NCBI GenBank assembly: GCA_047495785.1
Contig: JBLDXI010000026.1
Coordinates: 248,001 to 312,000, forward strand
Direction: 5' to 3'
Origin: Lepidodermella squamata
Taxonomy: Eukaryota > Animalia > Gastrotricha
Length of the DNA: 64,000 bases
In this document: positions 1-64,000 of the stretch, piece after piece
Layout of the letters: each line of letters begins with the position of its first letter
Position numbering within the stretch: position 1 is the stretch's first letter
Made by a program: the position numbers and the translations under genes
Notes under the pieces: model-generated
Told to the model about the DNA's origin: nothing
Databases searched by the model: none
Seen by the model: the letters and a program-made list of their open reading frames with translations, nothing else

Positions 1-237
1 ATGAGGTCATGAAATTTGGATTACCTCAATTGATTCTGGAAAATCTAGTGTGAGCGCCTCAAATTTGGTTTTTTGTGAAATTTCAAGCGCCAAAATCTCA
101 AAACCTTCAATTTCCGAGTTATTTAGAGGAATACAGATGTAATAATGAAACAAGATTCGAAGTAAATAATCATCGGAAAGACCGTTCCATACATAACCGG
201 GTGTTTCTCGGGTTTTTTCGGTAAAATTTAGCTTTGC

Positions 238-1270
238 ATGATAAAAGACAGACAAAAACCGACTGATGAGAAAAACCTCAATGGCTTGTTTTCATTTTTT
301 CTGCCTAGTTCCGTCTCGGTTTCTTGCGTTATGTTGTACTCCGATGCGCTCCCAATTGAGACAATCCTACAAAACGCCGATACCTGCCGTATCCCGCACG
401 GTTCTGCGGCCTGCGGCGCCCCGAAGATCCCGCTGCCGTCCATTCCGCAGACCTCCACCACCGTGCCAATGTACGGCCAGTTCCCATGGATGGCGTCGAT
501 CCGCCTCAATGGCAAGCACATCTGCGGCGCCGCTGTTCTCGGCCGCTACTACCTTCTCTCGGCCGCCAGCTGCTTCAAGGATTCTCAAAACGTCGCCGAA
601 TACGAGGTCCGCGTTGGCGAACACAGCTTGAGCCTGAAAGAGCAGTACGAAGTAATTCATGAGGTCAAACAATTCCAAATCCACCCAGAGTACAATGTTG
701 TCGGCAACGATTTGGCTGTTGTCGAACTCTCCACGCCCATCGACTTCACCAACTTCTACGTCAACTCGATCTGCCTGCCCACCGATGAGGAGGCGAAGAA
801 GCGCAGCGGCGACTTCTTCTTCTTCGGGTAAGGTTGCGGAAATTTCCGGAAAAATTAAGTAAAATTATTTAAATAGATGGGGCAAGAACGGCCGTACTGG
901 TTCGACCAACGTTAACAACCCGCGTTACGTCTATGGTGCGATCACCCCGAACCAGGCTTGCTCCGACGCCTGGGGCAGCGAACAAGATCCGCAGCTCAGC
1001 GCCTGCTTCGAGGCCACGAACAACAAGAACGTTCCTTGCACCTTGGACGAGGGCGGTATCCTAATGGCCCCTGGCGACTTGACCACCGGCCCTGACGCCC
1101 GTTTGTACCCGGTTGGTATCTACAGCCGCCGCTACAGCAACGATTGCGAACACAAGGCCCCGGCTCTGTTCACGTGGCTGGAGGGTTACCTGTACGGAAT
1201 CCAGGAGAGAATTGCTTGCAACATCCCTGGCCACTTCTACCCGGAGAATTGCCCGATCAATTACTCCTAA
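238..1270 (+). CDS. Trypsin-family (S1) serine protease homologue, catalytically inactive; at least 2 exons (intron 828-876); true 5' end uncertain
   Basis: FPWMASI..HICGAAVLG, LSAASC (His of TAAHC lost), NDLAVV, ICLP; FG|WG is restored across a 49-nt GT-AG intron; LDEGGIL replaces GDSGGP. Confidence 0.85.
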
Positions 1271-2345
1271 TAAGCTCGCAAATAGACTTGTTTTATCAAT
1301 GACATTACTTCCCCATCCTAATAATATCACTAATAAGCGTTCATATTCTGAGATTCATATCTTCATGGATCGAAATAACAATTTATTTAGATGAAAGCCT
1401 TCAAAGCATTGCTTTATAAGCCAAGGTGAATAAATTCATATCGATCATCTGCAGTTTGAGGGTATGTTCAAACCGGACCGATTCTTGAGCAAATTTGTGC
1501 GTTAAAAAATAAAACGTCACGCGGATATCGGGTTTCATTGCTGCTGCTCAGGGGAACGGCAGCTTTTAAGTTTTTTGCCACGCTTTTCATTCACTCCTAA
1601 TCACCACGCTTGCCGATGGTAAAATTAGCCGTACATGTAATTACAGATACGAATATTAGTGAACACTTCAGCTAGCTCGATCGAATACAGACGCGTTTAA
1701 AACTATCACGGCTGCTGCTTACTTCCTGAAGTATCTATTTAAAACAGTAAATACCCTGACGTTTAACCATAACGGAACTTGGCAGGTGACTTGATACGGT
1801 ACAGTTACAGTATTTTTTTCAATTGTAGCCCAGTCGCTAATCTTAAGTCCATTCCTATTACATAGTAGCCCAGGTTTGAGGGGTCAAATCGGTACGAAAA
1901 CACAAAAAATGAACAATTCACCTAAAATTAATTTTCGATTTTTTTCAGAATTTCGAGGTTAAAATTTTAAAATGCCATGTCCGGGTTATTTTTTTCAATT
2001 TTTTTTTATTATTATTTTATTCCGGGCTATTCCACTTTATGAAACCGAATAGGGCTTTTGATGGACTATTTTAGATTCATTACCTTCAGGATGGCTTACA
2101 ACTTTCCTCCTAGGTATCCCAGAACTAAAATTCTTCGCCCGTCGCAAAGTAGGATTTTCCGATAATGATGGTCAAAAAGTCTGGCGGAAATGTCATAATT
2201 TTTGCGGGTAGGCGGATGATTCATTTGAATTAGCCGTTTCATATCTCGATAATTAATAATTTAGCATTTAAGAATTCATGGACAGCAAATTTCAATAATA
2301 TTTAGCGATTATTTACTTCAAGCCTTTCATTGATGAAAAACTAGA

Positions 2346-4817
2346 ATGTTAAAATGGCGATTGAACTGGACATTTTTTGCGCTCACCTTGTGCCTTCTCC
2401 CGAATTTCGCTCTCCCAGCTAAGGAAAAGCTGTTGACAGTTATTGCATTTTGGCCACTAACAGGCGAGCCGCTTTTCGACGGCGAAACCTGCCGAGCTGC
2501 TATGAACATTCCTATTTCAATCGCAAACCAGAGATTGGATATTCTACCAGACTATCACATTTACCTTGCAATGGATGACGAAGGTCCGAATGGGCTGTTA
2601 GCCCGAGGCAAGATGCTGAACTGGTTTCTACGGAACCATACGACTGAAGAAATTAACAGCACTTTCGCTCCGATAATAATCGCCCCGTACTTCTCAACTG
2701 GTTGCAAAAGTTTAGCGACAATGCTGCACCATTTGAACCTGGTAGGCATTCCAACAAGCTGCTCAACGCCTGAGGTAACCGGAAATCGCCGGATTTACCC
2801 TAATCTGTACAGAATTCGAACACCCGGTGAACTGGCGTTGTACACCCGGATGAAATTTATTGTCGAAATCGGAAAATGGAGCCGAGTTGGAATTTTGACT
2901 AATGCCGCTAGTTCTCGCGATTACTCCATGGCAACCATGTTCTACAACGAAGGAGCTAAAATCGGAATCAACGTCTCCGTATTCGAGGCATCATTCAGCG
3001 GGATTACAAATGACATGCTACAGTCTTTTCGAAGGTCAGACATAAGAATTATTGTCATCGACTCAACTACGTCAAGTTTCGTCGTTGATTTCCTATGTAA
3101 GGCGTACCTTTTCGGATTAACTGGAAGTAGGTTCGCTTTTGTCGCTCAAGCCAACGCTTTTGTCGACCCTAACGACCTACCTGAGACTATTTCACCCAAC
3201 TGCCTAAGGGAATATGTCACCAAACAAATGGCGTTTGTAATATGGACTGGTATGGTGACAGAATCGTTGGGAAATTACGGCAAAACCAGCCTGGGGTATG
3301 ACTTGGACGAGTTTGAGCAGATTTTTGATAGGGTGACGAATAAACGCCGAACTCCGGAATATTCATTCCGGCATTTATGCGCCGATGCGGCTATGCATGT
3401 TATCCTAACGTTGAACGCCTCGCAAAACGTCCTGAAATCTCAGGGATTGTCCTTATCTGATTTCGCAAGGTTCCCTGAGCAGGTCATGCAGGTCGTTAAT
3501 CGAAGCGTGGCTGAGACGGATTTCGTCAACCTTCGAGGTCCGGCTAAATACTCGCCTCGTCTCGAAATGGATAACGAATCGCAGACAGTTCAATTTTTCA
3601 ACGCCAAGTCAGACAACCTTCAAACAATTTTCATCGTAAATCGGCCGAATGGTACGTCACCTTTCAACATTTCGAACTACCTTTTCCAACGTGTGAACGA
3701 GATTCCATGGGCGACTCCCACAAGACTCCCGCCTAGAGATGCTTCGTTGTTCCGCGAATCCTTTGATCTGAATACAATTATCATTTATTCAGTCGCGGGT
3801 TTTTTGTCGATTTTGACGATTTCCGCTAAAATCGTGCTGTACCTCACCGCGCGCAACGAATCGCGTCTTCAAGTTCAGCTATTCAAACTTAGTTTGATTG
3901 CAGGGTGTCTAATTTTGGATATTGCTGTAGTCACCTTTATCATATTACAATCAAATCTAACTGAAACAGCTGGCTTAGCGATTTGTTACTTGCAGGGTAT
4001 TCTTACATCAAGCGGGCTCGTTTTAATGAATGGCTCGTTGTTTCTTCGCCTATTCCTATCCTGCAATGGCCCGGTTATTCGAAATCCTTTTAAACGCCAT
4101 CAGCACGTTAGCATCACGCATTTTGCAGTTCATGCAAGAACGGCCAGTCTATCAGGTAGGCCGTCTCATCAAGCTGTGACGGCGGATTCGGCTAAACAAA
4201 GCAGTGATTTCTTCATAAAAGGCTCCACCTTAATTTTTTGCGTGAATTCAAGTTTTGTCGCGTTATGGCTTGGCTCTGAGCCAAAAACGCATTTTTTCAC
4301 TTCAATTATTGCCAGCTCAAATTACGATAATTTGACTGATACGGTTTACAATTATAAGATCGGTATTTGCTCGTACAATTTGTCTAATATCGGGTTAATA
4401 TTGGTGATCGTCTTCAACGTCCTGCTGATGGCTTTTAGTCTTATTACGAATGTTTCTCTGCGGCGAAGGACGGGAAAATTCTTCAAGGATGGGCAGGTTC
4501 TGGCTCGATTGTCAGCTGTCAATTTCGCAACCCTGTTCGCTATTGCTATTCTTATAATCGCTATTTTTCCTTTAATCTCTGACAAAATGACAGTTCTTTG
4601 TTTTTTCCTGCTGTTCCAATCTGCTGTAGCTACCGTGGTGGTAATGTTGCCGTGGCATAAATTAGCCCCAATTTTTAATGTCAGGTTCGGTAATAGGCTA
4701 TCCCATCCGACAGCGATGAATTTTAATCATTCATCAAGCCTGAGAATTAGGAAGGAACGAGCTGCCGTGCTGTCTACGTTAGACGTGACATCGTCTTCGG
4801 TTTCGCAAAAATTTTAA
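2346..4817 (+). CDS. Class C GPCR, GABA-B-receptor-like (Venus flytrap + 7TM, no Cys-rich domain), intronless, copy 1
   Basis: Signal peptide; ANF/VFT motifs (DILPDY, YPNLYRI, DIRIIV); PPRD linker; 7 hydrophobic segments; 823-aa ORF. Confidence 0.85.
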   Translation: MLKWRLNWTFFALTLCLLPNFALPAKEKLLTVIAFWPLTGEPLFDGETCRAAMNIPISIANQRLDILPDYHIYLAMDDEGPNGLLARGKMLNWFLRNHTTEEINSTFAPIIIAPYFSTGCKSLATMLHHLNLVGIPTSCSTPEVTGNRRIYPNLYRIRTPGELALYTRMKFIVEIGKWSRVGILTNAASSRDYSMATMFYNEGAKIGINVSVFEASFSGITNDMLQSFRRSDIRIIVIDSTTSSFVVDFLCKAYLFGLTGSRFAFVAQANAFVDPNDLPETISPNCLREYVTKQMAFVIWTGMVTESLGNYGKTSLGYDLDEFEQIFDRVTNKRRTPEYSFRHLCADAAMHVILTLNASQNVLKSQGLSLSDFARFPEQVMQVVNRSVAETDFVNLRGPAKYSPRLEMDNESQTVQFFNAKSDNLQTIFIVNRPNGTSPFNISNYLFQRVNEIPWATPTRLPPRDASLFRESFDLNTIIIYSVAGFLSILTISAKIVLYLTARNESRLQVQLFKLSLIAGCLILDIAVVTFIILQSNLTETAGLAICYLQGILTSSGLVLMNGSLFLRLFLSCNGPVIRNPFKRHQHVSITHFAVHARTASLSGRPSHQAVTADSAKQSSDFFIKGSTLIFCVNSSFVALWLGSEPKTHFFTSIIASSNYDNLTDTVYNYKIGICSYNLSNIGLILVIVFNVLLMAFSLITNVSLRRRTGKFFKDGQVLARLSAVNFATLFAIAILIIAIFPLISDKMTVLCFFLLFQSAVATVVVMLPWHKLAPIFNVRFGNRLSHPTAMNFNHSSSLRIRKERAAVLSTLDVTSSSVSQKF

Positions 4818-6352
4818 TGATGCGAAGTTATTTTAAGCAACTCCTACTCATTTGATTAGCCAAGCGGTGTGCCGAAATAGCTTCCGCAGCATTTTAACTT
4901 TGAATTAATAATAAAAATCGACGATAAAAACATGTTCATTAGTAATAATCTCAGTAATCTGACACAGGGAAATGGAAGAAGATTCTACAACCTCCAAAAA
5001 TAATCGAAAAAACGAGTTCAAATCACAAACCAAAATAATCAAAATTGAGATGAGTTTGTAAAATAAAATCACCCAGTCTGGATCTGTAATAAGTTTACGC
5101 GTTGCAATTCCAGAACCCTTCCTTCAGGTTCGGAAAATGCCCGAATTCTCCATCTTATAAACTTCAGTTTCATTTAATGTTCAAGAATGGCAAAGTGGAA
5201 GTCGAGCAGTTGGGACGTCCCTTAACCTACGGAAATCTTAATACCAAGGCCGGTTAAATTCAGTTAAAAATTAAATAATAAATAAAGTTAAAAGAAAGAT
5301 CAGGGAATTCGGAGACATTTCGATTGTGAGCTTCTACAGCGTGTCCCATAATAAGTAACGCAAACAAAGAGAATACGGGTAAAAGGGATCAGAAACTTTA
5401 AAACGAGAGGCGAAGTTCTACGATTTTTCATGGTAATCTAAAATGCCATTTAAGAATAGCAATCAACGATGCCTCTCTTGTGAATGGGATTAAAACGATC
5501 CGAAGAAATTGGATCCAACCCGATAAAAACCGAAAATAACTGAACCAGTCATGGTTATTTTTTCGGGCAGTACGGTACTTATGTAACGTGGGGAAGCCGC
5601 GTTCCCGGCGAAAAATAATAGCTTTAGATTATCCGTTGGAAAATCTACCGCAGGCCTTAATACATCCAGAAATATTGACTCAAAATACATGAAGTTTTCA
5701 AGCCAGCTCAAAAAACGAAATCGAATCTTCACCTACATATACCTATCATAGGCATGCTGTAATGCTGTCTTAGTTCAGTTTTCGATTTCTCAATTTAGAA
5801 AAATTTAGAAAATAGAATCAAATAACATTACGCATATACGCATATATACGCATGTTCCAGAAAAGTGCAATTTAATTTATTTAATTGCTGTCTTAGAGCA
5901 ATCAGTTAGATGGCTCAGCTGATATATGGCGAGCACCGGAAAAGATGCCCAAGCTGGGCGCCCTGTTGACGTCATATGCGCCACCTTTTTCCTCAACTTC
6001 GAGCTTTAAATTGCTTATTTATTTCGTGAGGCTTCAAGCTAATACTTCCCATTCCCTTTCCTTTAAGGAGGTTCAGAACGAATTTTTTTACCTTGTGCCT
6101 AACGCATAGGTGGATGGGAATTTTGTGAATGTTTTTCCGCCTTCAAAGTCTCATATTTCAGCCACAATGAAATATAATATTCAGGCTATAGAACAGCGCA
6201 TGGTCGTAAGTAGCTGAATAGAAACTAAAGCCACGTGCTAACTTCGTCGCATTATTTTCGTCAGCAATTGACACCCGCACTACAGTAAACTTAAACTATA
6301 AATGTATTATACTATCACTAGGTTGGTACTTTGAAAAGCATAGGCTTCGGCT

Positions 6353-8776
6353 ATGACCAAAGTTGGTCGATTTAAACTTGATTATTATGCCAGCTTGTTC
6401 AAAGTTGTGCTAATATTATATTCAAGAAATTGCGAATCTTTAAAGACGAAATCACTCGAAATCATTGCATTCTGGCCTCTAACCGGCGAACCTCTCTTCG
6501 ATGGGAAAACGTGCCAAGCTGCGATGAATGTTGCCATATCTGATGTTAATAAAAGATCCGACATTCTACCTGATTACACCCTATCCTTGACAATGGAGGA
6601 CGAAGGTCCCAATGGGCTGTTAGCAACGAATACTTTATATAGGAAAGTTCGCAGCGGGCGAACTCAAATTTCTCCAATTGTCGTAGCACCTTATTTTTCA
6701 ACGGGTTGCAAAAGTATGGCAGCAACTTTGCATCACTTCAACCTGGTCGGAATACCGACAAGTTGCTCCACGCCTGAAATAACCGCAAATCGGCGGCTAT
6801 ACCCGAATCTTTTCCGCATAAGATCTCCTGGGGAGTTGGCTCTGTACACTAGGATCAAGTTAATCAAACAATTAGGTTGGAAAAAAGTCGGAGTAATAAC
6901 CAACGCTGCGAGTTCGAGAGACTACTCCATGTCAGCTTTATTTCTGAGGGAAGGAACAAAAATGGGCCTGACTATCACCCAGTTCGAGGCTGGTTTCGGC
7001 CAAATTTCGAATGACGTCATCATGGCCTTCAAGAACAACGATGTCCGAATTATTGTCATCGACTCGACTACGTCTAGTTTCGTGCTAGACGTTCTTTGCA
7101 AAGCTTATGTAAACGGAATAACAGGAAGTAAGTACGTTTTCATCAACCAGGCGAATGCTTTTGTTGATCCTAACGATTTGCCGGGCACAATTTCCCCCGC
7201 TTGCTTCAAATCCTACTACCTAGAGCAGCTCGATTCGACTGTCTGGGTTGGAATGATCACGGAAGTTTTACGCAACAATGGGAAAACGTCTCTTGGCTAC
7301 GATTTGCCTGAGTTTGAGAAGCTTTTCGATGAAGCGACCGATTCGAGACGAAGTTCGGAGTACTCAATGAGACATCTATGTGCCGATGCAGCCATGCATG
7401 TCATTCTGGCTCTGGACCAATCGGAACGAGCTCTTGCCAAGAAAAATTTGACTCTTTCGAACTTCGATGTCTCCCCTAACGAGATCATGCTAGCTATTAA
7501 CAAAAGCGTGGCTGAAATCGTGTATTTCGACCTTAGGGGTAAAGGAATCTACTCCCCAAGGCTTGAAATGGATAATGAATCTCAGAATGTCTTATTCTTC
7601 GACACTAAATCCAACAAATTAGAGTTGGTCTACTTCGTCGAGCGGGAGGAAGGTTCGTCGCCCTTCAACGTTTCGAGCTACCTGTTTCAACAATTCGGAT
7701 CAATTCGATGGTCAACAGTATCAGGGAACCCTCCAAGGGACGCGTCCTTAGTCGAAACCTACAACAATGCCGCGGTTCAAACAAGTTTCATCATCGCGAC
7801 AGCCCTAGGAATTTCCCTTCTCATCGTTCAAAGTTTCGGATTTCTGATCTCCAGTCGAAGGGAGTTGTGCGGCAATGGGACTCCTGCTCTGTCTTACGTC
7901 CACACCTACAAATGTCTGATACTAATAGCCTGTCTTTTCCTGGATATTAGCGCCTGTACGTTTGTCTGGCAGCAGATACAAGCAGGCTCATTCTCCACGA
8001 TTTCGTGCTACCTACAGGCCCCTTTCGCCATAATTGGCACGACCTTCTTGAACGCTAGCCTTTTACTAAGATTGCTAGTCTCATCCCACAGCGGCTGTAT
8101 TGATTTCATGAGAAGAATGCGTACCCCTTTCTCGTGCTATGAACCCAGAAATCAGCCCAACCTCTACGCCATTGCGATGAGACAGGACGTAGTTTCAGCG
8201 ACAATCCTTACAGCCGATCGGTTGATTTACAGAGGAACATTAGCAGCCGTGCTAATTAGCGTAGGCCTAATCGTGGGCTGGAACCTAGAGCTAGACGCCG
8301 GTGAAATTCAATGGCACCTGATCGAGGGTGGGTACGATCTTCCTAATGATACGATTCTAATCTATAAGGTCGGGTTGTGTTCGTACAAAGTCGATTCTTA
8401 CTGGTTCATGGCAATTTTACTCTTGAATGGTGCTTTCATTATTATGGCCGCATTGTTGAACGTCGCTCTGAGACATAAACTTGTGAATAGGAATCTCACC
8501 GACCAACTAACCCAGTGTAGGATTGCCGCAATGAATTTCACGGCATTATTCAGCGGGGCAATTTTGGTTGTTTTGGTGTTTCAAGACTCTGGTGGGAAAA
8601 TGATGGCTATTTGCTATTCGCTGTTGATAATTTCTTCGACAATAAGTTTGATAGTCCTATCACCGGTGCATAAACTTGCGAGAATTTTGCCTCAGCGCAG
8701 ACCTGCGATTCCTCCCCGCATGTCGACTAATTTAAACACCACGCGAACGTCGCAATTTTCGGCTCGAATGAGTTGA
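6353..8776 (+). CDS. Class C GPCR, GABA-B-like, intronless, copy 2
   Basis: Paralog of 2346-4817 sharing AFWPLTGEPLFDG, APYFSTGCKS, DSTTSSFV, RHLCAD; 7TM. Confidence 0.85.
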   Translation: MTKVGRFKLDYYASLFKVVLILYSRNCESLKTKSLEIIAFWPLTGEPLFDGKTCQAAMNVAISDVNKRSDILPDYTLSLTMEDEGPNGLLATNTLYRKVRSGRTQISPIVVAPYFSTGCKSMAATLHHFNLVGIPTSCSTPEITANRRLYPNLFRIRSPGELALYTRIKLIKQLGWKKVGVITNAASSRDYSMSALFLREGTKMGLTITQFEAGFGQISNDVIMAFKNNDVRIIVIDSTTSSFVLDVLCKAYVNGITGSKYVFINQANAFVDPNDLPGTISPACFKSYYLEQLDSTVWVGMITEVLRNNGKTSLGYDLPEFEKLFDEATDSRRSSEYSMRHLCADAAMHVILALDQSERALAKKNLTLSNFDVSPNEIMLAINKSVAEIVYFDLRGKGIYSPRLEMDNESQNVLFFDTKSNKLELVYFVEREEGSSPFNVSSYLFQQFGSIRWSTVSGNPPRDASLVETYNNAAVQTSFIIATALGISLLIVQSFGFLISSRRELCGNGTPALSYVHTYKCLILIACLFLDISACTFVWQQIQAGSFSTISCYLQAPFAIIGTTFLNASLLLRLLVSSHSGCIDFMRRMRTPFSCYEPRNQPNLYAIAMRQDVVSATILTADRLIYRGTLAAVLISVGLIVGWNLELDAGEIQWHLIEGGYDLPNDTILIYKVGLCSYKVDSYWFMAILLLNGAFIIMAALLNVALRHKLVNRNLTDQLTQCRIAAMNFTALFSGAILVVLVFQDSGGKMMAICYSLLIISSTISLIVLSPVHKLARILPQRRPAIPPRMSTNLNTTRTSQFSARMS

Positions 8777-10217
8777 GGTGATAATAAAAGAAAGTTTGGT
8801 CGTTCCAGCCTTGTTCTATAACTCACAACATTTTCTCTCGAATATTAAAGGTGCGACGCGCAAGGAAACCAAAATTTCATGACCCAACTTTAAAAATCTG
8901 CTCACTGCTAACGGTTGTAGATAATAATGCAAGCCATGTCCCATTTTACTCGTCATGGTCCGGAAAAAATTTCTACTTGCATTTTGAAAATTAAAAATCT
9001 ATCCATTATTTTTTTTATTAAAAAATCAAACTTTTCCATTTTCTGTGTACCTATTTTTGCAAACTTTGAAAATTTATTAAAAATCAATGGTAACCGATAT
9101 TGAGCTGCAAACTTTGTTCTAGACTCGTCTAACCGGAAGAAATCTTCGGACATCAAATGGCCGATTTATGTCCACTTGAACATGTTCTTATCAGGTAATA
9201 GCACCTTTCACGATTTTCAAGATTCTTCTCGCAATTGTTTCTCGGGTTGAACAATGGACCGGCCGGTATTGAAAACGAAAAGCAATGCCATATAATTATA
9301 ACTGATACCAAGACGCAAGGACCTATAAACTTGGGATCTGTAGCTGATTTTTTTAGTTTTTGATCTCGAAACGATAATCCTTAGGGTAGAAGTTGAAATT
9401 TCAAATGCGTCGTAGTCGTCCGAGCGCGCTGTCTAGCTTTTGTCAACAGCATCTTCATCGTTAGCCAAGATTTCCCGATCTTCATCCTTACTACAATCTG
9501 TAGATTAAAAAACAATAGCTCGGCTCGACTTCTGCCTCATCTTCAGTGGGGATATTTCTCATCAATTTCGCATTAGTTCAATTCAGCTATCAAGTGGCAA
9601 TGAAATAGCTAAAAGCGGTAAAAATTCACGCTTTCCGATGAGAATCGCGGCCGCTTTAATTCTTTAATTTCGGTGCTTCAATTCAATTTTTTATGAAAAT
9701 AATAATTGTCTTTCCGTGAGTTCATAAAAAATCAGGATAAAAGTTATTTTCGTGGAATGAAAAGATGTGGGTTCAAGCCGGCTGTCATTTTCAGGCTGAC
9801 GTAAGTTGTTTACGCTAAGGTAAAACTCTTACACGTGACGACTTAGGAGTTTTTTCTAGTCATCACTACACCAAAATAGTACGCAAAAAAAGTTGGCTAT
9901 GCTAAGGCGCTTCTTTTACACAATCCCGTGCCACAGACGAAGAAGAAGCGCCTTTCTAGAAAATTTGGAAATAAACGTGATGCTTGCGACGATCGCGCTG
10001 TGGTGAGAGCGACAACTAGCCGCAACCACCTAGTGCCTTGGAATAAAAAATAAAATGAAATGGCAAGAAAAATAAGGGCATTTATCATTTAACCACGCCG
10101 GGAGTTGTTTACATGCCGGAAAATAATGAGGGTATTTAAAGAGGCGACTTTGTTTGGAGAATTTGTTCAATTATTTTGAGTTTTCGAGAAATCTTCTCAA
10201 CATTGAGGTAGTGAACT

Positions 10218-10850
10218 ATGAAAAGCAACGGCGCATCAGCGATTCTTCTCGCCCTTTTATGGGTATCATTCACAATCGTCGAATCCTACGCATCGTTCGA
10301 CAGCCAATTCAATAATGACAAGCGAAGAAGTGAAAACGGCCAAATAAGTGTCAACGCAGGTACCAATGACTTACAAGGAAATCAACGCCGTCCCAGCGCG
10401 GGTTCCAAGGCGAATTCAACCGTCGCGGCTAACAAACGGCGTTTATGGAGCAGTTTCTCTGGTGCATCTGGTCCCGACAATAAGGGGAATTCTAACAAGC
10501 TGCGTTTAGGAGCCGGTTTCTCTGGTGCCTCTGGTGCCTCTGGTGCCATCAAGGGGAATTTGACTAAGGTGGCTCATAAGCGGCGACTGGGAGGCGGTTT
10601 TTCTGGCGCTTCCGGTGCTTCCGGTCCTAGCAACAAGGGGAATATGACCATTGCGGCTCACAAACTGCGTTTCGGAGGCAGCCACACAGGTGCTACTGGT
10701 GCTAGAAAGGGTAATTTTACCATTGCGGGGCACAAACTGCGTTTCGGAGCCAGTTTTTCTGGCGCCTCCGGAGCGTCTGGCCCTAGCAAACCGAATTCAA
10801 ACAATGCAGCCAACAAGCGCCGTCTTGGAGCTGCAAGGGTCCAGTTTTAG
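10218..10850 (+). CDS. Secreted repetitive peptide precursor (KRR/KLR-delimited (L/F)GxxFSGASGASG units)
   Basis: Signal peptide MKSNGASAILLALLWVSFTIVES; about 6 imperfect repeats, each preceded by NKRR/HKRR/NKLR/HKLR; TATTTAAA upstream at ~10133. Confidence 0.75.
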   Translation: MKSNGASAILLALLWVSFTIVESYASFDSQFNNDKRRSENGQISVNAGTNDLQGNQRRPSAGSKANSTVAANKRRLWSSFSGASGPDNKGNSNKLRLGAGFSGASGASGAIKGNLTKVAHKRRLGGGFSGASGASGPSNKGNMTIAAHKLRFGGSHTGATGARKGNFTIAGHKLRFGASFSGASGASGPSKPNSNNAANKRRLGAARVQF

Positions 10851-11753
10851 CACAGAATGGTAAAATTTGTCCTTGGCTCAACGCAATTAACTTCGCTCGA
10901 CCAAACTTGTGCATTTACCTGACACATTTTTTGTTACCAAAGTGATATTTGTTAAAGTAGTGATTAAGCACCGTTTTGTGATTATTTTTTGTGATTATTT
11001 TGAAGTAAAGGGCTGATTTCCTCTTTGATATCTCGACATGGAGAGTTGACGCGATCTAAAAAGCTTTGCCTTGCCTCGACCAAGGCTGAAGTTAAGCGGA
11101 CTGATATGATAGCGAGAAACAAGGAGGCCCCTCCCGTGAAATCTCAACTAAATCAAATATTAGCTCCTTAATTGGTTAAAGAGCTAATATTTGATACGCT
11201 TTTATCACGGGGTCGGTTTATTCGCACCTAAATACGTCTTTTTGACTATACTCGGACTTAAAAGGGGCTCCAGCAGCGGATAATTGAAAACATTTCACTC
11301 ATAATTTTTTTACATGGGAAACTGAGCAAAACTCATACTTCACCTGGCTTTAAAAAAATTGATTCGGCCTCGTCGTATTTCCTCAGAAAAAAAATCCTAT
11401 TTTTTTCATGTCATCCTTTCATTTGAATATTGAGCTTCTTGACCTTTCTGAAAGGTTCCAGGTGGTTGAATTTTATTTGGAATGACTCATTTACGGAAAT
11501 ACTAAAGCTGTTTTTTCCTGCAGTTCGAGACTTCCCGTTCGAACTCTGCTGGCAACTTATTGACATCCTTTGATAACTGTCCCACTACTTCATCTCATTT
11601 TTCAACAAAAATGCGTCCCAGATTTGAAAACCTTAACTCCCACTTCAGCAGGGAGCCTCTTCAAAGCAATACATGTGCGATCTCGCATCAATGGCGTAGT
11701 TCATCGGGCATGAAACTTACGTGCCTACGTATTTCCGTAAAACTGAAACTTGA

Positions 11754-14438
11754 ATGATGCTCACAGGAAGGACATGTAAAAACTACTTTCAAACCAAGAC
11801 CGATTTTCCTGTTTCTCAGTCACAAACGTTTTTTATGACTGCGAAGATTGATTTTAGATCTGTCGAGCTGCTAGTCATCCTTATAAGCTCGAGATTAGCT
11901 CACCCATTGCTTCTGGAGCAGAAAATTGTTAAACCAGCTCAAAGCTTGAACATTCTAGCCTTCTGGCCGCTAACTGGGGAACCTTTATTCGACGGCAAGA
12001 CATGCAAAGCTGCGATGGAAGTCGCAATTACGAATGTTAACAAACGACCAGACATTCTACCAAACTATCGCGTTTCAGTTTCGATCGAAAATGAAGGTCC
12101 TAACGGCCTACTGAGTCGCGGCAAACTCTTAGATTGGTTCTTGAAGAACCACACGACTGCCGAGATTAACGACACATTAGCTCCGATAGTTATCGCCCCA
12201 TACTTCTCGACAGGTTGCAAAAGCCTTTCAACAATTCTTCATCACTTAAATCTGGTCGGAATCGCAACGAGTTGCTCGACCCCTGAAATCACTGGAAAAC
12301 GGTCTTTGTATCCTAATCTTTACAGGATTCGAACACCTGGGGAGCTGGCGTTGTATTCTCGGTTGAAATATCTGAGAGATTTCGTGAATTGGACTAGGAT
12401 TGCCATGGTAACTAACGCAGCTAGTTCCCGCGATTTTTCAATGGCAACCACATTTTATAAAGAAGGTCTCCAGAATGGATTTGTCATTCCCAACTTCGAG
12501 GCTGTGTTCGATAATGTGACCGACGAGATTTTTCTATCGATATTAAGAGACGACATTCGAATAATCGTGATCGATTCGACTACGTCGAGCTTTGTGTTAG
12601 ACACGCTATGCCGGGCTCATAAGAATGGCATTACAGGAAGTCGTTACGCCTTTGTCGCTCAAGCCAATGCCTATGTTGATCCGCAGTCGCTTCCTGAAAC
12701 GATATCTCGCGTCTGCAGCCGAGAAGTTGTGATGAAGCAAATGGATTCAACTGTGTGGGTCGGCATGGTTACGGAGGCGAATCGGAACTTTGGGAACACG
12801 TCCTTGGGGTACGATTTGCCAGAATTTGAGCGGTTATTCGACGAAGCGACATATAGGCTGAGATCGACTGAATACAGCATGCGGCATCTATGCCATGACG
12901 CGATGATGATGACGCTGTTAACTCTTCACAAAGCTGATGAGAAACTTCGAAAGAAATCGAATTTAACCCTTAAAAATTTCACGAATTTTCCGGACGAGAT
13001 AATGAAAGCTGTTAATGAATCGGCAGCTGATGGTGACTATAATTTCCTACATTCGGGTAGATCTACCTATTCATACCGATTAGAGAGGGATGACGAGAGG
13101 CAGAATGTTCAGTTTTACTCAACTAAATCTCAAGTAATGCAAACAGTTTTCGAAATTGAGCGAATTCCTAATAGCTCGCCGTTTGACGTCAAAAATTACC
13201 TGTTCAAAGAAATAACTCCGATCAAATGGCCAACTGAATCTGGCGAGCCGCCTAAAGACCGGACTCGGACTTCAGAAATCATCGATATGAGCACAATTAT
13301 AAGTTTCGGCGTCTCTGCGGGTGTTGCCGTAATTTTGGCCGCGTGCCAAATTTTTGGTTTCAAAAAATCGCTGAAAAAAACGCACACAATGCGGTCATTT
13401 AGGCTCAGTCTTCTCGCGAGTTGTTTGCTTCTCGATGTATCAGCGGTATCTTTCATCTTTCAGCTGTTCAACTTCGGTGTTCCGATCGCTGTTTGCGTGA
13501 TTCAACCTTCAGCTGTTGCCCTGGGGATTTCGATCGCGAACAGCTCGCTGCTTCTCAGGTTGCTGATTTCTTGCAATGGAAATACGAAACCGTTTGCAAA
13601 ATTGCGAAATCCGGCTGCTTGCTTTATCCGATCTAGGCCTAGGATAGCAGCCCTAAGCCGAACCGCTGTGAGCCCGCGTAGAAGCCCGCGGCCAACTGCT
13701 TCATCAGGGCGAATTAGTGATGTTTCGAAGTCTACAGTCATTTCTAGGACATCAGAAGACGTCAAAGCAGGCGATTGTTCAACCTTACAAGCAACTTTGG
13801 TCTTTTCATCAGTAAACGCCGCTTGCTTAGCTATCTGGCTTGGTCAAACTGTGGCTATCGAAATTTTAAGCTGGATCACACTGCGAAGAACCGAAGATTT
13901 GATAAGGGACATTACCATAGATAGCAAGGTAGCTTTGTGCCAATATGATCTCGACAACGGCGCTTTCAGAGCAATTGTCGTGTTCCAAATTTTCGTGATT
14001 ATCTACAGTCTATACCTCAATGTGGTGAAGCGACGGGCGCTGCTGCTTAATAACGATGAATTTCGAAGATCCCGCATTGCCTCGTTGAATATCTCAACTC
14101 AAATCGGGGCGGCGGTTTTAATTTTTCTTGTATTACGAGACCCGGCGAGTAGATTCATGGCTGCTTCGTTTTTATTTCTGCTATTATCAGCAGCTTTGAG
14201 CTTGATAATGACAGTGCCGCCTCTCGACCGATGGTCCAATAGGAATAACACTCAGAGGAATCCGACTACGGCGGTGGTTCAGATTACAGCGAGTATGGCC
14301 CGGCCTTCTTGGCTGATCAAACCTCCTATTTCGTCACTAAGTAAGAGCCCGTCGACAACAAAACGGTTTGCGCTACAACCTGAGCTGACCGTTGAGCTAT
14401 CAACCTCGACAAGGGCATCGACTTCTACCGGACGGTGA
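11754..14438 (+). CDS. Class C GPCR, GABA-B-like, intronless, copy 3 (probable start Met at 11835)
   Basis: Same conserved VFT motifs as copies 1 and 2; 7TM; Ser/Thr-rich tail. Confidence 0.85.
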   Translation: MMLTGRTCKNYFQTKTDFPVSQSQTFFMTAKIDFRSVELLVILISSRLAHPLLLEQKIVKPAQSLNILAFWPLTGEPLFDGKTCKAAMEVAITNVNKRPDILPNYRVSVSIENEGPNGLLSRGKLLDWFLKNHTTAEINDTLAPIVIAPYFSTGCKSLSTILHHLNLVGIATSCSTPEITGKRSLYPNLYRIRTPGELALYSRLKYLRDFVNWTRIAMVTNAASSRDFSMATTFYKEGLQNGFVIPNFEAVFDNVTDEIFLSILRDDIRIIVIDSTTSSFVLDTLCRAHKNGITGSRYAFVAQANAYVDPQSLPETISRVCSREVVMKQMDSTVWVGMVTEANRNFGNTSLGYDLPEFERLFDEATYRLRSTEYSMRHLCHDAMMMTLLTLHKADEKLRKKSNLTLKNFTNFPDEIMKAVNESAADGDYNFLHSGRSTYSYRLERDDERQNVQFYSTKSQVMQTVFEIERIPNSSPFDVKNYLFKEITPIKWPTESGEPPKDRTRTSEIIDMSTIISFGVSAGVAVILAACQIFGFKKSLKKTHTMRSFRLSLLASCLLLDVSAVSFIFQLFNFGVPIAVCVIQPSAVALGISIANSSLLLRLLISCNGNTKPFAKLRNPAACFIRSRPRIAALSRTAVSPRRSPRPTASSGRISDVSKSTVISRTSEDVKAGDCSTLQATLVFSSVNAACLAIWLGQTVAIEILSWITLRRTEDLIRDITIDSKVALCQYDLDNGAFRAIVVFQIFVIIYSLYLNVVKRRALLLNNDEFRRSRIASLNISTQIGAAVLIFLVLRDPASRFMAASFLFLLLSAALSLIMTVPPLDRWSNRNNTQRNPTTAVVQITASMARPSWLIKPPISSLSKSPSTTKRFALQPELTVELSTSTRASTSTGR

Positions 14439-15003
14439 AACCTTAAAGGTTATATCAAAATTTCATATCTATTCTATGGCAACGAGATGATTTAAAATTA
14501 AAATTGAAATGTCGGGATAACCAACAAAACGACGATTTTGAAATGGGAGAAACGTTGCTCTCTCATGAAATATTTTCCTGCCCTCGTAGAATCGTAACTT
14601 TATCAAGAAGTTTCGTCAGCCCTTTGGTAGGTTCCTAGGGCAATATCCAATCTCAATGAAGACCGACTTGAAACGAATAATAAATGATTAGTTGCAATCT
14701 TGGGTGAGATGCACCTTCGGGAAAATAAAGCACGGCTAAACAGAAAAATGAATGGAGCACGCATCAACAGAATAGTAACCTCGAAAACGATGCATTGCGT
14801 TCCAATAGAAACGTTTTATTCACATTTATTATATGTTTTCAAAGGTGCAGCTCATCATAAGTCATCATATAAGTCAATAGCGTGCTATATGAATTCATGC
14901 ATTGTAAATGAAAAATCAGTATCACAAGGGGGATTCAAAACAAATTTTAGGGAATAAGTTGTCTGTCTTTCGAATCAGGCGTAGCTTTGTTTGGTTGATG
15001 CTG

Positions 15004-15663
15004 TCATCGGAGCAGCGCTTGGCCATCGCCTCGTGGACCTGAGGGGGACTCGTCATCTGTACCGCGACGGCGTCGGGATAGTGTTTCGCCTCGTGGACCT
15101 GAGGGGGACTCGTCATCTGTACCGCGACGGCGTCGGGATAGTGTTTCGCCTCGTGGACCTGAGGGGGACTCGTCATCTGTACCGCGACGGCGTCGGGATA
15201 GTGTTTCGCCTCGTGGACCTGAGGGGGACTCGTCATCTGTACCGCGACGACGTCGGGATAGTGTTTCGCCTCGTGGACCTGAGGGGGACTCGTCATCTGT
15301 ACCGCGACGGCGTCGGGATAGTGTTTCGCCTCGTGGACCTGAGGGGGACTCGTCATCTGTACCGCGACGGCGTCGGGATAGTGTTTCGCCTCGTGGACCT
15401 GAGGGGGACTCGTCATCTGTACCGCGACGGCGTCGGGATAGTGTTTCGCCTCGTGGACCTGAGGGGGACTCGTCATCTGTACCGCGACGACGTCGGGATA
15501 GTGTTTCGCCTCGTGGACCTGAGGGGGACTCGTCATCTGTTCCGCGACGACGTCGGGATAGTTCTTCGCCTCGTGGACCTGAGACTCCTTCTTTGGCCGC
15601 AGCGCCCTTAACCTGGATGATTACAGCCAAGCCAAGTATGAGAAGCAGAAGGAGAGACTTCAT
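15004..15663 (-). CDS. Secreted multi-copy peptide precursor (RRRR-GTDDESPSGPRGETLS repeats)
   Basis: Signal peptide MKSLLLLLILGLAVIIQVKG; 9 tetrabasic RRRR sites separating identical 16-aa peptides; TATA-like element upstream (~15740). Confidence 0.8.
   Translation of the reverse strand: MKSLLLLLILGLAVIIQVKGAAAKEGVSGPRGEELSRRRRGTDDESPSGPRGETLSRRRRGTDDESPSGPRGETLSRRRRGTDDESPSGPRGETLSRRRRGTDDESPSGPRGETLSRRRRGTDDESPSGPRGETLSRRRRGTDDESPSGPRGETLSRRRRGTDDESPSGPRGETLSRRRRGTDDESPSGPRGETLSRRRRGTDDESPSGPRGDGQALLR
15027..15583. repeat. 60-bp tandem repeat (~9.3 units) coding the peptide array
   Basis: Consecutive 60-nt sequence lines are essentially identical; a G/A variant occurs at 15250, 15490 and 15550. 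Confidence 0.97.
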
Positions 15664-16470
15664 CTTTGTAAATATTTCGGCGAAGTGGTTTTCAAGAAAT
15701 CAAGCTTGAATATGGCCAGTTTCATCCTGAGGTCTGACCTTTTATATCCTCACTCATCAAGCCTTGAGCGGCGTTCAGTGGCGCCACGCACATCAGTAAA
15801 AAAATTGCCCTATTTTATTTTTAATAACAACCATTTTTTTATTATTGTTTATTAGAAAGGAATAGCATATTCTTCAGTTGACAAGTTGCTGGTTACCAAC
15901 ACAAATCGCGTCTTTTTGCCATGGCTTGAACATGGCGTCGAAGTTTCTGGAAAGATTAACTTTTATCCTTATACGTTTGGGTATTCTCATGTTTTTTTCT
16001 GAAATATTGCATGCATCACTTCTAATGAGAAAATGGTTCAAACGTGCTTGCTCTGCGTGCAACTGACGCCCAAACAACCTAAATATATATATAATGAGGC
16101 GATTTGGACATCTTCTGAGTTGCCTTCGAGGTGAGCCGGAAATTTTTTTTGCCGCCAGGCTCTAAGCTTTTCAAATAACTTGCCCACTACGTTTTTGGCT
16201 AAAACTTAAGCCACTGGCATTGTCTGAATGAAACAAAAAATTACAAGGGCACTATTTTATAATAATATAATTACATTGCTTTCTGCCATTTGGACGGAAA
16301 ATAGATAAGGTATATACTGAGTTGAATCTGTTTTTATGCACACTTCTCTTTACCACCGTGGGGTGTCACCAGACCCCACCCGTGCAAAATCAATTAATAA
16401 ATTTAAGGAGATAATAATACTCACAGCTTGTTTACTAACTACGGCAGTCGTTTTAATGAAGCTTTTTCCA

Positions 16471-17607
16471 GGATTTAAACGAGCGCCGTCACATAACCGG
16501 TGCCACCTATCACTTTCGCAGCGGCTTTCAATAACGTCACCGAGATCCTTCGATTGCTAAAAAATGGAGCTGATATCAACCAAGTTGACTGGGTCGGCCA
16601 AACAGCCCTTCATATGTGAATAATAAGTTGTGGGCAGATTTCTAGTAATTTAAACCCTCTTCCAGGGCAGCAAAGTTCGGTAGAAAAGAAGCTGTTGAGG
16701 TATTGCTGGTACATGGAGCTGTAGCATCTGTAACCAATAAGGATTACCTTGAAACACCTCTCCACCTTACCAGCAGAACACAGAACAAAGAAATCAGTCA
16801 ACTGCTGTTGAAAAATGGAGCAAACATCAACGCATTCGCTTTCAGTGCGGATTTTCCCGGCGGAACTCCCTTAATTTACAGCGTGTGGATGGCAAATTCA
16901 GTCGAGGCAGCCGAATTACTTCTCGAAAATGGCGCCAATGTTTCAGCAGTTCGCACCGATGGCATGACACCTCTTCACCTTGCTGTTCTGAACAACAACT
17001 TTAAAATGGCTGCTCTGTTACTGAAACACGGGGCTAATCCGAACGCAAAGGACAAAGAAGGCGATACGCCGCTGAACTGGCTTTCATGGCAGTTGAAGCC
17101 GCAAATGCCGCTGATGTCGCTACTCATCAACAACTCAGCCGATATGAATACGGAAAACTTGGCGGGAGATACACCTATTCGAAACGCGGCTTATCGAAAC
17201 TACTTCCCTGTAATACGATTTCTCATCGAGAATGGAGCGAGGTGGGAGGCGGGGTATAGATTTAAGGTGATTCGACCTATTTCAATTCTTCATTACTAAC
17301 GACCCATTTTTAAGGAAGATTTTCCTTATGTGCCGAAACTCTCATTTTTGGCCGCCTATGGTGACGCCAATGGTATTGAATCTTGGCTGAGCAATAACGG
17401 TGATGGATCAGCGATTGTTGACCAGAGAGACTGGTTGTTTCAGAACGCTCTTCATATGGCCACGATGTATGGTCAACTCGAAGTTGCAGAAGTTTTACTG
17501 CGTTGGAAGGCTAACGTGAATATGACTGATTCTTCAGGTTTCACGCCTCTTCATCGCGCTGCTCAATTAGGAGATCATAACATGTTGCAGCTTCTTATCA
17601 ACTCAGG
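16471..17607 (+). pseudogene. Multi-exon ankyrin-repeat gene cut at its 3' end by the Maverick (possible frameshift near 16505)
   Basis: ANK motifs GQTALH, ETPLHL, GMTPLHLAV, GFTPLHRAA; the last repeat LLINSG runs straight into the left TIR. Confidence 0.7.
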
Positions 17608-17694
17608 AGGAGGAAGTGTGAGGAGCTTAAAAAGAAACAACGTCAAAAGTTAATTTTAAATAATAAATTAGGACTCAAATTTTGGGTACTTTTC
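17608..17694 (+). repeat. Left terminal inverted repeat of the Maverick (partly re-duplicated at ~17721-17785)
   Basis: AGGAGGAAGTGTGAGGAGCTTAAAAAGAAACAACGTCAAAAG... is the reverse complement of ~39595-39681. Confidence 0.93.
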
Positions 17695-18121
17695 GAAGCT
17701 CAAATAACTAAAAATGACTAAAACAACGTCAAAAGTTAATTTTAAAATATAAAATCTGACTCGAAATTTTGGTACTTTTCGAAATCTGAAGCTCGAATAA
17801 AAAATGAGACTGGACTCAGGAATCGCGAACCGACCAAGCCAAGCAGTAAAAGGAAGATAGAATTTAGGTACTTTTAAATTCGAAATCAGCTAGGCTTATT
17901 ATTATCTTAAAATTCATTGATTTCGCACCGAAAAAAGGCATTTTTTAATCAAATCTATCTTAAATTTAGAGAAGCTGGAGCAAGCTGGAGCCGATGTACC
18001 TGTACGCAAAAGAAAGGCCGAGAGACTCGAAAAAAAGCATGAAAAATCACCGTTTAATTTATTGGAGTAAATATTGAACCCGAACCTTTTTTAAAACATT
18101 GAATGAAATCGATTGATAAAA

Positions 18122-18853
18122 TCAATACAATAAAATCGAATCATCGACGAAGGAATCTGACAGAAGCTTAAAATCAATGGGAATGTTATTTGCAAGTGAT
18201 TCTAACAAAGATGATTCATTTTGAGACGGCGAAACGGCGAAAGCTGCGTCTTCGCCAGCCCAGGCGAGGTAATATTCGAACGGTGGTGAGTCGATGTCGA
18301 TTGCGCTTAAGGTCGGCGTTGAAGATTGCAAAGGATTGGGCGAACAATCCGCGAGCGAGAATTCGGTGATTGAATCCTCGACGGAATCCTCGGGGTGAAA
18401 CGTTGGGTATGGCGTTGGCTTGCGATTGGCGACGCAGCGGGTCGAGGTAGGCGAATTTGGAGGCGGTGAGGTAACACAAGGCGTTGAAGGTGAGTCGCAA
18501 ACCTCAGACGGCCATGGAGACAACGTCATTGAAGAGCACGCCGAGATCGATCGGTCAGAAAGCGACGGTGATGGCGACGATTGAGACTCGCTTGACTCGG
18601 GAATGGACTCAACTGTTGGGTCGCCGAATGTTGTCAGAATTCGCGAGCGAAAGACGGGAGCCGACATGCTACCGCATCGAGGTTTAGTCGACTGCAGACG
18701 CCGAAGTGAGCAAGGTTGTTCAAAGCGACGGAGATTGTTGTTAGATGTCATTATTGCGCGTGAAAATGTGTATATATCAATTTCTAATGAGGTAAGGAAT
18801 AGTGGCTCAACCGGTGTTAAATATGCGGGAGACGAATAAAAGTGTGAGCTCAT
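18122..18853 (-). CDS. Maverick orphan Ser/Pro-rich protein with acidic-hydrophobic C-terminus
   Basis: 243-aa low-complexity ORF inside the element; no recognised domain. Confidence 0.5.
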   Translation of the reverse strand: MSSHFYSSPAYLTPVEPLFLTSLEIDIYTFSRAIMTSNNNLRRFEQPCSLRRLQSTKPRCGSMSAPVFRSRILTTFGDPTVESIPESSESQSSPSPSLSDRSISACSSMTLSPWPSEVCDSPSTPCVTSPPPNSPTSTRCVANRKPTPYPTFHPEDSVEDSITEFSLADCSPNPLQSSTPTLSAIDIDSPPFEYYLAWAGEDAAFAVSPSQNESSLLESLANNIPIDFKLLSDSFVDDSILLY

Positions 18854-19921
18854 CGGTGTATATAGCGCGCGCTTACTTCATCACACGATCTTTAAACACC
18901 TTGCGCAATTTGCGACTTGCGCGAGATGAGCTGACTATCTGAGTCGGAGGAAAAATACGGTTGAGAATAGAGATGCGACGAAACGCCGGCGCTTCTCGGC
19001 TGGTACTGGGTAAAAATGTCAATTTTCGAGCTATGTTTATTAAAACTATCACTTTAAAGTGTGAGGCACGGGAGTTCAACCGGGCGATAGCATCTCTGAA
19101 AAAGGAAGTGTGAGTAAAAACTTCGGTGTTTTTCATCTTTTCCAAATAAATACCCTCATATTCGTCTCATTTCAATCCATTACTCATATTTACGCGGTTT
19201 AAAGTTATATGTTTCCTCAATCGTTCGGCACTGTGTTGAGCTTCAACGAGCAATCTGCTCAGCCATCGCAAGCCCAGGCGCAAGTAGTCCAACAGGTACA
19301 CAATTTATTCGATTTTTGAAATCAGCTGTTTTTTTCAGTCAGCTGTGATGAGTGCGCGCGCATCGTTTGTCCTCGAATATGTTGCGCAATATGCGTCATA
19401 TTCGATGACTTACGGCGCACGCGTCTCGTACACAAAAGCTATTATAACAATAGAATTTTATCGCACTCATAATTACAACAACAATAGCAGGTATTTGTAT
19501 GCTATAACAAGAATTAAATGTTCATATCTGAAGCGCGTTAATCGAGATTTACGAATCGGAAGGAGTCTTAAAGACGACTGGAGATGAGTAAATCAAGATC
19601 GACAAGTTCAAATATGAAATATTTACGACTTTTATATCGTATGAATTGGTACTATTCCAGGGCCGAGCCGGGTTTAGCGATAATTTTCGTCGGGTCAGGG
19701 CTCTAGATTTCGTCCCGCGGTCAACTCGATCTATATACTGCGAGCGTAGTAATTTTCGTGATATATTTAAAGTCGCGGCCGATCGATTTCGGCTGATCGG
19801 CGGGTAATTTGACTTTTGTCAAACCGAGAAAACCGCGATAATAAATCTAAACTAAAATTACTACGCCTGCAGTATTATTGAGCAAAATTCCAATTCCAAT
19901 TTTATATGATTTAAGGGTGAG

Positions 19922-20470
19922 TTGCCGCGGAGATCACTCGAGTCACAGGCGAAAACTCTCGATCGAATTGTGAGCTTTGTATCATCACCGGCGTACAAGG
20001 GCATTCGCTATCGAGCTGTTGGTGATAACACTCACGTCTTTTTCTTGGGTAAAACAACTACTGCGGGAAGAGCAAGCACCACCCTGCCGACTATTGAAAA
20101 AGGTCTGTTCATGACCTTGGGTGAATGTCAGCAAATCTATCACGGGTTTCTCAGCAACGCGACCTGGCTCACTTCATTGCGAACAGCAATTCAAACAGCG
20201 GTAAATGAGAAGGAAAATGGGAAGAGTTACACTTATGACGCAATTACGCAGTCAAACAATAGCGCGATCGAAACGGCAACCACACCTATTTGTGGCGATA
20301 TTCGATGGTCACTTTTCCTCCCAAGTAAAAGCAAAAATGTTTTTGTTGACATCCGCCGGTTCAAAACCTACACTGATAATAAGTCAATAGCACTTCGAGA
20401 TGGGACGGCTATTCCAGTATCATTTTTTTCCGAAGTGGAATTTGTATTGAAACAAATGTTGGATATTTAA
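19922..20470 (+). CDS. PC4/Sub1-like ssDNA-binding protein, probably two PC4 folds; 5' exon uncertain
   Basis: VFVDIRRF...DGTAIP matches the PC4 pattern VDIRE(Y/F)...GISL; a weaker first copy KGLFMTLGECQQI; splice acceptor at ~19914. Confidence 0.55.
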   Translation: MPRRSLESQAKTLDRIVSFVSSPAYKGIRYRAVGDNTHVFFLGKTTTAGRASTTLPTIEKGLFMTLGECQQIYHGFLSNATWLTSLRTAIQTAVNEKENGKSYTYDAITQSNNSAIETATTPICGDIRWSLFLPSKSKNVFVDIRRFKTYTDNKSIALRDGTAIPVSFFSEVEFVLKQMLDI

Positions 20471-20520
20471 CAAAAATAATTCGGCAAAATATCTCTAGAA
20501 ACAAATTCTTTAAAAAAATG

Positions 20521-20643
20521 TTGAAAAAAATCGAACAATATAAAATTTGAAAAAAAAATTGAAAAAATTAAAATTTGAAAAAATTAAAAAAAATTAAAAT
20601 TTGAAAAAATTAAAAAAAATTAAAATTTGAAAAAATTAAAAAA
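20521..20643. repeat. A/T-rich tandem repeat (~26-bp unit AAATTTGAAAAAATTAAAAAAAATTA)
   Basis: Seen directly in the sequence between the PC4-like ORF and pPolB. Confidence 0.8.
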
Positions 20644-21049
20644 TAAGAGCGATCCAATAGTGAAGTGAAACTCATCTTTCTTCCTAATAATTGTATACAA
20701 ATTATGAAACTGTACAGAAAAATTGACGTGAAATTCAACCCAATTTATTGTTTATAATTATTGACAAGTCGTGAGCACTTTGAATCGAAATTGTATCGGT
20801 TCGAATTCCAGTGTTTATCTTGGATAAATTAGTAAAAATCAAATTAATCAAAAAATGTTTTTCATTATTAGGAATTTTTAATTTGAAAAAATTCCTGGAA
20901 AAAATCAGCAAAAAGAAACCACCAATCGCAAGGTAACAATTACTAAACGATGATTGATGCGTTAAAAATGTTCTTCTTTCAAACAGGTCTCAGAGGTAAG
21001 TTGAAGTAGAAAGAGTAATTGGTGATAAAGAAATTTCTTCTAAAATAGC

Positions 21050-24000
21050 ATGTCTGAAGATTTCGAAATCGTCCGCGATGAAACCATAAGTCAGAGATAT
21101 AACCTATCAACTTATGAAATTAGAGTTCAAACCGGGCAAGGTTCAGAAAATGATACCCTGACTCAATTTTCGCGGCTCCAGGAGACTTTTGATAGTATCG
21201 TATCTAGGTTAAAATCAAAGTTTCATATCGATTCGATGTGTCGAATAACGCTATTTAATTCAGAATTAGCTTATCCTATCTCGCTCGGTTATTACCGACT
21301 GGGAAGCTTGAGCGGAAATACGATTACCGCTAATGTAGAACGCGTTGCTCAATCTAAGGAGAGTTTAAAATTAGCCAAAAATTGGCGAGTGGAAGCTACT
21401 ATGGTCTTCCTCGATAAGAAGGTCTATTTAGGCGCCGGACCTGTTAAACAACGACGTGAAATTCAGAACTCGGCTCTGAAATGGCTGGCGAATCTAAGCT
21501 CGTTCATACCTGTAAATAACAGCGATGCATTATGCTTATTTCACGCTATCATTCTGGGCATCAGCCATGAAAAATATGCGTCTTACGTAGCTGACAAGAA
21601 TCGGAATTTAATTAAATATTTGGAAAATCCGCAGTTAGAGCAAGCCGGCTTAGAATTTCAATTTCTGAAAGAAGACAAGGTCCAGCTGCGAAAAAAAGCC
21701 AGACAGTTGTGCACTGAAGCTGGGTTCGACCCGGATTCTAAACAGTGCTGCTTTAGCGTTGATGATCTTCCTCAAATTATGCGTCTCTATCCTCAATATC
21801 AGGCTGTTGTGTTTTCCTTGCTAGAAGATCGGATAATTTTTGTTTGGCCTGATACGTCAGAATTCCAAGAGACCGAGCCAAAGCGGTTATATTTAATCTG
21901 GATATCTCCTAAAATACTAGCTTCTGAAGGCGCCACTATATACAATAATATAGGTCATTTCGCGGCTCTGAAAAACCTGCATCATGTTGGGCAAGGAAAG
22001 ACTTATTGCAAGTTGTGCCTAGTTCCAGTAACAAGATCGAACCATAATTGTTTATTTCGTTGCTATGCATGTTTTCAGCGTGTGAAGCCCGCTCAAAAAT
22101 TCAGTATAGGAGCAGCGAATATTATACCTAAACAACTAACTCGATGCTCAGACGATTTTTCCTTTAGTTGTTCAGAGTGCAATAGGTGTTTTTACAGCCT
22201 AAAATGCTATGAAAATCATCTGAAATTCAAAATTTGTGAAAAATTCGTCCGTTGTAAAACATGTGGTGATGTAAAGAGTCGTAGTAAAATTGCGTTACAT
22301 CACTGCCAAGGTCGAAAATGCCAGATTTGCAAGTCAGTTCTCGGACCTGATCACAAATGTTACTGGATCAGGCCCAAGCTGAAGCTCTCGCCAGTTCCAA
22401 ATCGCGTTCTCTTTTTCGATACGGAATGTTTGATAATGGATAATGGCGAGTTTTACCCGAGCACAGTGATTGCTGAATTTGCATGTGATGCATGCCGCGA
22501 TCTTGAAATTCGTCAATATCCGATAAATGGGAGTAAAATTTGCGTAAACGGGTGCTCCCAATTGTTCTTCTACGACGAGTATAACGCGTTTTCAAATTTT
22601 ATGGCTCACATCTGCCGTGAAGAATACAAGGATCTCACATGTATTTCGCATTACGGAGGTTAGGTTTTTCCTTTCATCATTTACTGGAAAAAAACTCGTG
22701 TTTTCAAGGGAAATTCGATACACTTTTCGCTTTGAGGTACGCACAAGATCACAATTTGAAGATCGAAACATGTGAGCGAGCGGGAAGAATCCTCGAGCTT
22801 AAAATCACTCGTGGTCCGCGGTATTTTTTTCACAATTTAAAGAAAAACATGGAAAATAAGAAATCGTTTTAGGTTCATTGATAGCTTCAATTATTTCCTT
22901 ACGAAACTCTCATGTCTACCTGCTGCATTCGGTATAGAGGGGATAGAAAAGCTTTCATACCCTCACAAGTTGCACAAGCGAGAAAATCTTCACAAAATTT
23001 TCAGCGAATGGCCTGGTATTGAATTTTATGATACTAGTAACATGGAATCCAGTGAAATATCAAGTCTGGAACAATTCATCAGCCATAAGCGCGAAAACAA
23101 TCAAAAGTTCGATTTCAAGTTGGAAACGTATCGATATTGCATGCAAGACACTGTAATTCTTCGGCTGGCGACGGGACGGTTTTTTAAACTAATTCAAAAT
23201 CTATCGAAATGCGAGTACGCGCCAAATGGTATTGATTGCTTCAAATATCTAACATTGTCAGCGATTTCGCACATCATTTACCGTGTATGTGAATGAAAAA
23301 ATAATGAAAAACCCCATTAATTTCTTCTTTTCAGATAAAATTCATGCCGCAAAAATCTATCAGGATAATGAATCCGCAAGGTTTAGCCCTAAGAGATGTT
23401 GCAAGTCAAGAAGCATTGCAGTGGCTTTACTATTATTCCAAAACTAATAATGTTGAGATAGAATCAGCACTGAACGGTAGTGAATGTCGACTAACCCTAA
23501 GCGATAAAACAATTCGTAAACCCGACGGGGTTGTTCGTAATCGGGCGACTGGGGAGGTTGAACGCGTCCTTGAGTATTACGGTTAGCGTTTTTTCGGAAA
23601 AATTAAGCCCAAGTTTTAAATCTGGTTTTTTCTAGGATGCGCCATTCACGGCCACCCAGCCTGCTTTCCAGAGAACCAATTTAATTTTTTGCTGCGAAAA
23701 ACGTTCGGAGAGCTGGCATATGACACTGCAAAACGCGAGGAGCAGCTGAGACAAAATAATTATAAACTGACAACGATTTATGCTTGCGAGTTCAAATCAA
23801 TGTTAGCGCGCAATCAGGAGCTAGCTAAAGCACTGGAGGCAGCTGTTTCCGTAATCCCGCCGATAAAGCCTCGATCAGCTTTGCTTGTGATAATTATTCA
23901 AAAATTACATTTTTAATCATAATTTTTTTTTTAATTGAAGGGCGGAAGGTGTGAAGTACACCGCTGTTTCTTCGAGAAAGATGCCAATACTAGCTTGTTT

Positions 24001-25512
24001 TACGTTGATATAAACTCCATGTATCCATTTGTTCTGTGGTCGAAAGACTTCCCGTGTCAAGATGTATCAATGCAAGTTTTAAGGTGGCGTTTGGATGATG
24101 CGAAATTGAGGGCAAAGTTTTTTGATACAACGGACCCAGCGTTTGGCCTGATATCTTGCAAGATAGTACCAAACGCTGCTTTGATAATTCCCTGTCTCCC
24201 ATGGAAATACGAAGATCGATTAGTATTTATCAGTTGTAGGACTTGCTACGTCGAGAAAAATTCAAAAACGAGATGCAATCATAATGATGAAGAGCGTGCT
24301 CTAACAGGTGTGTGGACTACTGAAGAGGTACGTATGGCTGTCGAGAAATTCGGGTATAGCCTTCAATCCGTTTTCGAAATATGGCACTACGAGTCCCGAG
24401 GAAATTTGAACTTTAAGGATTTTATAATATCGCTTCAAAAGCTCAAGTTGGAACATACACAAATAGCCGCTAATCTTGACGTAGAGAAATATGTGTCTGA
24501 TTGCCGAGCGAAGTATGGTATCGATTTAGACACGCAGGCTATGCTATCGCCGAATCCTGCTATGAAGCAGATATCGAAGATCCTACAGAATAGGTAGATG
24601 GCGTTGTTTTTTAGCACTGGTCTTGGTCTTATATCCCTCGTAGCTTTTACGGCAGATTTTGTCTCCGAAGCAATAATTCTACTGTGAAATATCTTGATTC
24701 GCCAGAGCAACTTATAGATCTGTTCGAAAGTCCAGGGAAAGTTGTTCACACCATACTGCCAGTTGGCCCTGATGACGAATCTCAACGAGTCCGCGTTTCA
24801 TATTCCGATGCTCCAGATCACGAACAACCCTGTCCGAGCAATTCAGAGATAATAGCCGCTTTCATAACGTCGTATGCAAGAATTTTGTTGTACGAAGAGG
24901 TTGAAGGAAGCTATTCGAAATCAATAATTTTTAAAGCTCTTTGCTTTCTAGATGGCTCGACTCGGTTCGAGGGTAGTCTATTGCGATAGTAAGCATTTTT
25001 TCAATTTCCGAGATTTTTTTCAAATTCAATTTTTTAAGCGGATTCCTTAATTTACACGCATCAAGAGGGCGAGTATAAAATTCCAGAGGGACCCTTCATG
25101 GGTGAATTCAAATCGGAATTAAGCGATGGCGAAATCATTGAATCATGGGTTTGCATCTCGCCAAAGTCATACTCATTCGTAACTAATTTCAGGTATCGAT
25201 GAAAAAATAATTTCACTGCGGATTTTTCGAGGCTTTGATATTTTCAGATCTGAGCTCAAGTTCAAAGGAATAACTCAGAGCCTCGCAGGGAAAAAATTGT
25301 CACATGAATCTTTAGTCAAGCTGTTATTTGAATCATTGAGCGAATCTGCGCATCCATCTCTGACTCTTGATCAAACCAGATTCCACCGGCGGCACGTTCC
25401 GGCTTCAGTGACTCTTGAAACGCTTGAAAAAAGAATAGCGCCACATTTGAATGATAAACGAATATTTTGCCCTACATCCTTTACTTCAATACCTTACGGG
25501 TACCGGGTATAA
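21050..25512 (+). CDS. pPolB: Protein-primed family B DNA polymerase (group 2), 10 exons, ~1331 aa: 21050-22658, 22709-22820, 22873-23284, 23335-23581, 23636-23886, 23941-24593, 24644-24899, 24952-24988, 25039-25192, 25248-25512
   Basis: vOTU (SDALC..GHF), CxxC fingers, ExoI FFDTE, ExoII HYG|GKFD, R|FIDSFN, ExoIII YCMQD, VSR-like EYYG|CAIHG, L|GGRCE, motif A DINSMYP, motif B KILQN|SFYG, motif C YCD|TDS, PKSY, KFKG, DKR..PYGY; spliced length 3996 nt is a multiple of 3. Confidence 0.95.
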
Positions 25513-25544
25513 CTCTTTCATGCATTCTTCTTCTATTAGAAATT

Positions 25545-25997
25545 ATGTCAGACAGCATTTCACCGGATCGATTGGCTCCTGAGAGTGTAGCCTCTTACGA
25601 GTTTGTAAATTCTGAAGTTACCTGTTGCATTTGCCTTGGAATCATGCTTACACCTGTACACATTTCCAACTGTCAACACGCATTCTGCGAAACCTGCATT
25701 TGTCGATGGGGCGATCGAGTTGAAGCTGGTAAAAAAGGTGGTTTGGTGGCGTATATGTACTCGAAGGCTACTTGCCCGAAATGCCGCCAATTATATACTT
25801 GCTTGGATCTCACCCCTGGGCCGGCTGTTGTAGATCGATTAGTCTCCCTTTTGCAGTTTAAATGCGTGAATGAAAAGCGCGGATGCTCAGTCAAAATGGA
25901 CTATCTCAGTCTCATGGAGCATCAAAAGAAATGCAATAAACGGAAAGTACCAAAATATACTGGAAATTTTAAATTTCTTCGTCAAAAAGCTGATTAG
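25545..25997 (+). CDS. C3HC4 RING finger + TRAF-type zinc finger protein (putative E3 ligase), 150 aa
   Basis: CCICL..PV...CQHAFCETCI..W...CPKCR followed by CVNEKRGC..LMEHQKKC. Confidence 0.88.
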   Translation: MSDSISPDRLAPESVASYEFVNSEVTCCICLGIMLTPVHISNCQHAFCETCICRWGDRVEAGKKGGLVAYMYSKATCPKCRQLYTCLDLTPGPAVVDRLVSLLQFKCVNEKRGCSVKMDYLSLMEHQKKCNKRKVPKYTGNFKFLRQKAD

Positions 25998-26103
25998 GGA
26001 TTCAGCTTCCCAATTGAATCAAGTCTGAAATCCATCTGAAATAAATCCATATGCACCTAAACAAAAATATGTTTGAATTTTAGGATCAAATTAACTAAAA
26101 AGA

Positions 26104-26441
26104 ATGAAAAGTTCGTACATTTTGGAGCTTAAACTGACGAATGGCAGTACTTTCTACACGACTTTCGATGAATCATCGACACTTGCTGACATCATAGCAC
26201 ATCTACACGCTGCTTGGCCGCCAAAATGGGGCGACAAGCTTGACCTGGATCAATTACAGCTCTACTGCAAAGATCGCGCAATCAGAAAGTCGGTGCTGCT
26301 CAAGTGTAAGTAAATTTCTACCTTTGAACCGAGCTTGATGATTTTCCAATCCTAGCATTGAGTCGCCGCGAACTACATGGCTACAAGCATCGCACTTATT
26401 ATGTCACTATTGTCTCAAAAAGCCCTCTTCCCGAGCTTTGA
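26104..26441 (+). CDS. UBL3/MUB-like ubiquitin-fold protein 1 (intron 26306-26355)
   Basis: LKLTNG..F...TLADIIAHLHAAWPPKW...LQLY; the WPxxW..LxLxY signature of UBL3. Confidence 0.7.
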
Positions 26442-26513
26442 ACTTTCTGCTAATGTATAGTAAAGAAAAATACTATATTCGAGCTTGTTTTAAACTTAGA
26501 TTTGTAACTTAAA

Positions 26514-26759
26514 ATGGAACCTCAGGCTTTTGAGGAATTTTCAGCTAATGTCGCTTGGAGAAATGGAGATCAAATTAGCTTGCGATGCCATGCGTCAATA
26601 AAAGTAGACGCTATCCTACAGCAGATATATGACGAATGGCCAGATAGTTGGGGTGAGAAGCCGCATGTGAAAGAACTCCGACTATGTTACAACGGTAGAT
26701 GCTTGCATAGGTTCTACAAACCAATAAGAAAGTATTTCCCAAGTATTTCCCAAGTGTAA
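26514..26759 (+). CDS. UBL3/MUB-like protein 2 (possible extra 3' exon to ~26860)
   Basis: IYDEWPDSWGEKPHVKELRLCYNGRCLH vs UBL3 VYDNWPMDW..ILRLIYQGRFLH. Confidence 0.75.
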   Translation: MEPQAFEEFSANVAWRNGDQISLRCHASIKVDAILQQIYDEWPDSWGEKPHVKELRLCYNGRCLHRFYKPIRKYFPSISQV

Positions 26760-26907
26760 TTGTTTTTATCCAACAGAACTCTGCAACTATCTCCGAGTGA
26801 ACGTTTTGGAGCTGACAGCTACAGCGCTTCATGTCTAATGATTTTCTGCTATGTATAAAAGATGGGTAAAAAAAGGGATCTTTTTAATTTTAGAAACATT
26901 TGAAAAA

Positions 26908-27165
26908 ATGACTAAATGGAATTTGAAAATTCGTATCGATAAGCGATTGAGTCCGAAATTAACTCTCAGAACGATTGGCGATCTTAAGGTAAATTCTCAA
27001 TTGCGAATCCCGCTAATTATAAGAATTATACTCTGGCAGGTTTTGTTTATACGCAATTGTCCATGCCAACCATGCGTGATTGTCTCTGGAACGACAAAAG
27101 CGAAGATCTTTCGTCTATCTGACATTGAGACCGCAATTTGCTTTTACAAACAGCGTGAAAATTAA
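26908..27165 (+). CDS. Small Maverick orphan protein (probable in-frame intron 26989-27039)
   Basis: ATG after a TTTTAG acceptor; 51-nt GTAAAT...GGCAG intron; CPCQPC motif. Confidence 0.4.
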   Translation: MTKWNLKIRIDKRLSPKLTLRTIGDLKVNSQLRIPLIIRIILWQVLFIRNCPCQPCVIVSGTTKAKIFRLSDIETAICFYKQREN

Positions 27166-27222
27166 GTCGTGAAAAAAGTGATTCAGGAATGGTTTTTTTA
27201 TCTTAGGTTATAAAAATAATTG

Positions 27223-27573
27223 ATGGAAGCATCTCAAGATTGCGATTGGAGCAGCTGCGAATCCCTTGATTCTTGCAATTCTGTTGATTCTTCAACTCAA
27301 ACTTTGCCTTATGAGCCGAACTCTTCAGCTCTTCTCCTCAGGTGGGTTACTGGCGCTAAGGTCATCATAAAATGTCGAAAGTCGACTCAGATGCGCGAAA
27401 TTTTGAATAAGCTGTGGGAAAAATGGCCCGATGGTTGGACAAGCCGGCCTTCGGACCCCAGAAAATTGAAAATTTACTACGGCCGGCTCAACATTCAAGA
27501 CTTGACTAACGTCTACGAATTGAGCAAGGATCTTGACAAACGTCATTTGGTATTCAACGTACGCTGCGAGTAA
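27223..27573 (+). CDS. UBL3/MUB-like protein 3
   Basis: LLLRWVTGAKVIIKC...LWEKWPDGW...LKIYYGR...VFNVR. Confidence 0.72.
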   Translation: MEASQDCDWSSCESLDSCNSVDSSTQTLPYEPNSSALLLRWVTGAKVIIKCRKSTQMREILNKLWEKWPDGWTSRPSDPRKLKIYYGRLNIQDLTNVYELSKDLDKRHLVFNVRCE

Positions 27574-27672
27574 TAGTTCATCACAATTCAAACAGTTGAA
27601 ATCTGTATTAACCTGAATAATTGACGCAGTAAAATTAAATGGTTATGATATTCTTTTTTAGGCGAATTAATA

Positions 27673-28023
27673 ATGATATACTCGGCTGCGATTGAATCCC
27701 CTTCGATGAAACCTTCAATTCCAGTAATTAACCTCGTTCAGGATGACGTAGCTATCTTACTGAAGTGGGAGAATGGCAACAAAGTAATCATGCGTTGTCG
27801 ACCATGGCTATCATGCGACTCCGTGTTAGCAGCGCTGGGGGCTGACTGGCCAAAAAATTGGGATAAAATTGGACCCACTGACAGATTGCATTTGCACTAC
27901 AATAAACTTTGCCTTCCCCCTTTTGGTTATAAAGTCGGAGATTTTCTGAAAGATAGCAGACATCGCTTTGTAACGCTACATGTAAAATCATTTGAGCCCA
28001 AGATCAAGCGCATTTGTCCTTAG
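27673..28023 (+). CDS. UBL3/MUB-like protein 4
   Basis: ILLKWENGNKVIMRC...ADWPKNW...LHLHYN...VTLHVK. Confidence 0.72.
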   Translation: MIYSAAIESPSMKPSIPVINLVQDDVAILLKWENGNKVIMRCRPWLSCDSVLAALGADWPKNWDKIGPTDRLHLHYNKLCLPPFGYKVGDFLKDSRHRFVTLHVKSFEPKIKRICP

Positions 28024-28073
28024 TAAAGTGTTTAATTAACTCTGATTTTTCTAGTGCAGTTAACTAAAATCGC

Positions 28074-28415
28074 ATGGAAATAGCAAACGATATCTCTCAA
28101 ACCCTAAGCAAGACGGAAGACTCGACAATTCCAGTAATTGACATAGTTCGGAACGATCTGACTGTCATTCTTAAGTGGGTTACTGGAGATAAAGTAATCA
28201 TGCACTGTGAAGAGTTGGATTGTCCGTATGACATTATTCGCAAGTTAATGGCGACCTGGCCAAAAAGATGGAAATTCGATAAATCGGCTGAACCTCATAC
28301 ATTATACTTATGCTACGGCGGTCTTAAGCTGCCAGGGTGGCACAGGATGAGGTTTTTTTTACCTGCTAATGATTCCAGCCGACGATATGTAACACTTGAT
28401 GTCAAATATATGTAA
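28074..28415 (+). CDS. UBL3/MUB-like protein 5
   Basis: ILKWVTGDKVIMHC...ATWPKRW...LYLCYGG...VTLDVK; close paralog of protein 4 (shared IPVI motif). Confidence 0.72.
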   Translation: MEIANDISQTLSKTEDSTIPVIDIVRNDLTVILKWVTGDKVIMHCEELDCPYDIIRKLMATWPKRWKFDKSAEPHTLYLCYGGLKLPGWHRMRFFLPANDSSRRYVTLDVKYM

Positions 28416-28522
28416 TATTAATCGTTTGATTTTATCCGTTTATTCAACGCATAGGTAATAGGTATTCAATAAATATATCATATGTAATTTCGGGTAATTT
28501 TTTATTTTTTTAGGAAAATATT

Positions 28523-29439
28523 ATGATAGCTGACTTCTACAATTCTGGATTGCCCCCGAATTTCGCGTGGAAAATAGTGAAATCATTGAAGGTTTGCTGA
28601 CAAGTAGTCTGGACCTAAAACGCATTTTTTGTATTGTAGCCGTTCGACAACTTGCGACCAAAATCTGTTCAGCGAGCATCAGGATTCAGGCGGTTGAAAG
28701 TGATGTGCATTTCCGACACGCACGACAGCGATTTTGTTTCAAAGGTGTCGAAAGCTCAAACATCGGCTCAAGCTGATATTTTGGTTCACGCGGGTGACAT
28801 TACGACTTTCGGAAGTTCAGCAGAACTACGTCGATTTGATCGTCTGTTATCAAGCGTCAAGCCAATGTTCCGAGAAGTAGTTGTTATCGCTGGAAATCAC
28901 GATCGATGTTTGCAAAGCGGCGAATATGAGCTGAAAAATTGCATCTACTTGCAAGATGAGGCGATCAGAATCAGCGGTCTTCTGTTTTACGGCACGCCGT
29001 GGTAAGTTTCTTGAATCGTGTTTCTTGATTCAAGTTTCTTTCGCGAAGGACACCGTGGACTGACAGTCGACATTCGGCTTTCACGCGTGCGAGAGGTCGA
29101 GAAATTAGCGCGAAATGGGAGATGATTCCCAGCGATACCGACATATTAGTTACTCATAGTCCCATGTTGGGTGTTCTGGATCAAACATCGAGTGGTGAGC
29201 GGATCGGCTGCCTTTCGCTCGCTGATCAAATTTTAACTCGCATTAACCCAAAGCTTCACATTTTTGGGCACGCTCATTTCAGTAATCATGTAACAAAAGA
29301 AAAATTGAATTCAACTTTTTCTTTTTATTAAGGTCGCGGAGAATTTGAAACTGATAATACATTGTTTGTGAATGCAAGCCTGTGTGACGACGAGAACAAG
29401 TTACAGTTCAACCCGATATCTGTGGAGTTGCTCTACTAA
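28523..29439 (+). CDS. MPPED1/2 (239FB)-like calcineurin-fold metallophosphoesterase, 4 exons (introns 28592-28639, 29002-29048, 29282-29332)
   Basis: ISDTH, HAGDIT, AGNHD, YGTPW, W..IP..TDILVTHSP, FGHAH, FVNAS. Confidence 0.88.
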
Positions 29440-30305
29440 CGATCTGGCTTTGGAATCCATGCTGCCCATCCGCCGCTTTGTCCGCGGGTTTTCGGAGGTG
29501 ATGTCAACACTCGAGGATTCGTCGCCTTTATCGATCCCGCATCGACTATTTTGTGTAGTCGTTCTGCTGAATCCGTTGTCAATGGAGCATTCGTATCCGT
29601 AATATTTTGTAGGAACTCTAACAACGGCCATGAATCAACTACCGTTCCCGAATTCGGACTTAACAGATTGATCGTTTTATTTGGTGAAATTACAACCCTC
29701 TTGGACCTATTGGGTCCTTTCAAATCACTAAGTATCTTAGTCACCAGCAATCTCCGAGTTTTCGACTGGAAGCTATCAATGATTTCTTTAAAGTCCAAGG
29801 GTTTTTCAGGAGATACCTCCTCGCCCTGTTCTATTTTGGGAGAGCGAGTTGCTAACGGAGTTGTAGGTCGTTGCTTCACAGGGGATAAATTAGCTTCAGT
29901 CTCGCTTATCTCATTTTCATCCTCTAATGGATCATTAGATTTGGGTTCTGATTTTGTCTCTGCAATTTTTAATTCGCTTACAACGCGCTGAAACTCGCGG
30001 AAGGCAGAGTTGAATTTGTACAGCTTCCGACGAGCGTCTTCCTCTACATTGTCGGAAGATGACAATGCAGTTAGCATTTGCATTGCGTTACGCTTCAGCA
30101 AGCCTTTCTGCGCAGGTTCAGATGCTTCCTTGATTAATCGTTTACTCTCTGTCTCAACGGTATTCTTTGCGTCGTCATGCTTTAGCGCTCCTGGAACAAG
30201 GGCATAACGCTTTGCAAACTGGCCGAATCCACTCATTTTCGTGTGGCTTTGACAATTGCTTCGACCACTGTGGGAAGTATTCCTAAAATTGGTCTCATTT
30301 ATCAA
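29436..30305 (-). CDS. Conserved-position Maverick protein (PZ-like); probable start at MSGFGQF
   Basis: AKRYALVP N-terminal motif; last gene of the morphogenetic block. Confidence 0.5.
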   Translation of the reverse strand: MINETNFRNTSHSGRSNCQSHTKMSGFGQFAKRYALVPGALKHDDAKNTVETESKRLIKEASEPAQKGLLKRNAMQMLTALSSSDNVEEDARRKLYKFNSAFREFQRVVSELKIAETKSEPKSNDPLEDENEISETEANLSPVKQRPTTPLATRSPKIEQGEEVSPEKPLDFKEIIDSFQSKTRRLLVTKILSDLKGPNRSKRVVISPNKTINLLSPNSGTVVDSWPLLEFLQNITDTNAPLTTDSAERLHKIVDAGSIKATNPRVLTSPPKTRGQSGGWAAWIPKPDR

Positions 30306-30315
30306 TTTTTTTTAA

Positions 30316-30648
30316 TTAAAAAATAAGCAAACCAGCTACGGCTGACAATAGCGGTACTACAAAAGCTGCCCCGCCTTTCTGAACTATGTACTGACGATTA
30401 CTGCTAACAGTTCGCTCGCTTTCACCTAATTTTCTGATAGATTTACTAAATCTTCGCAGCTTTTTCGCTAATCTCGGCGAAATCTGAAGGTTCTTGTTGA
30501 GGAGATTGAGGCAAACTTCGCTTATAATTCTGATGACCGTATCCGGAGCAATAGATAACAACTGCCTACGCCGATCAATAGATTTTGCTCGAACTATTTC
30601 TCTTATAAAACCCAAAACGCGCTGCGATTTATCGTATGACTTGCGCAT
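30316..30648 (-). CDS. Conserved small basic Maverick protein (PW-like) with QKGG putative protease site
   Basis: IISEVCLNLL...LRRF..SIRKL...QKGG followed by a hydrophobic tail. Confidence 0.75.
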   Translation of the reverse strand: MRKSYDKSQRVLGFIREIVRAKSIDRRRQLLSIAPDTVIRIISEVCLNLLNKNLQISPRLAKKLRRFSKSIRKLGESERTVSSNRQYIVQKGGAAFVVPLLSAVAGLLIF

Positions 30649-30704
30649 ATCTTTAGACCATTATAAATGTGAACAAACACCTCATTTATATATACATTTT
30701 ATTA

Positions 30705-31448
30705 TTATTTCGGTACATAAATTACACCAGGGAAAGCGCCCACCCCAGTTCTATAGCGCATAAACTCCGGACAATCAGGACTGAGGTCGATAAGTAAGTA
30801 ACGATGTCCGCCTTTGCTTGTTTCCATTTCGAAACTCTCCACTACGAACCGCCAGCGCAGCGGTTCCAATTGCAGGGCGAGATAGCGGAACGATGTGAGA
30901 TCTGCACGATGCCGAAAAATGAATAAATATTTAGCATTCAGCGTCATTTCTTTGGACATTTTTCCTTTGCAGAATATTGCTTGCTGAGTAAAAAATACAG
31001 ATAACTTCAAATGATGAGAGTATCGATAAAATAATTGAAGAATTTTCGGATCGTTTCTTCCTGTATCATACAAGTCATCTATCACTAACAATGTATAAGT
31101 ATCATCTCCACTGCTTGATTGGAATTCTTCAAAGTTTAGTTGCTCTAGACCTTTGCGAAACTCAACAGTAAGACCACGGCTTTTTTCTACTTCATCCTTT
31201 ATTTGCTGATGCATCCCGGTCTCAACCCCGTAAAACCATAACACTCGATGCGGCGCTGGTGATATGGATTCCGGGTCGTTAAGAATTCGTCGAATAAGCC
31301 ATGTTTTGCCTAATATACATAGGATGAAATGAGATAATATTTATGAATCGCACAACTAACCTGCGCCGCTAGGACCTATAACGAGCGAGCAGAAAGGGGC
31401 TTGCAAGCTAAGCGATACATCTATTTCTGATGGCAAATCGCCAGACAT
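30705..31448 (-). CDS. ATP: A32/FtsK-like DNA packaging ATPase, 2 exons (intron 31310-31360), 230 aa
   Basis: Walker A GPSGAG|KT is split by the intron; Walker B LLVIDD; YSHHLKLSVFFTQQ; YLLID. Confidence 0.92.
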
Positions 31449-31996
31449 GACTGGTGACCGCTACAGGTACCGAAATGACGGGACATTTTCTCAGATTTGC
31501 TAACTTTAAATATTCGATTCACCTGATCAACTATGAAATTATCCGTATTTTTATCAGGAAGCATTTGCGCAATCTTATCCATAGATGCTCCCCTCGCGAA
31601 CCAGTGAAGCGTTAAATATGCGTAGTAGCCACAAACCGCCGTTGAATCGCTCTGATATTTATGCTTGTTATAAATGTAATTATTTTTCGAGTTGATGTTC
31701 GTTAAAAATGCTTCTATAGCCTTGTTATAGAAGTTCCCGCGCCGACCATAGCTATCAAAGAATAAAGCCGGCTCGTTTGTTTGTGGGACATAAATTGACA
31801 GCCAATGACTTCCCGGCTGACCAGCGGCGTCTGTATTTACAATTAGAGCCATGGGACGCTCGCTCATCCCCTGATATCGTGATAGATAATCCCATGGTAT
31901 AGTCTTTTTAACTGGAATTTTATTGAGATTTCTATCACAGCCAAGTAGACAGTCCAACTGGAGGGTATTTAGTTGACCTCCGTTCATGCTATTCAC
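31421..31996 (-). CDS. PRO: Adenain-like (C5) maturation cysteine protease
   Basis: IVNTD...GSHW, FFDSYG, YQ.....VCGYY (H-D-Q-C). Confidence 0.93.
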   Translation of the reverse strand: MNSMNGGQLNTLQLDCLLGCDRNLNKIPVKKTIPWDYLSRYQGMSERPMALIVNTDAAGQPGSHWLSIYVPQTNEPALFFDSYGRRGNFYNKAIEAFLTNINSKNNYIYNKHKYQSDSTAVCGYYAYLTLHWFARGASMDKIAQMLPDKNTDNFIVDQVNRIFKVSKSEKMSRHFGTCSGHQSCLAICHQK

Positions 31997-33282
31997 GTAA
32001 AGTCGACCAGGACGTTTCGTGCAAAATTCAGCTCGATAACTTGATCCGTCTCAAAGTAACAGAGAAGTATCAGGTTATCGGCTAATGCTTTTTTAAATAA
32101 TAAATCAATAGAAAGCACGCCACTTTTAACCAGACTGTATGCACTACGACTTGAGTCGGGTGAGAGATCGAATCCTATAAAGGAAAAGCCGTCCTTGCTG
32201 TATTCTGATAGCTTTATACCATTTGTTTTAGTCGAGTAAGGAAACAGCGTCTCCCTAAGAGCACTCATAGCCCGAGCCGATGTATTTTCGCCCTCTCCAA
32301 ATTCGAGCGGGCTGTTTGGGACATGCTCGCTATCTATTGTGACAGACACGCGCTGAACGCCAGCGTTTTTAAAGTTGTAAGGACTGGTGAAGATGTCGCC
32401 TTTGAAATCACTATCGCTAACGAAAGACATCACCAGTCGTCTGGGTATTTTCCCTAGTATAACGTGCCCAAGGTTGTAGTTAAGAGATCCCTTTTGCAAA
32501 TTCAAGACTTTAATGAACGATCTGTTCACACCATACTTGGCCGTGGTTTTTGTTAGTGTTCGATTCAGCGCCAACGTAAATTGCGGAGATACGCGAACGC
32601 GACGCAATTTGAGCTTAGCATCAGTAACTGTTAGTGTATAGTCCATCTTGTCCCCGGCAGGTTTCATCAGAGCAAACGCCTCAGGTGCGCGTATGAAAGT
32701 CAACTTGAAGGGCGTAGCCGGAATCAGAAATTTCGGCTGAGAGAATAGCTCTAAATGTGGCTTGCCTATAAGAACCATCTCGCCTTGCTTTGCCCAAGCA
32801 AGTCTGGCGGTATGACCCTTGCCAGCAGGATCGCTGACTTTACCAGCTTCGTCTGAATAATAGCCTTGCAATGCCAAGTAGCTATCCTTAGCTGTCGGAT
32901 CACAACTCAGTAAAGTTGAAATATAAGCCTTATAATTATATGTCGGAGCCGGTTCGCTGATTTGCGTATTATTTATGCTCATATCTATTTGACTGAACAT
33001 ACTATGCAACAGAAGGTTAACCGGCGAGCAAGTAAGGTCAGCTAAAGTCTTTGACGCGTCGCCATTCACTATTTTACATGTTATTTCCACGTATGAACGG
33101 CTCAAATCTGTCCAATCATTGCTTGGAGGGATGTCAAAATCAATGCGTGACTGATTGGCGATCGCGGAAACTGGTCCATATTCTGTAATGTAATTGCTCT
33201 CTATCTCAACTTGAGTAGGGTTCAACGAAAAGACATTCAGCTCAGCGCGAATTGCGTTTTCAGAAGAGGGGTGGACGTACAT
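31993..33282 (-). CDS. PY: Double jelly-roll major capsid protein
   Basis: ELNVF..PTQ, DLSRSY, PVNLLLHSMFSQID, YNYKAYI, SPYNF, GFDLSPD; 429 aa. Confidence 0.92.
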   Translation of the reverse strand: MYVHPSSENAIRAELNVFSLNPTQVEIESNYITEYGPVSAIANQSRIDFDIPPSNDWTDLSRSYVEITCKIVNGDASKTLADLTCSPVNLLLHSMFSQIDMSINNTQISEPAPTYNYKAYISTLLSCDPTAKDSYLALQGYYSDEAGKVSDPAGKGHTARLAWAKQGEMVLIGKPHLELFSQPKFLIPATPFKLTFIRAPEAFALMKPAGDKMDYTLTVTDAKLKLRRVRVSPQFTLALNRTLTKTTAKYGVNRSFIKVLNLQKGSLNYNLGHVILGKIPRRLVMSFVSDSDFKGDIFTSPYNFKNAGVQRVSVTIDSEHVPNSPLEFGEGENTSARAMSALRETLFPYSTKTNGIKLSEYSKDGFSFIGFDLSPDSSRSAYSLVKSGVLSIDLLFKKALADNLILLCYFETDQVIELNFARNVLVDFT

Positions 33283-33333
33283 GGCAGTGAGATGATTATT
33301 TAATCTCGGTTTTAACTCCTTTAAATAGGGTTT

Positions 33334-33796
33334 TCAGAAGGAAACGCGTTTTGTGCTCCTCTTTTTTTTCGTTGGCATTTTTTGTTTGGCTACGTACCGA
33401 CGACGACGACGCCGACCAGTTCCGATTTGCGAGCCTACTCTAGATATTACATCTTTTGCAACTCCCTTTAACCCTTCCACTGCACGTTGTTTCAAAATCG
33501 CTCTGGGATTGGCATCTTTGTTTTCAAGAAGATCCGTTGCAATGTTGGCTGTTGTATGACTCAAATTCCGAAATATCGGTCCAAGTAAGGGAATGATATG
33601 ATTGCGAAAAAACCCAGCAGCTACGCTCCCGAACCCGTTTCCTGTCTATACTAACACATTTTACACATTTTCACCGATTGTTACCGATTATTTTTACCTG
33701 GTATGAAGGAAAAACGATAGACTGTCCGCGAAATGGCTCTATCCCATATCCACTTTGTTGCAACAAAAAAGACTCGTAAGCATCGGCTGAATACAT
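33334..33796 (-). CDS. Small basic virion core/membrane-active precursor with QxGxG motifs, 2 exons (intron 33646-33697), 136 aa
   Basis: QSGYG, YQ|TGNGFG..FFRN..IPL, QIGTG followed by an Arg/Lys-rich tail. Confidence 0.75.
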
Positions 33797-33897
33797 GTTT
33801 TATTTAGCTTTGTGTACAGTTTAAATCGAACCTAACTAATCCATTGTCTTTTTTTACAGCTGAGCTTTCCAACTTTTTCTAAAAACGGATGAATGGC

Positions 33898-35588
33898 TCA
33901 TAAATAAATAAATAAATAAATAGCAATAGGTCTAATCTGAACTAATATAACAGCCTTACCACTAACGAATTTTACAGGTAATCCAGAGTCTTTATATATT
34001 TGAATCTCAATAACAGACAAAACGCGACGTTTAATTGGGACAAATATGGGTTTTTCAAAAGTTTTCGAAAAAAAGCTTCCTTTGTCTATCGTTTTTTCCG
34101 TCGGAATTACTCGCAACAGGGGTGTGCGGGTATTTCCGACATACACGTCATCAATTACGTCAGCGTACAAGAATAAGAAGGGCATTCCGTAATCAAGCTG
34201 GGGTGGAAATCTTGCGATCGCTTGATCGTCAACATGATGGATTGTGTAGAAATATTCTATTATCGATACAGGTTGCTCTTCGTGACTTGGCGGGTTTTGG
34301 TCATTTTGCGGACCAGATGGCTGAATTTCGACCGATGGGCTAGGAGCACTTGATGACCGCTCTTTCACCGCTGTGCCGCTCTGATCTGACTGATCCATCG
34401 ATGACTCGTCTGGCTCACTTTCATGCTGGTCTAGATCAACATTATCGTCAGGATTCTGATGTGTTGTCTCGTCAGGTAACAAATCTTTCTTTGCTGGATC
34501 CGTCGCTTTGTCTGACTCATTCTTCACAACTTCATCGTCACCAACCGCAGGGTCAGCCGGTTGATTATCATCTGGCTTCGCGGTCACTTGTTCATCTGGC
34601 TCAGCAGTCACTTGTTCATCTGGCTTCGCAGTCACTTGGTCTTCCGTTGACTCGCCAGGCTTCTTATTATCACCCGATGGAATTGGCGGAAGCTTTCGCT
34701 TTCGTTGCGGTGGGTTACTGTCATTCGATACCTTTTTATCATTCGGATCTTGCCTATTCTCAGCTTCCGTCTCATCCTCTTTATCGACCTTTTTCACATC
34801 ATCGTCAGCTGGGGGTGGCAACTCTGCATCTTCATCGGATCTTCGAGATCTAACTTTACCGGGTACTCTTTCCGGTAAAAATAGCCCACCTTTGAATCTA
34901 ACTTTGTTGAATTCATTCACATCTGCTGATATGGAACGGTATGGTATTCTCTGCCTACTTCCAGTAACGACATAGCCAAGCATTAGCCTGAACGCTGCGC
35001 CCATTTTAACCACGTCATTTGAAAACCCTTCGTCCTTTCTATCGAATTTGTGGAATGCAACAAAGGCACCAGGGTACCCTAAAACTTGCGCGAGTTCCTT
35101 AGGTATAAATATTCCCCATTTACCAATGGCGACCTTCAGTGACACGCGATTTGTGATTTGCACGTACTCAAATGTAATATTCTTCGTTATGCTCTGAACT
35201 TCCTTCTCCATGTGAGTAAGCAATTCTTCTATGTTGGAGTAATATACTCCTCCGACCTGGCATTCATGCAGATTTTTCGTGTCAAATGGATCCGGAGCTT
35301 TGTATGCATCAGGTTGTTCCAACCATTCGCAATCAAAAACGTAAAAATTTGTCGGTTCTATCGACTCCCAAGCTGATGGACCGTTAAATTCCACGAGACC
35401 CATTTCCCATTGACCTAAATTTTTTTTTAGTGCGGGCTATAAGTGACTTTCATTTTTATCATACCCACTGTGCCAAGATCAATATCGTTGGCCAACTTGA
35501 CGCGAAATGACGACGCTGTGTTGTCAGGAAACAGATCGTTGGATGCGTTCGATGGTAAGTAAAGTAAAAATTCTTGCCGCGCGCTCAT
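33898..35588 (-). CDS. PX: Minor capsid (penton) protein, 2 exons (intron 35415-35464), with a large acidic insertion
   Basis: N-terminal FLLYLPSNAS..FPDNT..FRVKL..G|QWEMGL; C-terminal LYADVI..VGN..PLLRVIP..IEIQI..G.PVKF. Confidence 0.88.
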
Positions 35589-35818
35589 GTCGTCGTGTTA
35601 TTAGCAATGCGATGAAATAGCCGATCCCTCCAAGACCAGTAGATTTCAATAGAAAAATATGTGGCGCAGAGAGCTAACAGCGATATTATTCCGAGACCTT
35701 TTTTTCTCCTACTAACTGCAGCTGCTAGCCTACTGCTAACACTGCTGTGCGGCGAACTACTTTTACTTGCTCTTTCGTGTGATTCTTCAGGTGCCTGAGG
35801 AGACTCTGTTCCACACAT
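35585..35818 (-). CDS. Small predicted single-TM Maverick protein
   Basis: 77 aa; RRKK followed by a hydrophobic stretch; stop overlaps the penton ATG (ATGA). Confidence 0.5.
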   Translation of the reverse strand: MCGTESPQAPEESHERASKSSSPHSSVSSRLAAAVSRRKKGLGIISLLALCATYFSIEIYWSWRDRLFHRIANNTTT

Positions 35819-35899
35819 TTATCGGCGATGCACGCGTTTGTTACCGCGTTTGCGTGCTGTGGATTTTCGTTTCCGGATAGCTCGTCTAGGACCAGGCAT
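35819..35899 (-). CDS. 26-aa protamine-like peptide MPGPRRAIRKRKSTARKRGNKRVHRR (not in the ORF track)
   Basis: ATG overlaps the integrase TAA; its TAA abuts the next ATG; 13 of 26 residues are Arg/Lys. Confidence 0.55.
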   Translation of the reverse strand: MPGPRRAIRKRKSTARKRGNKRVHRR

Positions 35900-37164
35900 T
35901 ACTTTCCCCTCTTTTTGGCCGATTTTCGCTCCTTTATATATTCATTTTGGACGTCTTTTATTTGGTCAATTGGCTCCCATGAACTTTGAGATTTGGGAAA
36001 CCCAACCCAGCTAACTAAAACCCGCGTTGTTCCATCCTTGAATTTTCGCTTCTCTTTACTCACTTCATCTATCAGGTATTCATCCGGTAATTTGACTTTT
36101 TGAAGCTCATAGTGATAAAAAACGCCTGCAACAGGTTCGGTGTAGTCGCCGTTTTCTGTGCTCCATCCATTCAACTTGTATGTATGCGGCCCGTACCTGT
36201 CTGGCTTGATGGCTTTCGCTATTTTGAAATACTCATCCGTATAAGTAAAATGACGAGCGCGGGCAAAAACGCCTCTCTCTGCTGAGATCCGTACTACATC
36301 GTCTAATTTAAAAGCTGATGGCTGCCTGCGACCTTCTTCTATGTCCGCTCCGAAAACGTTATTGTAAGCTATATACTGCTTAGGGCTGTCCTCGAAAATA
36401 TCGAGATTAAGCTCCTTGTCACTCCCGATTTTACGCCCACTCTCCTTGTCATTGTACAACTCTGCGGGTGTGAACTTGGTAGATGAGTGACGGGAGTCAT
36501 TGTAAACTCTAACGATGTTCTGCAAATCATCGACGAATCTACCGTCGTTTCGCGCCATCGCAAGCTTAGCCAGTCGCATGCGCAGTAATTTGTTGAATGA
36601 CTCTATTTGAGGAACTTTCTTTTCCGAATTCGTAGCGAAAAAATGAATGGATTCTGATTTCAAATATCGCTCAACGTGTTGGTTGAAAAATTCTGAACCT
36701 CTATCGAACACAACAGCGTACGGTTTTTGCTTAGCGTCCTTCATAACTATTTTCAGAGCTCTAAGTGTTTCGGGACCGGTTTTATTTCGCATCGTTTGCA
36801 CCCAGGCGAAACGACTGTATGTGTCCTTGGCTGTAAGTATATATTGCACGTTGTCGTTCTCGCCCTTTACATTTCTCACGTCCACCAAGTCCATAGCGAA
36901 CAAACTTCTTCGACTAAAGCATGCCACCTTCCGGGTTACTCGATTCCTCGTTCCGACCTGCTTATAAACGCTCCACGTACGTTGATTTCCCAACCAGTTC
37001 CTTACTTGCCGCATTGTGATCTTTCGACCTGGATACTTGACCCTGTAGGCTTTGTAAAGAGCTGATACGCTACCGAGACCGCCTGGTTCACCCGGGTCGA
37101 AGTAAATTTTTCGCAAATCTCGGTCATCTTGATCTAACGTTGGCATTTTCGTTGTATATTCCAA
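35899..37164 (-). CDS. INT: Retroviral-like (rve) integrase with C-terminal chromodomain; probable ATG at 37146
   Basis: IYFDP..PGG, DDE triad MDLVD / FDRGSEF / IESFNK, YNDSRHSS, VRIS, chromodomain VLVSWVGFP...SWEP. Confidence 0.95.
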   Translation of the reverse strand: MEYTTKMPTLDQDDRDLRKIYFDPGEPGGLGSVSALYKAYRVKYPGRKITMRQVRNWLGNQRTWSVYKQVGTRNRVTRKVACFSRRSLFAMDLVDVRNVKGENDNVQYILTAKDTYSRFAWVQTMRNKTGPETLRALKIVMKDAKQKPYAVVFDRGSEFFNQHVERYLKSESIHFFATNSEKKVPQIESFNKLLRMRLAKLAMARNDGRFVDDLQNIVRVYNDSRHSSTKFTPAELYNDKESGRKIGSDKELNLDIFEDSPKQYIAYNNVFGADIEEGRRQPSAFKLDDVVRISAERGVFARARHFTYTDEYFKIAKAIKPDRYGPHTYKLNGWSTENGDYTEPVAGVFYHYELQKVKLPDEYLIDEVSKEKRKFKDGTTRVLVSWVGFPKSQSSWEPIDQIKDVQNEYIKERKSAKKRGK

Positions 37165-37201
37165 CTCTAGCGTTTTGCGTTTTAAATAGTGACATTCTGT
37201 A

Positions 37202-38116
37202 ATGGAAAAGTATTCTTACATCCGAGCTATTGGCTCAGGTTCTTTCGGCACTGTCAGTTTACAGCGCAACATTCCCCTAAATCGAATGTTTGCAGTGAAA
37301 ATGATAGATACTACGATCCCCTACAAACTCGAGTCTGCCACTCGGGAAATTGAGTGCCTGCAAATACTAAAATCTGCGCCAAACGTTATTAGGTAGGCGA
37401 CTGATATTGTTTTGACCACCGAATTACTTAAATCGTATAGACTGCATGAGGTTGTGTTCACCACTCGACGTGCATTTCTTGTGCTGGAATGTCACCTCAT
37501 GGATATGAAATCCTTGATTGGAGTGATAACTCGACCCTGGCCACTTGTTCTACTAACCCGATGGTTAAACCAGCTTTTGACTGCTCTTGCATATATTCAC
37601 GCTTGTGGAATAATTCATCGCGACATTTGCCCGCAGGTTTGTCAGTTTTTGTCTTTCAGCCAAGTTTTCAACACCTAATTACAGAATGTACTCCTGCAAA
37701 CCAGCTGGGTCGATGTATCCCTCGCTGATTTCGGCATTTCGCGAACACTGCCCGACGACACCTGCCCAGATATGACCCCGGAAGTTACGGCGTTTCACTA
37801 CCGAGCGATCGAAATAGTATTCCCTAAACCTCGATATACGAATAAAATTGATGTTTGGTCCCTAGCTGCTACAACTATTGAACTTGTTACACTTGCACCG
37901 TTTTTCTCCGCTCAATCTACTGTCAACATATTCAATAACATAAAATCTAAAACTTCCAGTCTTGATGATTTCTTTAGGTGTTTGAACACATTCGTTCACT
38001 GCGATTTCACCGAGTACAGGCAATTGCTTGAGCTACTGTTCTCAATGCTCAATAACAATCCTGAATCTCGTCCATCAGCAGATCAATCTCTAATTCTGCT
38101 CAATGCAATCTTATGA
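37202..38116 (+). CDS. CDK-like (CMGC) Ser/Thr kinase, 3 exons (introns 37393-37440, 37637-37684), 272 aa
   Basis: IGSGSFG, FAVK, SATREIECL (PSTAIRE-like), HRDICPQ|N, LADFG, TPEVT..YRAIE, DVWS, RPSA. Confidence 0.9.
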
Positions 38117-38750
38117 TATCAACATTTCGGTTTCCAACATTGTCGCAACCTTCAACGTTGGAACTCCCATAGATCTACATCTCCTTGCTCAGCGTGGGGT
38201 TAATACGTTCTTCGATAGCAGGCAAATACCCGTATCAGTAAAGATCCGATTCCCCAGTCACATTTCAGCAATGGTTTACTCATCAGGCCATGTTATAGTC
38301 ATTGGAGGAAAAGGGTCGAAGGACACTGCGGATTTTGAATGCAAAGCCTTGGTCATCTTACACAAGCTACGGAATTGGATGTCAATTCCTTCTCTAATCT
38401 TCGATCGGTTTAATATTAGAAACATTGTCATAACAGGACAGCTACCTTTTCGATTTTTGCAAATTTCAACACTGTATTCGGAATTTTCATCGGTGAAAAT
38501 GCCAGGATTCAAAATTGTTTACATACCTGAAATGTTCTGCGCTATGAGACTTACCATCAATAATGTGAAAATTAGCTTTTTCCCAAGCTCTCATAAGTTT
38601 AATGTTGTCGGCGTTAAAACATTAGATCATGGGCTGAATATTGTTCGTACTTTTGTCCAGCTCTGCATTGATATTCACGAAAAAGAGTTGACTGATTTGG
38701 GGTTAACCGAGCTAGATTTACTGTTCCTGAATTCCTGTTTCAATAATTAA
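38103..38750 (+). CDS. TATA-binding-protein family protein (divergent TBP/TRF2-like)
   Basis: Two TBP half-repeats: SNIVATF...IDL...AMVYSSGHVIVIG and FNIRNIV...YIPEMF.AM...SFF.S.KFNVVG. Confidence 0.8.
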   Translation: MQSYDINISVSNIVATFNVGTPIDLHLLAQRGVNTFFDSRQIPVSVKIRFPSHISAMVYSSGHVIVIGGKGSKDTADFECKALVILHKLRNWMSIPSLIFDRFNIRNIVITGQLPFRFLQISTLYSEFSSVKMPGFKIVYIPEMFCAMRLTINNVKISFFPSSHKFNVVGVKTLDHGLNIVRTFVQLCIDIHEKELTDLGLTELDLLFLNSCFNN

Positions 38751-38784
38751 AAATTTATTATTCTTAGACAAGATTTATTGAGTC

Positions 38785-39396
38785 ATGGCATTGTCCGCAC
38801 CAGGTGTTGAGCTGACTGTTTTCAATATAAATCCGCAACTGAACCTCGGAATCGATAATATGCCCAATGGACACTATCTTCGCAATCAGCAGGTGGAAAA
38901 ATTACGAGCTGTGAAATCTCACTTTCTAAGGACAATGCACGGCTCTGTTGTTGTTGACATTGTATCTGGAAAATCCGGCGTTTGCGTCCTCCTACCTTAC
39001 GTGCTCAAATCTAGCAGAGTTTTGGTGATTACGCCTTCTCAAGACATTACACGACAACTAGCATGGGATTTTACCGGAAATTTGAAACCTGAAACAGCCT
39101 TCCTGTTTCGCGCAGGCGTTTACACCTTCTGGAAGACATGGCCGACCATCATACCTAAATGTTGCATTTTCGATCACTCTTACAATTTTAATCAGGATTT
39201 CAACCCACCACCTCTCTTCATCACCAACAGCTTTGATTTGAACCTTATCCCTCTAAATCTTTTCGATTTAGTAACCGTTGTTAACGCACAAGATTTTCTA
39301 CTTTCATCTTTGAAGCTCATCGCGGAACGTTTTAAAAAGGTCAAAGTAGTGTTCCTTGCAGACCGTAAGATTGCCGATTTCAACGTTATTATGTAA
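38785..39396 (+). CDS. Degenerate SF2/ResIII-like helicase N-terminal domain
   Basis: LRNQQ (Q motif), SGKSG (altered Walker A), RVLVITP..ITRQL; FDLVTVVNAQ where DExH is expected; no second RecA domain. Confidence 0.6.
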   Translation: MALSAPGVELTVFNINPQLNLGIDNMPNGHYLRNQQVEKLRAVKSHFLRTMHGSVVVDIVSGKSGVCVLLPYVLKSSRVLVITPSQDITRQLAWDFTGNLKPETAFLFRAGVYTFWKTWPTIIPKCCIFDHSYNFNQDFNPPPLFITNSFDLNLIPLNLFDLVTVVNAQDFLLSSLKLIAERFKKVKVVFLADRKIADFNVIM

Positions 39397-39594
39397 CACT
39401 AGACTTGGGTGTCAGGTACTGGTTTCAGGTTCTTTTCTATTAATCCATGTTGTTAGCCCCATTAATGTCCATGTTCGATGATCCATTGATCAATAAAAAT
39501 GAGATTCCGTAACGTGTTTTTTTGCTCGAGCGTCAAATAGGTGACTACCAGACATTCTAGATTTTTTGTTCTGAGATAGATTTCATAAAGTACC

Positions 39595-39681
39595 ATAAAG
39601 TACCAAAAATTTGAGTCCTAATTTATTATTTAAAATTAACTTTTGACGTTGTTTCTTTTTAAGCTCCTCACACTTCCTCCT
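39595..39681 (-). repeat. Right terminal inverted repeat of the Maverick
   Basis: ...TTTTAAGCTCCTCACACTTCCTCCT, reverse complement of the left TIR. Confidence 0.93.
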
Positions 39682-40224
39682 TCTGACACTTCAGACTGAG
39701 TTTAGTTTCTGTCTGGACACTTCATAAGCGTGACGCAAAACGTTTAAAGAATGGCGGGATAACCAAATTTGATGCGAAATAAGGTTGATTTTGTTGTCCC
39801 GGCTCATTTAATTAGTAAGTTGATTGACAGTACGGGGGATTGAATGGGGAGATCAACTTTGACCTAATGTGCTGACATTTTAAAATAGCTGTAATGCTGT
39901 TGAATGCTTGTGCTGCTCTTAAGTGCAAGGAGGAAAATCGATCTATCTTGAATAACTTGAATAAGCTCCGGATGCAAATGATTGCCTCAGAATATAATAA
40001 TTTGAAAGCTGTTATTCCATTATTTTATTATTCAACATTCAAAACAAGCCTTGTCAGCTTTATTCGCAAATATTTATCGGGAAGAAAAAATGCCAAATCA
40101 TGATTTTTCGTTAATAAAAGGTTCATAGAAGTCGGCCAGAATCGGGGCAAGGTTATGTTGGCAACTTTCGGAATAATTACCGCGGTTGACTAGGCCTGGA
40201 TTCAAAGCTTCTGAGTACTTATAA

Positions 40225-40939
40225 CAGTGTTCCGATTTTTGCCCACTGGACCACGCTCAGTGGCAGACATAAAAAAATATTCCTTATTAAAACCGTTGAG
40301 AGAAGGGATAGGGGTATAGATAATCGGCGTACACTTTTAAGACCTTATGAAGCCGGCCAGGTTAAGGGATTTCTCGAGGTAAAAATTCGCAATTTTTCTG
40401 CTTTTATATCGACAGTTTTGCTCGCTGCGCTCGCTGATAACCATTTTCCTTTCATTTTCCATTCTCTCAAGCCAATAGTTCCCATACTCATTAGACCCAA
40501 TTTTCAATGATCCGTCCGGAAGGAAGTTAAAAAGAGTCCTGAAATTCCTTCCTTCTTAGAGAAAAACCAGCTTCGAGATGCTCATTTTTCGCATTTTCAG
40601 AGGCAAATCTTCAGAGGCAAATCACCGAAAAATCGGCTCGCTTCGCTCGCATTCTAGTCCTGTTCTTTTCTTTCCCTGATTTTATAAAGGCAATATAGAC
40701 GAACTTACTCCCCTTGAACAGCAGTGAAGACGTCAGGTTTTAAGCTTTAGGAAATAGCATCTGTGATTTTTCAATCGCGTGTATAACTAGTTTCGCGAAT
40801 TCTGCGAACTTCGAACCAATGTACAGTAGCTTAACGAAAAAACGAAAACTCGAAAAAAATTCCAAATTGGCGTACACTTTTTCGCAATTTTTTTCCAGTG
40901 GCAGACACTGTCAAGTCACGAAAAAAAATCGGAGGACTG
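40225..40939. mobile_element. Non-autonomous hAT-like DNA transposon
   Basis: Imperfect TIR CAGTGTTCCGATTTTT / AAAAATCGGAGGACTG; perfect 8-bp TSD ACTTATAA (40217-40224, 40940-40947). Confidence 0.8.
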
Positions 40940-41031
40940 ACTTATAATATATGAACTGAATAGGTTATCTTCGAGGTAATCAAGCTTCCATTCGATATCG
41001 GCAAGGGCGAAGTAAAAAAAATGGCAGCATG

Positions 41032-41474
41032 TCAATAGATGGTCTTGTCAGACATAATATCTTTGGCCATCATCTGCGCCCATATATAAAAAGATACATT
41101 ATTCTCGCAGATATTTCGCGATCCAAGGATTTCGATGCATCTCGCCATTCGCTTGCGCTGTCGGTCGACTACCCGCATGTCACGCGCAAGCTTACGCAAC
41201 CCTTTCAAATTTCGCTGGCGGACAAGTTCCAAAATCAATGATTCTGAAATGGGAAAAATCTTATAAAAACTATCAATTTTTGCATAGAGAACTTACTTAT
41301 CCTAATCTCGTTTGATGATCCATTTCTCGCAATAACTGTGGATAATAGCTCCCGAGCAATCCCCATTTGTTCGTCGATCGCAGGTTGAGACGTAGTTTCA
41401 CCGATGCTTTGCTTATCTCCCGCGCACAGACTTGAAGAAACGGCGATTAAGAAGAGTATATTGGCCAGGTGCAT
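41032..41474 (-). CDS. Secreted peptide precursor, 2 exons (paralog of 44559-45015)
   Basis: Signal peptide; RKR followed by C-x9-C..F.(I/L)WAQM.A.DIM. Confidence 0.7.
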
Positions 41475-42247
41475 TTCAACCGCTTCAGACGCGAATGAGC
41501 GATGAATAACAAAAATTGCCCAATATAAGGCCGTACTTGATTAGTCAAGGACCGCTCTTCAGCTTTGTTTATAAATCTATCAAAGATCTTACCAGGAGTG
41601 ACAGTCCCTTGTTGACACGTAAGCATGCTCAAATTGATAGGCGGTTCGCAGAAACTAGTCTTCCGCGCTTCGTGACTATTAATGTGTTCATATTAGAAAT
41701 GTGGACAAGTGCGAGTCTATCTCACTTCGAGTTCACCGGTGAGAAGAATTTTCAGTATTAAGATAATAAATTGAGATCACCAGCAAGGAGAGAATGCAGC
41801 TGAAGTAAATGAGATTAGGTTACGAAATGTCGATACATCTATGCATTCTCAGGTGCATTCTCAATCCACGCTGGAACAAGTATTAAATTCCGGCTTTTGA
41901 TAACATTCCGCGAACCTAACCACCAAGGCAGAGTTGGAAGTGGGCACATTGCTCGAAGGTGAACTAGTTTTGCAATGGGTTCATGATGTATGTTCTGAAT
42001 CTCTCCGCGACGGGGATCATGGATCTATAATATGAAAATTTCACATATAAATGTGGGGTAACGCACCGCAGCCCGCCTTGCCCATTGATATGTCTGGTAT
42101 CGTATCTTGCATTCGGATTTTTTTTCCACATTCAAGCATAGGTTTTTTCAGAAAATTTGCCGGGAAATTTTGCCGGTTGGAGAACCTAATTTCAACTCAT
42201 TCCAACCTAAACCACCTCTAACCTCTAACTCTGCATCAATTTGACTA

Positions 42248-42815
42248 CAGTGAAACCCCGATTCTCCGTCACCCGATTTCCCGTCAATTCGAATTTCCCG
42301 TCAGGTTTTCCGCGGAACCAGCTGTCGTAATGCAAAACATGCTATAGAACCAGATATTCTCCGTCATTGATTCTCCGTCAATTTCGGATTTCCCGTCAGG
42401 TTTTTTGGGGCCCCGCGCGATTATTTGGCGGGTAATTTCACTTGATTTTCCGTCAAAACCCTGCCGTTACAAAACGTTCTACAAAATGGTTTTCACGCTA
42501 ATTTGTGGTGGCATTTTGTTGTTCGATTATCAATAAATACGAAAAAACTTATTCCAATCATAGCGCTCTGATAAATATTTCACTGATCGCTCGAATTCGG
42601 CTTAGAAAGACAAAATGACTTTTTGATCGGTGTGGAATTATACAAAACAAATTAGATATTCGGATTCAGCGGGAAATGTTTGGATAGAATGCCAATTTGC
42701 GCGCGTTTATCTTTCAAAATGAGAAAGAAATGCAGCAGCAGCAAAGTTTAACTGTGTGATTGCGCGCGCTTAACAACAGCGCGTGTGCTCTCAAATCTGC
42801 GCTCTGCGCGCGCAT

Positions 42816-42866
<51 letters not shown>

Positions 42867-43118
42867 ACCTACACAATCATGCGCGCACAAGCGAAATTAA
42901 CATTTATCCCCCAATTTTTTCCCCATTTCAAATCGTCTTCGCGCGCAAAGTTGCATAGTGGCTCAACTTTTCACGCTGAATCCGAATATCTAATTTGTTT
43001 TCTAAAATTCATGCAAAATCCTCATAGATACAAGCAATATGAGCGAAAGGGGGCTCATTTTGATTTCCCGTCAGATTTTCCGCGGAACCGTAAATGACGG
43101 AGAATCGGGGTTTCACTG
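42248..43118. mobile_element. Non-autonomous pogo/Tigger-like element (TA TSD) containing a (CA)n microsatellite
   Basis: TIR CAGTGAAACCCCGATTCTCCGTCA / TGACGGAGAATCGGGGTTTCACTG flanked by TA; subterminal TTYCCGTCA repeats. Confidence 0.88.
42818..42864. repeat. (CA)n microsatellite
   Basis: Seen directly. Confidence 0.95.
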
Positions 43119-43419
43119 TATTTTATATTCAAATCTCTTGTTTGACCGAAAACTTGAACTGCTTGCTCTATTTACGGGGGATATTTATACGGGCATATAA
43201 ATAACTGACGCTCATCTTTTACTGCTGTCTCAATTACACTGAATACGGACAGGTTCGGTGTCTCATCACCAGCGTACAAGCAGACACGGGTTATGATGAC
43301 GGGTCTATACAGCTTGTCAAGACATAGGACAAAACATCGTTAATTGCAAGCCATAAACATTCCGTGACCTTGATATACCTGCCTATCTGTATACCTGCAA
43401 TTAATTCAAGAACCTGCTA

Positions 43420-43596
43420 CAAGGTGGCCAGAAAAAGCCGCAGGGCCGAAGTCCATTGCTTGGAGTCCGTCTCAATTTAAGGAGTTGAAGAATTTCATGT
43501 ATTCTTTTGCCGATGAAGCTCCTATTTTTCAATTTCTTAATTGGCACGCACTCCAATCAATGAACTTCGCTCCTACGGCTTTTTGTGGCCACCCTC
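43420..43596. mobile_element. Small Tc1/mariner-type MITE
   Basis: Imperfect ~25-bp TIR (GGTGGCCA.AAAAAGCCG.AGG) flanked by TA. Confidence 0.6.
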
Positions 43597-43767
43597 TATA
43601 TAACAAATGAAACTGGAATTAATTGTAAAAGAAACGCTTATCAGAGTGAGAATTCTTCGAGGATCAAGTTTCCGCTTGAACTTCAGCAAAGAGTTAAAAA
43701 CAGATGAAAGTTCATTTAAAGAAACCACATTTGAAACATATTCCGAATATGTGTTTAGTATCTAGTA

Positions 43768-44206
43768 GGGTAAGGTTAGCAAATATGCATAAAAAATTTA
43801 TATTTTTTCAAAGAACTGCCACTCGTCAACCGAGGTCTCTTGGGCTTATATTTTGACAACAGACGGTCAGGGTAAGCTCGCCGTCCTCACCGTCGTCACT
43901 CAAAGTTTAAAAAAGGAAAAATTGATACATCTCTCAATTTTGCATAAAAACTTCATTTCTGAACCTAAACTGCATACCTTCGAGAGATACATTTAATGCA
44001 CTGTCGAAAGATTATCAATTTTCCCCTTTTTTTAACTTTGAGCCCGGTAACGATGAGGAATTAGCATGTGAAATGTTGTGAGCTCACTCCTATGGAATCT
44101 GACCTTTTGTGGTCAACATATAGGTCATGGTCATGGTCATGGTTAAGGAACAGCAAGCATTCGAGAAAAGTCGAAAATTTTTATGCATATTGAGGTAACC
44201 TTACCC
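43768..44206. mobile_element. MITE with GGG...CCC termini
   Basis: TIR GGGTAAGGTTA..AATATGCATAAAAA / TTTTTATGCATATT..TAACCTTACCC, TA on both sides. Confidence 0.7.
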
Positions 44207-44558
44207 TATGTATCATGAAAACTTTCAGAACTATTTTGGGTTTGAGAGTGATATCCGGTTATAATTCGGACCGGATATCAAGGTGGCTTTAGTAGTTTAG
44301 CAGTAGTTTAGTAGATTAGTGCCTCCTAATTTAAACATATTGATTTCACTCCCTATCTCGATTTGAAAATCCGAAAAATTCTTTATTTAACAAAATGGTA
44401 GAAAAAGAGTGTAAATACAGGCCACAATGCAATAGTTTCAAATGGTAAAATGCAATAGTCAAATCATGGAGCAGTCAGTCACATATGAAAAGTCACGTAA
44501 AAACAACCGATCGAATTGTGGTGATTGTTTTGATGAGCATGATCCGCAATATTCTTGC

Positions 44559-45015
44559 TCATTGCTTCTTCCCGGTCATGATATCTCGCGCTATCATTTG
44601 CGCCCATAGGAAGAAAGCCGCAGAGTTTTCGCAGATCTGCCGGGCCCGGAATTTTTCCATGCAGTTTTTGTACCGCCGTTTACGTTCCTCGTGGGCTTGG
44701 ATGCTTTTAACGAATTTAGTCAAACCCTCCACGTCTTTGTTGTCCACATAGGATTGAATCTGATTTTCTTTAAAAAGAAATTGGTTAAAAAATTATCCTC
44801 CAAATAGCAGAGAGTGAAAACTCACTTAGTTTGGAGCTTGAAAATTGCTGGCCGATAGAATGCAGAAGCTGTCTTGTTAGGGCTCTATCTAGTTTTCCTG
44901 ATTTGTCTATTGTAGTTTCTTTGCTCATCTTAATTGAAACCCCTTCGACAATCGCCGTAGCGCAATACAGCACTACAAAGGCAGCCGAAGCCGCAGATCT
45001 GGATGAAAGAAACAT
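44559..45015 (-). CDS. Secreted peptide precursor, 2 exons, predicted amidated C-terminal peptide
   Basis: Signal peptide; RKRR-YKNCMEKFRARQICENSAAFFLWAQMIARDIMT-GKK. Confidence 0.7.
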
Positions 45016-45634
45016 TATGGATGGCTGTTCGTCTGAAATGCGATTAAAAGCCGCCAGTTTATATAGAACAGCTTGGGCAAAAATTTTATGACAAACCTGA
45101 CAGGTGAGTATAATAAGGACCCTGTTTGACAGGCGTGAGGCTGTCGCGTGCGGGCTACCGCAGTCCTGTTTGGTGAACTTGAAACTGAAAATTGAATGGT
45201 CATTCCCATCTTGGTGGTCCGATTCGATCTGTAATAACGTGTCCACGGTGATATGCATACTCCTAATATGGTGTCCTCAAAGACAGGGTTTGGTTAGATT
45301 CTCAGGCCATGGGTTAATGGAATATATAGACTTAAAGAGACGCGCTAGCTAAAATATAAACAATTGTCGAGTAAAAACATTTAATCTGTCAAAATTCGAT
45401 TTAGTACGTGCTATGGACACATGTTTCCGAGAGCGCTATTTTGGAATATAAAACATCAATCAAAATAATTTTACAAAACGAATTAACCGCCTTGTATGTG
45501 AGATCAAAAAGAGACGTTTTTATAACATGAAACTGCATATAACTGGAACAGAATTCAGTGAAAATTCGCAAAAAACAACTCGCATGAACATGCAGTCTAG
45601 CGTAAAGTTCGCAGAGTATTCTTTCGAGTATGAT

Positions 45635-50471
<4,837 letters not shown>

Positions 50472-50762
50472 ATTTCATTTTAATGTGAATACGAGCCCTC
50501 ACTGTAAATTATCGATTACTTTTGAGACTCATTGATTGAATTTGAACGCGTGATTGCGTAATGCGTAATAATCATGCGCTGTGCGCACCTGCCTCGATAA
50601 ACCTTAATACTTTAGTATATTATCATCTCATTACGGCACCCAATTTCATTTTATCTATTTATTCCACGCTAGTTCTATAGCTACAGATATTTTGTCAAGA
50701 TTTTACATCACTGCGTTCAATTAAATGGGACAACTGAAAATATAACGAAGAAGTTGCTGACG

Positions 50763-52283
50763 CTAAGTTGCCGCCTCAGCTATCGGCAAAAATCTGTCAG
50801 GTGTGGGATAGTCAGCCTCAGGTTTCACCGCGCGCATGCGGTCCGTCGTGCTGTACAGCCATGTCTGCATCTGTCCGGTTGTTCGCGGCGCTAATTGCAG
50901 CGTCTGCTCAAAGTAATATCGATTGCGCGCGGCTGTCACCGCATCGTCAGAATTTGTCTTGGATTGATACATGTTAAGCGCAAGCCATAGTCTCCTCCTT
51001 ATCCGAGCTAACTTCGCATTGGACAGGGTCGATTCTGCGAGGGTTGAAAACATAAGATAAATAGGTCGTGCTAAGCAAATAAAATGTACCATTGAAGAAA
51101 AGTAGGCCGAATAGAAGCGTAACTTCGATGAAAGAAGGTCCCCATTGGGCAAGCACGTCTGCAAGATGATCGTGCGCATCCATGACACCCTAAAATGTTC
51201 AAAAACATGATTAAATGTTATTTGAGGTGCAAATATAGTAACCTTAATGTCAGGAAATTGGTTCAACAAGGGGCGCCGCATATTAGCATGCAGACCAAAA
51301 AATCCTTGGGGACACGAACCAGGCAGGGCGTGATAAATGGTTGAAGCGTGTTGGATAAAATTCAGCATTATTGCAGCGTATTCGTCCTTTTCCAATCCCT
51401 CTGCATCTGATAATTTTATAACAACAATAATTAAATGGATTAGGAGAGAAATCAGCGCAAACCGCCAAGAAATCGGCAATAGGATCCGGAAACTATGACG
51501 CCATGATAGAAATTCTGCATTCCCAGTTGAATCAACGTATCAAGACCCATTTGGCTGTTGTATTCGCTAACCAATTTCATAGGCCCCTGGAAAGCTAAAT
51601 GAAACACTAATTCATCTCATCACTGATTCTTACAAATTCAAGGCCGTGGAGTTTCGTGAAAGATGCTGCCGCGCTTCTCATCGTGCTTTCGATAGAAGTG
51701 AAATCGTACATGATTGGATCTCGAATCAACTGGGTGTCACTTTCCGGCGATTCTTCGGCCCTAGCTTCAGATGATTCCTTTAGAAATAAAGAACTTATGT
51801 TAAGCCGAATTGCTTGTTAAATCTCACTTCTTTCGGTTCCTTCGGGCCCTTTACAGTCAGCCCGCCAGAAATGCATCTTTCGAGCCTGCATCTAGCACAG
51901 CTGCGGCGATTGGTTTGTGTAATGATGCATTTCCCGTCATTGCTACAATCCAGTTGCTCACGGCGGTGTACATAGCGTCGGAAAAATTTCTGAAAATGCA
52001 ACACGAAATCGATGCAAAGTCCGAGGGTTTCAGCAAAATCTGTATTACCTGGCAAGCTTCGCAAATCTTCGGCTGATAGTCTTTTCGCCTCGGAACTTCG
52101 GCTTGACAAACCTTGGACAAAGCAGCAACGTATCGCGTTAATTACTAGCCTTTATGCGTGATGTAAAGAATTTACCTTACAATACATGACGATCCTGCGT
52201 TTCGCCTGCATTTTCTTCTCTTTTAATTCCGCTTGAAATTTTGTATCTGTGATGTAGGTAAATCGATCGGAGTATGCACCCAT
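50763..52283 (-). CDS. Orphan nuclear receptor (multi-exon), P-box CEACQ
   Basis: CK|VC...CEACQ|KFFRR..C...C......RRSCARCRLERC, plus a helical LBD-like C-terminal exon. Confidence 0.8.
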
Positions 52284-52771
52284 CTCATGCGATTAGTGTC
52301 GCGCTCCTAATTTCAAAACTGACATGAAGTGTGAAATTCGATCACACGTCTGCAAACTAAGTCGATCACTAAGAGTAAAAACGTTAAATGGTCACACTAA
52401 ACCGTGCTTCGGAATATTCAGCAATCTGGCAACTTATGAACAATCCTTGTATTCGATATGCTTGCGAAGATATGCGTAGAATAGATAACTCATTTTCAGA
52501 AACCGGCGTCAGTTCACGTCCTGTCCGCACCTTTCTTGATGTTGGCGCTTTCCGACGCCTTCGTGAAATATTTTGGGCGCGTGAGATGTAAAACAATATG
52601 AAACGTTGTCCCTACATGAGGCGATATTTATTCGTCGAGGAAAGCCGAAAACACTAATCAGTGATTTATCTGATGCATAAGACTGACGGCTGAGCAACAA
52701 AAAAATTTTATTTTGGAAAAAGCGCACGTAATTTTGACGCTTGAAGTAAAATTGAACAGCGATTATCGAAT

Positions 52772-53634
52772 TCATCCTCGTTTGGCTGGATGAACATTCT
52801 GCGGAAACTGACCCTCGTAATTACCAGGTGGGTAGTATCGAGCAACAACGTACAGGCCCGAGCGACCGCGCGCTATGCCGAAACCGACTAAGCGAGTGTT
52901 TTTCCAAACAACTTGGGTAAAATGACCTGAAAATATATCAAAGTGATGACGGGGGAATGAAAAACGCATTACACTGTATACCTGTAGCCATTGTGAAACC
53001 CGGCCGCCTGAAATTGTATTTCGAAACCTCACCGTACCAACTATTGACTGGCTCCGGATTACGATAGCCGCTGCCAAACCAAGACAAATTCTCGCCGTGA
53101 CCCGTGTTCGACGAATGTTGCATTTTATTGATTGCCGCAAGGTGATTAGCCCAATTTTGAGCGGCACTGTTCAGCTTATTGTCCAAACTGAGAGGAGGGG
53201 CTCCATGGCGGGCTCTGAATTCGTTATGCTGACGTAGCCATTTTTGAAATTCGCCTCGAGATCGATCATCGTTGCCCTCCTCGCCGCCCTTCTCCTCCTC
53301 CTCAGGATCTTCAACTTCTCCATTATCAATATCGGCAATTCGTTGATCGAGGTCGGCGTGGGTAGGTATGTTTTCCGCCTCCTCTTCGCTGATTTGCTCG
53401 TTCGGCAGGGTTCTTGTTTCAGCCTCATCCTTGCTCAGAGTTTCGTCAAAGCTCACCGCAGCGTCATTACCATCATCACCAAATCTAACAGAATCTGTGG
53501 CGCATCAATTATTGTCGAGTGCAATGTTCTCAGCATTTAAAAAAATTACCCGCGTTTTTATCAGATGAAACCAAGTAAACTATCAACAAATATATGTACA
53601 CCCGCATAAAGCTCATATTACTTGCTTGATTCAT
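52772..53634 (-). CDS. Secreted CAP/SCP (GAPR-1-like) protein A
   Basis: HNEFRARHGAPPL, GENL, WYGE, GHFTQVVW, VVARYYPPGN; acidic N-terminal region. Confidence 0.9.
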
Positions 53635-54485
53635 GAACAAAAATGCACGACAATACTGAAAACTTTTGAGGTGAGGTAAAGGCTGAGCTTGGCTTGGCCC
53701 ATTTGGCCACATAACATATGATACACTCTAATTATCAGACCACGTTTACGGCTCACATCTGATGCAGCATGCAAACATTTGAATCTTGACCTCAAAAGTG
53801 CAATAAGCAGAGCTGTTATCAAAACGAAGTCCTCCAACATCAGCTGCTTAGAGTTAAAGTAAAAAAAGTATTCGATTCTTTTTTTGCTGTTTACGATAAG
53901 GTTTCGATTTTACTCAATTTTTCCACTTCAACAGTCCTCTATCTGGCATTACTTCAGTTACCGCGTTCGATTTGACTCCGCCATAAAATGTTGGTAATCA
54001 AGTTTTTTTCAAAGATGGGACTTCGGACGAATTAATTAACCGCATTTCACAGCATCAATATACCAAAGTCCACAAATATTGTGAGCAAGAGTCTCATTCT
54101 CCAAAAGGAAGCTTTTGAGCAAAGCAAGGTTAAAAAAGGTTTTTGCGAAGATGCAGTGATTTTACGGCCGCGAATCTGTGTCAACAGCTACAAAACTTAG
54201 TTTTAATATAGCTGCGGTCGACTGGTTCATGGCACTAACGATAAAATCGCGAATAGCGAATAATAGCCATTGTTTATCAGCAAAAAGCAGTAGCTAAACT
54301 AACAAAGCTTTCCAGCTTGCCTGCACAACTTTATCATGAATTCACGAACTACATCGGAGGCGAAAAATGTCGGAGAATAACAACAGAGTTCTTCCTTTAT
54401 TTGTTTGGCGATGTCAAAAGAGCGTTATTGTTTAGCAAGGAACAATAATTTTCAAGTGTCACACTTTCAAACGGAATCACCGGCT

Positions 54486-55323
54486 TCAACCACGTCTAGC
54501 TCGTTGGACATTTTGCGAGAATTGGCCCTGGTAGTTTCCTGGCGGGTAGTAGCGAGCCACAACGTAAACGCCGGAGCGACCTTGCGCTTTTCCGAAGCCA
54601 ACCAAACGCGTTTTCTTCCAAACGACTTGCGTGAAATGCCCTATGAAATATCGATCGTGATAACATAGTTAAGCGCCTGATATATGTATTTACCGGTTGC
54701 CATGGAGAAACCGGGTCGGTTGAAATTATACTTGGAGACCTCCCCGTACCAACCAATGACAGGCTCAGGATTGCGATAACCACGGCTGAACCACGATAAA
54801 TTCTCGCCATGACCCGTGTTCGACGAATGTTGCATTTTATTGATTGCCGCAAGGTGATTAGCCCAATTTTGAGCGGCGCTGTTCAACCTGTTATTCATAG
54901 CCAGAGGAGGTGCACCATGGCGGGCTCTGAATTGGTTATGTTGACGAAGCCACTTCTGAAATTCTGCTGTAGTCCTTAGATCGTCGTCGTCTTCTCTTTC
55001 ATTTTCTTCTTCAACTCCTTCATTATCGTTGCTTTGTTCCAGGTCGCCGTTTTCAGCATTTTCCGCATCTTCCTCGGTAATCATCCTATTAGGCAGAGTC
55101 TTCCAGTCGCTCTGGACTCTGAGTTCGTCACCACCAACTGTTTCTTCACGGCTCAGTGTGGCATCATGGAATGCATCATTGCCATCAGTCTCAGATTTGA
55201 CCAGACCTGGGGTTCACGGAAAATCGAAAATCGTTAAAATATTGATTCAGGATTCTTACTGGGTTTGCTCAGAGCTGATAGCAAAACAAAAAAGAATAAT
55301 TGCTTATTGAATGGCTGGTTCAT
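54486..55323 (-). CDS. Secreted CAP/SCP protein B
   Basis: Near-identical CAP core to protein A; same intron positions. Confidence 0.9.
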
Positions 55324-55590
55324 TTGTTGTTGGAAGTCGTTATCGTTATAGAGTTGGTTTGCTATTTTGAATTTAAAAGCAAGCCTACAAGGATCGCGTG
55401 GTTTGCTGGGGTAAAAGAGCCATAGCAATGACAGAACGAATTTGTTGTAATGATTACGCGGCCGATTATGCCTGTTGCCGAACTCAAACTCGATTTTAAA
55501 AGTCTTCATAAATGGATCTTTCAAATTTATTTAAAAAGCTTGAAAATCGAATATTCAAATAATTGAAATGCATAATCACTAGTTATTCCA

Positions 55591-56286
55591 TCATCCGCGT
55601 CTCGGAGGCAAAACGTTTTGTGGGAACTGGCCTTGGTAATTTCCAGGCGGGTCATATCGAGCGACAATATACATGCCATTACGACCTTGAGCTTTGCCGA
55701 ATCCAACATATTTTGTGTTCTTCCATATCACTTGCGTGAAATGGCCTTGAAAAAACAAACCAACAAATTGTGTGAAAACTTTCAGCTTAAATCTCAAACC
55801 CGTTGCCATGGTGAAGCCTGGTCGGTTGTAATTGTATTGATTGACCTCGTTGTACCAACTACCGACAGGATCCGGGTTTCGATAGCCCGTGCCAAACCAG
55901 GCCAAATTCTCGCCCTGACCAGTATTCGAGGCATGCTGCATGCGTCCGATGTTGGAGAGATTGTTTGCCCACTGCTGAGCGGCGCGGTTCAGTTTGTTGC
56001 TGAGTTTGAGAGGCGGAGCGCCATGACGAGCGCGGTATTCGTTATGTTGCCGTAGCCATGTTTGATGCTCGAATGATGCAGAACGCTCGTAATCACCATC
56101 ATCACCTTCATCTACATCGTCGTCATCTCCGTCGACAGGATAATCTTCGCCGCCTTCATCTGGATCCTGCAGGTATACCCACCCTAAAAGAAAGCGTTTT
56201 CCAAAATGTTTGATGGCTTCGAGGCACAACTAACCAGCATTTGCGAGCCCGATGACCAGAAAAATAAGAAGAAAAAGTCGTGCCAT
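55591..56286 (-). CDS. Secreted CAP/SCP protein C
   Basis: Signal MARLFLLIFLVIGLANA; HNEYRARHG, GENL, HFTQVIW, YDPPGN. Confidence 0.9.
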
Positions 56287-56892
56287 TGTGAAGGTTGAAT
56301 TTGAAATATGTTGAACCCAAAACGAATTATTCCACATCTTAAAGGATTGCACCGGTATCCTCGTGGTAACAAAAGGAAGGCATGTGTAATTATGCCGGTT
56401 CCAAAATAGTCTCAAGTACCGCGCGGATGTAGTTGCTATCCAAAAGCTATTGTTTACCAACAAAAGTAGGACACGAACCTTTATGGCCAAAACTAGGAAT
56501 CTTCTATAATGGCAACGCACTCACGAAAAACTCTCTCGCTCTCTCCTCCTCTCTCTTTCTCTCCCTTCGTTTCATGAAATGATTAAGAAGCTCAGGAGAA
56601 TCGAACATAGAAGAATCGACTCTAGCTCATCCATCAAGTCGAAAGAAGACTTTCATCCAGGCAGTTGAGTGCGCTATAACGTACCGTATACTGCTTGGAA
56701 TAACGTTTTTCATAATTTGCAGTTGAGAGGAATAAGCTTCGAAGTTGCACAGGCGATGTAAAGTGAATGTTACGAAATGAACGAGGGGCAGAAAATTACG
56801 GACTTTCTGTTGTATCCTGTGTTTTATTCAAGTTTTCACGATGAAGCAATAAAATCGAAGCCTTTCAATGTCTCGGGTTATCATCAAGCAAG

Positions 56893-58140
56893 CTAATATT
56901 TCTCGAAACATTTCTCATGTTGCCACGGATTGTAATTTGTCGGCTTTTCATTTTCAGCTCTCCTGGGCGATGCAGGACTGTTCAAGGACTTCACCTCAGC
57001 CTTTCTCACGGGCTGTTCCCTGCCAGCAATTTTTGTCGGAACACTTACAGGGCGCGTGTAACCAGTTCGGTAACCAGCGTTGTCAAGCAACTTCATCATA
57101 GTGCTGAACTCAAGCACGCCTCGCCTCTGAATAACAGCTGGATTGTTTTGTGAAGGTGTTTCTAACGACAGCTCCCGGCTAGTTTCTTCTGACATTCGAA
57201 TTAGGTTATCCATTCCCTGTGGGATAAGCCGAACTTGGGTATCGCATGCCAAGACAACGTTGACGATCAAATAGAAAGCTTCTTCGATCGTTTCACCGCA
57301 GACAACAACCCCATGATTCTGGAGAAGCATAACTTTGTTCAACGGTCCCAGATTCTTGGCAATCAAACGCCTCTCGTTCTCATCAACCAAAATCCCATAG
57401 TAAGGATGGTAGGAAATCGGTCCCAGATTGATTGCTTCCTGTGAAAAAATAGGATAGATCGCTGGGGTCCAATAAAAATTGGCTGTCCAATAAAAATTAC
57501 CCTGCAAAGAGGCAGTAAGCCACATTTTAAGATAGACACAGCAACAATTGAAGGGGTGTGCAGGTGAATGATACAGCGAGCATCTGGACGAGCTGCGTGA
57601 ATAGCCGAATGGAGGACAAAGCCAGCACGATTAGCCCCAAAACTAGTTGAGCCAGGGTCGAGAACATCACCTCTTATGTTCACCTTGATCAAGCTCGAAG
57701 CCGTAATTTCGCTGTACAGAAGTCCGAACGGGTTGATGAAGAATAGCTCCTGATCTGGCGAAACACGGGCAGTGATGTGGTTGTAGATATTTTGCGTCCA
57801 GCCGAATAAATCGATAACCCGGTACAACGAAGCCAATTTGCACCTAACATTTCTTTCTGTCTCAGAAATCTAATAGGATTGGTTTAAGGCCTGTAAGCTG
57901 AAGAATTATACAATTTACCCCTGCAAAATATGGGCTGACTAAGTCGTCGATAGGGCTAACCGGCGTGATAGCTCCAAGGCAACCAGAAAGCCCGGCTGAT
58001 TTATGATTTCCAACACACCCAGTTGGAGCTAGTAAGCTTGGCAGTTGCTGTTGTAGAGAGCTTGTTGCCTGCCCCTCTTTCACTGCCTCATTGATGATTC
58101 GATTCAATTCAAACCGAGCGCCCTTCAAAATATCTTGATA
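56893..58140 (-). CDS. Adducin-like (class II aldolase head) protein, multi-exon; 5' end uncertain
   Basis: ASLYR..DLFGW..IYNHITAR, INPFGLLYSEITASSL, LHSAIHAARPD, NHGVVVCGETIEEAF, LDNAGYRTGY. Confidence 0.85.
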
Positions 58141-58849
58141 TAATATTAAATATATGACCGGTTAAGGAAACAACCTGCATTAAAATCAGCTTAATTTGCT
58201 GGACTTGAGTGAAAGAGCTAGTGGTATTTAGTGCTATTGTGGCTGTGACCAGTTTGTAGTATATGACAGCTATAGCTCTCTCATTCCACAATGCTGTATA
58301 ACGTATTATACAGGCTTTTTAGCGGCATCAAACAAATGAGCTTTTACCACTTGAAATGAGCAAACAAACACATGGTTGAATTCCCTCATTCAGAATTTCT
58401 CTTTATACGCATTATAATACCAAGCCAAATAAACACTGCTGAAAATTCGCGCATGTGGAGCAGTTTATTAAATTTGATGAAAACAATGAACCTTGCGTGA
58501 GACGAGTGGGACATTCGCTCCACTCGTTTCTATGTTGATTAAATTTTGATAATTTTGATAAATTCAATTAAGCATGTTCTGGTTTGAGCTATGCCCCGAT
58601 ATAATTATCAAATTAATTCCGCACCATTCGAGCGGGTTCCACTCAGAGTGACGTAGGTCCTGTTGGCTGTATATCAAGTATAGCTGATAATTCACCGCGA
58701 ATCGAAATCCCACACAGATAGGCATGCTGCCGCCCAGATTCTAATAGCCTCACTGTGAATTATTAACTTATACCATCAAACCATCTATTATACGCCTTTG
58801 GGAATATTTCAGCTCTGCGTGGGTCCATTCCATTCAACATACTTTTGAC

Positions 58850-59269
58850 ATGGCAAAATCTGTCATTTTAACCTGCTTGCTTACAACAGGTGTAATCTGC
58901 AGCATTCTTGGTTGCTCAGAGGCCTGGTCCGACCAAGAATACAGCGACAGCAAACTCGAAAAACTGCTTGCTGAAAAATGCCGCCGTATAGCTTCAAAAG
59001 ACACTTGGAAAAGTAAAGTTTCACGAAATAAGCAATACTTGGATTAACCCTTTAATTCTTTAGAAACCGTCTGGGATTTTTTTCATCACAAAAAAGGATT
59101 GTATAAATCCGGGAACGTGCAGGGCGAACGAGCTGAAGGGAATGATGCCTTTAAATACGTCCGAACAGATGCAGTGGAGCATGTTCAAAAGCCTACAATT
59201 TCTCCCGTCATTACAAGCCACGGCCACAAATCGCCTTACTCATTCAGAGGAAGCAACTGGCGTGATTAG
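58850..59269 (+). CDS. Small secreted peptide precursor 1 (SKDTW...SNWRD family), 2 exons
   Basis: Signal peptide; RR..SKDTWK|TVWDFF; ends SNWRD*. Confidence 0.65.
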
Positions 59270-59538
59270 ACTAATTGTTCTATTTTTTCGCTAAATAAAA
59301 CGGCGAACTCTTAACTTTGGATTGCTAAGCGCGTGGGTATAATTACTGCTAAATTCTTAATGTAAAGCACCGGCGGTTTTTGACCTTGAATATAAGTAAT
59401 CCATTACGTTATACCTAAAATCACTCACGCAGCACTCAAACCTCTTAGAGCCGACGCAGATTACGATTGCTTATGCATAGTTCTAAAAAGCTTTCGGTAC
59501 AAATTCATGGCAATTTCCTCATTTTAAACTTTTTAGCT

Positions 59539-59870
59539 ATGAAGACTCACATTATTGCCCTTTCCTTGGCTATGATTCTGGTTAGTCTTTGTCTTACAAC
59601 GGCCACTAATTATCCAGACTCTAAGTTGCGAGGCAGACGGTCTAAAGATACGTGGACAAGTGTGTTAATGCAGTGTCGATAATCATTCATGTCCTCAATT
59701 TGATTTTTCAATTAACAGGAGCAATATTGGACGTTCTAAGAGGTGGCAGTGTAGCTGCTGTTAGGAAGCCTGCGGCAGATAATAAGCATCGCGTCGTGTC
59801 TTATGTCAACTCACGGAAACCCGGCGCGGTCGAATATTCCTCGGTTATCTCGTCTAATTGGAGAGACTAA
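59539..59870 (+). CDS. Small secreted peptide precursor 2 (SKDTW...SNWRD family), 2 exons
   Basis: Signal peptide; RGRRSKDTW; ends SNWRD*. Confidence 0.65.
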
Positions 59871-60042
59871 TTTTGATGCGTTTGGATTAAATGATTCAAT
59901 AAAAGGTTTCTCATTAAATTAACGAAATGCGGGGTTTGTCACTCTAATTGACATCGAGGTTAACGGAATTCAACCAGATACGCACTAATTGATCGTCATA
60001 TTGACACCCTAAGCGCACAGGGCGGTTACTTTCGTTATCACT

Positions 60043-60548
60043 ATGGAATTAAAAATACTTACAATGATCTCTCTGATTTTACTTTCATTGGGTATTGCGG
60101 CTACCTCTGAAAGCACCAAGTTTGATCCAGCTGACGCTCTCAGAGCCTACAATCCTATTCATAAAATTCGAAGCCCTGTGCAGAGATCAACACCTCGACC
60201 AGCTAAGATTTCAGATGATACCGCTGAGAACGCTCGAAGGCTTAATGAAATAGCTGAAGTCTTATTCTTCAATCCTGCTTTGATGGACTCTGAAGAGGTC
60301 AAGACTAAAGGTTTGAAATTTGAAATTTTCGTTCATGTTTTTATGAGGTTTTTTTAGCAGTGAGCACAGCATCGCGGCTTGCAGGCCAGACAATCAATCC
60401 GCTTCACAGAATCCTTGGCAACGCTTTGAAGTATCGGATCAGCTACTGGGAGGAGAAAGCGAAGAATGTCAGTTCAACGAGAAATCCGTTGCATAAATTG
60501 CATAATAAGCCCACAAGGAAACTGTTCAAGTTTTGGAAAGTAGCATAA
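60043..60548 (+). CDS. Secreted protein with three NP(I/L)H(K/R) motifs, 2 exons
   Basis: Signal peptide MELKILTMISLILLSLGIAA; GT..AG intron at ~60311-60359. Confidence 0.55.
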
Positions 60549-60769
60549 AGCTTTTCCTTTGAACACGCAATGAGCTCGAATAAAGTTGAATGCAGGTTAA
60601 CATCGTTCAACCTTTAAATAATCAGTCCAACTTGGGAAAATGTCCAAGTTTGAAACCGCTTATGGCAGTTTTACTTCAGTGACGCTGACCATATGCTGCT
60701 CAATTTTTAGATCGCCTTCACCTCGTTTCTTGCTTGCTTTGAATCTTAGCCTTTCTGCAGACACTATTA

Positions 60770-60964
60770 CCGTATTACTGCGCTTTGAGTGTCATGCCAC
60801 TATAGCTCGTTTTACAGTGGCATGTCACTATGCCCCGTTAATAGTGACATGCCAGATTAAATTTCAATGCAAAACATTAGGTGCCACTATTATAATCGAC
60901 GTAATTGGGAAGGGGTAAAAACCATGTTTCACTTTATAGTGGCATGACACGCGCGGTAATACGC
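60770..60964. mobile_element. Small palindromic MITE
   Basis: Imperfect TIR CCGTATTACTGCG..GTGTCATGCCACTATA / TATAGTGGCATGACAC..CGCGGTAATACG flanked by TA. Confidence 0.55.
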
Positions 60965-61596
60965 TATGCTTTTTCTATAATCATAATGAAGAAAGAAAGT
61001 TTGGAAATGAAATTTCCATTCAATTGGTTTTCAATACTCAATACTGTTATAGTTAGGCGGTGGAGGCCCTATAAGGAGAAAGCATAATGAGTAATCCTTA
61101 CTCGGCAACCAAAGTTGCAAAGTTGATGCAAATGTTTCGGGTACATTAATTCAGTTCATTGCGGCGCATCTAGCACTGATGCCAATCGACAATCGACACC
61201 AAAATCCTAACTTAGCTTAGCTTAGGTTAACCTGATCTCTACGCTAAGGTCTATCAAAAGCGCGTGATAAAAGATAAAAGTGCACCGATCGGCAAATATA
61301 TTCTGACAAAATATGACCGCAAAGTAAGGTATGTATGGGCGGCTTGACATTTCGTGCTCGTGTTCGTGAAACATGATACTTACTTGATCCAATTGGACAT
61401 CGGAGCACCCCAATCATGGACATGAGAGTAAAGGGGCAAGAAATGCGGCGTCTTGTGGTGAATTTATATGCTTATATTCAACCCACTGTCACATATTTTC
61501 TAACGCTGAACGTTGAGTTTGTTCTTTCCAATCTAGACACTTCATACTAGAGGAAAGGTTTCCATTTTCAAGGAATGCAAAGTGCCGGTGAGATTA

Positions 61597-62929
61597 GACT
61601 CTGTAAGGTTTGCTCTGGCGTGGTTACCAAGCGAAGAGACTACCATCCCAAAGTATGCGAAGCCTGTCAGGTCAGTATAAACATTATTTCATACATTCCC
61701 TATCAAGAAATCGGTTTTTTAGAAATTTTTCAGGCGATATTGTAGGCGAAATGACAACTTACCGTGCTCTGGCGGGGTTAGATCCTGCATCGTGAAGGTT
61801 CCTACTCGCCACAGCTGCTTAAGGTGTAGAATGGATAAATGCATTAAAGCTGGTCTGAAAAGTAAGCCCAGCCTATAATATTTCCAAATTGATTATGCTA
61901 TTTTGAATTATAGGTCGATCTTTGATTGCCTCAGATAACATAGTGAAGTCGGCTCAGCGAATCACAGTCTCAAGAGACTCGACCGGTTCTGGATCTAGTT
62001 CAGTCTCTCGCCAAGAGCGACCAATGGAGAATGTATCATTGATCATGCGCGACCCGGTCTCATACGATGGAATTGCGATCGAAGAGTCTGTTCAGGCAGT
62101 AATCTCTGCTTACATCACACTTCAAGCTTTCAATAATGTGAGACTTGAGGAGACTTGTTAATGTCAAAAAATCTATGTTGTCCTGTTCAGAGTCCAGCTA
62201 CAACTAACGGTCTTGATGTTGATTTGAGTCAAGAAGCATGTATCGCCAAGATGTCTGAACACTTTTATATAAGCTATGCTATATCAGCTTCATACGGAAA
62301 AGAAGTTGCAAGTAAGTCTTAATCCGATATTAATTCCCATAATTCAATCATATTGTATAGACCACGTAGAGATGACGGAGGAACAATTATCGATGCTTGT
62401 TTGTTCTTTTGCTGGAGTACTTTGGCCTATTTATTCGGCGATGTCTGGGGGAAACAATCAGCTTTTTGGTACAAATCTTACTCATAGCAGGATGCTAGTG
62501 ACTCACTTCCCAGAGATTCGGGTAAGGAGTGACAACTAATTTAGCGCTATTTTTAGCTCTTCTCCTCTTGTAATTGGACCTCTAGGAAGGAATGGAGATG
62601 CAGGAAAAGTTATGCGAACAGATACTCATATGGCAACCTACACATCTCGAATTAGCTCTCCTTTTCGGATTGCTTTTCTTTGACGGTAAGTGCGTTTCTC
62701 AAGTCTCACAGCATTATATTGATGCCGAATTCCAGAGAAAACGCTGACGATACCTAAACTTGCTCGAATGCGTAGGCGCTTGTGGTTAGCACTCAACATT
62801 TTCCTATCGAGTACAACTTATGCGAGCGAATTCCGTAGACAATATTTCGAGCAATGTCTGCGGATGGCAGGCATCATTAACGAAAGCCTCGGCGGCTGCC
62901 TGAGTAAATTCCTCAGCCGGAAGCAGTAA
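61597..62929 (+). CDS. Orphan nuclear receptor paralog (multi-exon), P-box CEACQ; upstream exons uncertain
   Basis: LCKVC...RRDYHPKVCEACQ|KFFRR..C..C...SCLRCRMDKC; shares KLARxRRRLWLALN with the NR at 50763. Confidence 0.78.
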
Positions 62930-63608
62930 AAGTTTACACCTGTCGCCTGACATTTTATCACCATAGCGATAGTGATGCCCAAAGGATTTAACATTTAATA
63001 TCCGATTACCATATTTACAGCCTATTTTTAACTTTTACAAACCATATAACTATCAAGCACCATTAATCCAGTAATCTCAGTAATCCGATTTTTCTCAGCT
63101 TTATTTTTAATTTTAAATTGGGAAAAATGAGACTTTGATTCTTTCGCAGAACTCTTCGTGATTGTGATTTTAGTATTGCGTGCTATTATTTTCTAGAGAC
63201 ATCATAGACATAAGGTTGAACTTTAAATAAATTTGAAATGGAAATTTTTTGTACGGCGAACCACAGTGACAAAGGTGATTTGAAATGCCGCACATTGATT
63301 AACTCGAAATGATGAAAGCCATGTTGTTATTTGTTATTAATAATTTTTTTTTAATTGTTTAATGTTGTCTATCACAATATGTAATCAGGATTTCGGACAC
63401 AGTGGAGTATAGCGCAAGGTTTGACTGTGAAATTCCGCAGAATTGTTGAACATCTTTGACTTCTAAGTTAACTTCTAAGGCCAGAGTTGATAATCTAGGC
63501 TTCTATTTACTCTATGATATTTACAGAACTCTTCACCTTCACCATACAGCAGAATAACCATGTATAAGCATGTATTAGCAGAATAAAGATTATTTTCTCG
63601 TTCCGGTA

Positions 63609-64000
63609 TTATTTCCTCCAACAATTTTCCTCATCCTTGCCGTTACTGCAGTCATTGTAGCCAGTGCACGGAGCAAAAGAGGAGACACATTCGCCGTTTC
63701 CACAGTCGAACTCTAAAGACGGATTGCACGGGCGGTTGGGGCACATTTTCGGGTCCTCATCAGCATTATCAGCCGGGCAGTCGACCTGGCCATCGCACAG
63801 GGCATAGTAAGAAACGCACTTCTTATCAGCCTTGCAGTGCCACAGGTAGTTATCACTGCATTGCTGTTCACTGCAGTTCTTCTCATCAGAGCCGTTGGCG
63901 CAATCGGCGTTTCCGTCGCACCTTTGCCAATCATAAGCGCACTTTCCATCGCCGCAGTTGAACTGACCCTCGGGGCATTTGCGAGTGGCACAGCCCTTCT
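63609..64000 (-). CDS. 3' end of an LDL-receptor class A repeat protein (partial, runs off the window)
   Basis: Repeats such as CPEGQFNCGDGKC...RCDGNADCANGSDE and FDCGNGEC...DCSNGKDEENC, in a frame not shown in the ORF track. Confidence 0.88.
   Translation of the reverse strand, partial: KGCATRKCPEGQFNCGDGKCAYDWQRCDGNADCANGSDEKNCSEQQCSDNYLWHCKADKKCVSYYALCDGQVDCPADNADEDPKMCPNRPCNPSLEFDCGNGECVSSFAPCTGYNDCSNGKDEENCWRK

Follow-up and report, generated by a model that had tools for sequence, protein, structure and literature searches.

The 64-kb window, by which we mean the whole stretch of Lepidodermella squamata DNA that was analysed, contains a full-length, 22-kb Maverick element at positions 17608-39681. 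Its inverted arms (17603-17692 and 39597-39686) share 98% identity and, counted from 17608 and 39681, the terminal inverted repeats (TIRs) are perfect over 76 nt, with ends reading AGGAGG...CCTCCT. The left TIR (17608..17692, plus strand, 85 nt) ends in an AGG-AGG repeat, and the right one (39597..39681, minus strand) is its inverted partner; 85-nt TIRs are below the usual length for a Maverick/Polinton. A partial internal copy of the left TIR trails it at 17721-17783. The left flank is an ankyrin gene, interrupted at the element end. Outside either end, no 6-bp direct repeat indicative of a target-site duplication was detected among the 13 offsets tried (best, 3/6), which weakens the case for a fresh insertion by the integrase at this place and leaves the assignment by gene content unaffected. 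Such assignment is supported by the features that define the group being found together, namely TIRs with a repeated end motif, a protein-primed family B polymerase (pPolB) with exonuclease and polymerase motifs, a retroviral-type integrase with its DDE triad, a double-jelly-roll major capsid protein (MCP), and an A32-like ATPase, an adenovirus-type protease and a minor capsid protein, the last of these recognized from its position and its match to an open reading frame (ORF) of L083, an intronless Polinton.

The pPolB gene occupies 21050..25512 on the plus strand (start ATG at 21050, stop at 25510-25512), with PF03175 matching two of its exons and the whole being evaluated by a profile test. 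Its ten exons (1609, 112, 412, 247, 251, 653, 256, 37, 154 and 265 nt) are separated by nine GT-AG gaps (50, 52, 50, 54, 54, 50, 52, 50 and 55 nt, 467 nt in sum), whose removal leaves exactly 3996 coding nt without internal stops, X being read at each break. Against a family profile built from 57 homologs (only hits of 1000-1560 aa were taken, and the top hits P0029 and P0030 were excluded as internally repeated models), this product scores 834 bits over states 67-1272 of 1307, with seven of the nine junctions free of gaps and the other two, in variable loops, one state short. An unbiased spliced aligner recovered all nine donors and eight of the nine acceptors, preferring for intron 2 an in-frame acceptor 12 nt upstream. 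The continuous 3996-nt frame with nine introns that an earlier note had proposed from the sequence is, thus, borne out by the lack of stops, the register with the profile and the independent spliced alignment.

The ExoI motif (FFDTE) is present. Intron 1 (22659..22708, 50 nt, phase 1) falls in the ExoII motif (HYG-X-KFD), and is followed by intron 2 (22821..22872, 52 nt, phase 2, alternative acceptor at 22860), intron 3 (23285..23334, 50 nt, phase 0), intron 4 (23582..23635, 54 nt, phase 1, EYY-X-C) and intron 5 (23887..23940, 54 nt, phase 0), the last preceding the GGR motif. Intron 6 (24594..24643, 50 nt, phase 2) is placed in polymerase motif B (KILQN-X-FYG), intron 7 (24900..24951, 52 nt) is in phase 0, intron 8 (24989..25038, 50 nt, phase 1) lies in catalytic motif C (YCD-X-DS), and intron 9 (25193..25247, 55 nt) is in phase 2, all of them on the plus strand. 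All nine lie downstream of nt 1609 of the coding sequence (P=0.01), a 3'-ward placement unaccounted for by the explanation favoured below. Just 5' of the ATG, a 9-nt mini-exon lies between two probable introns of the leader (20933-20986, 54 nt, and 20996-21048, 53 nt, plus strand), whose splice scores exceed the 99.5th null percentile; the region 20933..21048 is probably an untranslated or short coding leader.

The remaining core genes are on the minus strand. The A32-like packaging ATPase (30705..31448) was identified by Atlas features (0.95 to PF04665 clusters) and by its match to L083 (E=9e-26), a word search with the ATPase exon returning no homolog; its single intron (31360-31310, 51 nt, phase 1) sits inside Walker A (GPSGA-X-KT). 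The adenovirus-type cysteine protease (31421..31987, 188 aa; PF00770 E=0.001, L083 match E=1e-14), the MCP (31993..33282, 429 aa, 27 homologs) and the rve integrase (35899..37146, 415 aa, PF00665 and a C-terminal chromodomain PF00385, DDE motifs present) are each a single open frame, in agreement with their having been described as intronless. The structure model of the MCP (pLDDT 85) has the mavirus, PBCV-1 and Sputnik MCPs as best folds (E 3e-15); scans for related loci using this protein found nothing. A small basic gene that we take to be core-like (33334..33796), for which no homolog was found, carries a 52-nt phase 0 intron (33697-33646), indicated by its open frame and splice score. The minor capsid gene (33898..35588), presumably the penton from its position and a motif, has a 50-nt phase 1 intron (35464-35415) and a long low-complexity insert in exon 2; both its ends match one unbroken L083 ORF (E 2e-8 and 6e-9) sited between the integrase and the MCP of L083. 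The one intron anticipated for each of these three genes is, therefore, recovered, the ATPase and minor capsid breaks falling in motifs that are unbroken in L083. Two further unbroken ORFs of 266 and 110 aa (29436..30648) are at the places of what we assume to be PW and PZ, with one weak match to an ORF of L008 (E=0.008).

Cargo genes are all on the plus strand. They comprise a RING-finger protein without introns (25545..25997, PF00097), about six small genes at 26104..28415, several of them ubiquitin/SUMO-like with weak PF13881 matches, a calcineurin-like metallophosphoesterase (28523..29439, PF00149), a protein kinase (37202..38116, PF00069), and a TBP-like protein (PF00352) accompanied by an ORF of 203 aa that matches ResIII weakly (PF04851), both unbroken (38094..39396). 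The kinase has two 48-nt introns (37393-37440 and 37637-37684), its exons being in register with Pfam states 1-61, 63-127 and 128-257, and the metallophosphoesterase has three (28592-28639, 29002-29048 and 29282-29332). With one candidate in each of two small genes (26306-26355 and 26989-27039), cargo introns amount to seven, consistent with the at least six expected; three of the seven (MPP1 and those of the two small genes) are proposed from open frames and splice scores.

The element thereby displays 19 GT-AG interruptions (nine in pPolB, one each in the ATPase, penton and basic core-like genes, and seven in cargo) in addition to the two probable leader introns. The earlier count of at least 18 holds, while the size range is 47-55 nt instead of 48-55. 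Their median of 50 nt is close to that of 23 host introns chosen by eye from three-frame views of the window (median 53, range 40-62; Mann-Whitney p=0.22), confirming that they are host-sized. A splice-site matrix built solely from host introns placed each of the 19 no lower than the 90th percentile of a set of 498 chance GT-AG pairs (p=7e-13), and their GC content is also host-like. A suitable GT-AG pair would occur at a random place with a chance of 0.08-0.11, i.e., ~1e-9 for the nine of pPolB. GT-AG ends, host length, host splice consensus and AT-rich interiors are those of host U2-type introns, so that removal by the host major spliceosome is very likely. Together with the exact register, these signals support the view that the interruptions are host-type introns and that the gene fragments are not products of decay.

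A G precedes the break in 14 of the 19 cases and follows it in 9. The breaks of ExoII, motif B, motif C and Walker A do fall within invariant motifs as had been claimed, and enrichment in motifs depends on the test, being apparent with windowed conservation (P=0.008); strict confinement to invariant columns was not significant (P=0.11-0.13). Comparison of the introns of the window among themselves, suggested as a search for introner-like similarity, gave no support for it (4 of 40 shuffles reached the best score). No intron families were found whose members resemble one another and carry TIRs or target duplications, and neither introner nor tandem-duplication origins left a signal. No intron, at only 47-55 nt, encloses a homing endonuclease ORF. 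Since their interiors are mutually unrelated, the gains were not one recent burst.

A 13-kb contig of run X1 has the same gaps as the window and differs from it at only two positions, 23292 (pPolB intron 3) and 31348 (ATPase intron), both intronic when introns make up 6.4% of the stretch (P=0.004); the two could be assembly errors. Of the 31 differences to diverged co-resident ATPase-like contigs, 22 affect the third base of a codon (P=2e-5), which, like the intronic place of the two X1 differences, points to constraint on the coding frames. No second near-identical copy of the element was seen in X1, and the matches to run X2 were all short and due to chance. The description of the element as intact is sustained by its open frames, catalytic motifs and TIRs and not by a target-site duplication; given this absence and that of a second near-identical copy, present mobility is only putative.

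Relatives were scanned over the first 8 kb of 82 loci, 80 of them being the best of 212 confirmed. Seven of the 82 show at least two frame-breaking GT-AG gaps and ten show one, L007 being the only possible intron carrier among the latter. L019 and L021 (seven frameshifts each) and L061 (score 146) were dropped, and L008, L009, L012 and L013 were kept as intron-rich, with L012 and L013 (99% identical) counted once. Aligner calls were revised by eye from state 731 to 753 in L012 (an upstream stop misled the aligner), from 1170 to two introns at 1141 and 1168 in L008, and from 843 to 845 and from 1142 to a GC-AG intron at 1141 in L009; long N-terminal calls, three of them in L009 and two in L007, lie inside open frames and were rejected. 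These metagenome contigs reveal a distant Maverick clade with 22-26% pPolB identity to the window element and the same layout, which, together with its near-coincident introns and the two probable leader introns, is new here. Its families display 11 distinct pPolB positions whose presence varies, share introns across polymerases 50-75% identical, and have one Walker A position (L009/L013); their pPolB introns measure 64-151 nt versus 50 nt in the window element. On the contrary, pPolB is unbroken in L001, L003, L004 and L006, and relative to these and to the ATPase and penton genes of L083 the proposed intron gain is upheld.

Spliced alignment to relatives, as the earlier note advised, hence yielded an intron-rich clade with near positions and none identical. 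Introns 3 and 4 of pPolB are each 1 nt off an intron of L009/L012, intron 5 is 1 nt off one of L008, intron 8 is 3 nt off one of L008/L009/L012/L013, and the ATPase intron is 4 nt off that of L009/L013 (P ~0.001 and 0.013, the pPolB statistic having been picked after the data were seen). These near-coincidences exceed what conservation or proto-splice weighting would produce (P 0.0001-0.003), and plain neutral gain is therefore incomplete as an account. In trees, a clade made solely of the intron-rich rows is rejected (p-AU 0.002), while the group enlarged by three full-length relatives, which may be either spliced or single-ORF genes, is not rejected (p-AU 0.40), so that a single origin of the intron-rich group is compatible with the tree.

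Considering all this, for this full-length Maverick and its host-like introns we regard as probable an explanation in which the introns are very likely spliced and were likely gained singly over long germline residence. Host Pol II would transcribe the element in the nucleus, and the element's own polymerase would copy it as DNA; as no reverse-transcribed stage would intervene, a gained intron that splices cleanly would be hard to lose, in the manner of a ratchet, while selection would maintain the coding frames. Gains would prefer G|G proto-splice contexts and recur in distant Maverick lineages at ExoII, E-x-x-G-C, GGR, motif C and Walker A, cargo introns may have arrived with captured host genes, and no regulatory role would be required.

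The three adaptive benefits that the earlier note put forward, namely escape from silencing, mRNA export and splice-dependent control, are hypothetical. A regulatory role is, nevertheless, conceivable, introns making a latent element resemble a host gene or gating the output of polymerase and packaging motor, with capsid, protease and integrase left unspliced for bulk or independent expression. The distant clade repeats this gene-level pattern: its first pPolB exon is long and free of introns (an ORF of 1074 codons in L009), introns are dense in the catalytic half, Walker A holds one intron, the PZ/PW-like frames are open, and so are the integrase and MCP frames as far as the contigs extend. 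However, splice sites are of ordinary strength and not weak, intron sequences are dissimilar, the first intron differs in place between clades (state 512 versus 681), and the host tolerates intronless genes, as three unbroken receptor frames of 2.4-2.7 kb indicate, which makes adaptive control rather unlikely. We consider it unlikely, too, that the introns descend from an intron-bearing ancestor with 1-4 nt of sliding, or from mobile introns of the homing type that targeted invariant motifs and afterwards shrank to host size. The five near pairs and the unrejected wider clade would fit such descent, as would the available text of papers documenting sliding as a source of near intron pairs (PMC2891723), conserved-site preference as characteristic of inteins as well as group I introns, not of spliceosomal ones (PMC2814812), and spliceosomal homing introns in mirusviruses (PMC12768974); yet common ancestry would predict several exact matches where there are none in nine, five slides and many complete losses are required, every intron (47-151 nt) is devoid of an endonuclease ORF, and the pPolB statistic was chosen post hoc. 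Improbable to a greater degree is an immobile, domesticated or stranded copy that acquired introns as a resident host locus: the missing target-site duplication, the cut ankyrin gene and the failure to see a second near-identical copy in X1 would agree with it, and introns in endogenous giant viruses have been read as a sign of assimilation (PMC12768974, in the portion available), but the TIRs of a dead copy would not last through the long history implied by 19 unrelated introns, and here they are identical over 76 nt, core frames are all open, catalytic motifs are present, and second-clade families share introns. Decay or assembly error can practically be dismissed, for even though the stretch is present in a single run, possibly the window's own source, the gaps have GT-AG ends, narrow sizes, host-like signals and exact register, recur in the X1 contig, and contrast with the frameshift calls produced by truly decayed loci (L005, L011).

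Introns would also make the replication gene dependent on the host nucleus and on a compatible spliceosome (50-nt introns here, 64-151 nt in the polymerase of the distant clade), a dependence that could restrict horizontal transfer. As ancestral genes are intron-free and intron content varies by family, these elements allow intron gains in animals, which have long been an open question, to be dated and counted. Much more tentatively, there may exist a large hidden class of spliced animal Mavericks in which unrelated lineages repeatedly gain introns a few bases from the same catalytic sites (polymerase motifs and Walker A), capsid and integrase being spared; if so, this would imply site-directed spliceosomal intron gain or a latency switch that works through splicing, and at 20 kb the element would lend itself to copy-by-copy tracking.

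Regarding known systems, the available text of Barreat and Katzourakis 2021 (PMC8097293) defines an intact Maverick as intronless, which the window element, with 12 introns across four core genes, is not, and PMC10120064 chose a prokaryotic gene caller since the viruses it deals with 'do not contain introns'. These stated criteria substantiate the warning that ORF-based screens miss such genes, and because surveys demand intronless genes and use prokaryotic ORF finders, spliced families get counted as fossils or overlooked. The papers found agree, as far as their available text goes, that animal Maverick core genes are intron-free; intron-bearing Polintons could be described in Repbase entries or in supplements. 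Core-gene introns of the spliceosomal kind go unmentioned in the available parts of PMC10748475, PMC12220804, PMC11296320, PMC8502044 and bioRxiv 10.64898/2026.07.28.741278. According to the accessible portions of the sources that follow, vertebrate Mavericks (PMC8097293) resemble the window element in having pPolB, ATPase, integrase, protease and major and minor capsid genes on two converging strands, and TIRs whose ends repeat a 3-nt motif. Nematode Mavericks (Widen et al., bioRxiv 10.1101/2022.07.12.499685) also bear introns in cargo, including a kinase; unlike here, their core genes are stated to be intronless, and they differ in the fusogen, none being found among the Pfam matches of the window element. 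Dinoflagellate eupolintoviral proviruses (Gozashti and Corbett-Detig, PMC11957031, PMC12166617) share intron-type insertions in full-length Maverick-like elements, but in protist hosts, with recent repetitive introners, ~25% of them in coding regions, and intactness unclear, whereas the window element is from an animal and has unrelated, host-sized introns, in register and within catalytic motifs. Mirusviruses (PMC12768974) and punuivirus (bioRxiv 10.64898/2026.10.09.758095) are likewise dsDNA viruses of the nucleus whose genes contain many GT-AG introns, and the work on them has the ratchet idea in common with the present explanation, despite their belonging to different virus phyla with protist hosts. 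In mirusviruses it is the morphogenesis genes that are enriched in introns (PMC12768974), while here, on the contrary, the MCP is free of them and the polymerase is loaded.

The protein-primed family B DNA polymerase (pPolB) of the Maverick is interrupted by nine GT-AG gaps of 50-55 nt, and the expectation of the earlier note that removing them restores a continuous frame was borne out: read exon by exon with an X at each break, the gene presents 3996 coding nt without stops; a profile built from 57 full-length homologs matches it at 834 bits, with seven of the nine junctions gap-free and two one state short. A spliced aligner provided only with the profile and the GT-AG rule recovered all nine introns, one with an alternative in-frame acceptor, and in loci with true frameshifts it called these as such. 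Breaks in the ATPase and penton genes fall within motifs uninterrupted in L083, an intronless Polinton contig matched by the element proteins, and Pfam register is kept across the exons of the kinase. In total 19 introns are predicted, 12 in core and 7 in cargo genes, four of them (core-like, the first metallophosphoesterase intron and two small genes) from open frame and splice score alone, while two further candidates with high splice scores may surround a 9-nt mini-exon immediately 5' of the pPolB ATG.

The viral introns (median 50 nt) do not differ in length from 23 host introns chosen by eye (median 53 nt, p = 0.22), both sets having in common GT(A)AGT-like donors and TT-YAG-like acceptors, and on a host-trained splice matrix all 19 score within the highest 10% of 498 chance pairs. 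Nine suitable GT-AG pairs would arise by chance with a probability of ~1e-9, which, together with host-like signals and frames in register, upholds the earlier claim that the fragments are not decay. Register, aligner and splice signals thus provide good DNA-level support for host-type introns in the Maverick core genes being real, their splicing being predicted.

The element spans 22,074 nt (17608-39681) with inverted repeats at both ends. At the borders, the ankyrin frame of the left flank breaks off at the element end (17580-17607), the right flank (39682-39699) could give its few last codons, and a 6-bp direct repeat sought at both flanks was not found; insertion without duplication could explain this, or the flanks could derive from different loci. 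The plus strand encodes pPolB; the minus strand encodes integrase, minor capsid, a small basic gene, major capsid protein (MCP), protease, ATPase and two more ORFs, all inward-pointing. All core frames are open, and ExoI, DDE, Walker B and protease motifs are present. The gene labels core, PZ and PW are tentative. Pfam matches and matches to L083 back the identity of the element; MCP has 27 homologs (23-36% identity), and its structure model (pLDDT 85) has the mavirus, PBCV-1 and Sputnik capsids as top folds, while the ATPase identity is backed by Atlas features. X1, the one DNA-type run containing the stretch and perhaps itself the source of the window, has a 13-kb contig that differs from the window at two sites, both in introns (P = 0.004, a small sample in which error is possible). 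Among X1 short contigs of diverged families, 22 of 31 differences fall at ATPase third codon positions, and these contigs indicate at least two further Maverick families, ~80% identical, at 30796-31082, 32720-32883 and 23971-24028 (ATPase, MCP and pPolB). The penton gene carries a long low-complexity insert with 24-nt repeats (34300-34900; 546 positions versus 273 in L083), which may form a spike or stalk. Cargo assigned by Pfam comprises RING, ubiquitin-like proteins (small ubiquitin/SUMO-like genes in tandem, 26104-28415), a metallophosphoesterase, a kinase and a TBP-like gene (38094-38750); a GC-richer, 243-codon Ser/Pro-rich ORF near the left end (18125-18853, minus strand) has no Pfam match.

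The surroundings are compact animal DNA, with glutamate receptor, adducin, CAP, trypsin and ankyrin genes and three paralogous, unbroken ANF-receptor frames of 810-894 codons (2337-4817, 6344-8776, 11754-14438). Host introns are of ~50 nt, at about 3 per kb in genes other than the ANF-receptor frames. At 42246-43120 lies a MITE-like element whose 26-nt inverted ends match perfectly and enclose an (AC)n run, and at 15026-15583 a near-perfect 60-nt tandem array of 9.3 copies with several frames open.

Relatives were sought in metagenome contigs (80 loci, the best 80 of 212 confirmed) and viral contigs (2 loci); L002, a viral contig of 167 kb, has two pPolB-like genes in tandem. Within the 82 loci, pPolB is cleanly intron-rich in four of 82 loci, representing three families (L008:332-1934; L009:4184-6455; L012/L013). 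Their pPolB introns are AT-rich, of 64-151 nt within GC-rich exons, and occupy 11 distinct positions, part common to families and part family-specific; the motif C intron shows a GC-AG donor in L008 and L009 and GT in L012/L013. Walker A holds a single 54-55 nt intron in L009 (9281-9334) and in L013. In L009 the first exon of pPolB is long and open, and over the extent of the contigs the frames of integrase and MCP are open too, as in the window. The polymerases of this clade share 22-26% identity with that of the window. In a quick tree of 28 rows, a clade of the intron-rich rows alone is rejected (p-AU 0.002), and a wider one including three full-length relatives, of gene structure not established, is not (p-AU 0.40).

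Four of the nine window pPolB introns sit 1, 1, 1 and 3 nt from positions of this second clade (P 0.0001-0.003 under nulls with weights for conservation and for G context, the test being picked post hoc), and 4 nt separate the ATPase introns (P 0.013, found after that choice). No exact match occurs among the near pairs, and the GT-AG rule forbids shifting window intron ends onto second-clade positions. Since near pairs are unable to coexist in one gene, either parallel gain at hot spots or sliding from shared ancestors would be implied, the latter route being treated in part of PMC2891723. This near-coincidence is the most interesting part, and no explanation of it is established.

The interiors of the introns show no likeness to one another, to flanking exons or to the rest of the 64 kb, so the introner-like similarity raised earlier was not encountered, and a recent introner burst is not indicated within this one window. 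A G precedes the break in 14 of 19 introns. The nine pPolB introns are confined to the last 60% of the gene (P = 0.01), and their surroundings are more conserved than random in one test (P = 0.008) but not in a stricter one (P = 0.11-0.13). Judged from sequence, the most likely reading, which we consider probable, is that host Pol II would transcribe the element and the major spliceosome remove introns gained stepwise in the germline, these being retained, we propose, owing to the copying of the element as DNA, with recurrent hot spots shaping their positions.

The remaining readings, the first three of which partly overlap this one, are weaker. Adaptive or regulatory splicing is unlikely, ancient or homing-derived positions are slightly less likely still, and a stranded or domesticated copy appears improbable. 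An artefact is barely credible, decay or assembly error as source of the gaps having been rejected on the host-like signals and the chance estimate.

Among the papers listed by literature searches, none was found to describe spliceosomal introns in animal Maverick core genes. Core genes are called intronless for vertebrate (PMC8097293) and nematode Mavericks (bioRxiv 10.1101/2022.07.12.499685), and a protist survey assumed no introns (PMC10120064). Dinoflagellate proviruses, as described in PMC11957031 and PMC12166617, carry introners, and nuclear dsDNA viruses rich in introns have been described in other phyla (PMC12768974; bioRxiv 10.64898/2026.10.09.758095).

What the first reader, a model, noticed from the sequence alone, without database searches (positions are those of the whole stretch)
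25545..28415. Viral ubiquitin-like module: RING/TRAF E3 followed by five tandem UBL3/MUB-like genes
Seen: five diverged paralogs carrying the WPxxW...LxLxY(xG) signature directly downstream of a C3HC4 RING protein. The adjacent pPolB also has a vOTU domain with intact Cys/His. None of the readable C-termini ends in GG or a canonical CAAX (VRCE, RICP, VKYM, LPEL). Known: UBL3/MUB proteins are prenylated ubiquitin folds; plant MUBs bind and inhibit E2s, and animal UBL3 sorts cargo to small extracellular vesicles. Inference: a captured and amplified (gene-accordion) set of soluble decoys that, with the E3, rewires host ubiquitination or vesicle egress. I know of no Polinton described with a UBL3 array.
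Basis: partly seen in the sequence, partly recalled or inferred. Interest (0 to 1): 0.85.

Follow-up and report, generated by a model that had tools for sequence, protein, structure and literature searches.

The report
Polinton with five anchorless UBL3 copies
A virus-like mobile element (Polinton) in an invertebrate genome carries a RING-finger gene and five old, diverged copies of the host ubiquitin-like protein UBL3 that lack its membrane anchor and most of its enzyme-binding surface, so they likely serve as repurposed binding modules against host proteins, a set-up I did not find in print.

Summary
A 22-kb Polinton (terminal inverted repeats, pPolB, integrase, protease) carries, right after pPolB, a C3HC4 RING gene and five tandem UBL3-derived genes. 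Homology rests on Pfam (3 of 5), a host-UBL3 profile (top five hits in the window), invariant WPxxW and two beta-grasp models. The copies are old (18-42% identical, synonymous sites saturated) and appear constrained.

The proposed mechanism mostly fails. All five lack CAAX, none keeps the full E2-backside patch (98-100% conserved in 82 host UBL3s), and none keeps the lap-bar loop. MUB-type E2 inhibition and vesicle sorting are therefore unlikely. The vOTU is a standard pPolB domain. 

Best reading (0.45): soluble scaffolds with divergent surfaces that bind host proteins, perhaps as adaptors for the RING, which has no recognisable substrate domain; untested. Splice-acceptor-like sites precede the start codons, suggesting one polycistronic early unit. 

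In passing: the pPolB has nine predicted 50-55-nt introns with an open frame, so ORF-length screens would miss it. I found no viral relatives, no paper, and no earlier scan note of this array. Host phylum is unresolved and there are no RNA data.

The parts
17603..17692 (+). Left terminal inverted repeat of the Polinton
   Evidence: 90-nt arm, 98% complementary to 39597-39686; starts AGGAGG; no matching target-site duplication at the ends
21050..25512 (+). pPolB, predicted 10 exons, 1331 codons; N-terminal putative vOTU motifs (C162, H303)
   Evidence: PF03175 on two exons; nine GT-AG introns of 50-55 nt give a stop-free frame with DINSMYP and YCD-DS motifs; splicing is predicted, no RNA
25545..25997 (+). 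C3HC4 RING plus one Sina/TRAF-type Zn finger, 150 aa; likely minimal E3 with no recognisable substrate domain
   Evidence: Pfam; PDB RING matches TRIM5/TRIM21, E 6.6e-07; ligands C27 C30 C43 H45 C48 C51 C77 C80, plus I29, W55, P78, R81
26104..26441 (+). U1, UBL3-like, 95 aa, predicted intron 26306-26355 (phase 1)
   Evidence: intron falls where two host protein models carry insertions
26514..26858 (+). U2, UBL3-like; second exon uncertain (stop at 26838 or about 26858; unspliced ORF ends 26759); may be damaged
   Evidence: PF13881 above cut-off; alternative splice readings not separable
27223..27573 (+). U3, UBL3-like, 116 aa, acidic Ser/Cys-rich N-terminus, ends VRCE
27673..28023 (+). U4, UBL3-like, 116 aa, IPVINLV stretch before strand 1, basic tail ending RICP
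   Evidence: AlphaFold2 beta-grasp; 40% identical to U5
28074..28415 (+). U5, UBL3-like, 113 aa, IPVIDIV stretch before strand 1, ends at strand 5
   Evidence: AlphaFold2 beta-grasp
25526..28513 (+). Seven splice-acceptor-like sites (AG ending at 25539, 26083, 26499, 27206, 27661, 28054, 28513), each 5-20 nt before a start codon
   Evidence: individually significant in 4 of 7
28523..29439 (+). Calcineurin-like metallophosphoesterase, spliced, last gene of the rightward block (true start uncertain)
   Evidence: PF00149 E 2.2e-08; introns 29002-29048 and 29282-29332
29436..37146 (-). Core block: two unassigned ORFs, putative ATPase, protease (31421-31987), putative major (31993-33282) and minor (33898-35403) capsid proteins, integrase-chromodomain (35899-37146)
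   Evidence: rve and Chromo, Peptidase_C5 E 7.8e-04; capsid and ATPase labels are from position, size and recall, with no hit in Pfam, PHROGs or PDB
37202..39396 (+). Right-hand cargo: protein kinase (spliced), TBP-like, helicase-like ORF
   Evidence: Pfam; kinase introns
39597..39686 (-). Right terminal inverted repeat

Best explanation
An integrated Polinton carries a RING gene and five tandem, deeply diverged UBL3-derived beta-grasp genes without CAAX, which likely act as soluble, repurposed binding scaffolds that engage host proteins during the element's early phase, possibly as interchangeable adaptors for the RING. Steps: (1) shown: the array lies inside the terminal repeats, on the pPolB strand; (2) inferred: a genomic, intron-bearing UBL3 copy was captured once and duplicated long ago; (3) shown: core residues are kept, while the anchor, the E2-backside patch and the lap-bar loop are lost and the surfaces differ between copies; (4) inferred: pPolB, RING, U1-U5 and the phosphoesterase are made from one rightward transcript that is resolved by splicing at acceptors before each start codon (leader trans-splicing or a shared leader); (5) inferred, weakest: the RING recruits a host E2 itself and the UBLs supply or block substrates.
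For: Inside TIRs. UBL3 ancestry. Fold. Of 47 columns at least 90% conserved in host UBL3, each copy keeps 13-18, mostly core (W47, P48, W51, L62, G23 in all five). Ile44-equivalent (host 0.98) is Y, C, Y, H, C; Gly47-equivalent (1.00) D, G, R, K, G; His68-equivalent (0.99) T, uncertain, N, H, D; Val70-equivalent (0.98) V, uncertain, R, K, K; the P-x-G of the lap-bar loop is absent in all. CAAX-like ends in 64 of 82 hosts, 0 of 5 copies. pS 0.67-0.88 exceeds pN 0.41-0.55 in 10 of 10 pairs. RING keeps all eight ligands and the Ile, Trp, Pro and Arg recalled as E2-binding hallmarks but has no recognisable substrate domain. Host UBL3 is a cofactor of a RING E3, MARCH1 (PMC9001657). T-rich YAG before 7 of 7 starts against 26 of 365 plus-strand ATGs (threshold chosen after seeing the data); matrix test combined p about 1e-07; 0 of 7 minus-strand genes have such a site. 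In-frame stops in the leaders of U1, U2, U3, U5 exclude a spliced poly-UBL chain.
Against: No partner, expression or activity is shown. The host-protein-binding role rests on analogy. U4 keeps the His68 equivalent and has PPFG at 82-85 (before the short helix, not in the lap-bar position); U2 and U5 keep the Gly47 equivalent; one U2 splice reading puts ERFG after the short helix, so weak E2 contact is not excluded. The lap-bar Phe is itself not conserved in the invertebrate hosts. With the matrix test only 4 of 7 acceptors are significant alone (RING p 0.30, U2 0.12, U5 0.08), and some have a donor 45-59 nt upstream that would make an ordinary 5' UTR intron. The tree does not show one origin for all five: U2-U5 group (96/86) but U1 is an unplaced long branch. 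pN/pS comes from protein-guided alignment near saturation. U2 may be damaged. No target-site duplication, so the copy may be rearranged.
Confidence: 0.45

Rival explanations
1. Soluble MUB-type decoys that bind the backside of UBE2D-class E2s and slow their charging, or pull them off the membrane.
For: UBL3 ancestry; MUB and human UBL3 inhibit E2 charging and the C-terminal tail is unstructured in the complex (PMC4996978); single patch residues survive in U1, U2, U4, U5; a basic residue at the AtMUB3 Arg12 position in 4 of 5.
Against: Ile44 equivalent replaced in 5 of 5, Gly47 equivalent in 3 of 5, lap-bar P-x-G in 5 of 5; the loop is required for inhibition. A general E2 inhibitor next to an E3 that needs the E2 is awkward.
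Confidence: 0.13
2. The proteins regulate the element's own products or life cycle (stability or dosage of RING, kinase, pPolB, capsid) rather than host targets.
For: Ubiquitin-like domains fused to Maverick cargo (WASP proteases, KRMA kinases) appear to set protein abundance (10.1101/2022.07.12.499685); same strand and likely same transcript as pPolB.
Against: Here they are free proteins, not fused; five divergent surfaces fit many changing host partners better than a few fixed ones (inference).
Confidence: 0.17
3. Non-functional relics: captured host DNA that duplicated and is drifting.
For: Long branches; loss of every known functional surface; U2's 3' end is ambiguous; no RNA evidence either way; no target-site duplication.
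Against: Open frames and an invariant core survive saturated synonymous divergence in 10 of 10 pairs; acceptors and start codons kept; pPolB and the other genes are open.
Confidence: 0.1
4. A SUMO-targeted ligase in parts: the IPVI[ND][LI]V stretch of U4/U5 binds SUMO and brings the RING to SUMOylated silencing factors.
For: The stretch resembles a SUMO-interacting motif (pattern recalled), is kept in U4 and U5 while the sequence before it is not, and is unstructured in both models.
Against: Short hydrophobic motifs are common; only 2 of 5 copies have it; no link to the RING is shown.
Confidence: 0.08
5. UBL3-type cargo sorting into extracellular vesicles to aid particle exit.
For: U3 and U4 keep a penultimate Cys; UBL3 modifies targets through C-terminal Cys (PMC6158211); no fusogen-sized ORF was recognised, so another exit route is conceivable.
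Against: No CAAX in any copy; membrane localisation and function of UBL3 need it; 3 of 5 have no terminal Cys on the favoured readings.
Confidence: 0.05

Closest known systems
UBL3/MUB (PF13881; AtMUB3:AtUBC8, PDB 4X57; PMC4996978)
   Same: Beta-grasp fold, WPxxW insertion, L-x-L-x-Y strand, no diglycine; small stand-alone proteins.
   Different: No CAAX, E2-backside patch and lap-bar loop largely lost, 20-33% best identity to hosts whose mutual median is 72%; five tandem copies in a mobile element.
Nematode Maverick cargo WASP proteases and KRMA kinases (10.1101/2022.07.12.499685)
   Same: Ubiquitin-like folds as Maverick cargo; cargo genes with introns.
   Different: There the domain is fused to an enzyme, lies between left TIR and integrase, and core genes are intronless; here free UBL3-type proteins follow an intron-rich pPolB, with a separate RING. 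UBL3 ancestry of WASP/KRMA domains was not tested.
Polintons/adintoviruses with TP-vOTU-pPolB (PMC11071308, PMC8502044)
   Same: TIRs, pPolB with putative OTU Cys/His, integrase, protease, core block.
   Different: Nine predicted spliceosomal introns in pPolB; RING, UBL3 array, phosphoesterase, kinase, TBP cargo.
UBL3 as cofactor of the RING-CH ligase MARCH1 (PMC9001657)
   Same: A UBL3-type protein beside a RING E3.
   Different: Host function needs prenylation and is modelled as E2 recruitment; both features are missing here.
Ubiquitin and UBL genes of large DNA viruses; tandem host-range families and spliced early units of poxviruses and adenoviruses (latter two recalled)
   Same: Viral capture of ubiquitin-fold genes (BFVD matches, including one Pithovirus entry named Rad60/SUMO-like, 10% identity); tandem diversification; many ORFs from one spliced unit.
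   Different: BFVD matches are 8-18% identical fold-level hits; none of the 50 listed is named UBL3; no array of this kind seen.

Membership tests
UBL3/MUB | Beta-grasp ubiquitin fold | tested here: met
   U5 and U4 models; Foldseek E about 1e-05 to ubiquitin, UBL3, MUB3; VIA Z 10-11, rmsd 1.8-2.9 over 71-90 residues. U1-U3 not modelled. Fold alone does not separate UBL3 from ubiquitin.
UBL3/MUB | Sequence signature (PF13881, WPxxW) | tested here: met
   WPxxW 5 of 5; Pfam 3 of 5, 1 above cut-off; custom profile 4 of 5 at E<1e-04, U4 0.15
UBL3/MUB | C-terminal CAAX prenylation motif | tested here: not met
   0 of 5, on the U2 readings scored; 64 of 82 hosts have Cys at -4
UBL3/MUB | Ile44/Gly47/His68/Val70-type E2-backside patch | tested here: not met
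   No copy keeps more than two of the four; hosts 0.98-1.00; mapping to AtMUB3 numbers is by residue spacing from PMC4996978
UBL3/MUB | Lap-bar loop (K/R)xPFG between helix 2 and strand 5 | tested here: not met
   Host P 0.84 and G 0.96; absent at that place in all five; U2 uncertain
UBL3/MUB | Binds UBE2D-class E2 and inhibits charging | not testable with these tools
   No host E2 sequence was in hand; needs biochemistry
Polinton/Maverick | Terminal inverted repeats bracketing 15-25 kb | tested here: met
   98% arms 21.9 kb apart
Polinton/Maverick | pPolB and retroviral-like integrase | tested here: met
   PF03175; rve plus Chromo; open spliced frame
Polinton/Maverick | Protease, packaging ATPase, major and minor capsid proteins | tested here: inconclusive
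   Peptidase_C5 E 7.8e-04, below cut-off; ATPase has a P-loop-like motif split by an intron; capsid candidates have no library hit
Polinton/Maverick | 6-bp target-site duplication | tested here: not met
   No 6-8-bp repeat at any tested end pair; one 5-mer overlaps the repeat itself
C3HC4 RING E3 | Eight Zn ligands and E2-binding residues | tested here: met
   the role of I29, W55, P78, R81 is recalled
C3HC4 RING E3 | Ubiquitin ligase activity | not testable with these tools
   needs an assay
TRAF proteins | Coiled coil and MATH/TRAF-C domain | tested here: not met
   150-aa ORF ends after one Zn finger; no MATH hit; stop in the U1 leader blocks fusion
pPolB vOTU domain | OTU fold with catalytic Cys and His | tested here: inconclusive
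   Motifs at C162 and H303; no Pfam or PDB match; not modelled
Gene accordion (recent amplification) | Near-identical tandem copies | tested here: not met
   18-42% protein identity, pS 0.67-0.88

The most novel reading that the evidence does not exclude
An intron-rich Polinton lineage, invisible to ORF-length screens, runs an adenovirus-style spliced early unit that encodes a modular ubiquitin ligase: a bare RING plus five interchangeable UBL3-derived adaptors (two with SUMO-binding-like motifs) that direct host silencing or immunity factors to destruction. This would be the first viral use of UBL3 and a new kind of E3 adaptor.
Probability: 0.18. Interest if true: 0.85.

Novelty: new variant of a known kind. 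Interest (0 to 1): 0.6.

Why it matters
How Polintons deal with host defences is largely unknown. This element looks intact and devotes about 4 kb to a RING, five UBL3 derivatives and a phosphoesterase, which gives small, soluble baits for finding the host pathways that restrict such elements. UBL3 is otherwise very conserved (median 72% among the hosts compared), so five natural variants stripped of anchor and E2 surface show the fold being reused. The intron-split pPolB suggests that surveys demanding long pPolB ORFs (at least 900 aa in the cross-eukaryote screen of Jeong et al.) miss a class of animal Polintons.

Tried and rejected
Search for relatives of the array: 0 hits among 176 word-sharing candidates; 12 hits at E<=0.001 among 1.84 billion representatives, of which I read 5: three UBL3-like host proteins (two named fungal, one nematode-like unnamed), one polyubiquitin, one unrelated repeat protein; the other 7 are long multi-stretch hits not read. 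U5, integrase and capsid candidate in viral contigs and capsid candidate in metagenome contigs: none confirmed; these find close relatives only, so absence is weak. No whole genome is held. ESM Atlas gave no answer. RING + U5 complex prediction: no verdict, score 0.00, alignment not used; no evidence either way. No E2 complex was run. No RNA holder listed. Contigs of run X1 laid on 20700-39900 left the array itself uncovered because a filter drops records, so no copy or variant data for it. Poly-UBL polyprotein or RING-U1 fusion: rejected by in-frame stops in 4 leaders; U3-U4 fusion would need a weak donor that removes strand 5. Introner origin of the introns: 13 introns are no more alike than shuffles. 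Donor lineage of the capture: tree uninformative, long branches (30 of 87 rows used). Host phylum: adducin fragment matches arthropods, rotifers, molluscs and a fluke at 51-69% among named rows, best unnamed 73%, no named nematode among the best 120 of 5,250, so 'nematode' is not established. A bacterial promoter scan is irrelevant here. PMC11426020 (Polinton review) is not held.
Full report
Setting. The finding lies inside a 22-kb element bounded by 90-nt inverted repeats, 98% complementary, at 17603-17692 and 39597-39686. It holds a protein-primed polymerase (PF03175), an integrase with chromodomain and a weak adenovirus-type protease match. Capsid and ATPase labels rest on position, size and recall; they have no hit in Pfam, PHROGs or PDB. 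No target-site duplication was found. The host is an invertebrate with about 50-nt introns. An earlier scan note called this genome nematode-like, but an adducin search did not confirm it: no named nematode among the best 120 of 5,250 hits. No genome and no RNA run are held.

The observation. The 150-aa ORF at 25545 is a C3HC4 RING (E 8.9e-07) followed by one Sina/TRAF-type finger below cut-off, with no MATH domain. All eight ligands are present, with I29, W55, P78 and R81, which I recall as E2-binding and linchpin residues. Five paralogs follow, all with WPxxW. Pfam PF13881 hits 3 of 5, one above cut-off. A profile from 82 host UBL3 proteins (79 of the 95 hits plus three) ranks them as the top five of 1,980 window segments. 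A profile of the five returns UBL3 as best single-stretch PDB match. U5, folded with paralogs only, and U4, folded with host UBL3 in the alignment, give beta-grasp models. Fold searches tie ubiquitin, UBL3 and MUB3; the U4 ranking of UBL3 first is biased by its alignment. U1 needs a 50-nt intron; U2's second exon cannot be fixed.

Age and constraint. Core identity between copies is 18-42%, to the best host 20-33%, against a host-host median of 72% (37 hosts). pS (0.67-0.88) exceeds pN (0.41-0.55) in 10 of 10 pairs. This fits old duplicates under coding constraint and not a fresh accordion, with the caveat of saturation and protein-guided alignment. The tree groups U2-U5 (96/86) and leaves U1 unplaced; the donor is unresolved. 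U1's phase-1 intron aligns with insertions in two host protein models, a coral and a whipworm, which look like intron remnants. This indirectly suggests capture of genomic DNA.

What was lost. In the AtMUB3:AtUBC8 structure, Ile58, Ser60, Gly61, Ile63, Val86, His88 and Val90 bind the E2 backside, and the lap-bar loop, consensus (K/R)xPFG, is required to block E1 (PMC4996978; parts 1-3 of 7 read). The matching host columns are 98-100% conserved. In the copies the Ile is Y, C, Y, H, C; the Gly D, G, R, K, G; the His T, uncertain, N, H, D; the Val V, uncertain, R, K, K; and the loop's P-x-G is absent. CAAX-like ends occur in 64 of 82 hosts and 0 of 5 copies. UBL3's vesicle-related modification needs its terminal cysteines and its support of MARCH1 needs prenylation (PMC6158211, PMC9001657, PMC10511055; passages). 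Against my reading: single patch residues survive, U4 has PPFG before helix 2, U3 and U4 keep a penultimate Cys, and invertebrate hosts themselves lack the loop Phe. So these are UBL3-derived proteins that fail the family's functional tests.

The vOTU. D159-x-x-C162 and H303 are present, unconfirmed by any library. The domain is general in Polinton pPolBs and proposed to release the terminal protein (PMC11071308, passages; PMC8502044, passages). It adds nothing specific to a ubiquitin module.

Expression. pPolB, RING, U1-U5 and a phosphoesterase run on one strand with stop-to-start gaps of 32, 106, 72, 384, 99, 50 and 107 nt. A T-rich YAG lies 5-20 nt before 7 of 7 starts, against 26 of 365 plus-strand ATGs in the element and 0 of 7 minus-strand genes (post hoc threshold). 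A matrix trained on eight coding introns gives shuffle p below 0.05 for 4 of 7 and combined p about 1e-07. In-frame stops in four leaders exclude a poly-UBL chain. A polycistronic unit resolved by leader trans-splicing or a shared leader is the simplest inference; ordinary 5' UTR introns remain possible for U2, U3, U4 and the phosphoesterase. pPolB itself has nine predicted 50-55-nt introns and an open 1331-codon frame; they are not introner-like.

Mechanism. I favour repurposed soluble scaffolds with divergent surfaces that bind host proteins, perhaps as adaptors for a RING without a recognisable substrate domain (0.45 overall; the direct adaptor version about 0.2). This step is inference by analogy. 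Rivals: regulation of the element's own proteins (0.17), MUB-type E2 decoy (0.13), relics (0.10), SUMO-targeted ligase in parts (0.08), vesicle sorting (0.05).

Novelty. Full-text searches: polinton + UBL3, 0 papers; polinton + nematode + ubiquitin, 13 papers, 11 listed; UBL3 with viral-homolog terms, none of 25 listed of 1,250 contains UBL3; maverick/polinton/E3 ligase/ubiquitin-like/tandem duplication, 1 virophage review, listing only. The library lacks most subscription papers and one key review. Ubiquitin-like domains fused to enzymes are known Maverick cargo, and core genes there were intronless (10.1101/2022.07.12.499685, passages). Jeong et al. mention no ubiquitin genes and required pPolB ORFs of at least 900 aa in their cross-eukaryote screen (10.1101/2023.08.22.554363, passages). 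Introns in polinton-like viruses are known from dinoflagellate introners (PMC12166617, passages). PMC11414722 (passages) concerns a different trans-splicing. Supplements of these papers were not seen and may list such ORFs as unknown. Sequence searches found no viral relatives, with limited sensitivity. Earlier scan notes show no such array; one unchecked note reports a RING fusion in another Maverick.

Verdict. Real and apparently undescribed: a new variant of viral capture and diversification of ubiquitin-system genes, on a single locus with no expression or partner data. Interest 0.6.

Noticed in passing
window 21050-25512: pPolB split by nine predicted GT-AG introns of 50-55 nt with an open 1331-codon frame; kinase, phosphoesterase, U1 and probably the ATPase also have about 50-nt introns, while integrase, protease and capsid candidates have none. 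Core genes were described as intronless in a Caenorhabditis Maverick.
   Followed up: partly
window 25526-28513 and 38754-38767: Acceptor-like sites just before start codons of the rightward genes and of the helicase-like ORF, with stop-to-start gaps of 32-107 nt (384 before U3) and poly(A)-like hexamers after most stops.
   Followed up: partly
window 27718-27738 and 28128-28148: IPVINLV / IPVIDIV stretch kept in U4 and U5, resembling a SUMO-interacting motif.
   Followed up: partly
window 26729-26776: An 11-nt tandem repeat at the end of U2 exon 1 gives two identical GTATTT donors, 45 and 34 nt from the same acceptor, leading to different frames.
   Followed up: partly
window 16649-17650: Ankyrin-repeat coding sequence runs into the left terminal repeat and does not visibly continue on the right; no target-site duplication. 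A second partial copy of the repeat lies at 17721-17783.
   Followed up: partly
window 37202-39396: Cargo of a protein kinase, a TBP-like protein and a helicase-like ORF next to the right terminal repeat; a calcineurin-like phosphoesterase follows the UBL array.
   Followed up: no
window 30796-31082, 33930-34194, 35932-36156: Run X1 holds other contigs about 80% alike to the ATPase, minor-capsid and integrase regions, so related elements probably exist in the same data set; contigs 34092-37470 and 37520-39635 match with no differences.
   Followed up: no
window 33898-35403: The minor-capsid candidate carries a long acidic, proline-rich insertion with three 24-nt repeats (34568-34644).
   Followed up: no
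window 2346-14438: Three tandem, long single-ORF ANF-receptor-domain genes (807-894 aa).
   Followed up: no
window 10218-10850 and 14906-15703: A repeat-rich secreted precursor-like ORF (HKLRFG/KRRL units) and a 60-nt tandem array encoding a signal peptide plus RRRR-containing repeats on the minus strand; possible peptide precursors.
   Followed up: no
window 52772-56229: Three tandem CAP/SCP-like genes; glutamate-receptor-like (46389-49787), nuclear-receptor-like (50763-52151) and adducin-like (56893-57869) genes nearby; labels by eye except adducin.
   Followed up: no
window 42246-43120: Small element with perfect 26-nt inverted ends and an internal 97-nt inverted repeat around a CA run; MITE-like.
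   Followed up: no

Follow-up and report, generated by a model that had tools for sequence, protein, structure and literature searches.

The stretch of DNA analysed here, referred to as the window, comprises 64,000 nt of Lepidodermella squamata (GCA_047495785.1, contig JBLDXI010000026.1, 248,001-312,000 of the forward strand). It contains a Maverick/Polinton of about 22 kb which is bounded by 90-nt terminal inverted repeats (TIRs) at 17603-17692 and 39597-39686. The two TIRs paired at 88 of 90 nt (98% alike). A 63-nt unit subterminal to the left TIR has a repeat at 17721-17783, and no 6-bp target-site duplication was detected at the outer edges of the TIRs. Within the TIRs the element carries the two genes by which a Maverick/Polinton is recognized, a protein-primed family B polymerase (pPolB; PF03175 on exons 22841-23293 and 23935-24597) and a retroviral-type integrase. 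An adenovirus-type protease was matched weakly (Peptidase_C5, E 8e-4, under the cut-off). The ORFs 30705-31244, 31993-33282 and 33898-35403, which include a capsid-like ORF, had no Pfam or PHROG match and were assigned by position and size only. Ubiquitin-like ORFs stand in a row elsewhere in the element. The depth of the element contigs was 160-191 compared to 49-90 for the flank contigs, a depth that does not equal copy number; the flank contigs appear to be split into two haplotypes, which makes the depth comparison ambiguous. No RNA-polymerase domain was found among the element ORFs scanned against Pfam, and an element of this composition would therefore have to use the RNA polymerase II (Pol II) of its host.

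Between the chromo-integrase gene and the right TIR lies a block of three plus-strand genes, 37202-39396, which extends from the ATG of a kinase gene (37202) to the final base of the stop codon of a helicase-like ORF, here called ORF3 (39396). The features of the block and of its surroundings are as follows.

17603..17692, no strand: left TIR, pairs with 39597-39686
35899..37164, minus strand: integrase with chromodomain (PF00665 rve, E 6.8e-8; PF00385 Chromo, E 5.5e-7)
37165..37201, no strand: divergent spacer of 37 nt with an AT-rich TTTAAATA / TATTTAAA stretch
37202..37392, plus strand: kinase exon 1, with GSGSFG glycine loop, AVK lysine and SATRE helix (Pkinase HMM 1-61, E 4.1e-7)
37393..37440, plus strand: predicted kinase intron 1, 48 nt, GTAGGC..GTATAG, with an in-frame TAG
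37441..37636, plus strand: kinase exon 2, ending in HRDICPQ (Pkinase HMM 67-126)
37637..37684, plus strand: predicted kinase intron 2, 48 nt, GTTTGT..TTACAG, with an in-frame stop
37685..38116, plus strand: kinase exon 3, with the N of HRDICPQN, DFG, T-loop, C-lobe and stop (Pkinase HMM 128-257, E 1.2e-16)
38103..38750, plus strand: TBP-like gene encoding 215 aa, with both TBP repeats followed by an acidic C-terminal tail (residues 189-215)
38746..38751, plus strand: candidate poly(A) signal ATTAAA, overlapping the TBP stop
38785..39396, plus strand: ORF3, 203 aa, likely only the first of the RecA-like domains of an SF2 helicase, its motifs degenerate
39492..39497, plus strand: candidate poly(A) signal AATAAA, 96 nt past the ORF3 stop
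39597..39686, no strand: right TIR, pairs with 17603-17692

The earlier note on this DNA had described three co-oriented, overlapping or abutting genes inside the right TIR, and the coordinates agree exactly. All three genes are on the plus strand; the kinase and TBP genes share 14 nt (38103-38116), which places the TBP start codon within the kinase ORF, a gap of 34 nt separates the TBP gene from ORF3, and the ORF3 stop is 200 nt away from the right TIR. The integrase and kinase genes are divergent and leave the 37-nt spacer between them. As a control for chance, the segment 37001-39700 was shuffled 500 times and the longest open frame was scored, which gave a mean of 101 codons and a maximum of 222. 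Two neighbouring ORFs on one strand, of 215 and 203 codons, of which one matches its family strongly, exceed what chance would be expected to provide.

The kinase had been noted as a protein kinase with HRDICPQN and SATRE. Both motifs were found, at residues 123-130 and 45-49, but the gene consists of three exons rather than of one ORF, and HRDICPQN spans the joint of exons 2 and 3. The introns were predicted from the sequence and from HMM continuity. The joined frame has 819 nt with 272 open codons and a single terminal stop, and its three exons tile the Pfam Pkinase domain (PF00069) over positions 1-257 with 30.1, 28.2 and 61.3 bits, so that the domain is complete. GSGSFG, AVK, the helix-C Glu, the HRD Asp, the Asn and DFG are all present; the catalytic-loop Lys is replaced by Cys in HRDICPQN, which leaves the set of catalytic residues one short. 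SATRE, read by eye, resembles PSTAIRE only loosely. In an exon-wise search of solved structures the best match was MARK3 for exon 1 (E 8.6e-5) and CDK2 for exon 2 (E 4.7e-6), while ERK2, CDK12/13 and Kin28 were near-equal for exon 3 (E 2-6e-8). The proposed tie to CDK7/9 was not borne out by these matches. Gene 1 thus encodes a eukaryotic protein kinase, predicted to be spliced, which appears to be of CMGC/CDK-like cast, its best matches being mixed. A single spliced fusion of the kinase and TBP genes was also considered and rejected: read by eye, the two AG sites inspected ahead of 38103 would enter the TBP gene in a wrong frame.

Diverged kinase-like paralogues are present in the sequencing run that contains the stretch, and the kinase is the only gene of the block with such copies. 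The kinase variants listed in the short variant contigs of the run were synonymous in 4 of 4 cases. In a diverged contig of 3752 nt, a by-eye comparison over 30 letters of the kinase gave the same residue in 8 of 9 codons, 5 of them through third-position changes. Differences among the paralogues that are mostly synonymous suggest that the kinase is under constraint.

These observations bear on the idea that a CDK2-like kinase is the working part of the block and drives S phase, with the TBP-like and helicase-like genes as unrelated cargo. Such a kinase would supply nucleotides and replication factors to the protein-primed polymerase of the element. The match of exon 2 to CDK2 with the catalytic loop H-R-D-x-x-P-Q-N in common speaks for it, as do the CMGC-type C-lobe, in which the T-loop Thr is present and followed by a CDK/MAPK-like stretch, and the restriction of paralogues with largely silent differences to the kinase. 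Moreover, the induction of S phase is common among small DNA viruses, for which Rb-binding motifs are described in the available text of PMC8502044. The Cys in place of the catalytic-loop Lys is at odds with this explanation, the N-lobe has MARK3 and no CDK as its best match, and no cyclin gene was found among the element ORFs scanned. We regard the kinase as working part of the block, acting on the host cell cycle, as an unlikely explanation.

The TBP-like ORF matched Pfam PF00352 in two stretches with E 3.5e-14, and its 52.8 bits exceed the cut-off of 22.9. The archaeal TBP models of NCBIfam could be aligned with residues 6-186. Both TBP repeats that had been read from the letters were thereby recovered. 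Among the PDB sequence matches at E <= 1, 36 of 37 were TBPs or TBP fusions. A search of 1.84 billion representatives returned 181 relatives at E <= 1e-3, with a best E of 1.1e-10; all 12 relatives that were scanned with Pfam carried PF00352. Identity to any of these representatives did not exceed about 33%. The TBP fold of the ORF at 38103, on which the earlier note had staked its reading, was upheld by these sequence matches and also by a structure model. The AF2 model (pLDDT 93.5, pTM 0.85) follows the saddle order S1-H1-S2-S3-S4-S5-H2 twice. The Foldseek PDB rows listed at ranks 1-44 were all TBPs (E 9e-13 to 6e-8), and the target-normalised TM to stand-alone TBP chains was 0.73-0.85. Since the AF2 alignment was composed of TBP matches only, this model does not add evidence separate from the sequence match; a single-sequence fold model had a pLDDT of 37.6. 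The top structural matches in BFVD were TBP-like proteins of large DNA viruses (E 1.6e-11 to 1.3e-7). The nearest Atlas clusters were TBP-domain clusters of ~200 aa, of which 75% and 59% of the recorded members are viral, a figure to be taken as a lead only.

At 40 conserved TBP columns the protein kept 22 residues and changed 18. The kept residues include N12, N107, Y140-x-P142-E143-x-F145 and F160. The positions which we take to be those of the DNA-kinking Phe and of the groove Asn and Thr were placed on the alignment by yeast TBP numbering. On this assumption both minor-groove Asn (N12, N107) and both Phe of repeat 2 (F145, F160) are kept, the kinking-Phe positions of repeat 1 presumably read I42 and Y59, and the groove Thr positions Ile and Val. 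His164 stands in place of a Gly that is invariant in 57 other TBP sequences. The core has a net charge of +9; the tail, residues 189-215, contains 6 acidic residues and 1 basic residue and was modelled as a helix. In the TBP tree the end branch of the protein amounted to 2.87 changes per column. The tree, in which 1 of 55 inner branches was well supported, gave two environmental proteins as weak sisters (SH-aLRT 84) and placed the protein apart from sequences, an acanthocephalan one among them, that have E-P-E-L-H at the second stirrup. By sequence match and fold model, gene 2 encodes a protein with the two repeats of the TBP fold, and its branch is very long. Its ORF has stayed open while identity to the relatives found is at most about 33%; neutral decay to that level would presumably have closed it, from which we infer long maintenance.

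The third gene had been described as a helicase-like domain that lost DExH. The loss stood up to inspection by eye, with N-A-Q-D found where DExH (motif II, Walker B) is expected, while the helicase assignment itself rested on weak family matches to ResIII and PHROG 16. ORF3 scored 18.6 bits against PF04851 ResIII (E 0.0018), below the family threshold of 22.5, and matched PHROG 16 'DNA helicase' with E 0.031; its ESM-Atlas feature matches were ResIII/DEAD clusters in 30 of 30 cases (0.93-0.94). Read by eye, the Walker A motif retains G-K-S and has Val for the upstream Gly. The protein ends just past a stretch resembling motif III, and a second RecA domain was not found in the form of a Helicase_C match. 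No homologues of near or greater length were found in the collections searched. The PDB likewise gave no match to ORF3, and nothing in these searches links it to XPB. ORF3 is likely the first RecA-like domain only of an SF2 helicase, crippled and, judged from its motifs, probably non-enzymatic.

The state of the kinase and of ORF3 raises the question of whether the block benefits the element at all. Its genes may be passengers caught in a cargo bay, with kinase and helicase already partly inactivated. The degenerate catalytic motifs, Cys for Lys in the kinase and the one dead domain of ORF3, speak for passengers, and the collections searched contained no close relatives of the TBP gene or of ORF3. 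In nematode Mavericks, according to the available text of Widen et al. (bioRxiv 10.1101/2022.07.12.499685), 2-5 kb of cargo with intron-bearing genes lies between TIR and integrase, and the block occupies the position of this exchangeable cargo. The similarity of the TIRs also indicates that the insertion may be young, perhaps too young for the open frames to prove selection in the host. On the other hand, three frames and both pairs of splice sites are intact in proteins far from their known relatives, which argues for long purifying selection before the present insertion. A recent capture from the host should resemble host TBP, but the top named matches were scattered over proteins of archaea, insects, euglenids and mites, with identities of <=33%. 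The mostly silent differences between the kinase paralogues likewise count against passengers, an explanation we consider rather unlikely.

Further copies and promoter signals were searched for as well. In the only run containing the stretch, neither the TBP gene nor ORF3 had a further copy at >= 80% identity. No related loci were recovered from viral contigs with the TBP gene, the capsid-like ORF and the integrase as queries, nor with P0014, P0050, a three-sequence alignment and an exact 35-nt DNA word, nor from metagenome contigs with the TBP gene and the capsid-like ORF. Two of the viral-contig searches counted 1 and 2 relative-encoding stretches, respectively, without any locus being recovered. 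The motif CTATTTAAA, which precedes the capsid-like ORF and the integrase, had 34 matches in the window against 34.7 expected and was not enriched, for which reason a promoter role of the divergent spacer is putative only. Among the upstream regions of 17 element gene starts, the best common 8-mer occurred in 8 of 17. The null sets averaged 6.8, and 8 was reached in 21.5% of them. For the TBP gene, with its ATG inside the kinase ORF, no promoter was evident. A domain of PC4, which the earlier note had named among the factors at Pol II promoters, was not matched in Pfam among 33 small element ORFs or the larger ORFs scanned. The lack of a common promoter motif is in keeping with passenger genes. 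The lack of a matching promoter box in the element would also fit a decoy, a TBP-like protein that titrates TBP partners or occupies host TATA boxes and thereby damps transcription or silencing; its acidic C-terminal tail may mask or modulate the DNA-binding face. The 18 changed columns and the extra acidic helix would suit such a protein, but an integrated element would presumably profit little from a shut-off of its host, and we give the decoy little credence.

The block can be compared with several known systems. It shares its position, its introns and a kinase among its genes with nematode Maverick cargo such as the wasp proteases and krma kinases (Widen et al.). A further likeness is that ubiquitin-like domains are associated with the nematode cargo and that the present element has its row of ubiquitin-like ORFs, outside the block. 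It differs in its kinase, a canonical Pfam Pkinase where the KRMA kinases have a HipA/CtkA-like structure, and in its GC content of 0.39-0.44, which is not raised. TBP and helicase each occur 0 times in the available text of Widen et al.; both are found in the present block. A CDK-like kinase as Polinton cargo was absent from the literature searched, and the nematode Polinton paper PMC10748475 makes no mention of kinase, TBP or helicase. TBP had been stated not to be a standard Polinton gene, and the searched literature agrees: the only occurrence is a 'TBP' label in figure legends for MELD viruses whose PolB is adintovirus-like (Starrett et al., PMC8502044, bioRxiv 10.1101/697771). There, too, the TBP homologue sits on a midsize linear dsDNA element of the Polinton class; these elements come from non-animal datasets, and the accessible text gives no analysis of the homologue.

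Among cellular proteins, the TBP paralogues (TBP, TRF/TBPL1) share the PF00352 family, the two-repeat saddle and a comparable core size with the present protein, and are set apart from it by the identity of at most about 33% and its long end branch. Large DNA viruses likewise carry very divergent proteins of the two-repeat TBP fold, such as ASFV B263R (PMC5825884). The best viral structural matches were BFVD entries of Heterosigma akashiwo virus, Terrestrivirus and ChoanoV1, with identities of 9-20%. These viruses encode their own RNA polymerase, unlike the present element as far as its ORFs were scanned. The beta- and gamma-herpesviruses offer a second precedent, in which late promoters are bound by vTBP, to which Pol II is then recruited (PMC7498053). 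These nuclear DNA viruses lack a polymerase of their own and direct host Pol II to some of their promoters with vTBP (KSHV ORF24, HCMV UL87; PMC8360532), which the present protein is proposed to resemble as a private TBP-like factor. KSHV ORF24 is large and multi-domain, binds the Pol II CTD with its N-terminal domain and targets a TATT box (PMC7498053), unlike the bare 215-aa TBP core with a short acidic tail and no target box described here, and the proposed likeness is one of function.

On these grounds we tentatively read the block as Maverick cargo whose TBP-like protein may be an element-specific promoter-binding factor that brings in host Pol II, a reading which we hold with less than even confidence. 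The basic core, both minor-groove Asn and both repeat-2 Phe suggest that the protein binds DNA. By analogy with the TBP-like proteins of large DNA viruses and with herpesvirus vTBP, it would nucleate Pol II initiation on promoters of the element. The kinase may condition the host nucleus by acting on the cell cycle or on the Pol II CTD; kinase, TBP-like protein and ORF3 need not work as one machine. The identity of the element, the cargo position, the TBP evidence with the probable long maintenance of its ORF, the apparent constraint on the kinase and the herpesvirus vTBP analogy count for the promoter factor. Counting against it are a common upstream motif at chance level and the failure of CTATTTAAA to be enriched, the location of the TBP gene in the cargo bay and not among the core genes, and the lack of a second TBP copy in the run or the collections. 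The altered Phe, Thr and Gly positions of the protein and the lack of an evident TBP promoter count against it as well, as do a kinase without the catalytic-loop Lys and an ORF3 without Walker B and second RecA domain.

The earlier note had gone further and proposed a transcription-initiation toolkit. Its TBP held up. Beyond TBP the toolkit drew no support from the searches, which gave no tie to CDK7/9 or XPB, no PC4 domain among the ORFs scanned and no common promoter box above chance. A three-gene module for hijacking Pol II in the cargo bay of an animal Maverick lineage, in which a private TBP would read the promoters of the element, a CDK-like kinase would phosphorylate the CTD or cell-cycle targets and a dead helicase domain would serve as adaptor, appears improbable to us. 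Were it true, such a kit for pre-initiation, viral in origin and of three genes, would be far smaller than that of herpesviruses with its six proteins.

Mavericks/Polintons are candidate vectors of horizontal gene transfer in animals, and to our knowledge little is known of how their genes are activated in the host nucleus. Virus-encoded TBP-like factors are established in giant viruses and, as mimics, in herpesviruses. If the promoter-factor reading holds, a bare TBP core on a 22-kb element without its own RNA polymerase would be among the smallest systems for promoter recognition by a private TBP, and the CDK-like kinase encoded beside it points to links with the cell cycle or the Pol II CTD that can be tested.

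The window is animal nuclear DNA, with glutamate-receptor-like ORFs in tandem plus trypsin, CAP-domain and ankyrin genes, and it contains a Maverick/Polinton element of ~22 kb, the long ORFs of which are open.

Features of the Maverick and its putative cargo block
17603-17692 and 39597-39686: terminal inverted repeats (TIRs), 90 nt, matching at 88/90 positions
25467-28415, plus strand: RING-finger ORF (PF00097), then five small ORFs weakly matching ubiquitin-like Rad60-SLD/UBX (26095-26310, 26508-26756, 27220-27573, 27673-28023, 28074-28415)
28640-29328, plus strand: calcineurin-like metallophosphoesterase split over two ORF pieces (PF00149, E 2.5e-9 and 0.016)
35899-37164, minus strand: integrase with chromodomain
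37202-37392, 37441-37636, 37685-38116: predicted kinase exons
38103-38750: TBP-like ORF, 215 aa
38785-39396: ORF3, helicase-like, 203 aa
Also inside the TIRs: protein-primed family B polymerase in several exons (PF03175); adenovirus-type protease (weak match); putative ATPase and capsid proteins (three large ORFs assigned by position, without a family match)

No target-site duplication was found at the TIRs. An ankyrin-repeat ORF (16703-17653, plus strand) continues directly into the left TIR, thus an ankyrin gene may have been the insertion site of the Maverick. The subterminal part of this TIR carries a tandem duplication with 86-nt spacing (17635-17783). At the right TIR (39597-39654), one contig of X1, a sequencing run available as contigs only, has a joint that goes back 58 nt, so the number of subterminal repeats may vary among copies or alleles. 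The right side of the element is adjoined by a high-copy repeat (40200-40950) with a summed X1 contig depth of up to ~3,500, versus 160-190 on the element, and by an imperfect inverted repeat pair of 97 nt (42635-42731 / 42914-43010). Ionotropic glutamate-receptor-like genes are clustered locally: three ORFs in tandem, intron-poor and 807-894 aa long, have an ANF_receptor ligand-binding domain (2346-14438, plus strand), and a Lig_chan ORF lies further on (46389-47135, minus strand). Within the element, the last three ubiquitin-like ORFs are clear paralogues spaced by 410-423 nt. The putative minor capsid ORF (33898-35403, minus strand) has three 24-nt tandem units at 34568-34644, which encode a repeated acidic peptide in its long low-complexity middle; what looks to be the upstream exon of this ORF forms a 53-aa ORF of its own at 35427-35588. 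The window differs at 23292 and 31348 (A>T, T>A) from the sole X1 contig over 23001-33808, where the window's letters are absent, so that either the assembly is in error or a different copy or individual was sequenced.

The three-gene block lies at 37202-39396, exactly as first delimited: it opens with the kinase ATG, closes with the ORF3 stop and takes up the whole gap that separates the integrase start from the right TIR. The same position is taken by the cargo of nematode Mavericks, described as a 2-5 kb region of intron-bearing genes, thought to be acquired and swapped between species, with modular ubiquitin-like domains on cargo proteins, to be compared with the ORF row at 25467-28415 (Widen et al., bioRxiv 10.1101/2022.07.12.499685). 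The KRMA kinases described there are HipA/CtkA-like and of another family than the present kinase; neither TBP nor helicase occurs as a word in that accessible text.

The kinase gene is predicted to contain two introns of 48 nt each, both with GT..AG ends and an in-frame stop. Joined, the exons give an 819-nt frame with a single, terminal stop, and they tile the Pfam Pkinase model (positions 1-61, 67-126 and 128-257), which backs the predicted splicing. GSGSFG, AVK, HRD, Asn, DFG and DVWS are kept, SATRE was found with the helix-C Glu inside it, and HRDICPQN, with Cys for the catalytic-loop Lys, bridges the joint of exons 2 and 3. The closest solved relatives were MARK3 for exon 1 (E 8.6e-5), CDK2 for exon 2 (E 4.7e-6) and ERK2, CDK12/13 and Kin28 for exon 3 (near-equal, E 2-6e-8). 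These matches make a CMGC/CDK-like assignment fair, but lend no support to CDK7/9, which the earlier note brought in. A cell-cycle kinase accompanied by unrelated TBP-like and ORF3 passengers is an unlikely reading of the block.

The TBP-like ORF starts 14 nt ahead of the kinase stop, its ATG lying inside the kinase ORF. Both TBP repeats were recovered (PF00352, E 3.5e-14, two stretches), and archaeal TBP models cover residues 6-186. TBPs or TBP fusions made up 36 of 37 matches in a PDB sequence search (E up to 1). Among 1.84 billion representatives, 181 matched at E up to 1e-3 (best 1.1e-10, identity at most about 33%); the top named matches were scattered over an archaeal TBP, an insect TRF-like protein, a euglenid TBPL1 and a mite TBP-like protein. 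An AlphaFold model from an alignment of 57 such matches (pLDDT 93.5) has the TBP strand-helix order twice, and TBPs filled every listed Foldseek PDB row (ranks 1-44). Since only TBPs went into its alignment, this model does not count as evidence apart from the sequence match, and a single-sequence model failed (pLDDT 37.6). Family match and model together point to a TBP fold, as had been proposed. The best viral structural matches were TBP-like proteins of large DNA viruses, and the nearest clusters in the ESM-Atlas, ~200-aa TBP-domain clusters with mostly viral recorded members, offer a lead. A quick tree puts the protein on an end branch 2.87 long, weakly joined to two unnamed environmental proteins (SH-aLRT 84), one of them 28% identical to it.

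Of the well-conserved TBP columns, 22/40 are retained. At the positions which we take, from yeast TBP roles, to be groove Asn, groove Thr and kinking Phe, the protein retains the two Asn and the repeat-2 Phe pair, has Ile and Tyr for the Phe of repeat 1, and is hydrophobic at both Thr positions. The second stirrup reads Y-I-P-E-M-F in place of Y-E-P-E-x-F, and the core (net +9) is followed by an acidic tail. That the protein acts as a TBP decoy appears improbable.

ORF3 gave three weak pointers that agree: ResIII (E 0.0018, under threshold), a PHROG helicase (E 0.031) and Atlas feature matches, 30/30 in ResIII/DEAD clusters (0.93-0.94), with fewer shared features than typical for true members. 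No PDB match and no homologue of near or longer length were found. Features placed by eye are L-R-x-Q-Q at the start, a P-loop reading G-K-S in which the first Gly is replaced, a stretch resembling motif Ia and a motif III trace just before the stop. N-A-Q-D, likewise placed by eye, occupies the DExH position, in line with the loss noticed earlier. No link to XPB was found. A second RecA domain is absent, with 200 nt left to the TIR. Judged from its sequence, ORF3 is probably a lone first-domain fold of SF2-helicase type, which we read as catalytically dead.

One 2116-nt X1 contig spans 37520-39635 with zero differences, and no other X1 contig reaches 80% identity to either the TBP gene or ORF3. 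The kinase has diverged look-alikes there. Two ~100-nt contigs match exon 2, with 4/4 listed differences synonymous; a 3752-nt contig matches the exon 3 start with 9 differences in 65 nt and again from 37943, and by eye, over 30 loose letters, the residue is kept in 8/9 codons, five through third-position changes. Additional contigs also accumulate over the integrase and over the ATPase-like and capsid-like parts, which makes it probable that the genome of this run contains diverged Mavericks. That the block genes are neutral passengers seems rather unlikely, if a little less so than the cell-cycle reading.

Many ATGs of the element have an AT-rich, TATA-like stretch within about 50 nt. No 8-mer common to its gene starts exceeded chance, and CTATTTAAA, which precedes the capsid-like ORF and also the integrase, was not enriched. 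An ATTAAA shares bases with the TBP stop, and an AATAAA follows ORF3 at a distance of 96 nt, positions which hint at two 3' ends.

What the data show is family, fold, position and intact frames. Our tentative preference is that the block is Maverick cargo in which the TBP-like protein serves as a private promoter-binding factor. It would bind DNA and, by analogy with the herpesvirus vTBP (PMC7498053), recruit host Pol II to the element's genes, and the kinase or ORF3 might cooperate in this; a second model is provided by the TBP-like proteins which large DNA viruses encode. TBPs carried by viruses are already known, as is kinase cargo of another family in Mavericks (bioRxiv 10.1101/2022.07.12.499685). 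Within reach of our searches, a TBP on Polinton-class elements appeared only as a figure label, and none of the searchable papers connected Polintons to a CDK-like kinase.
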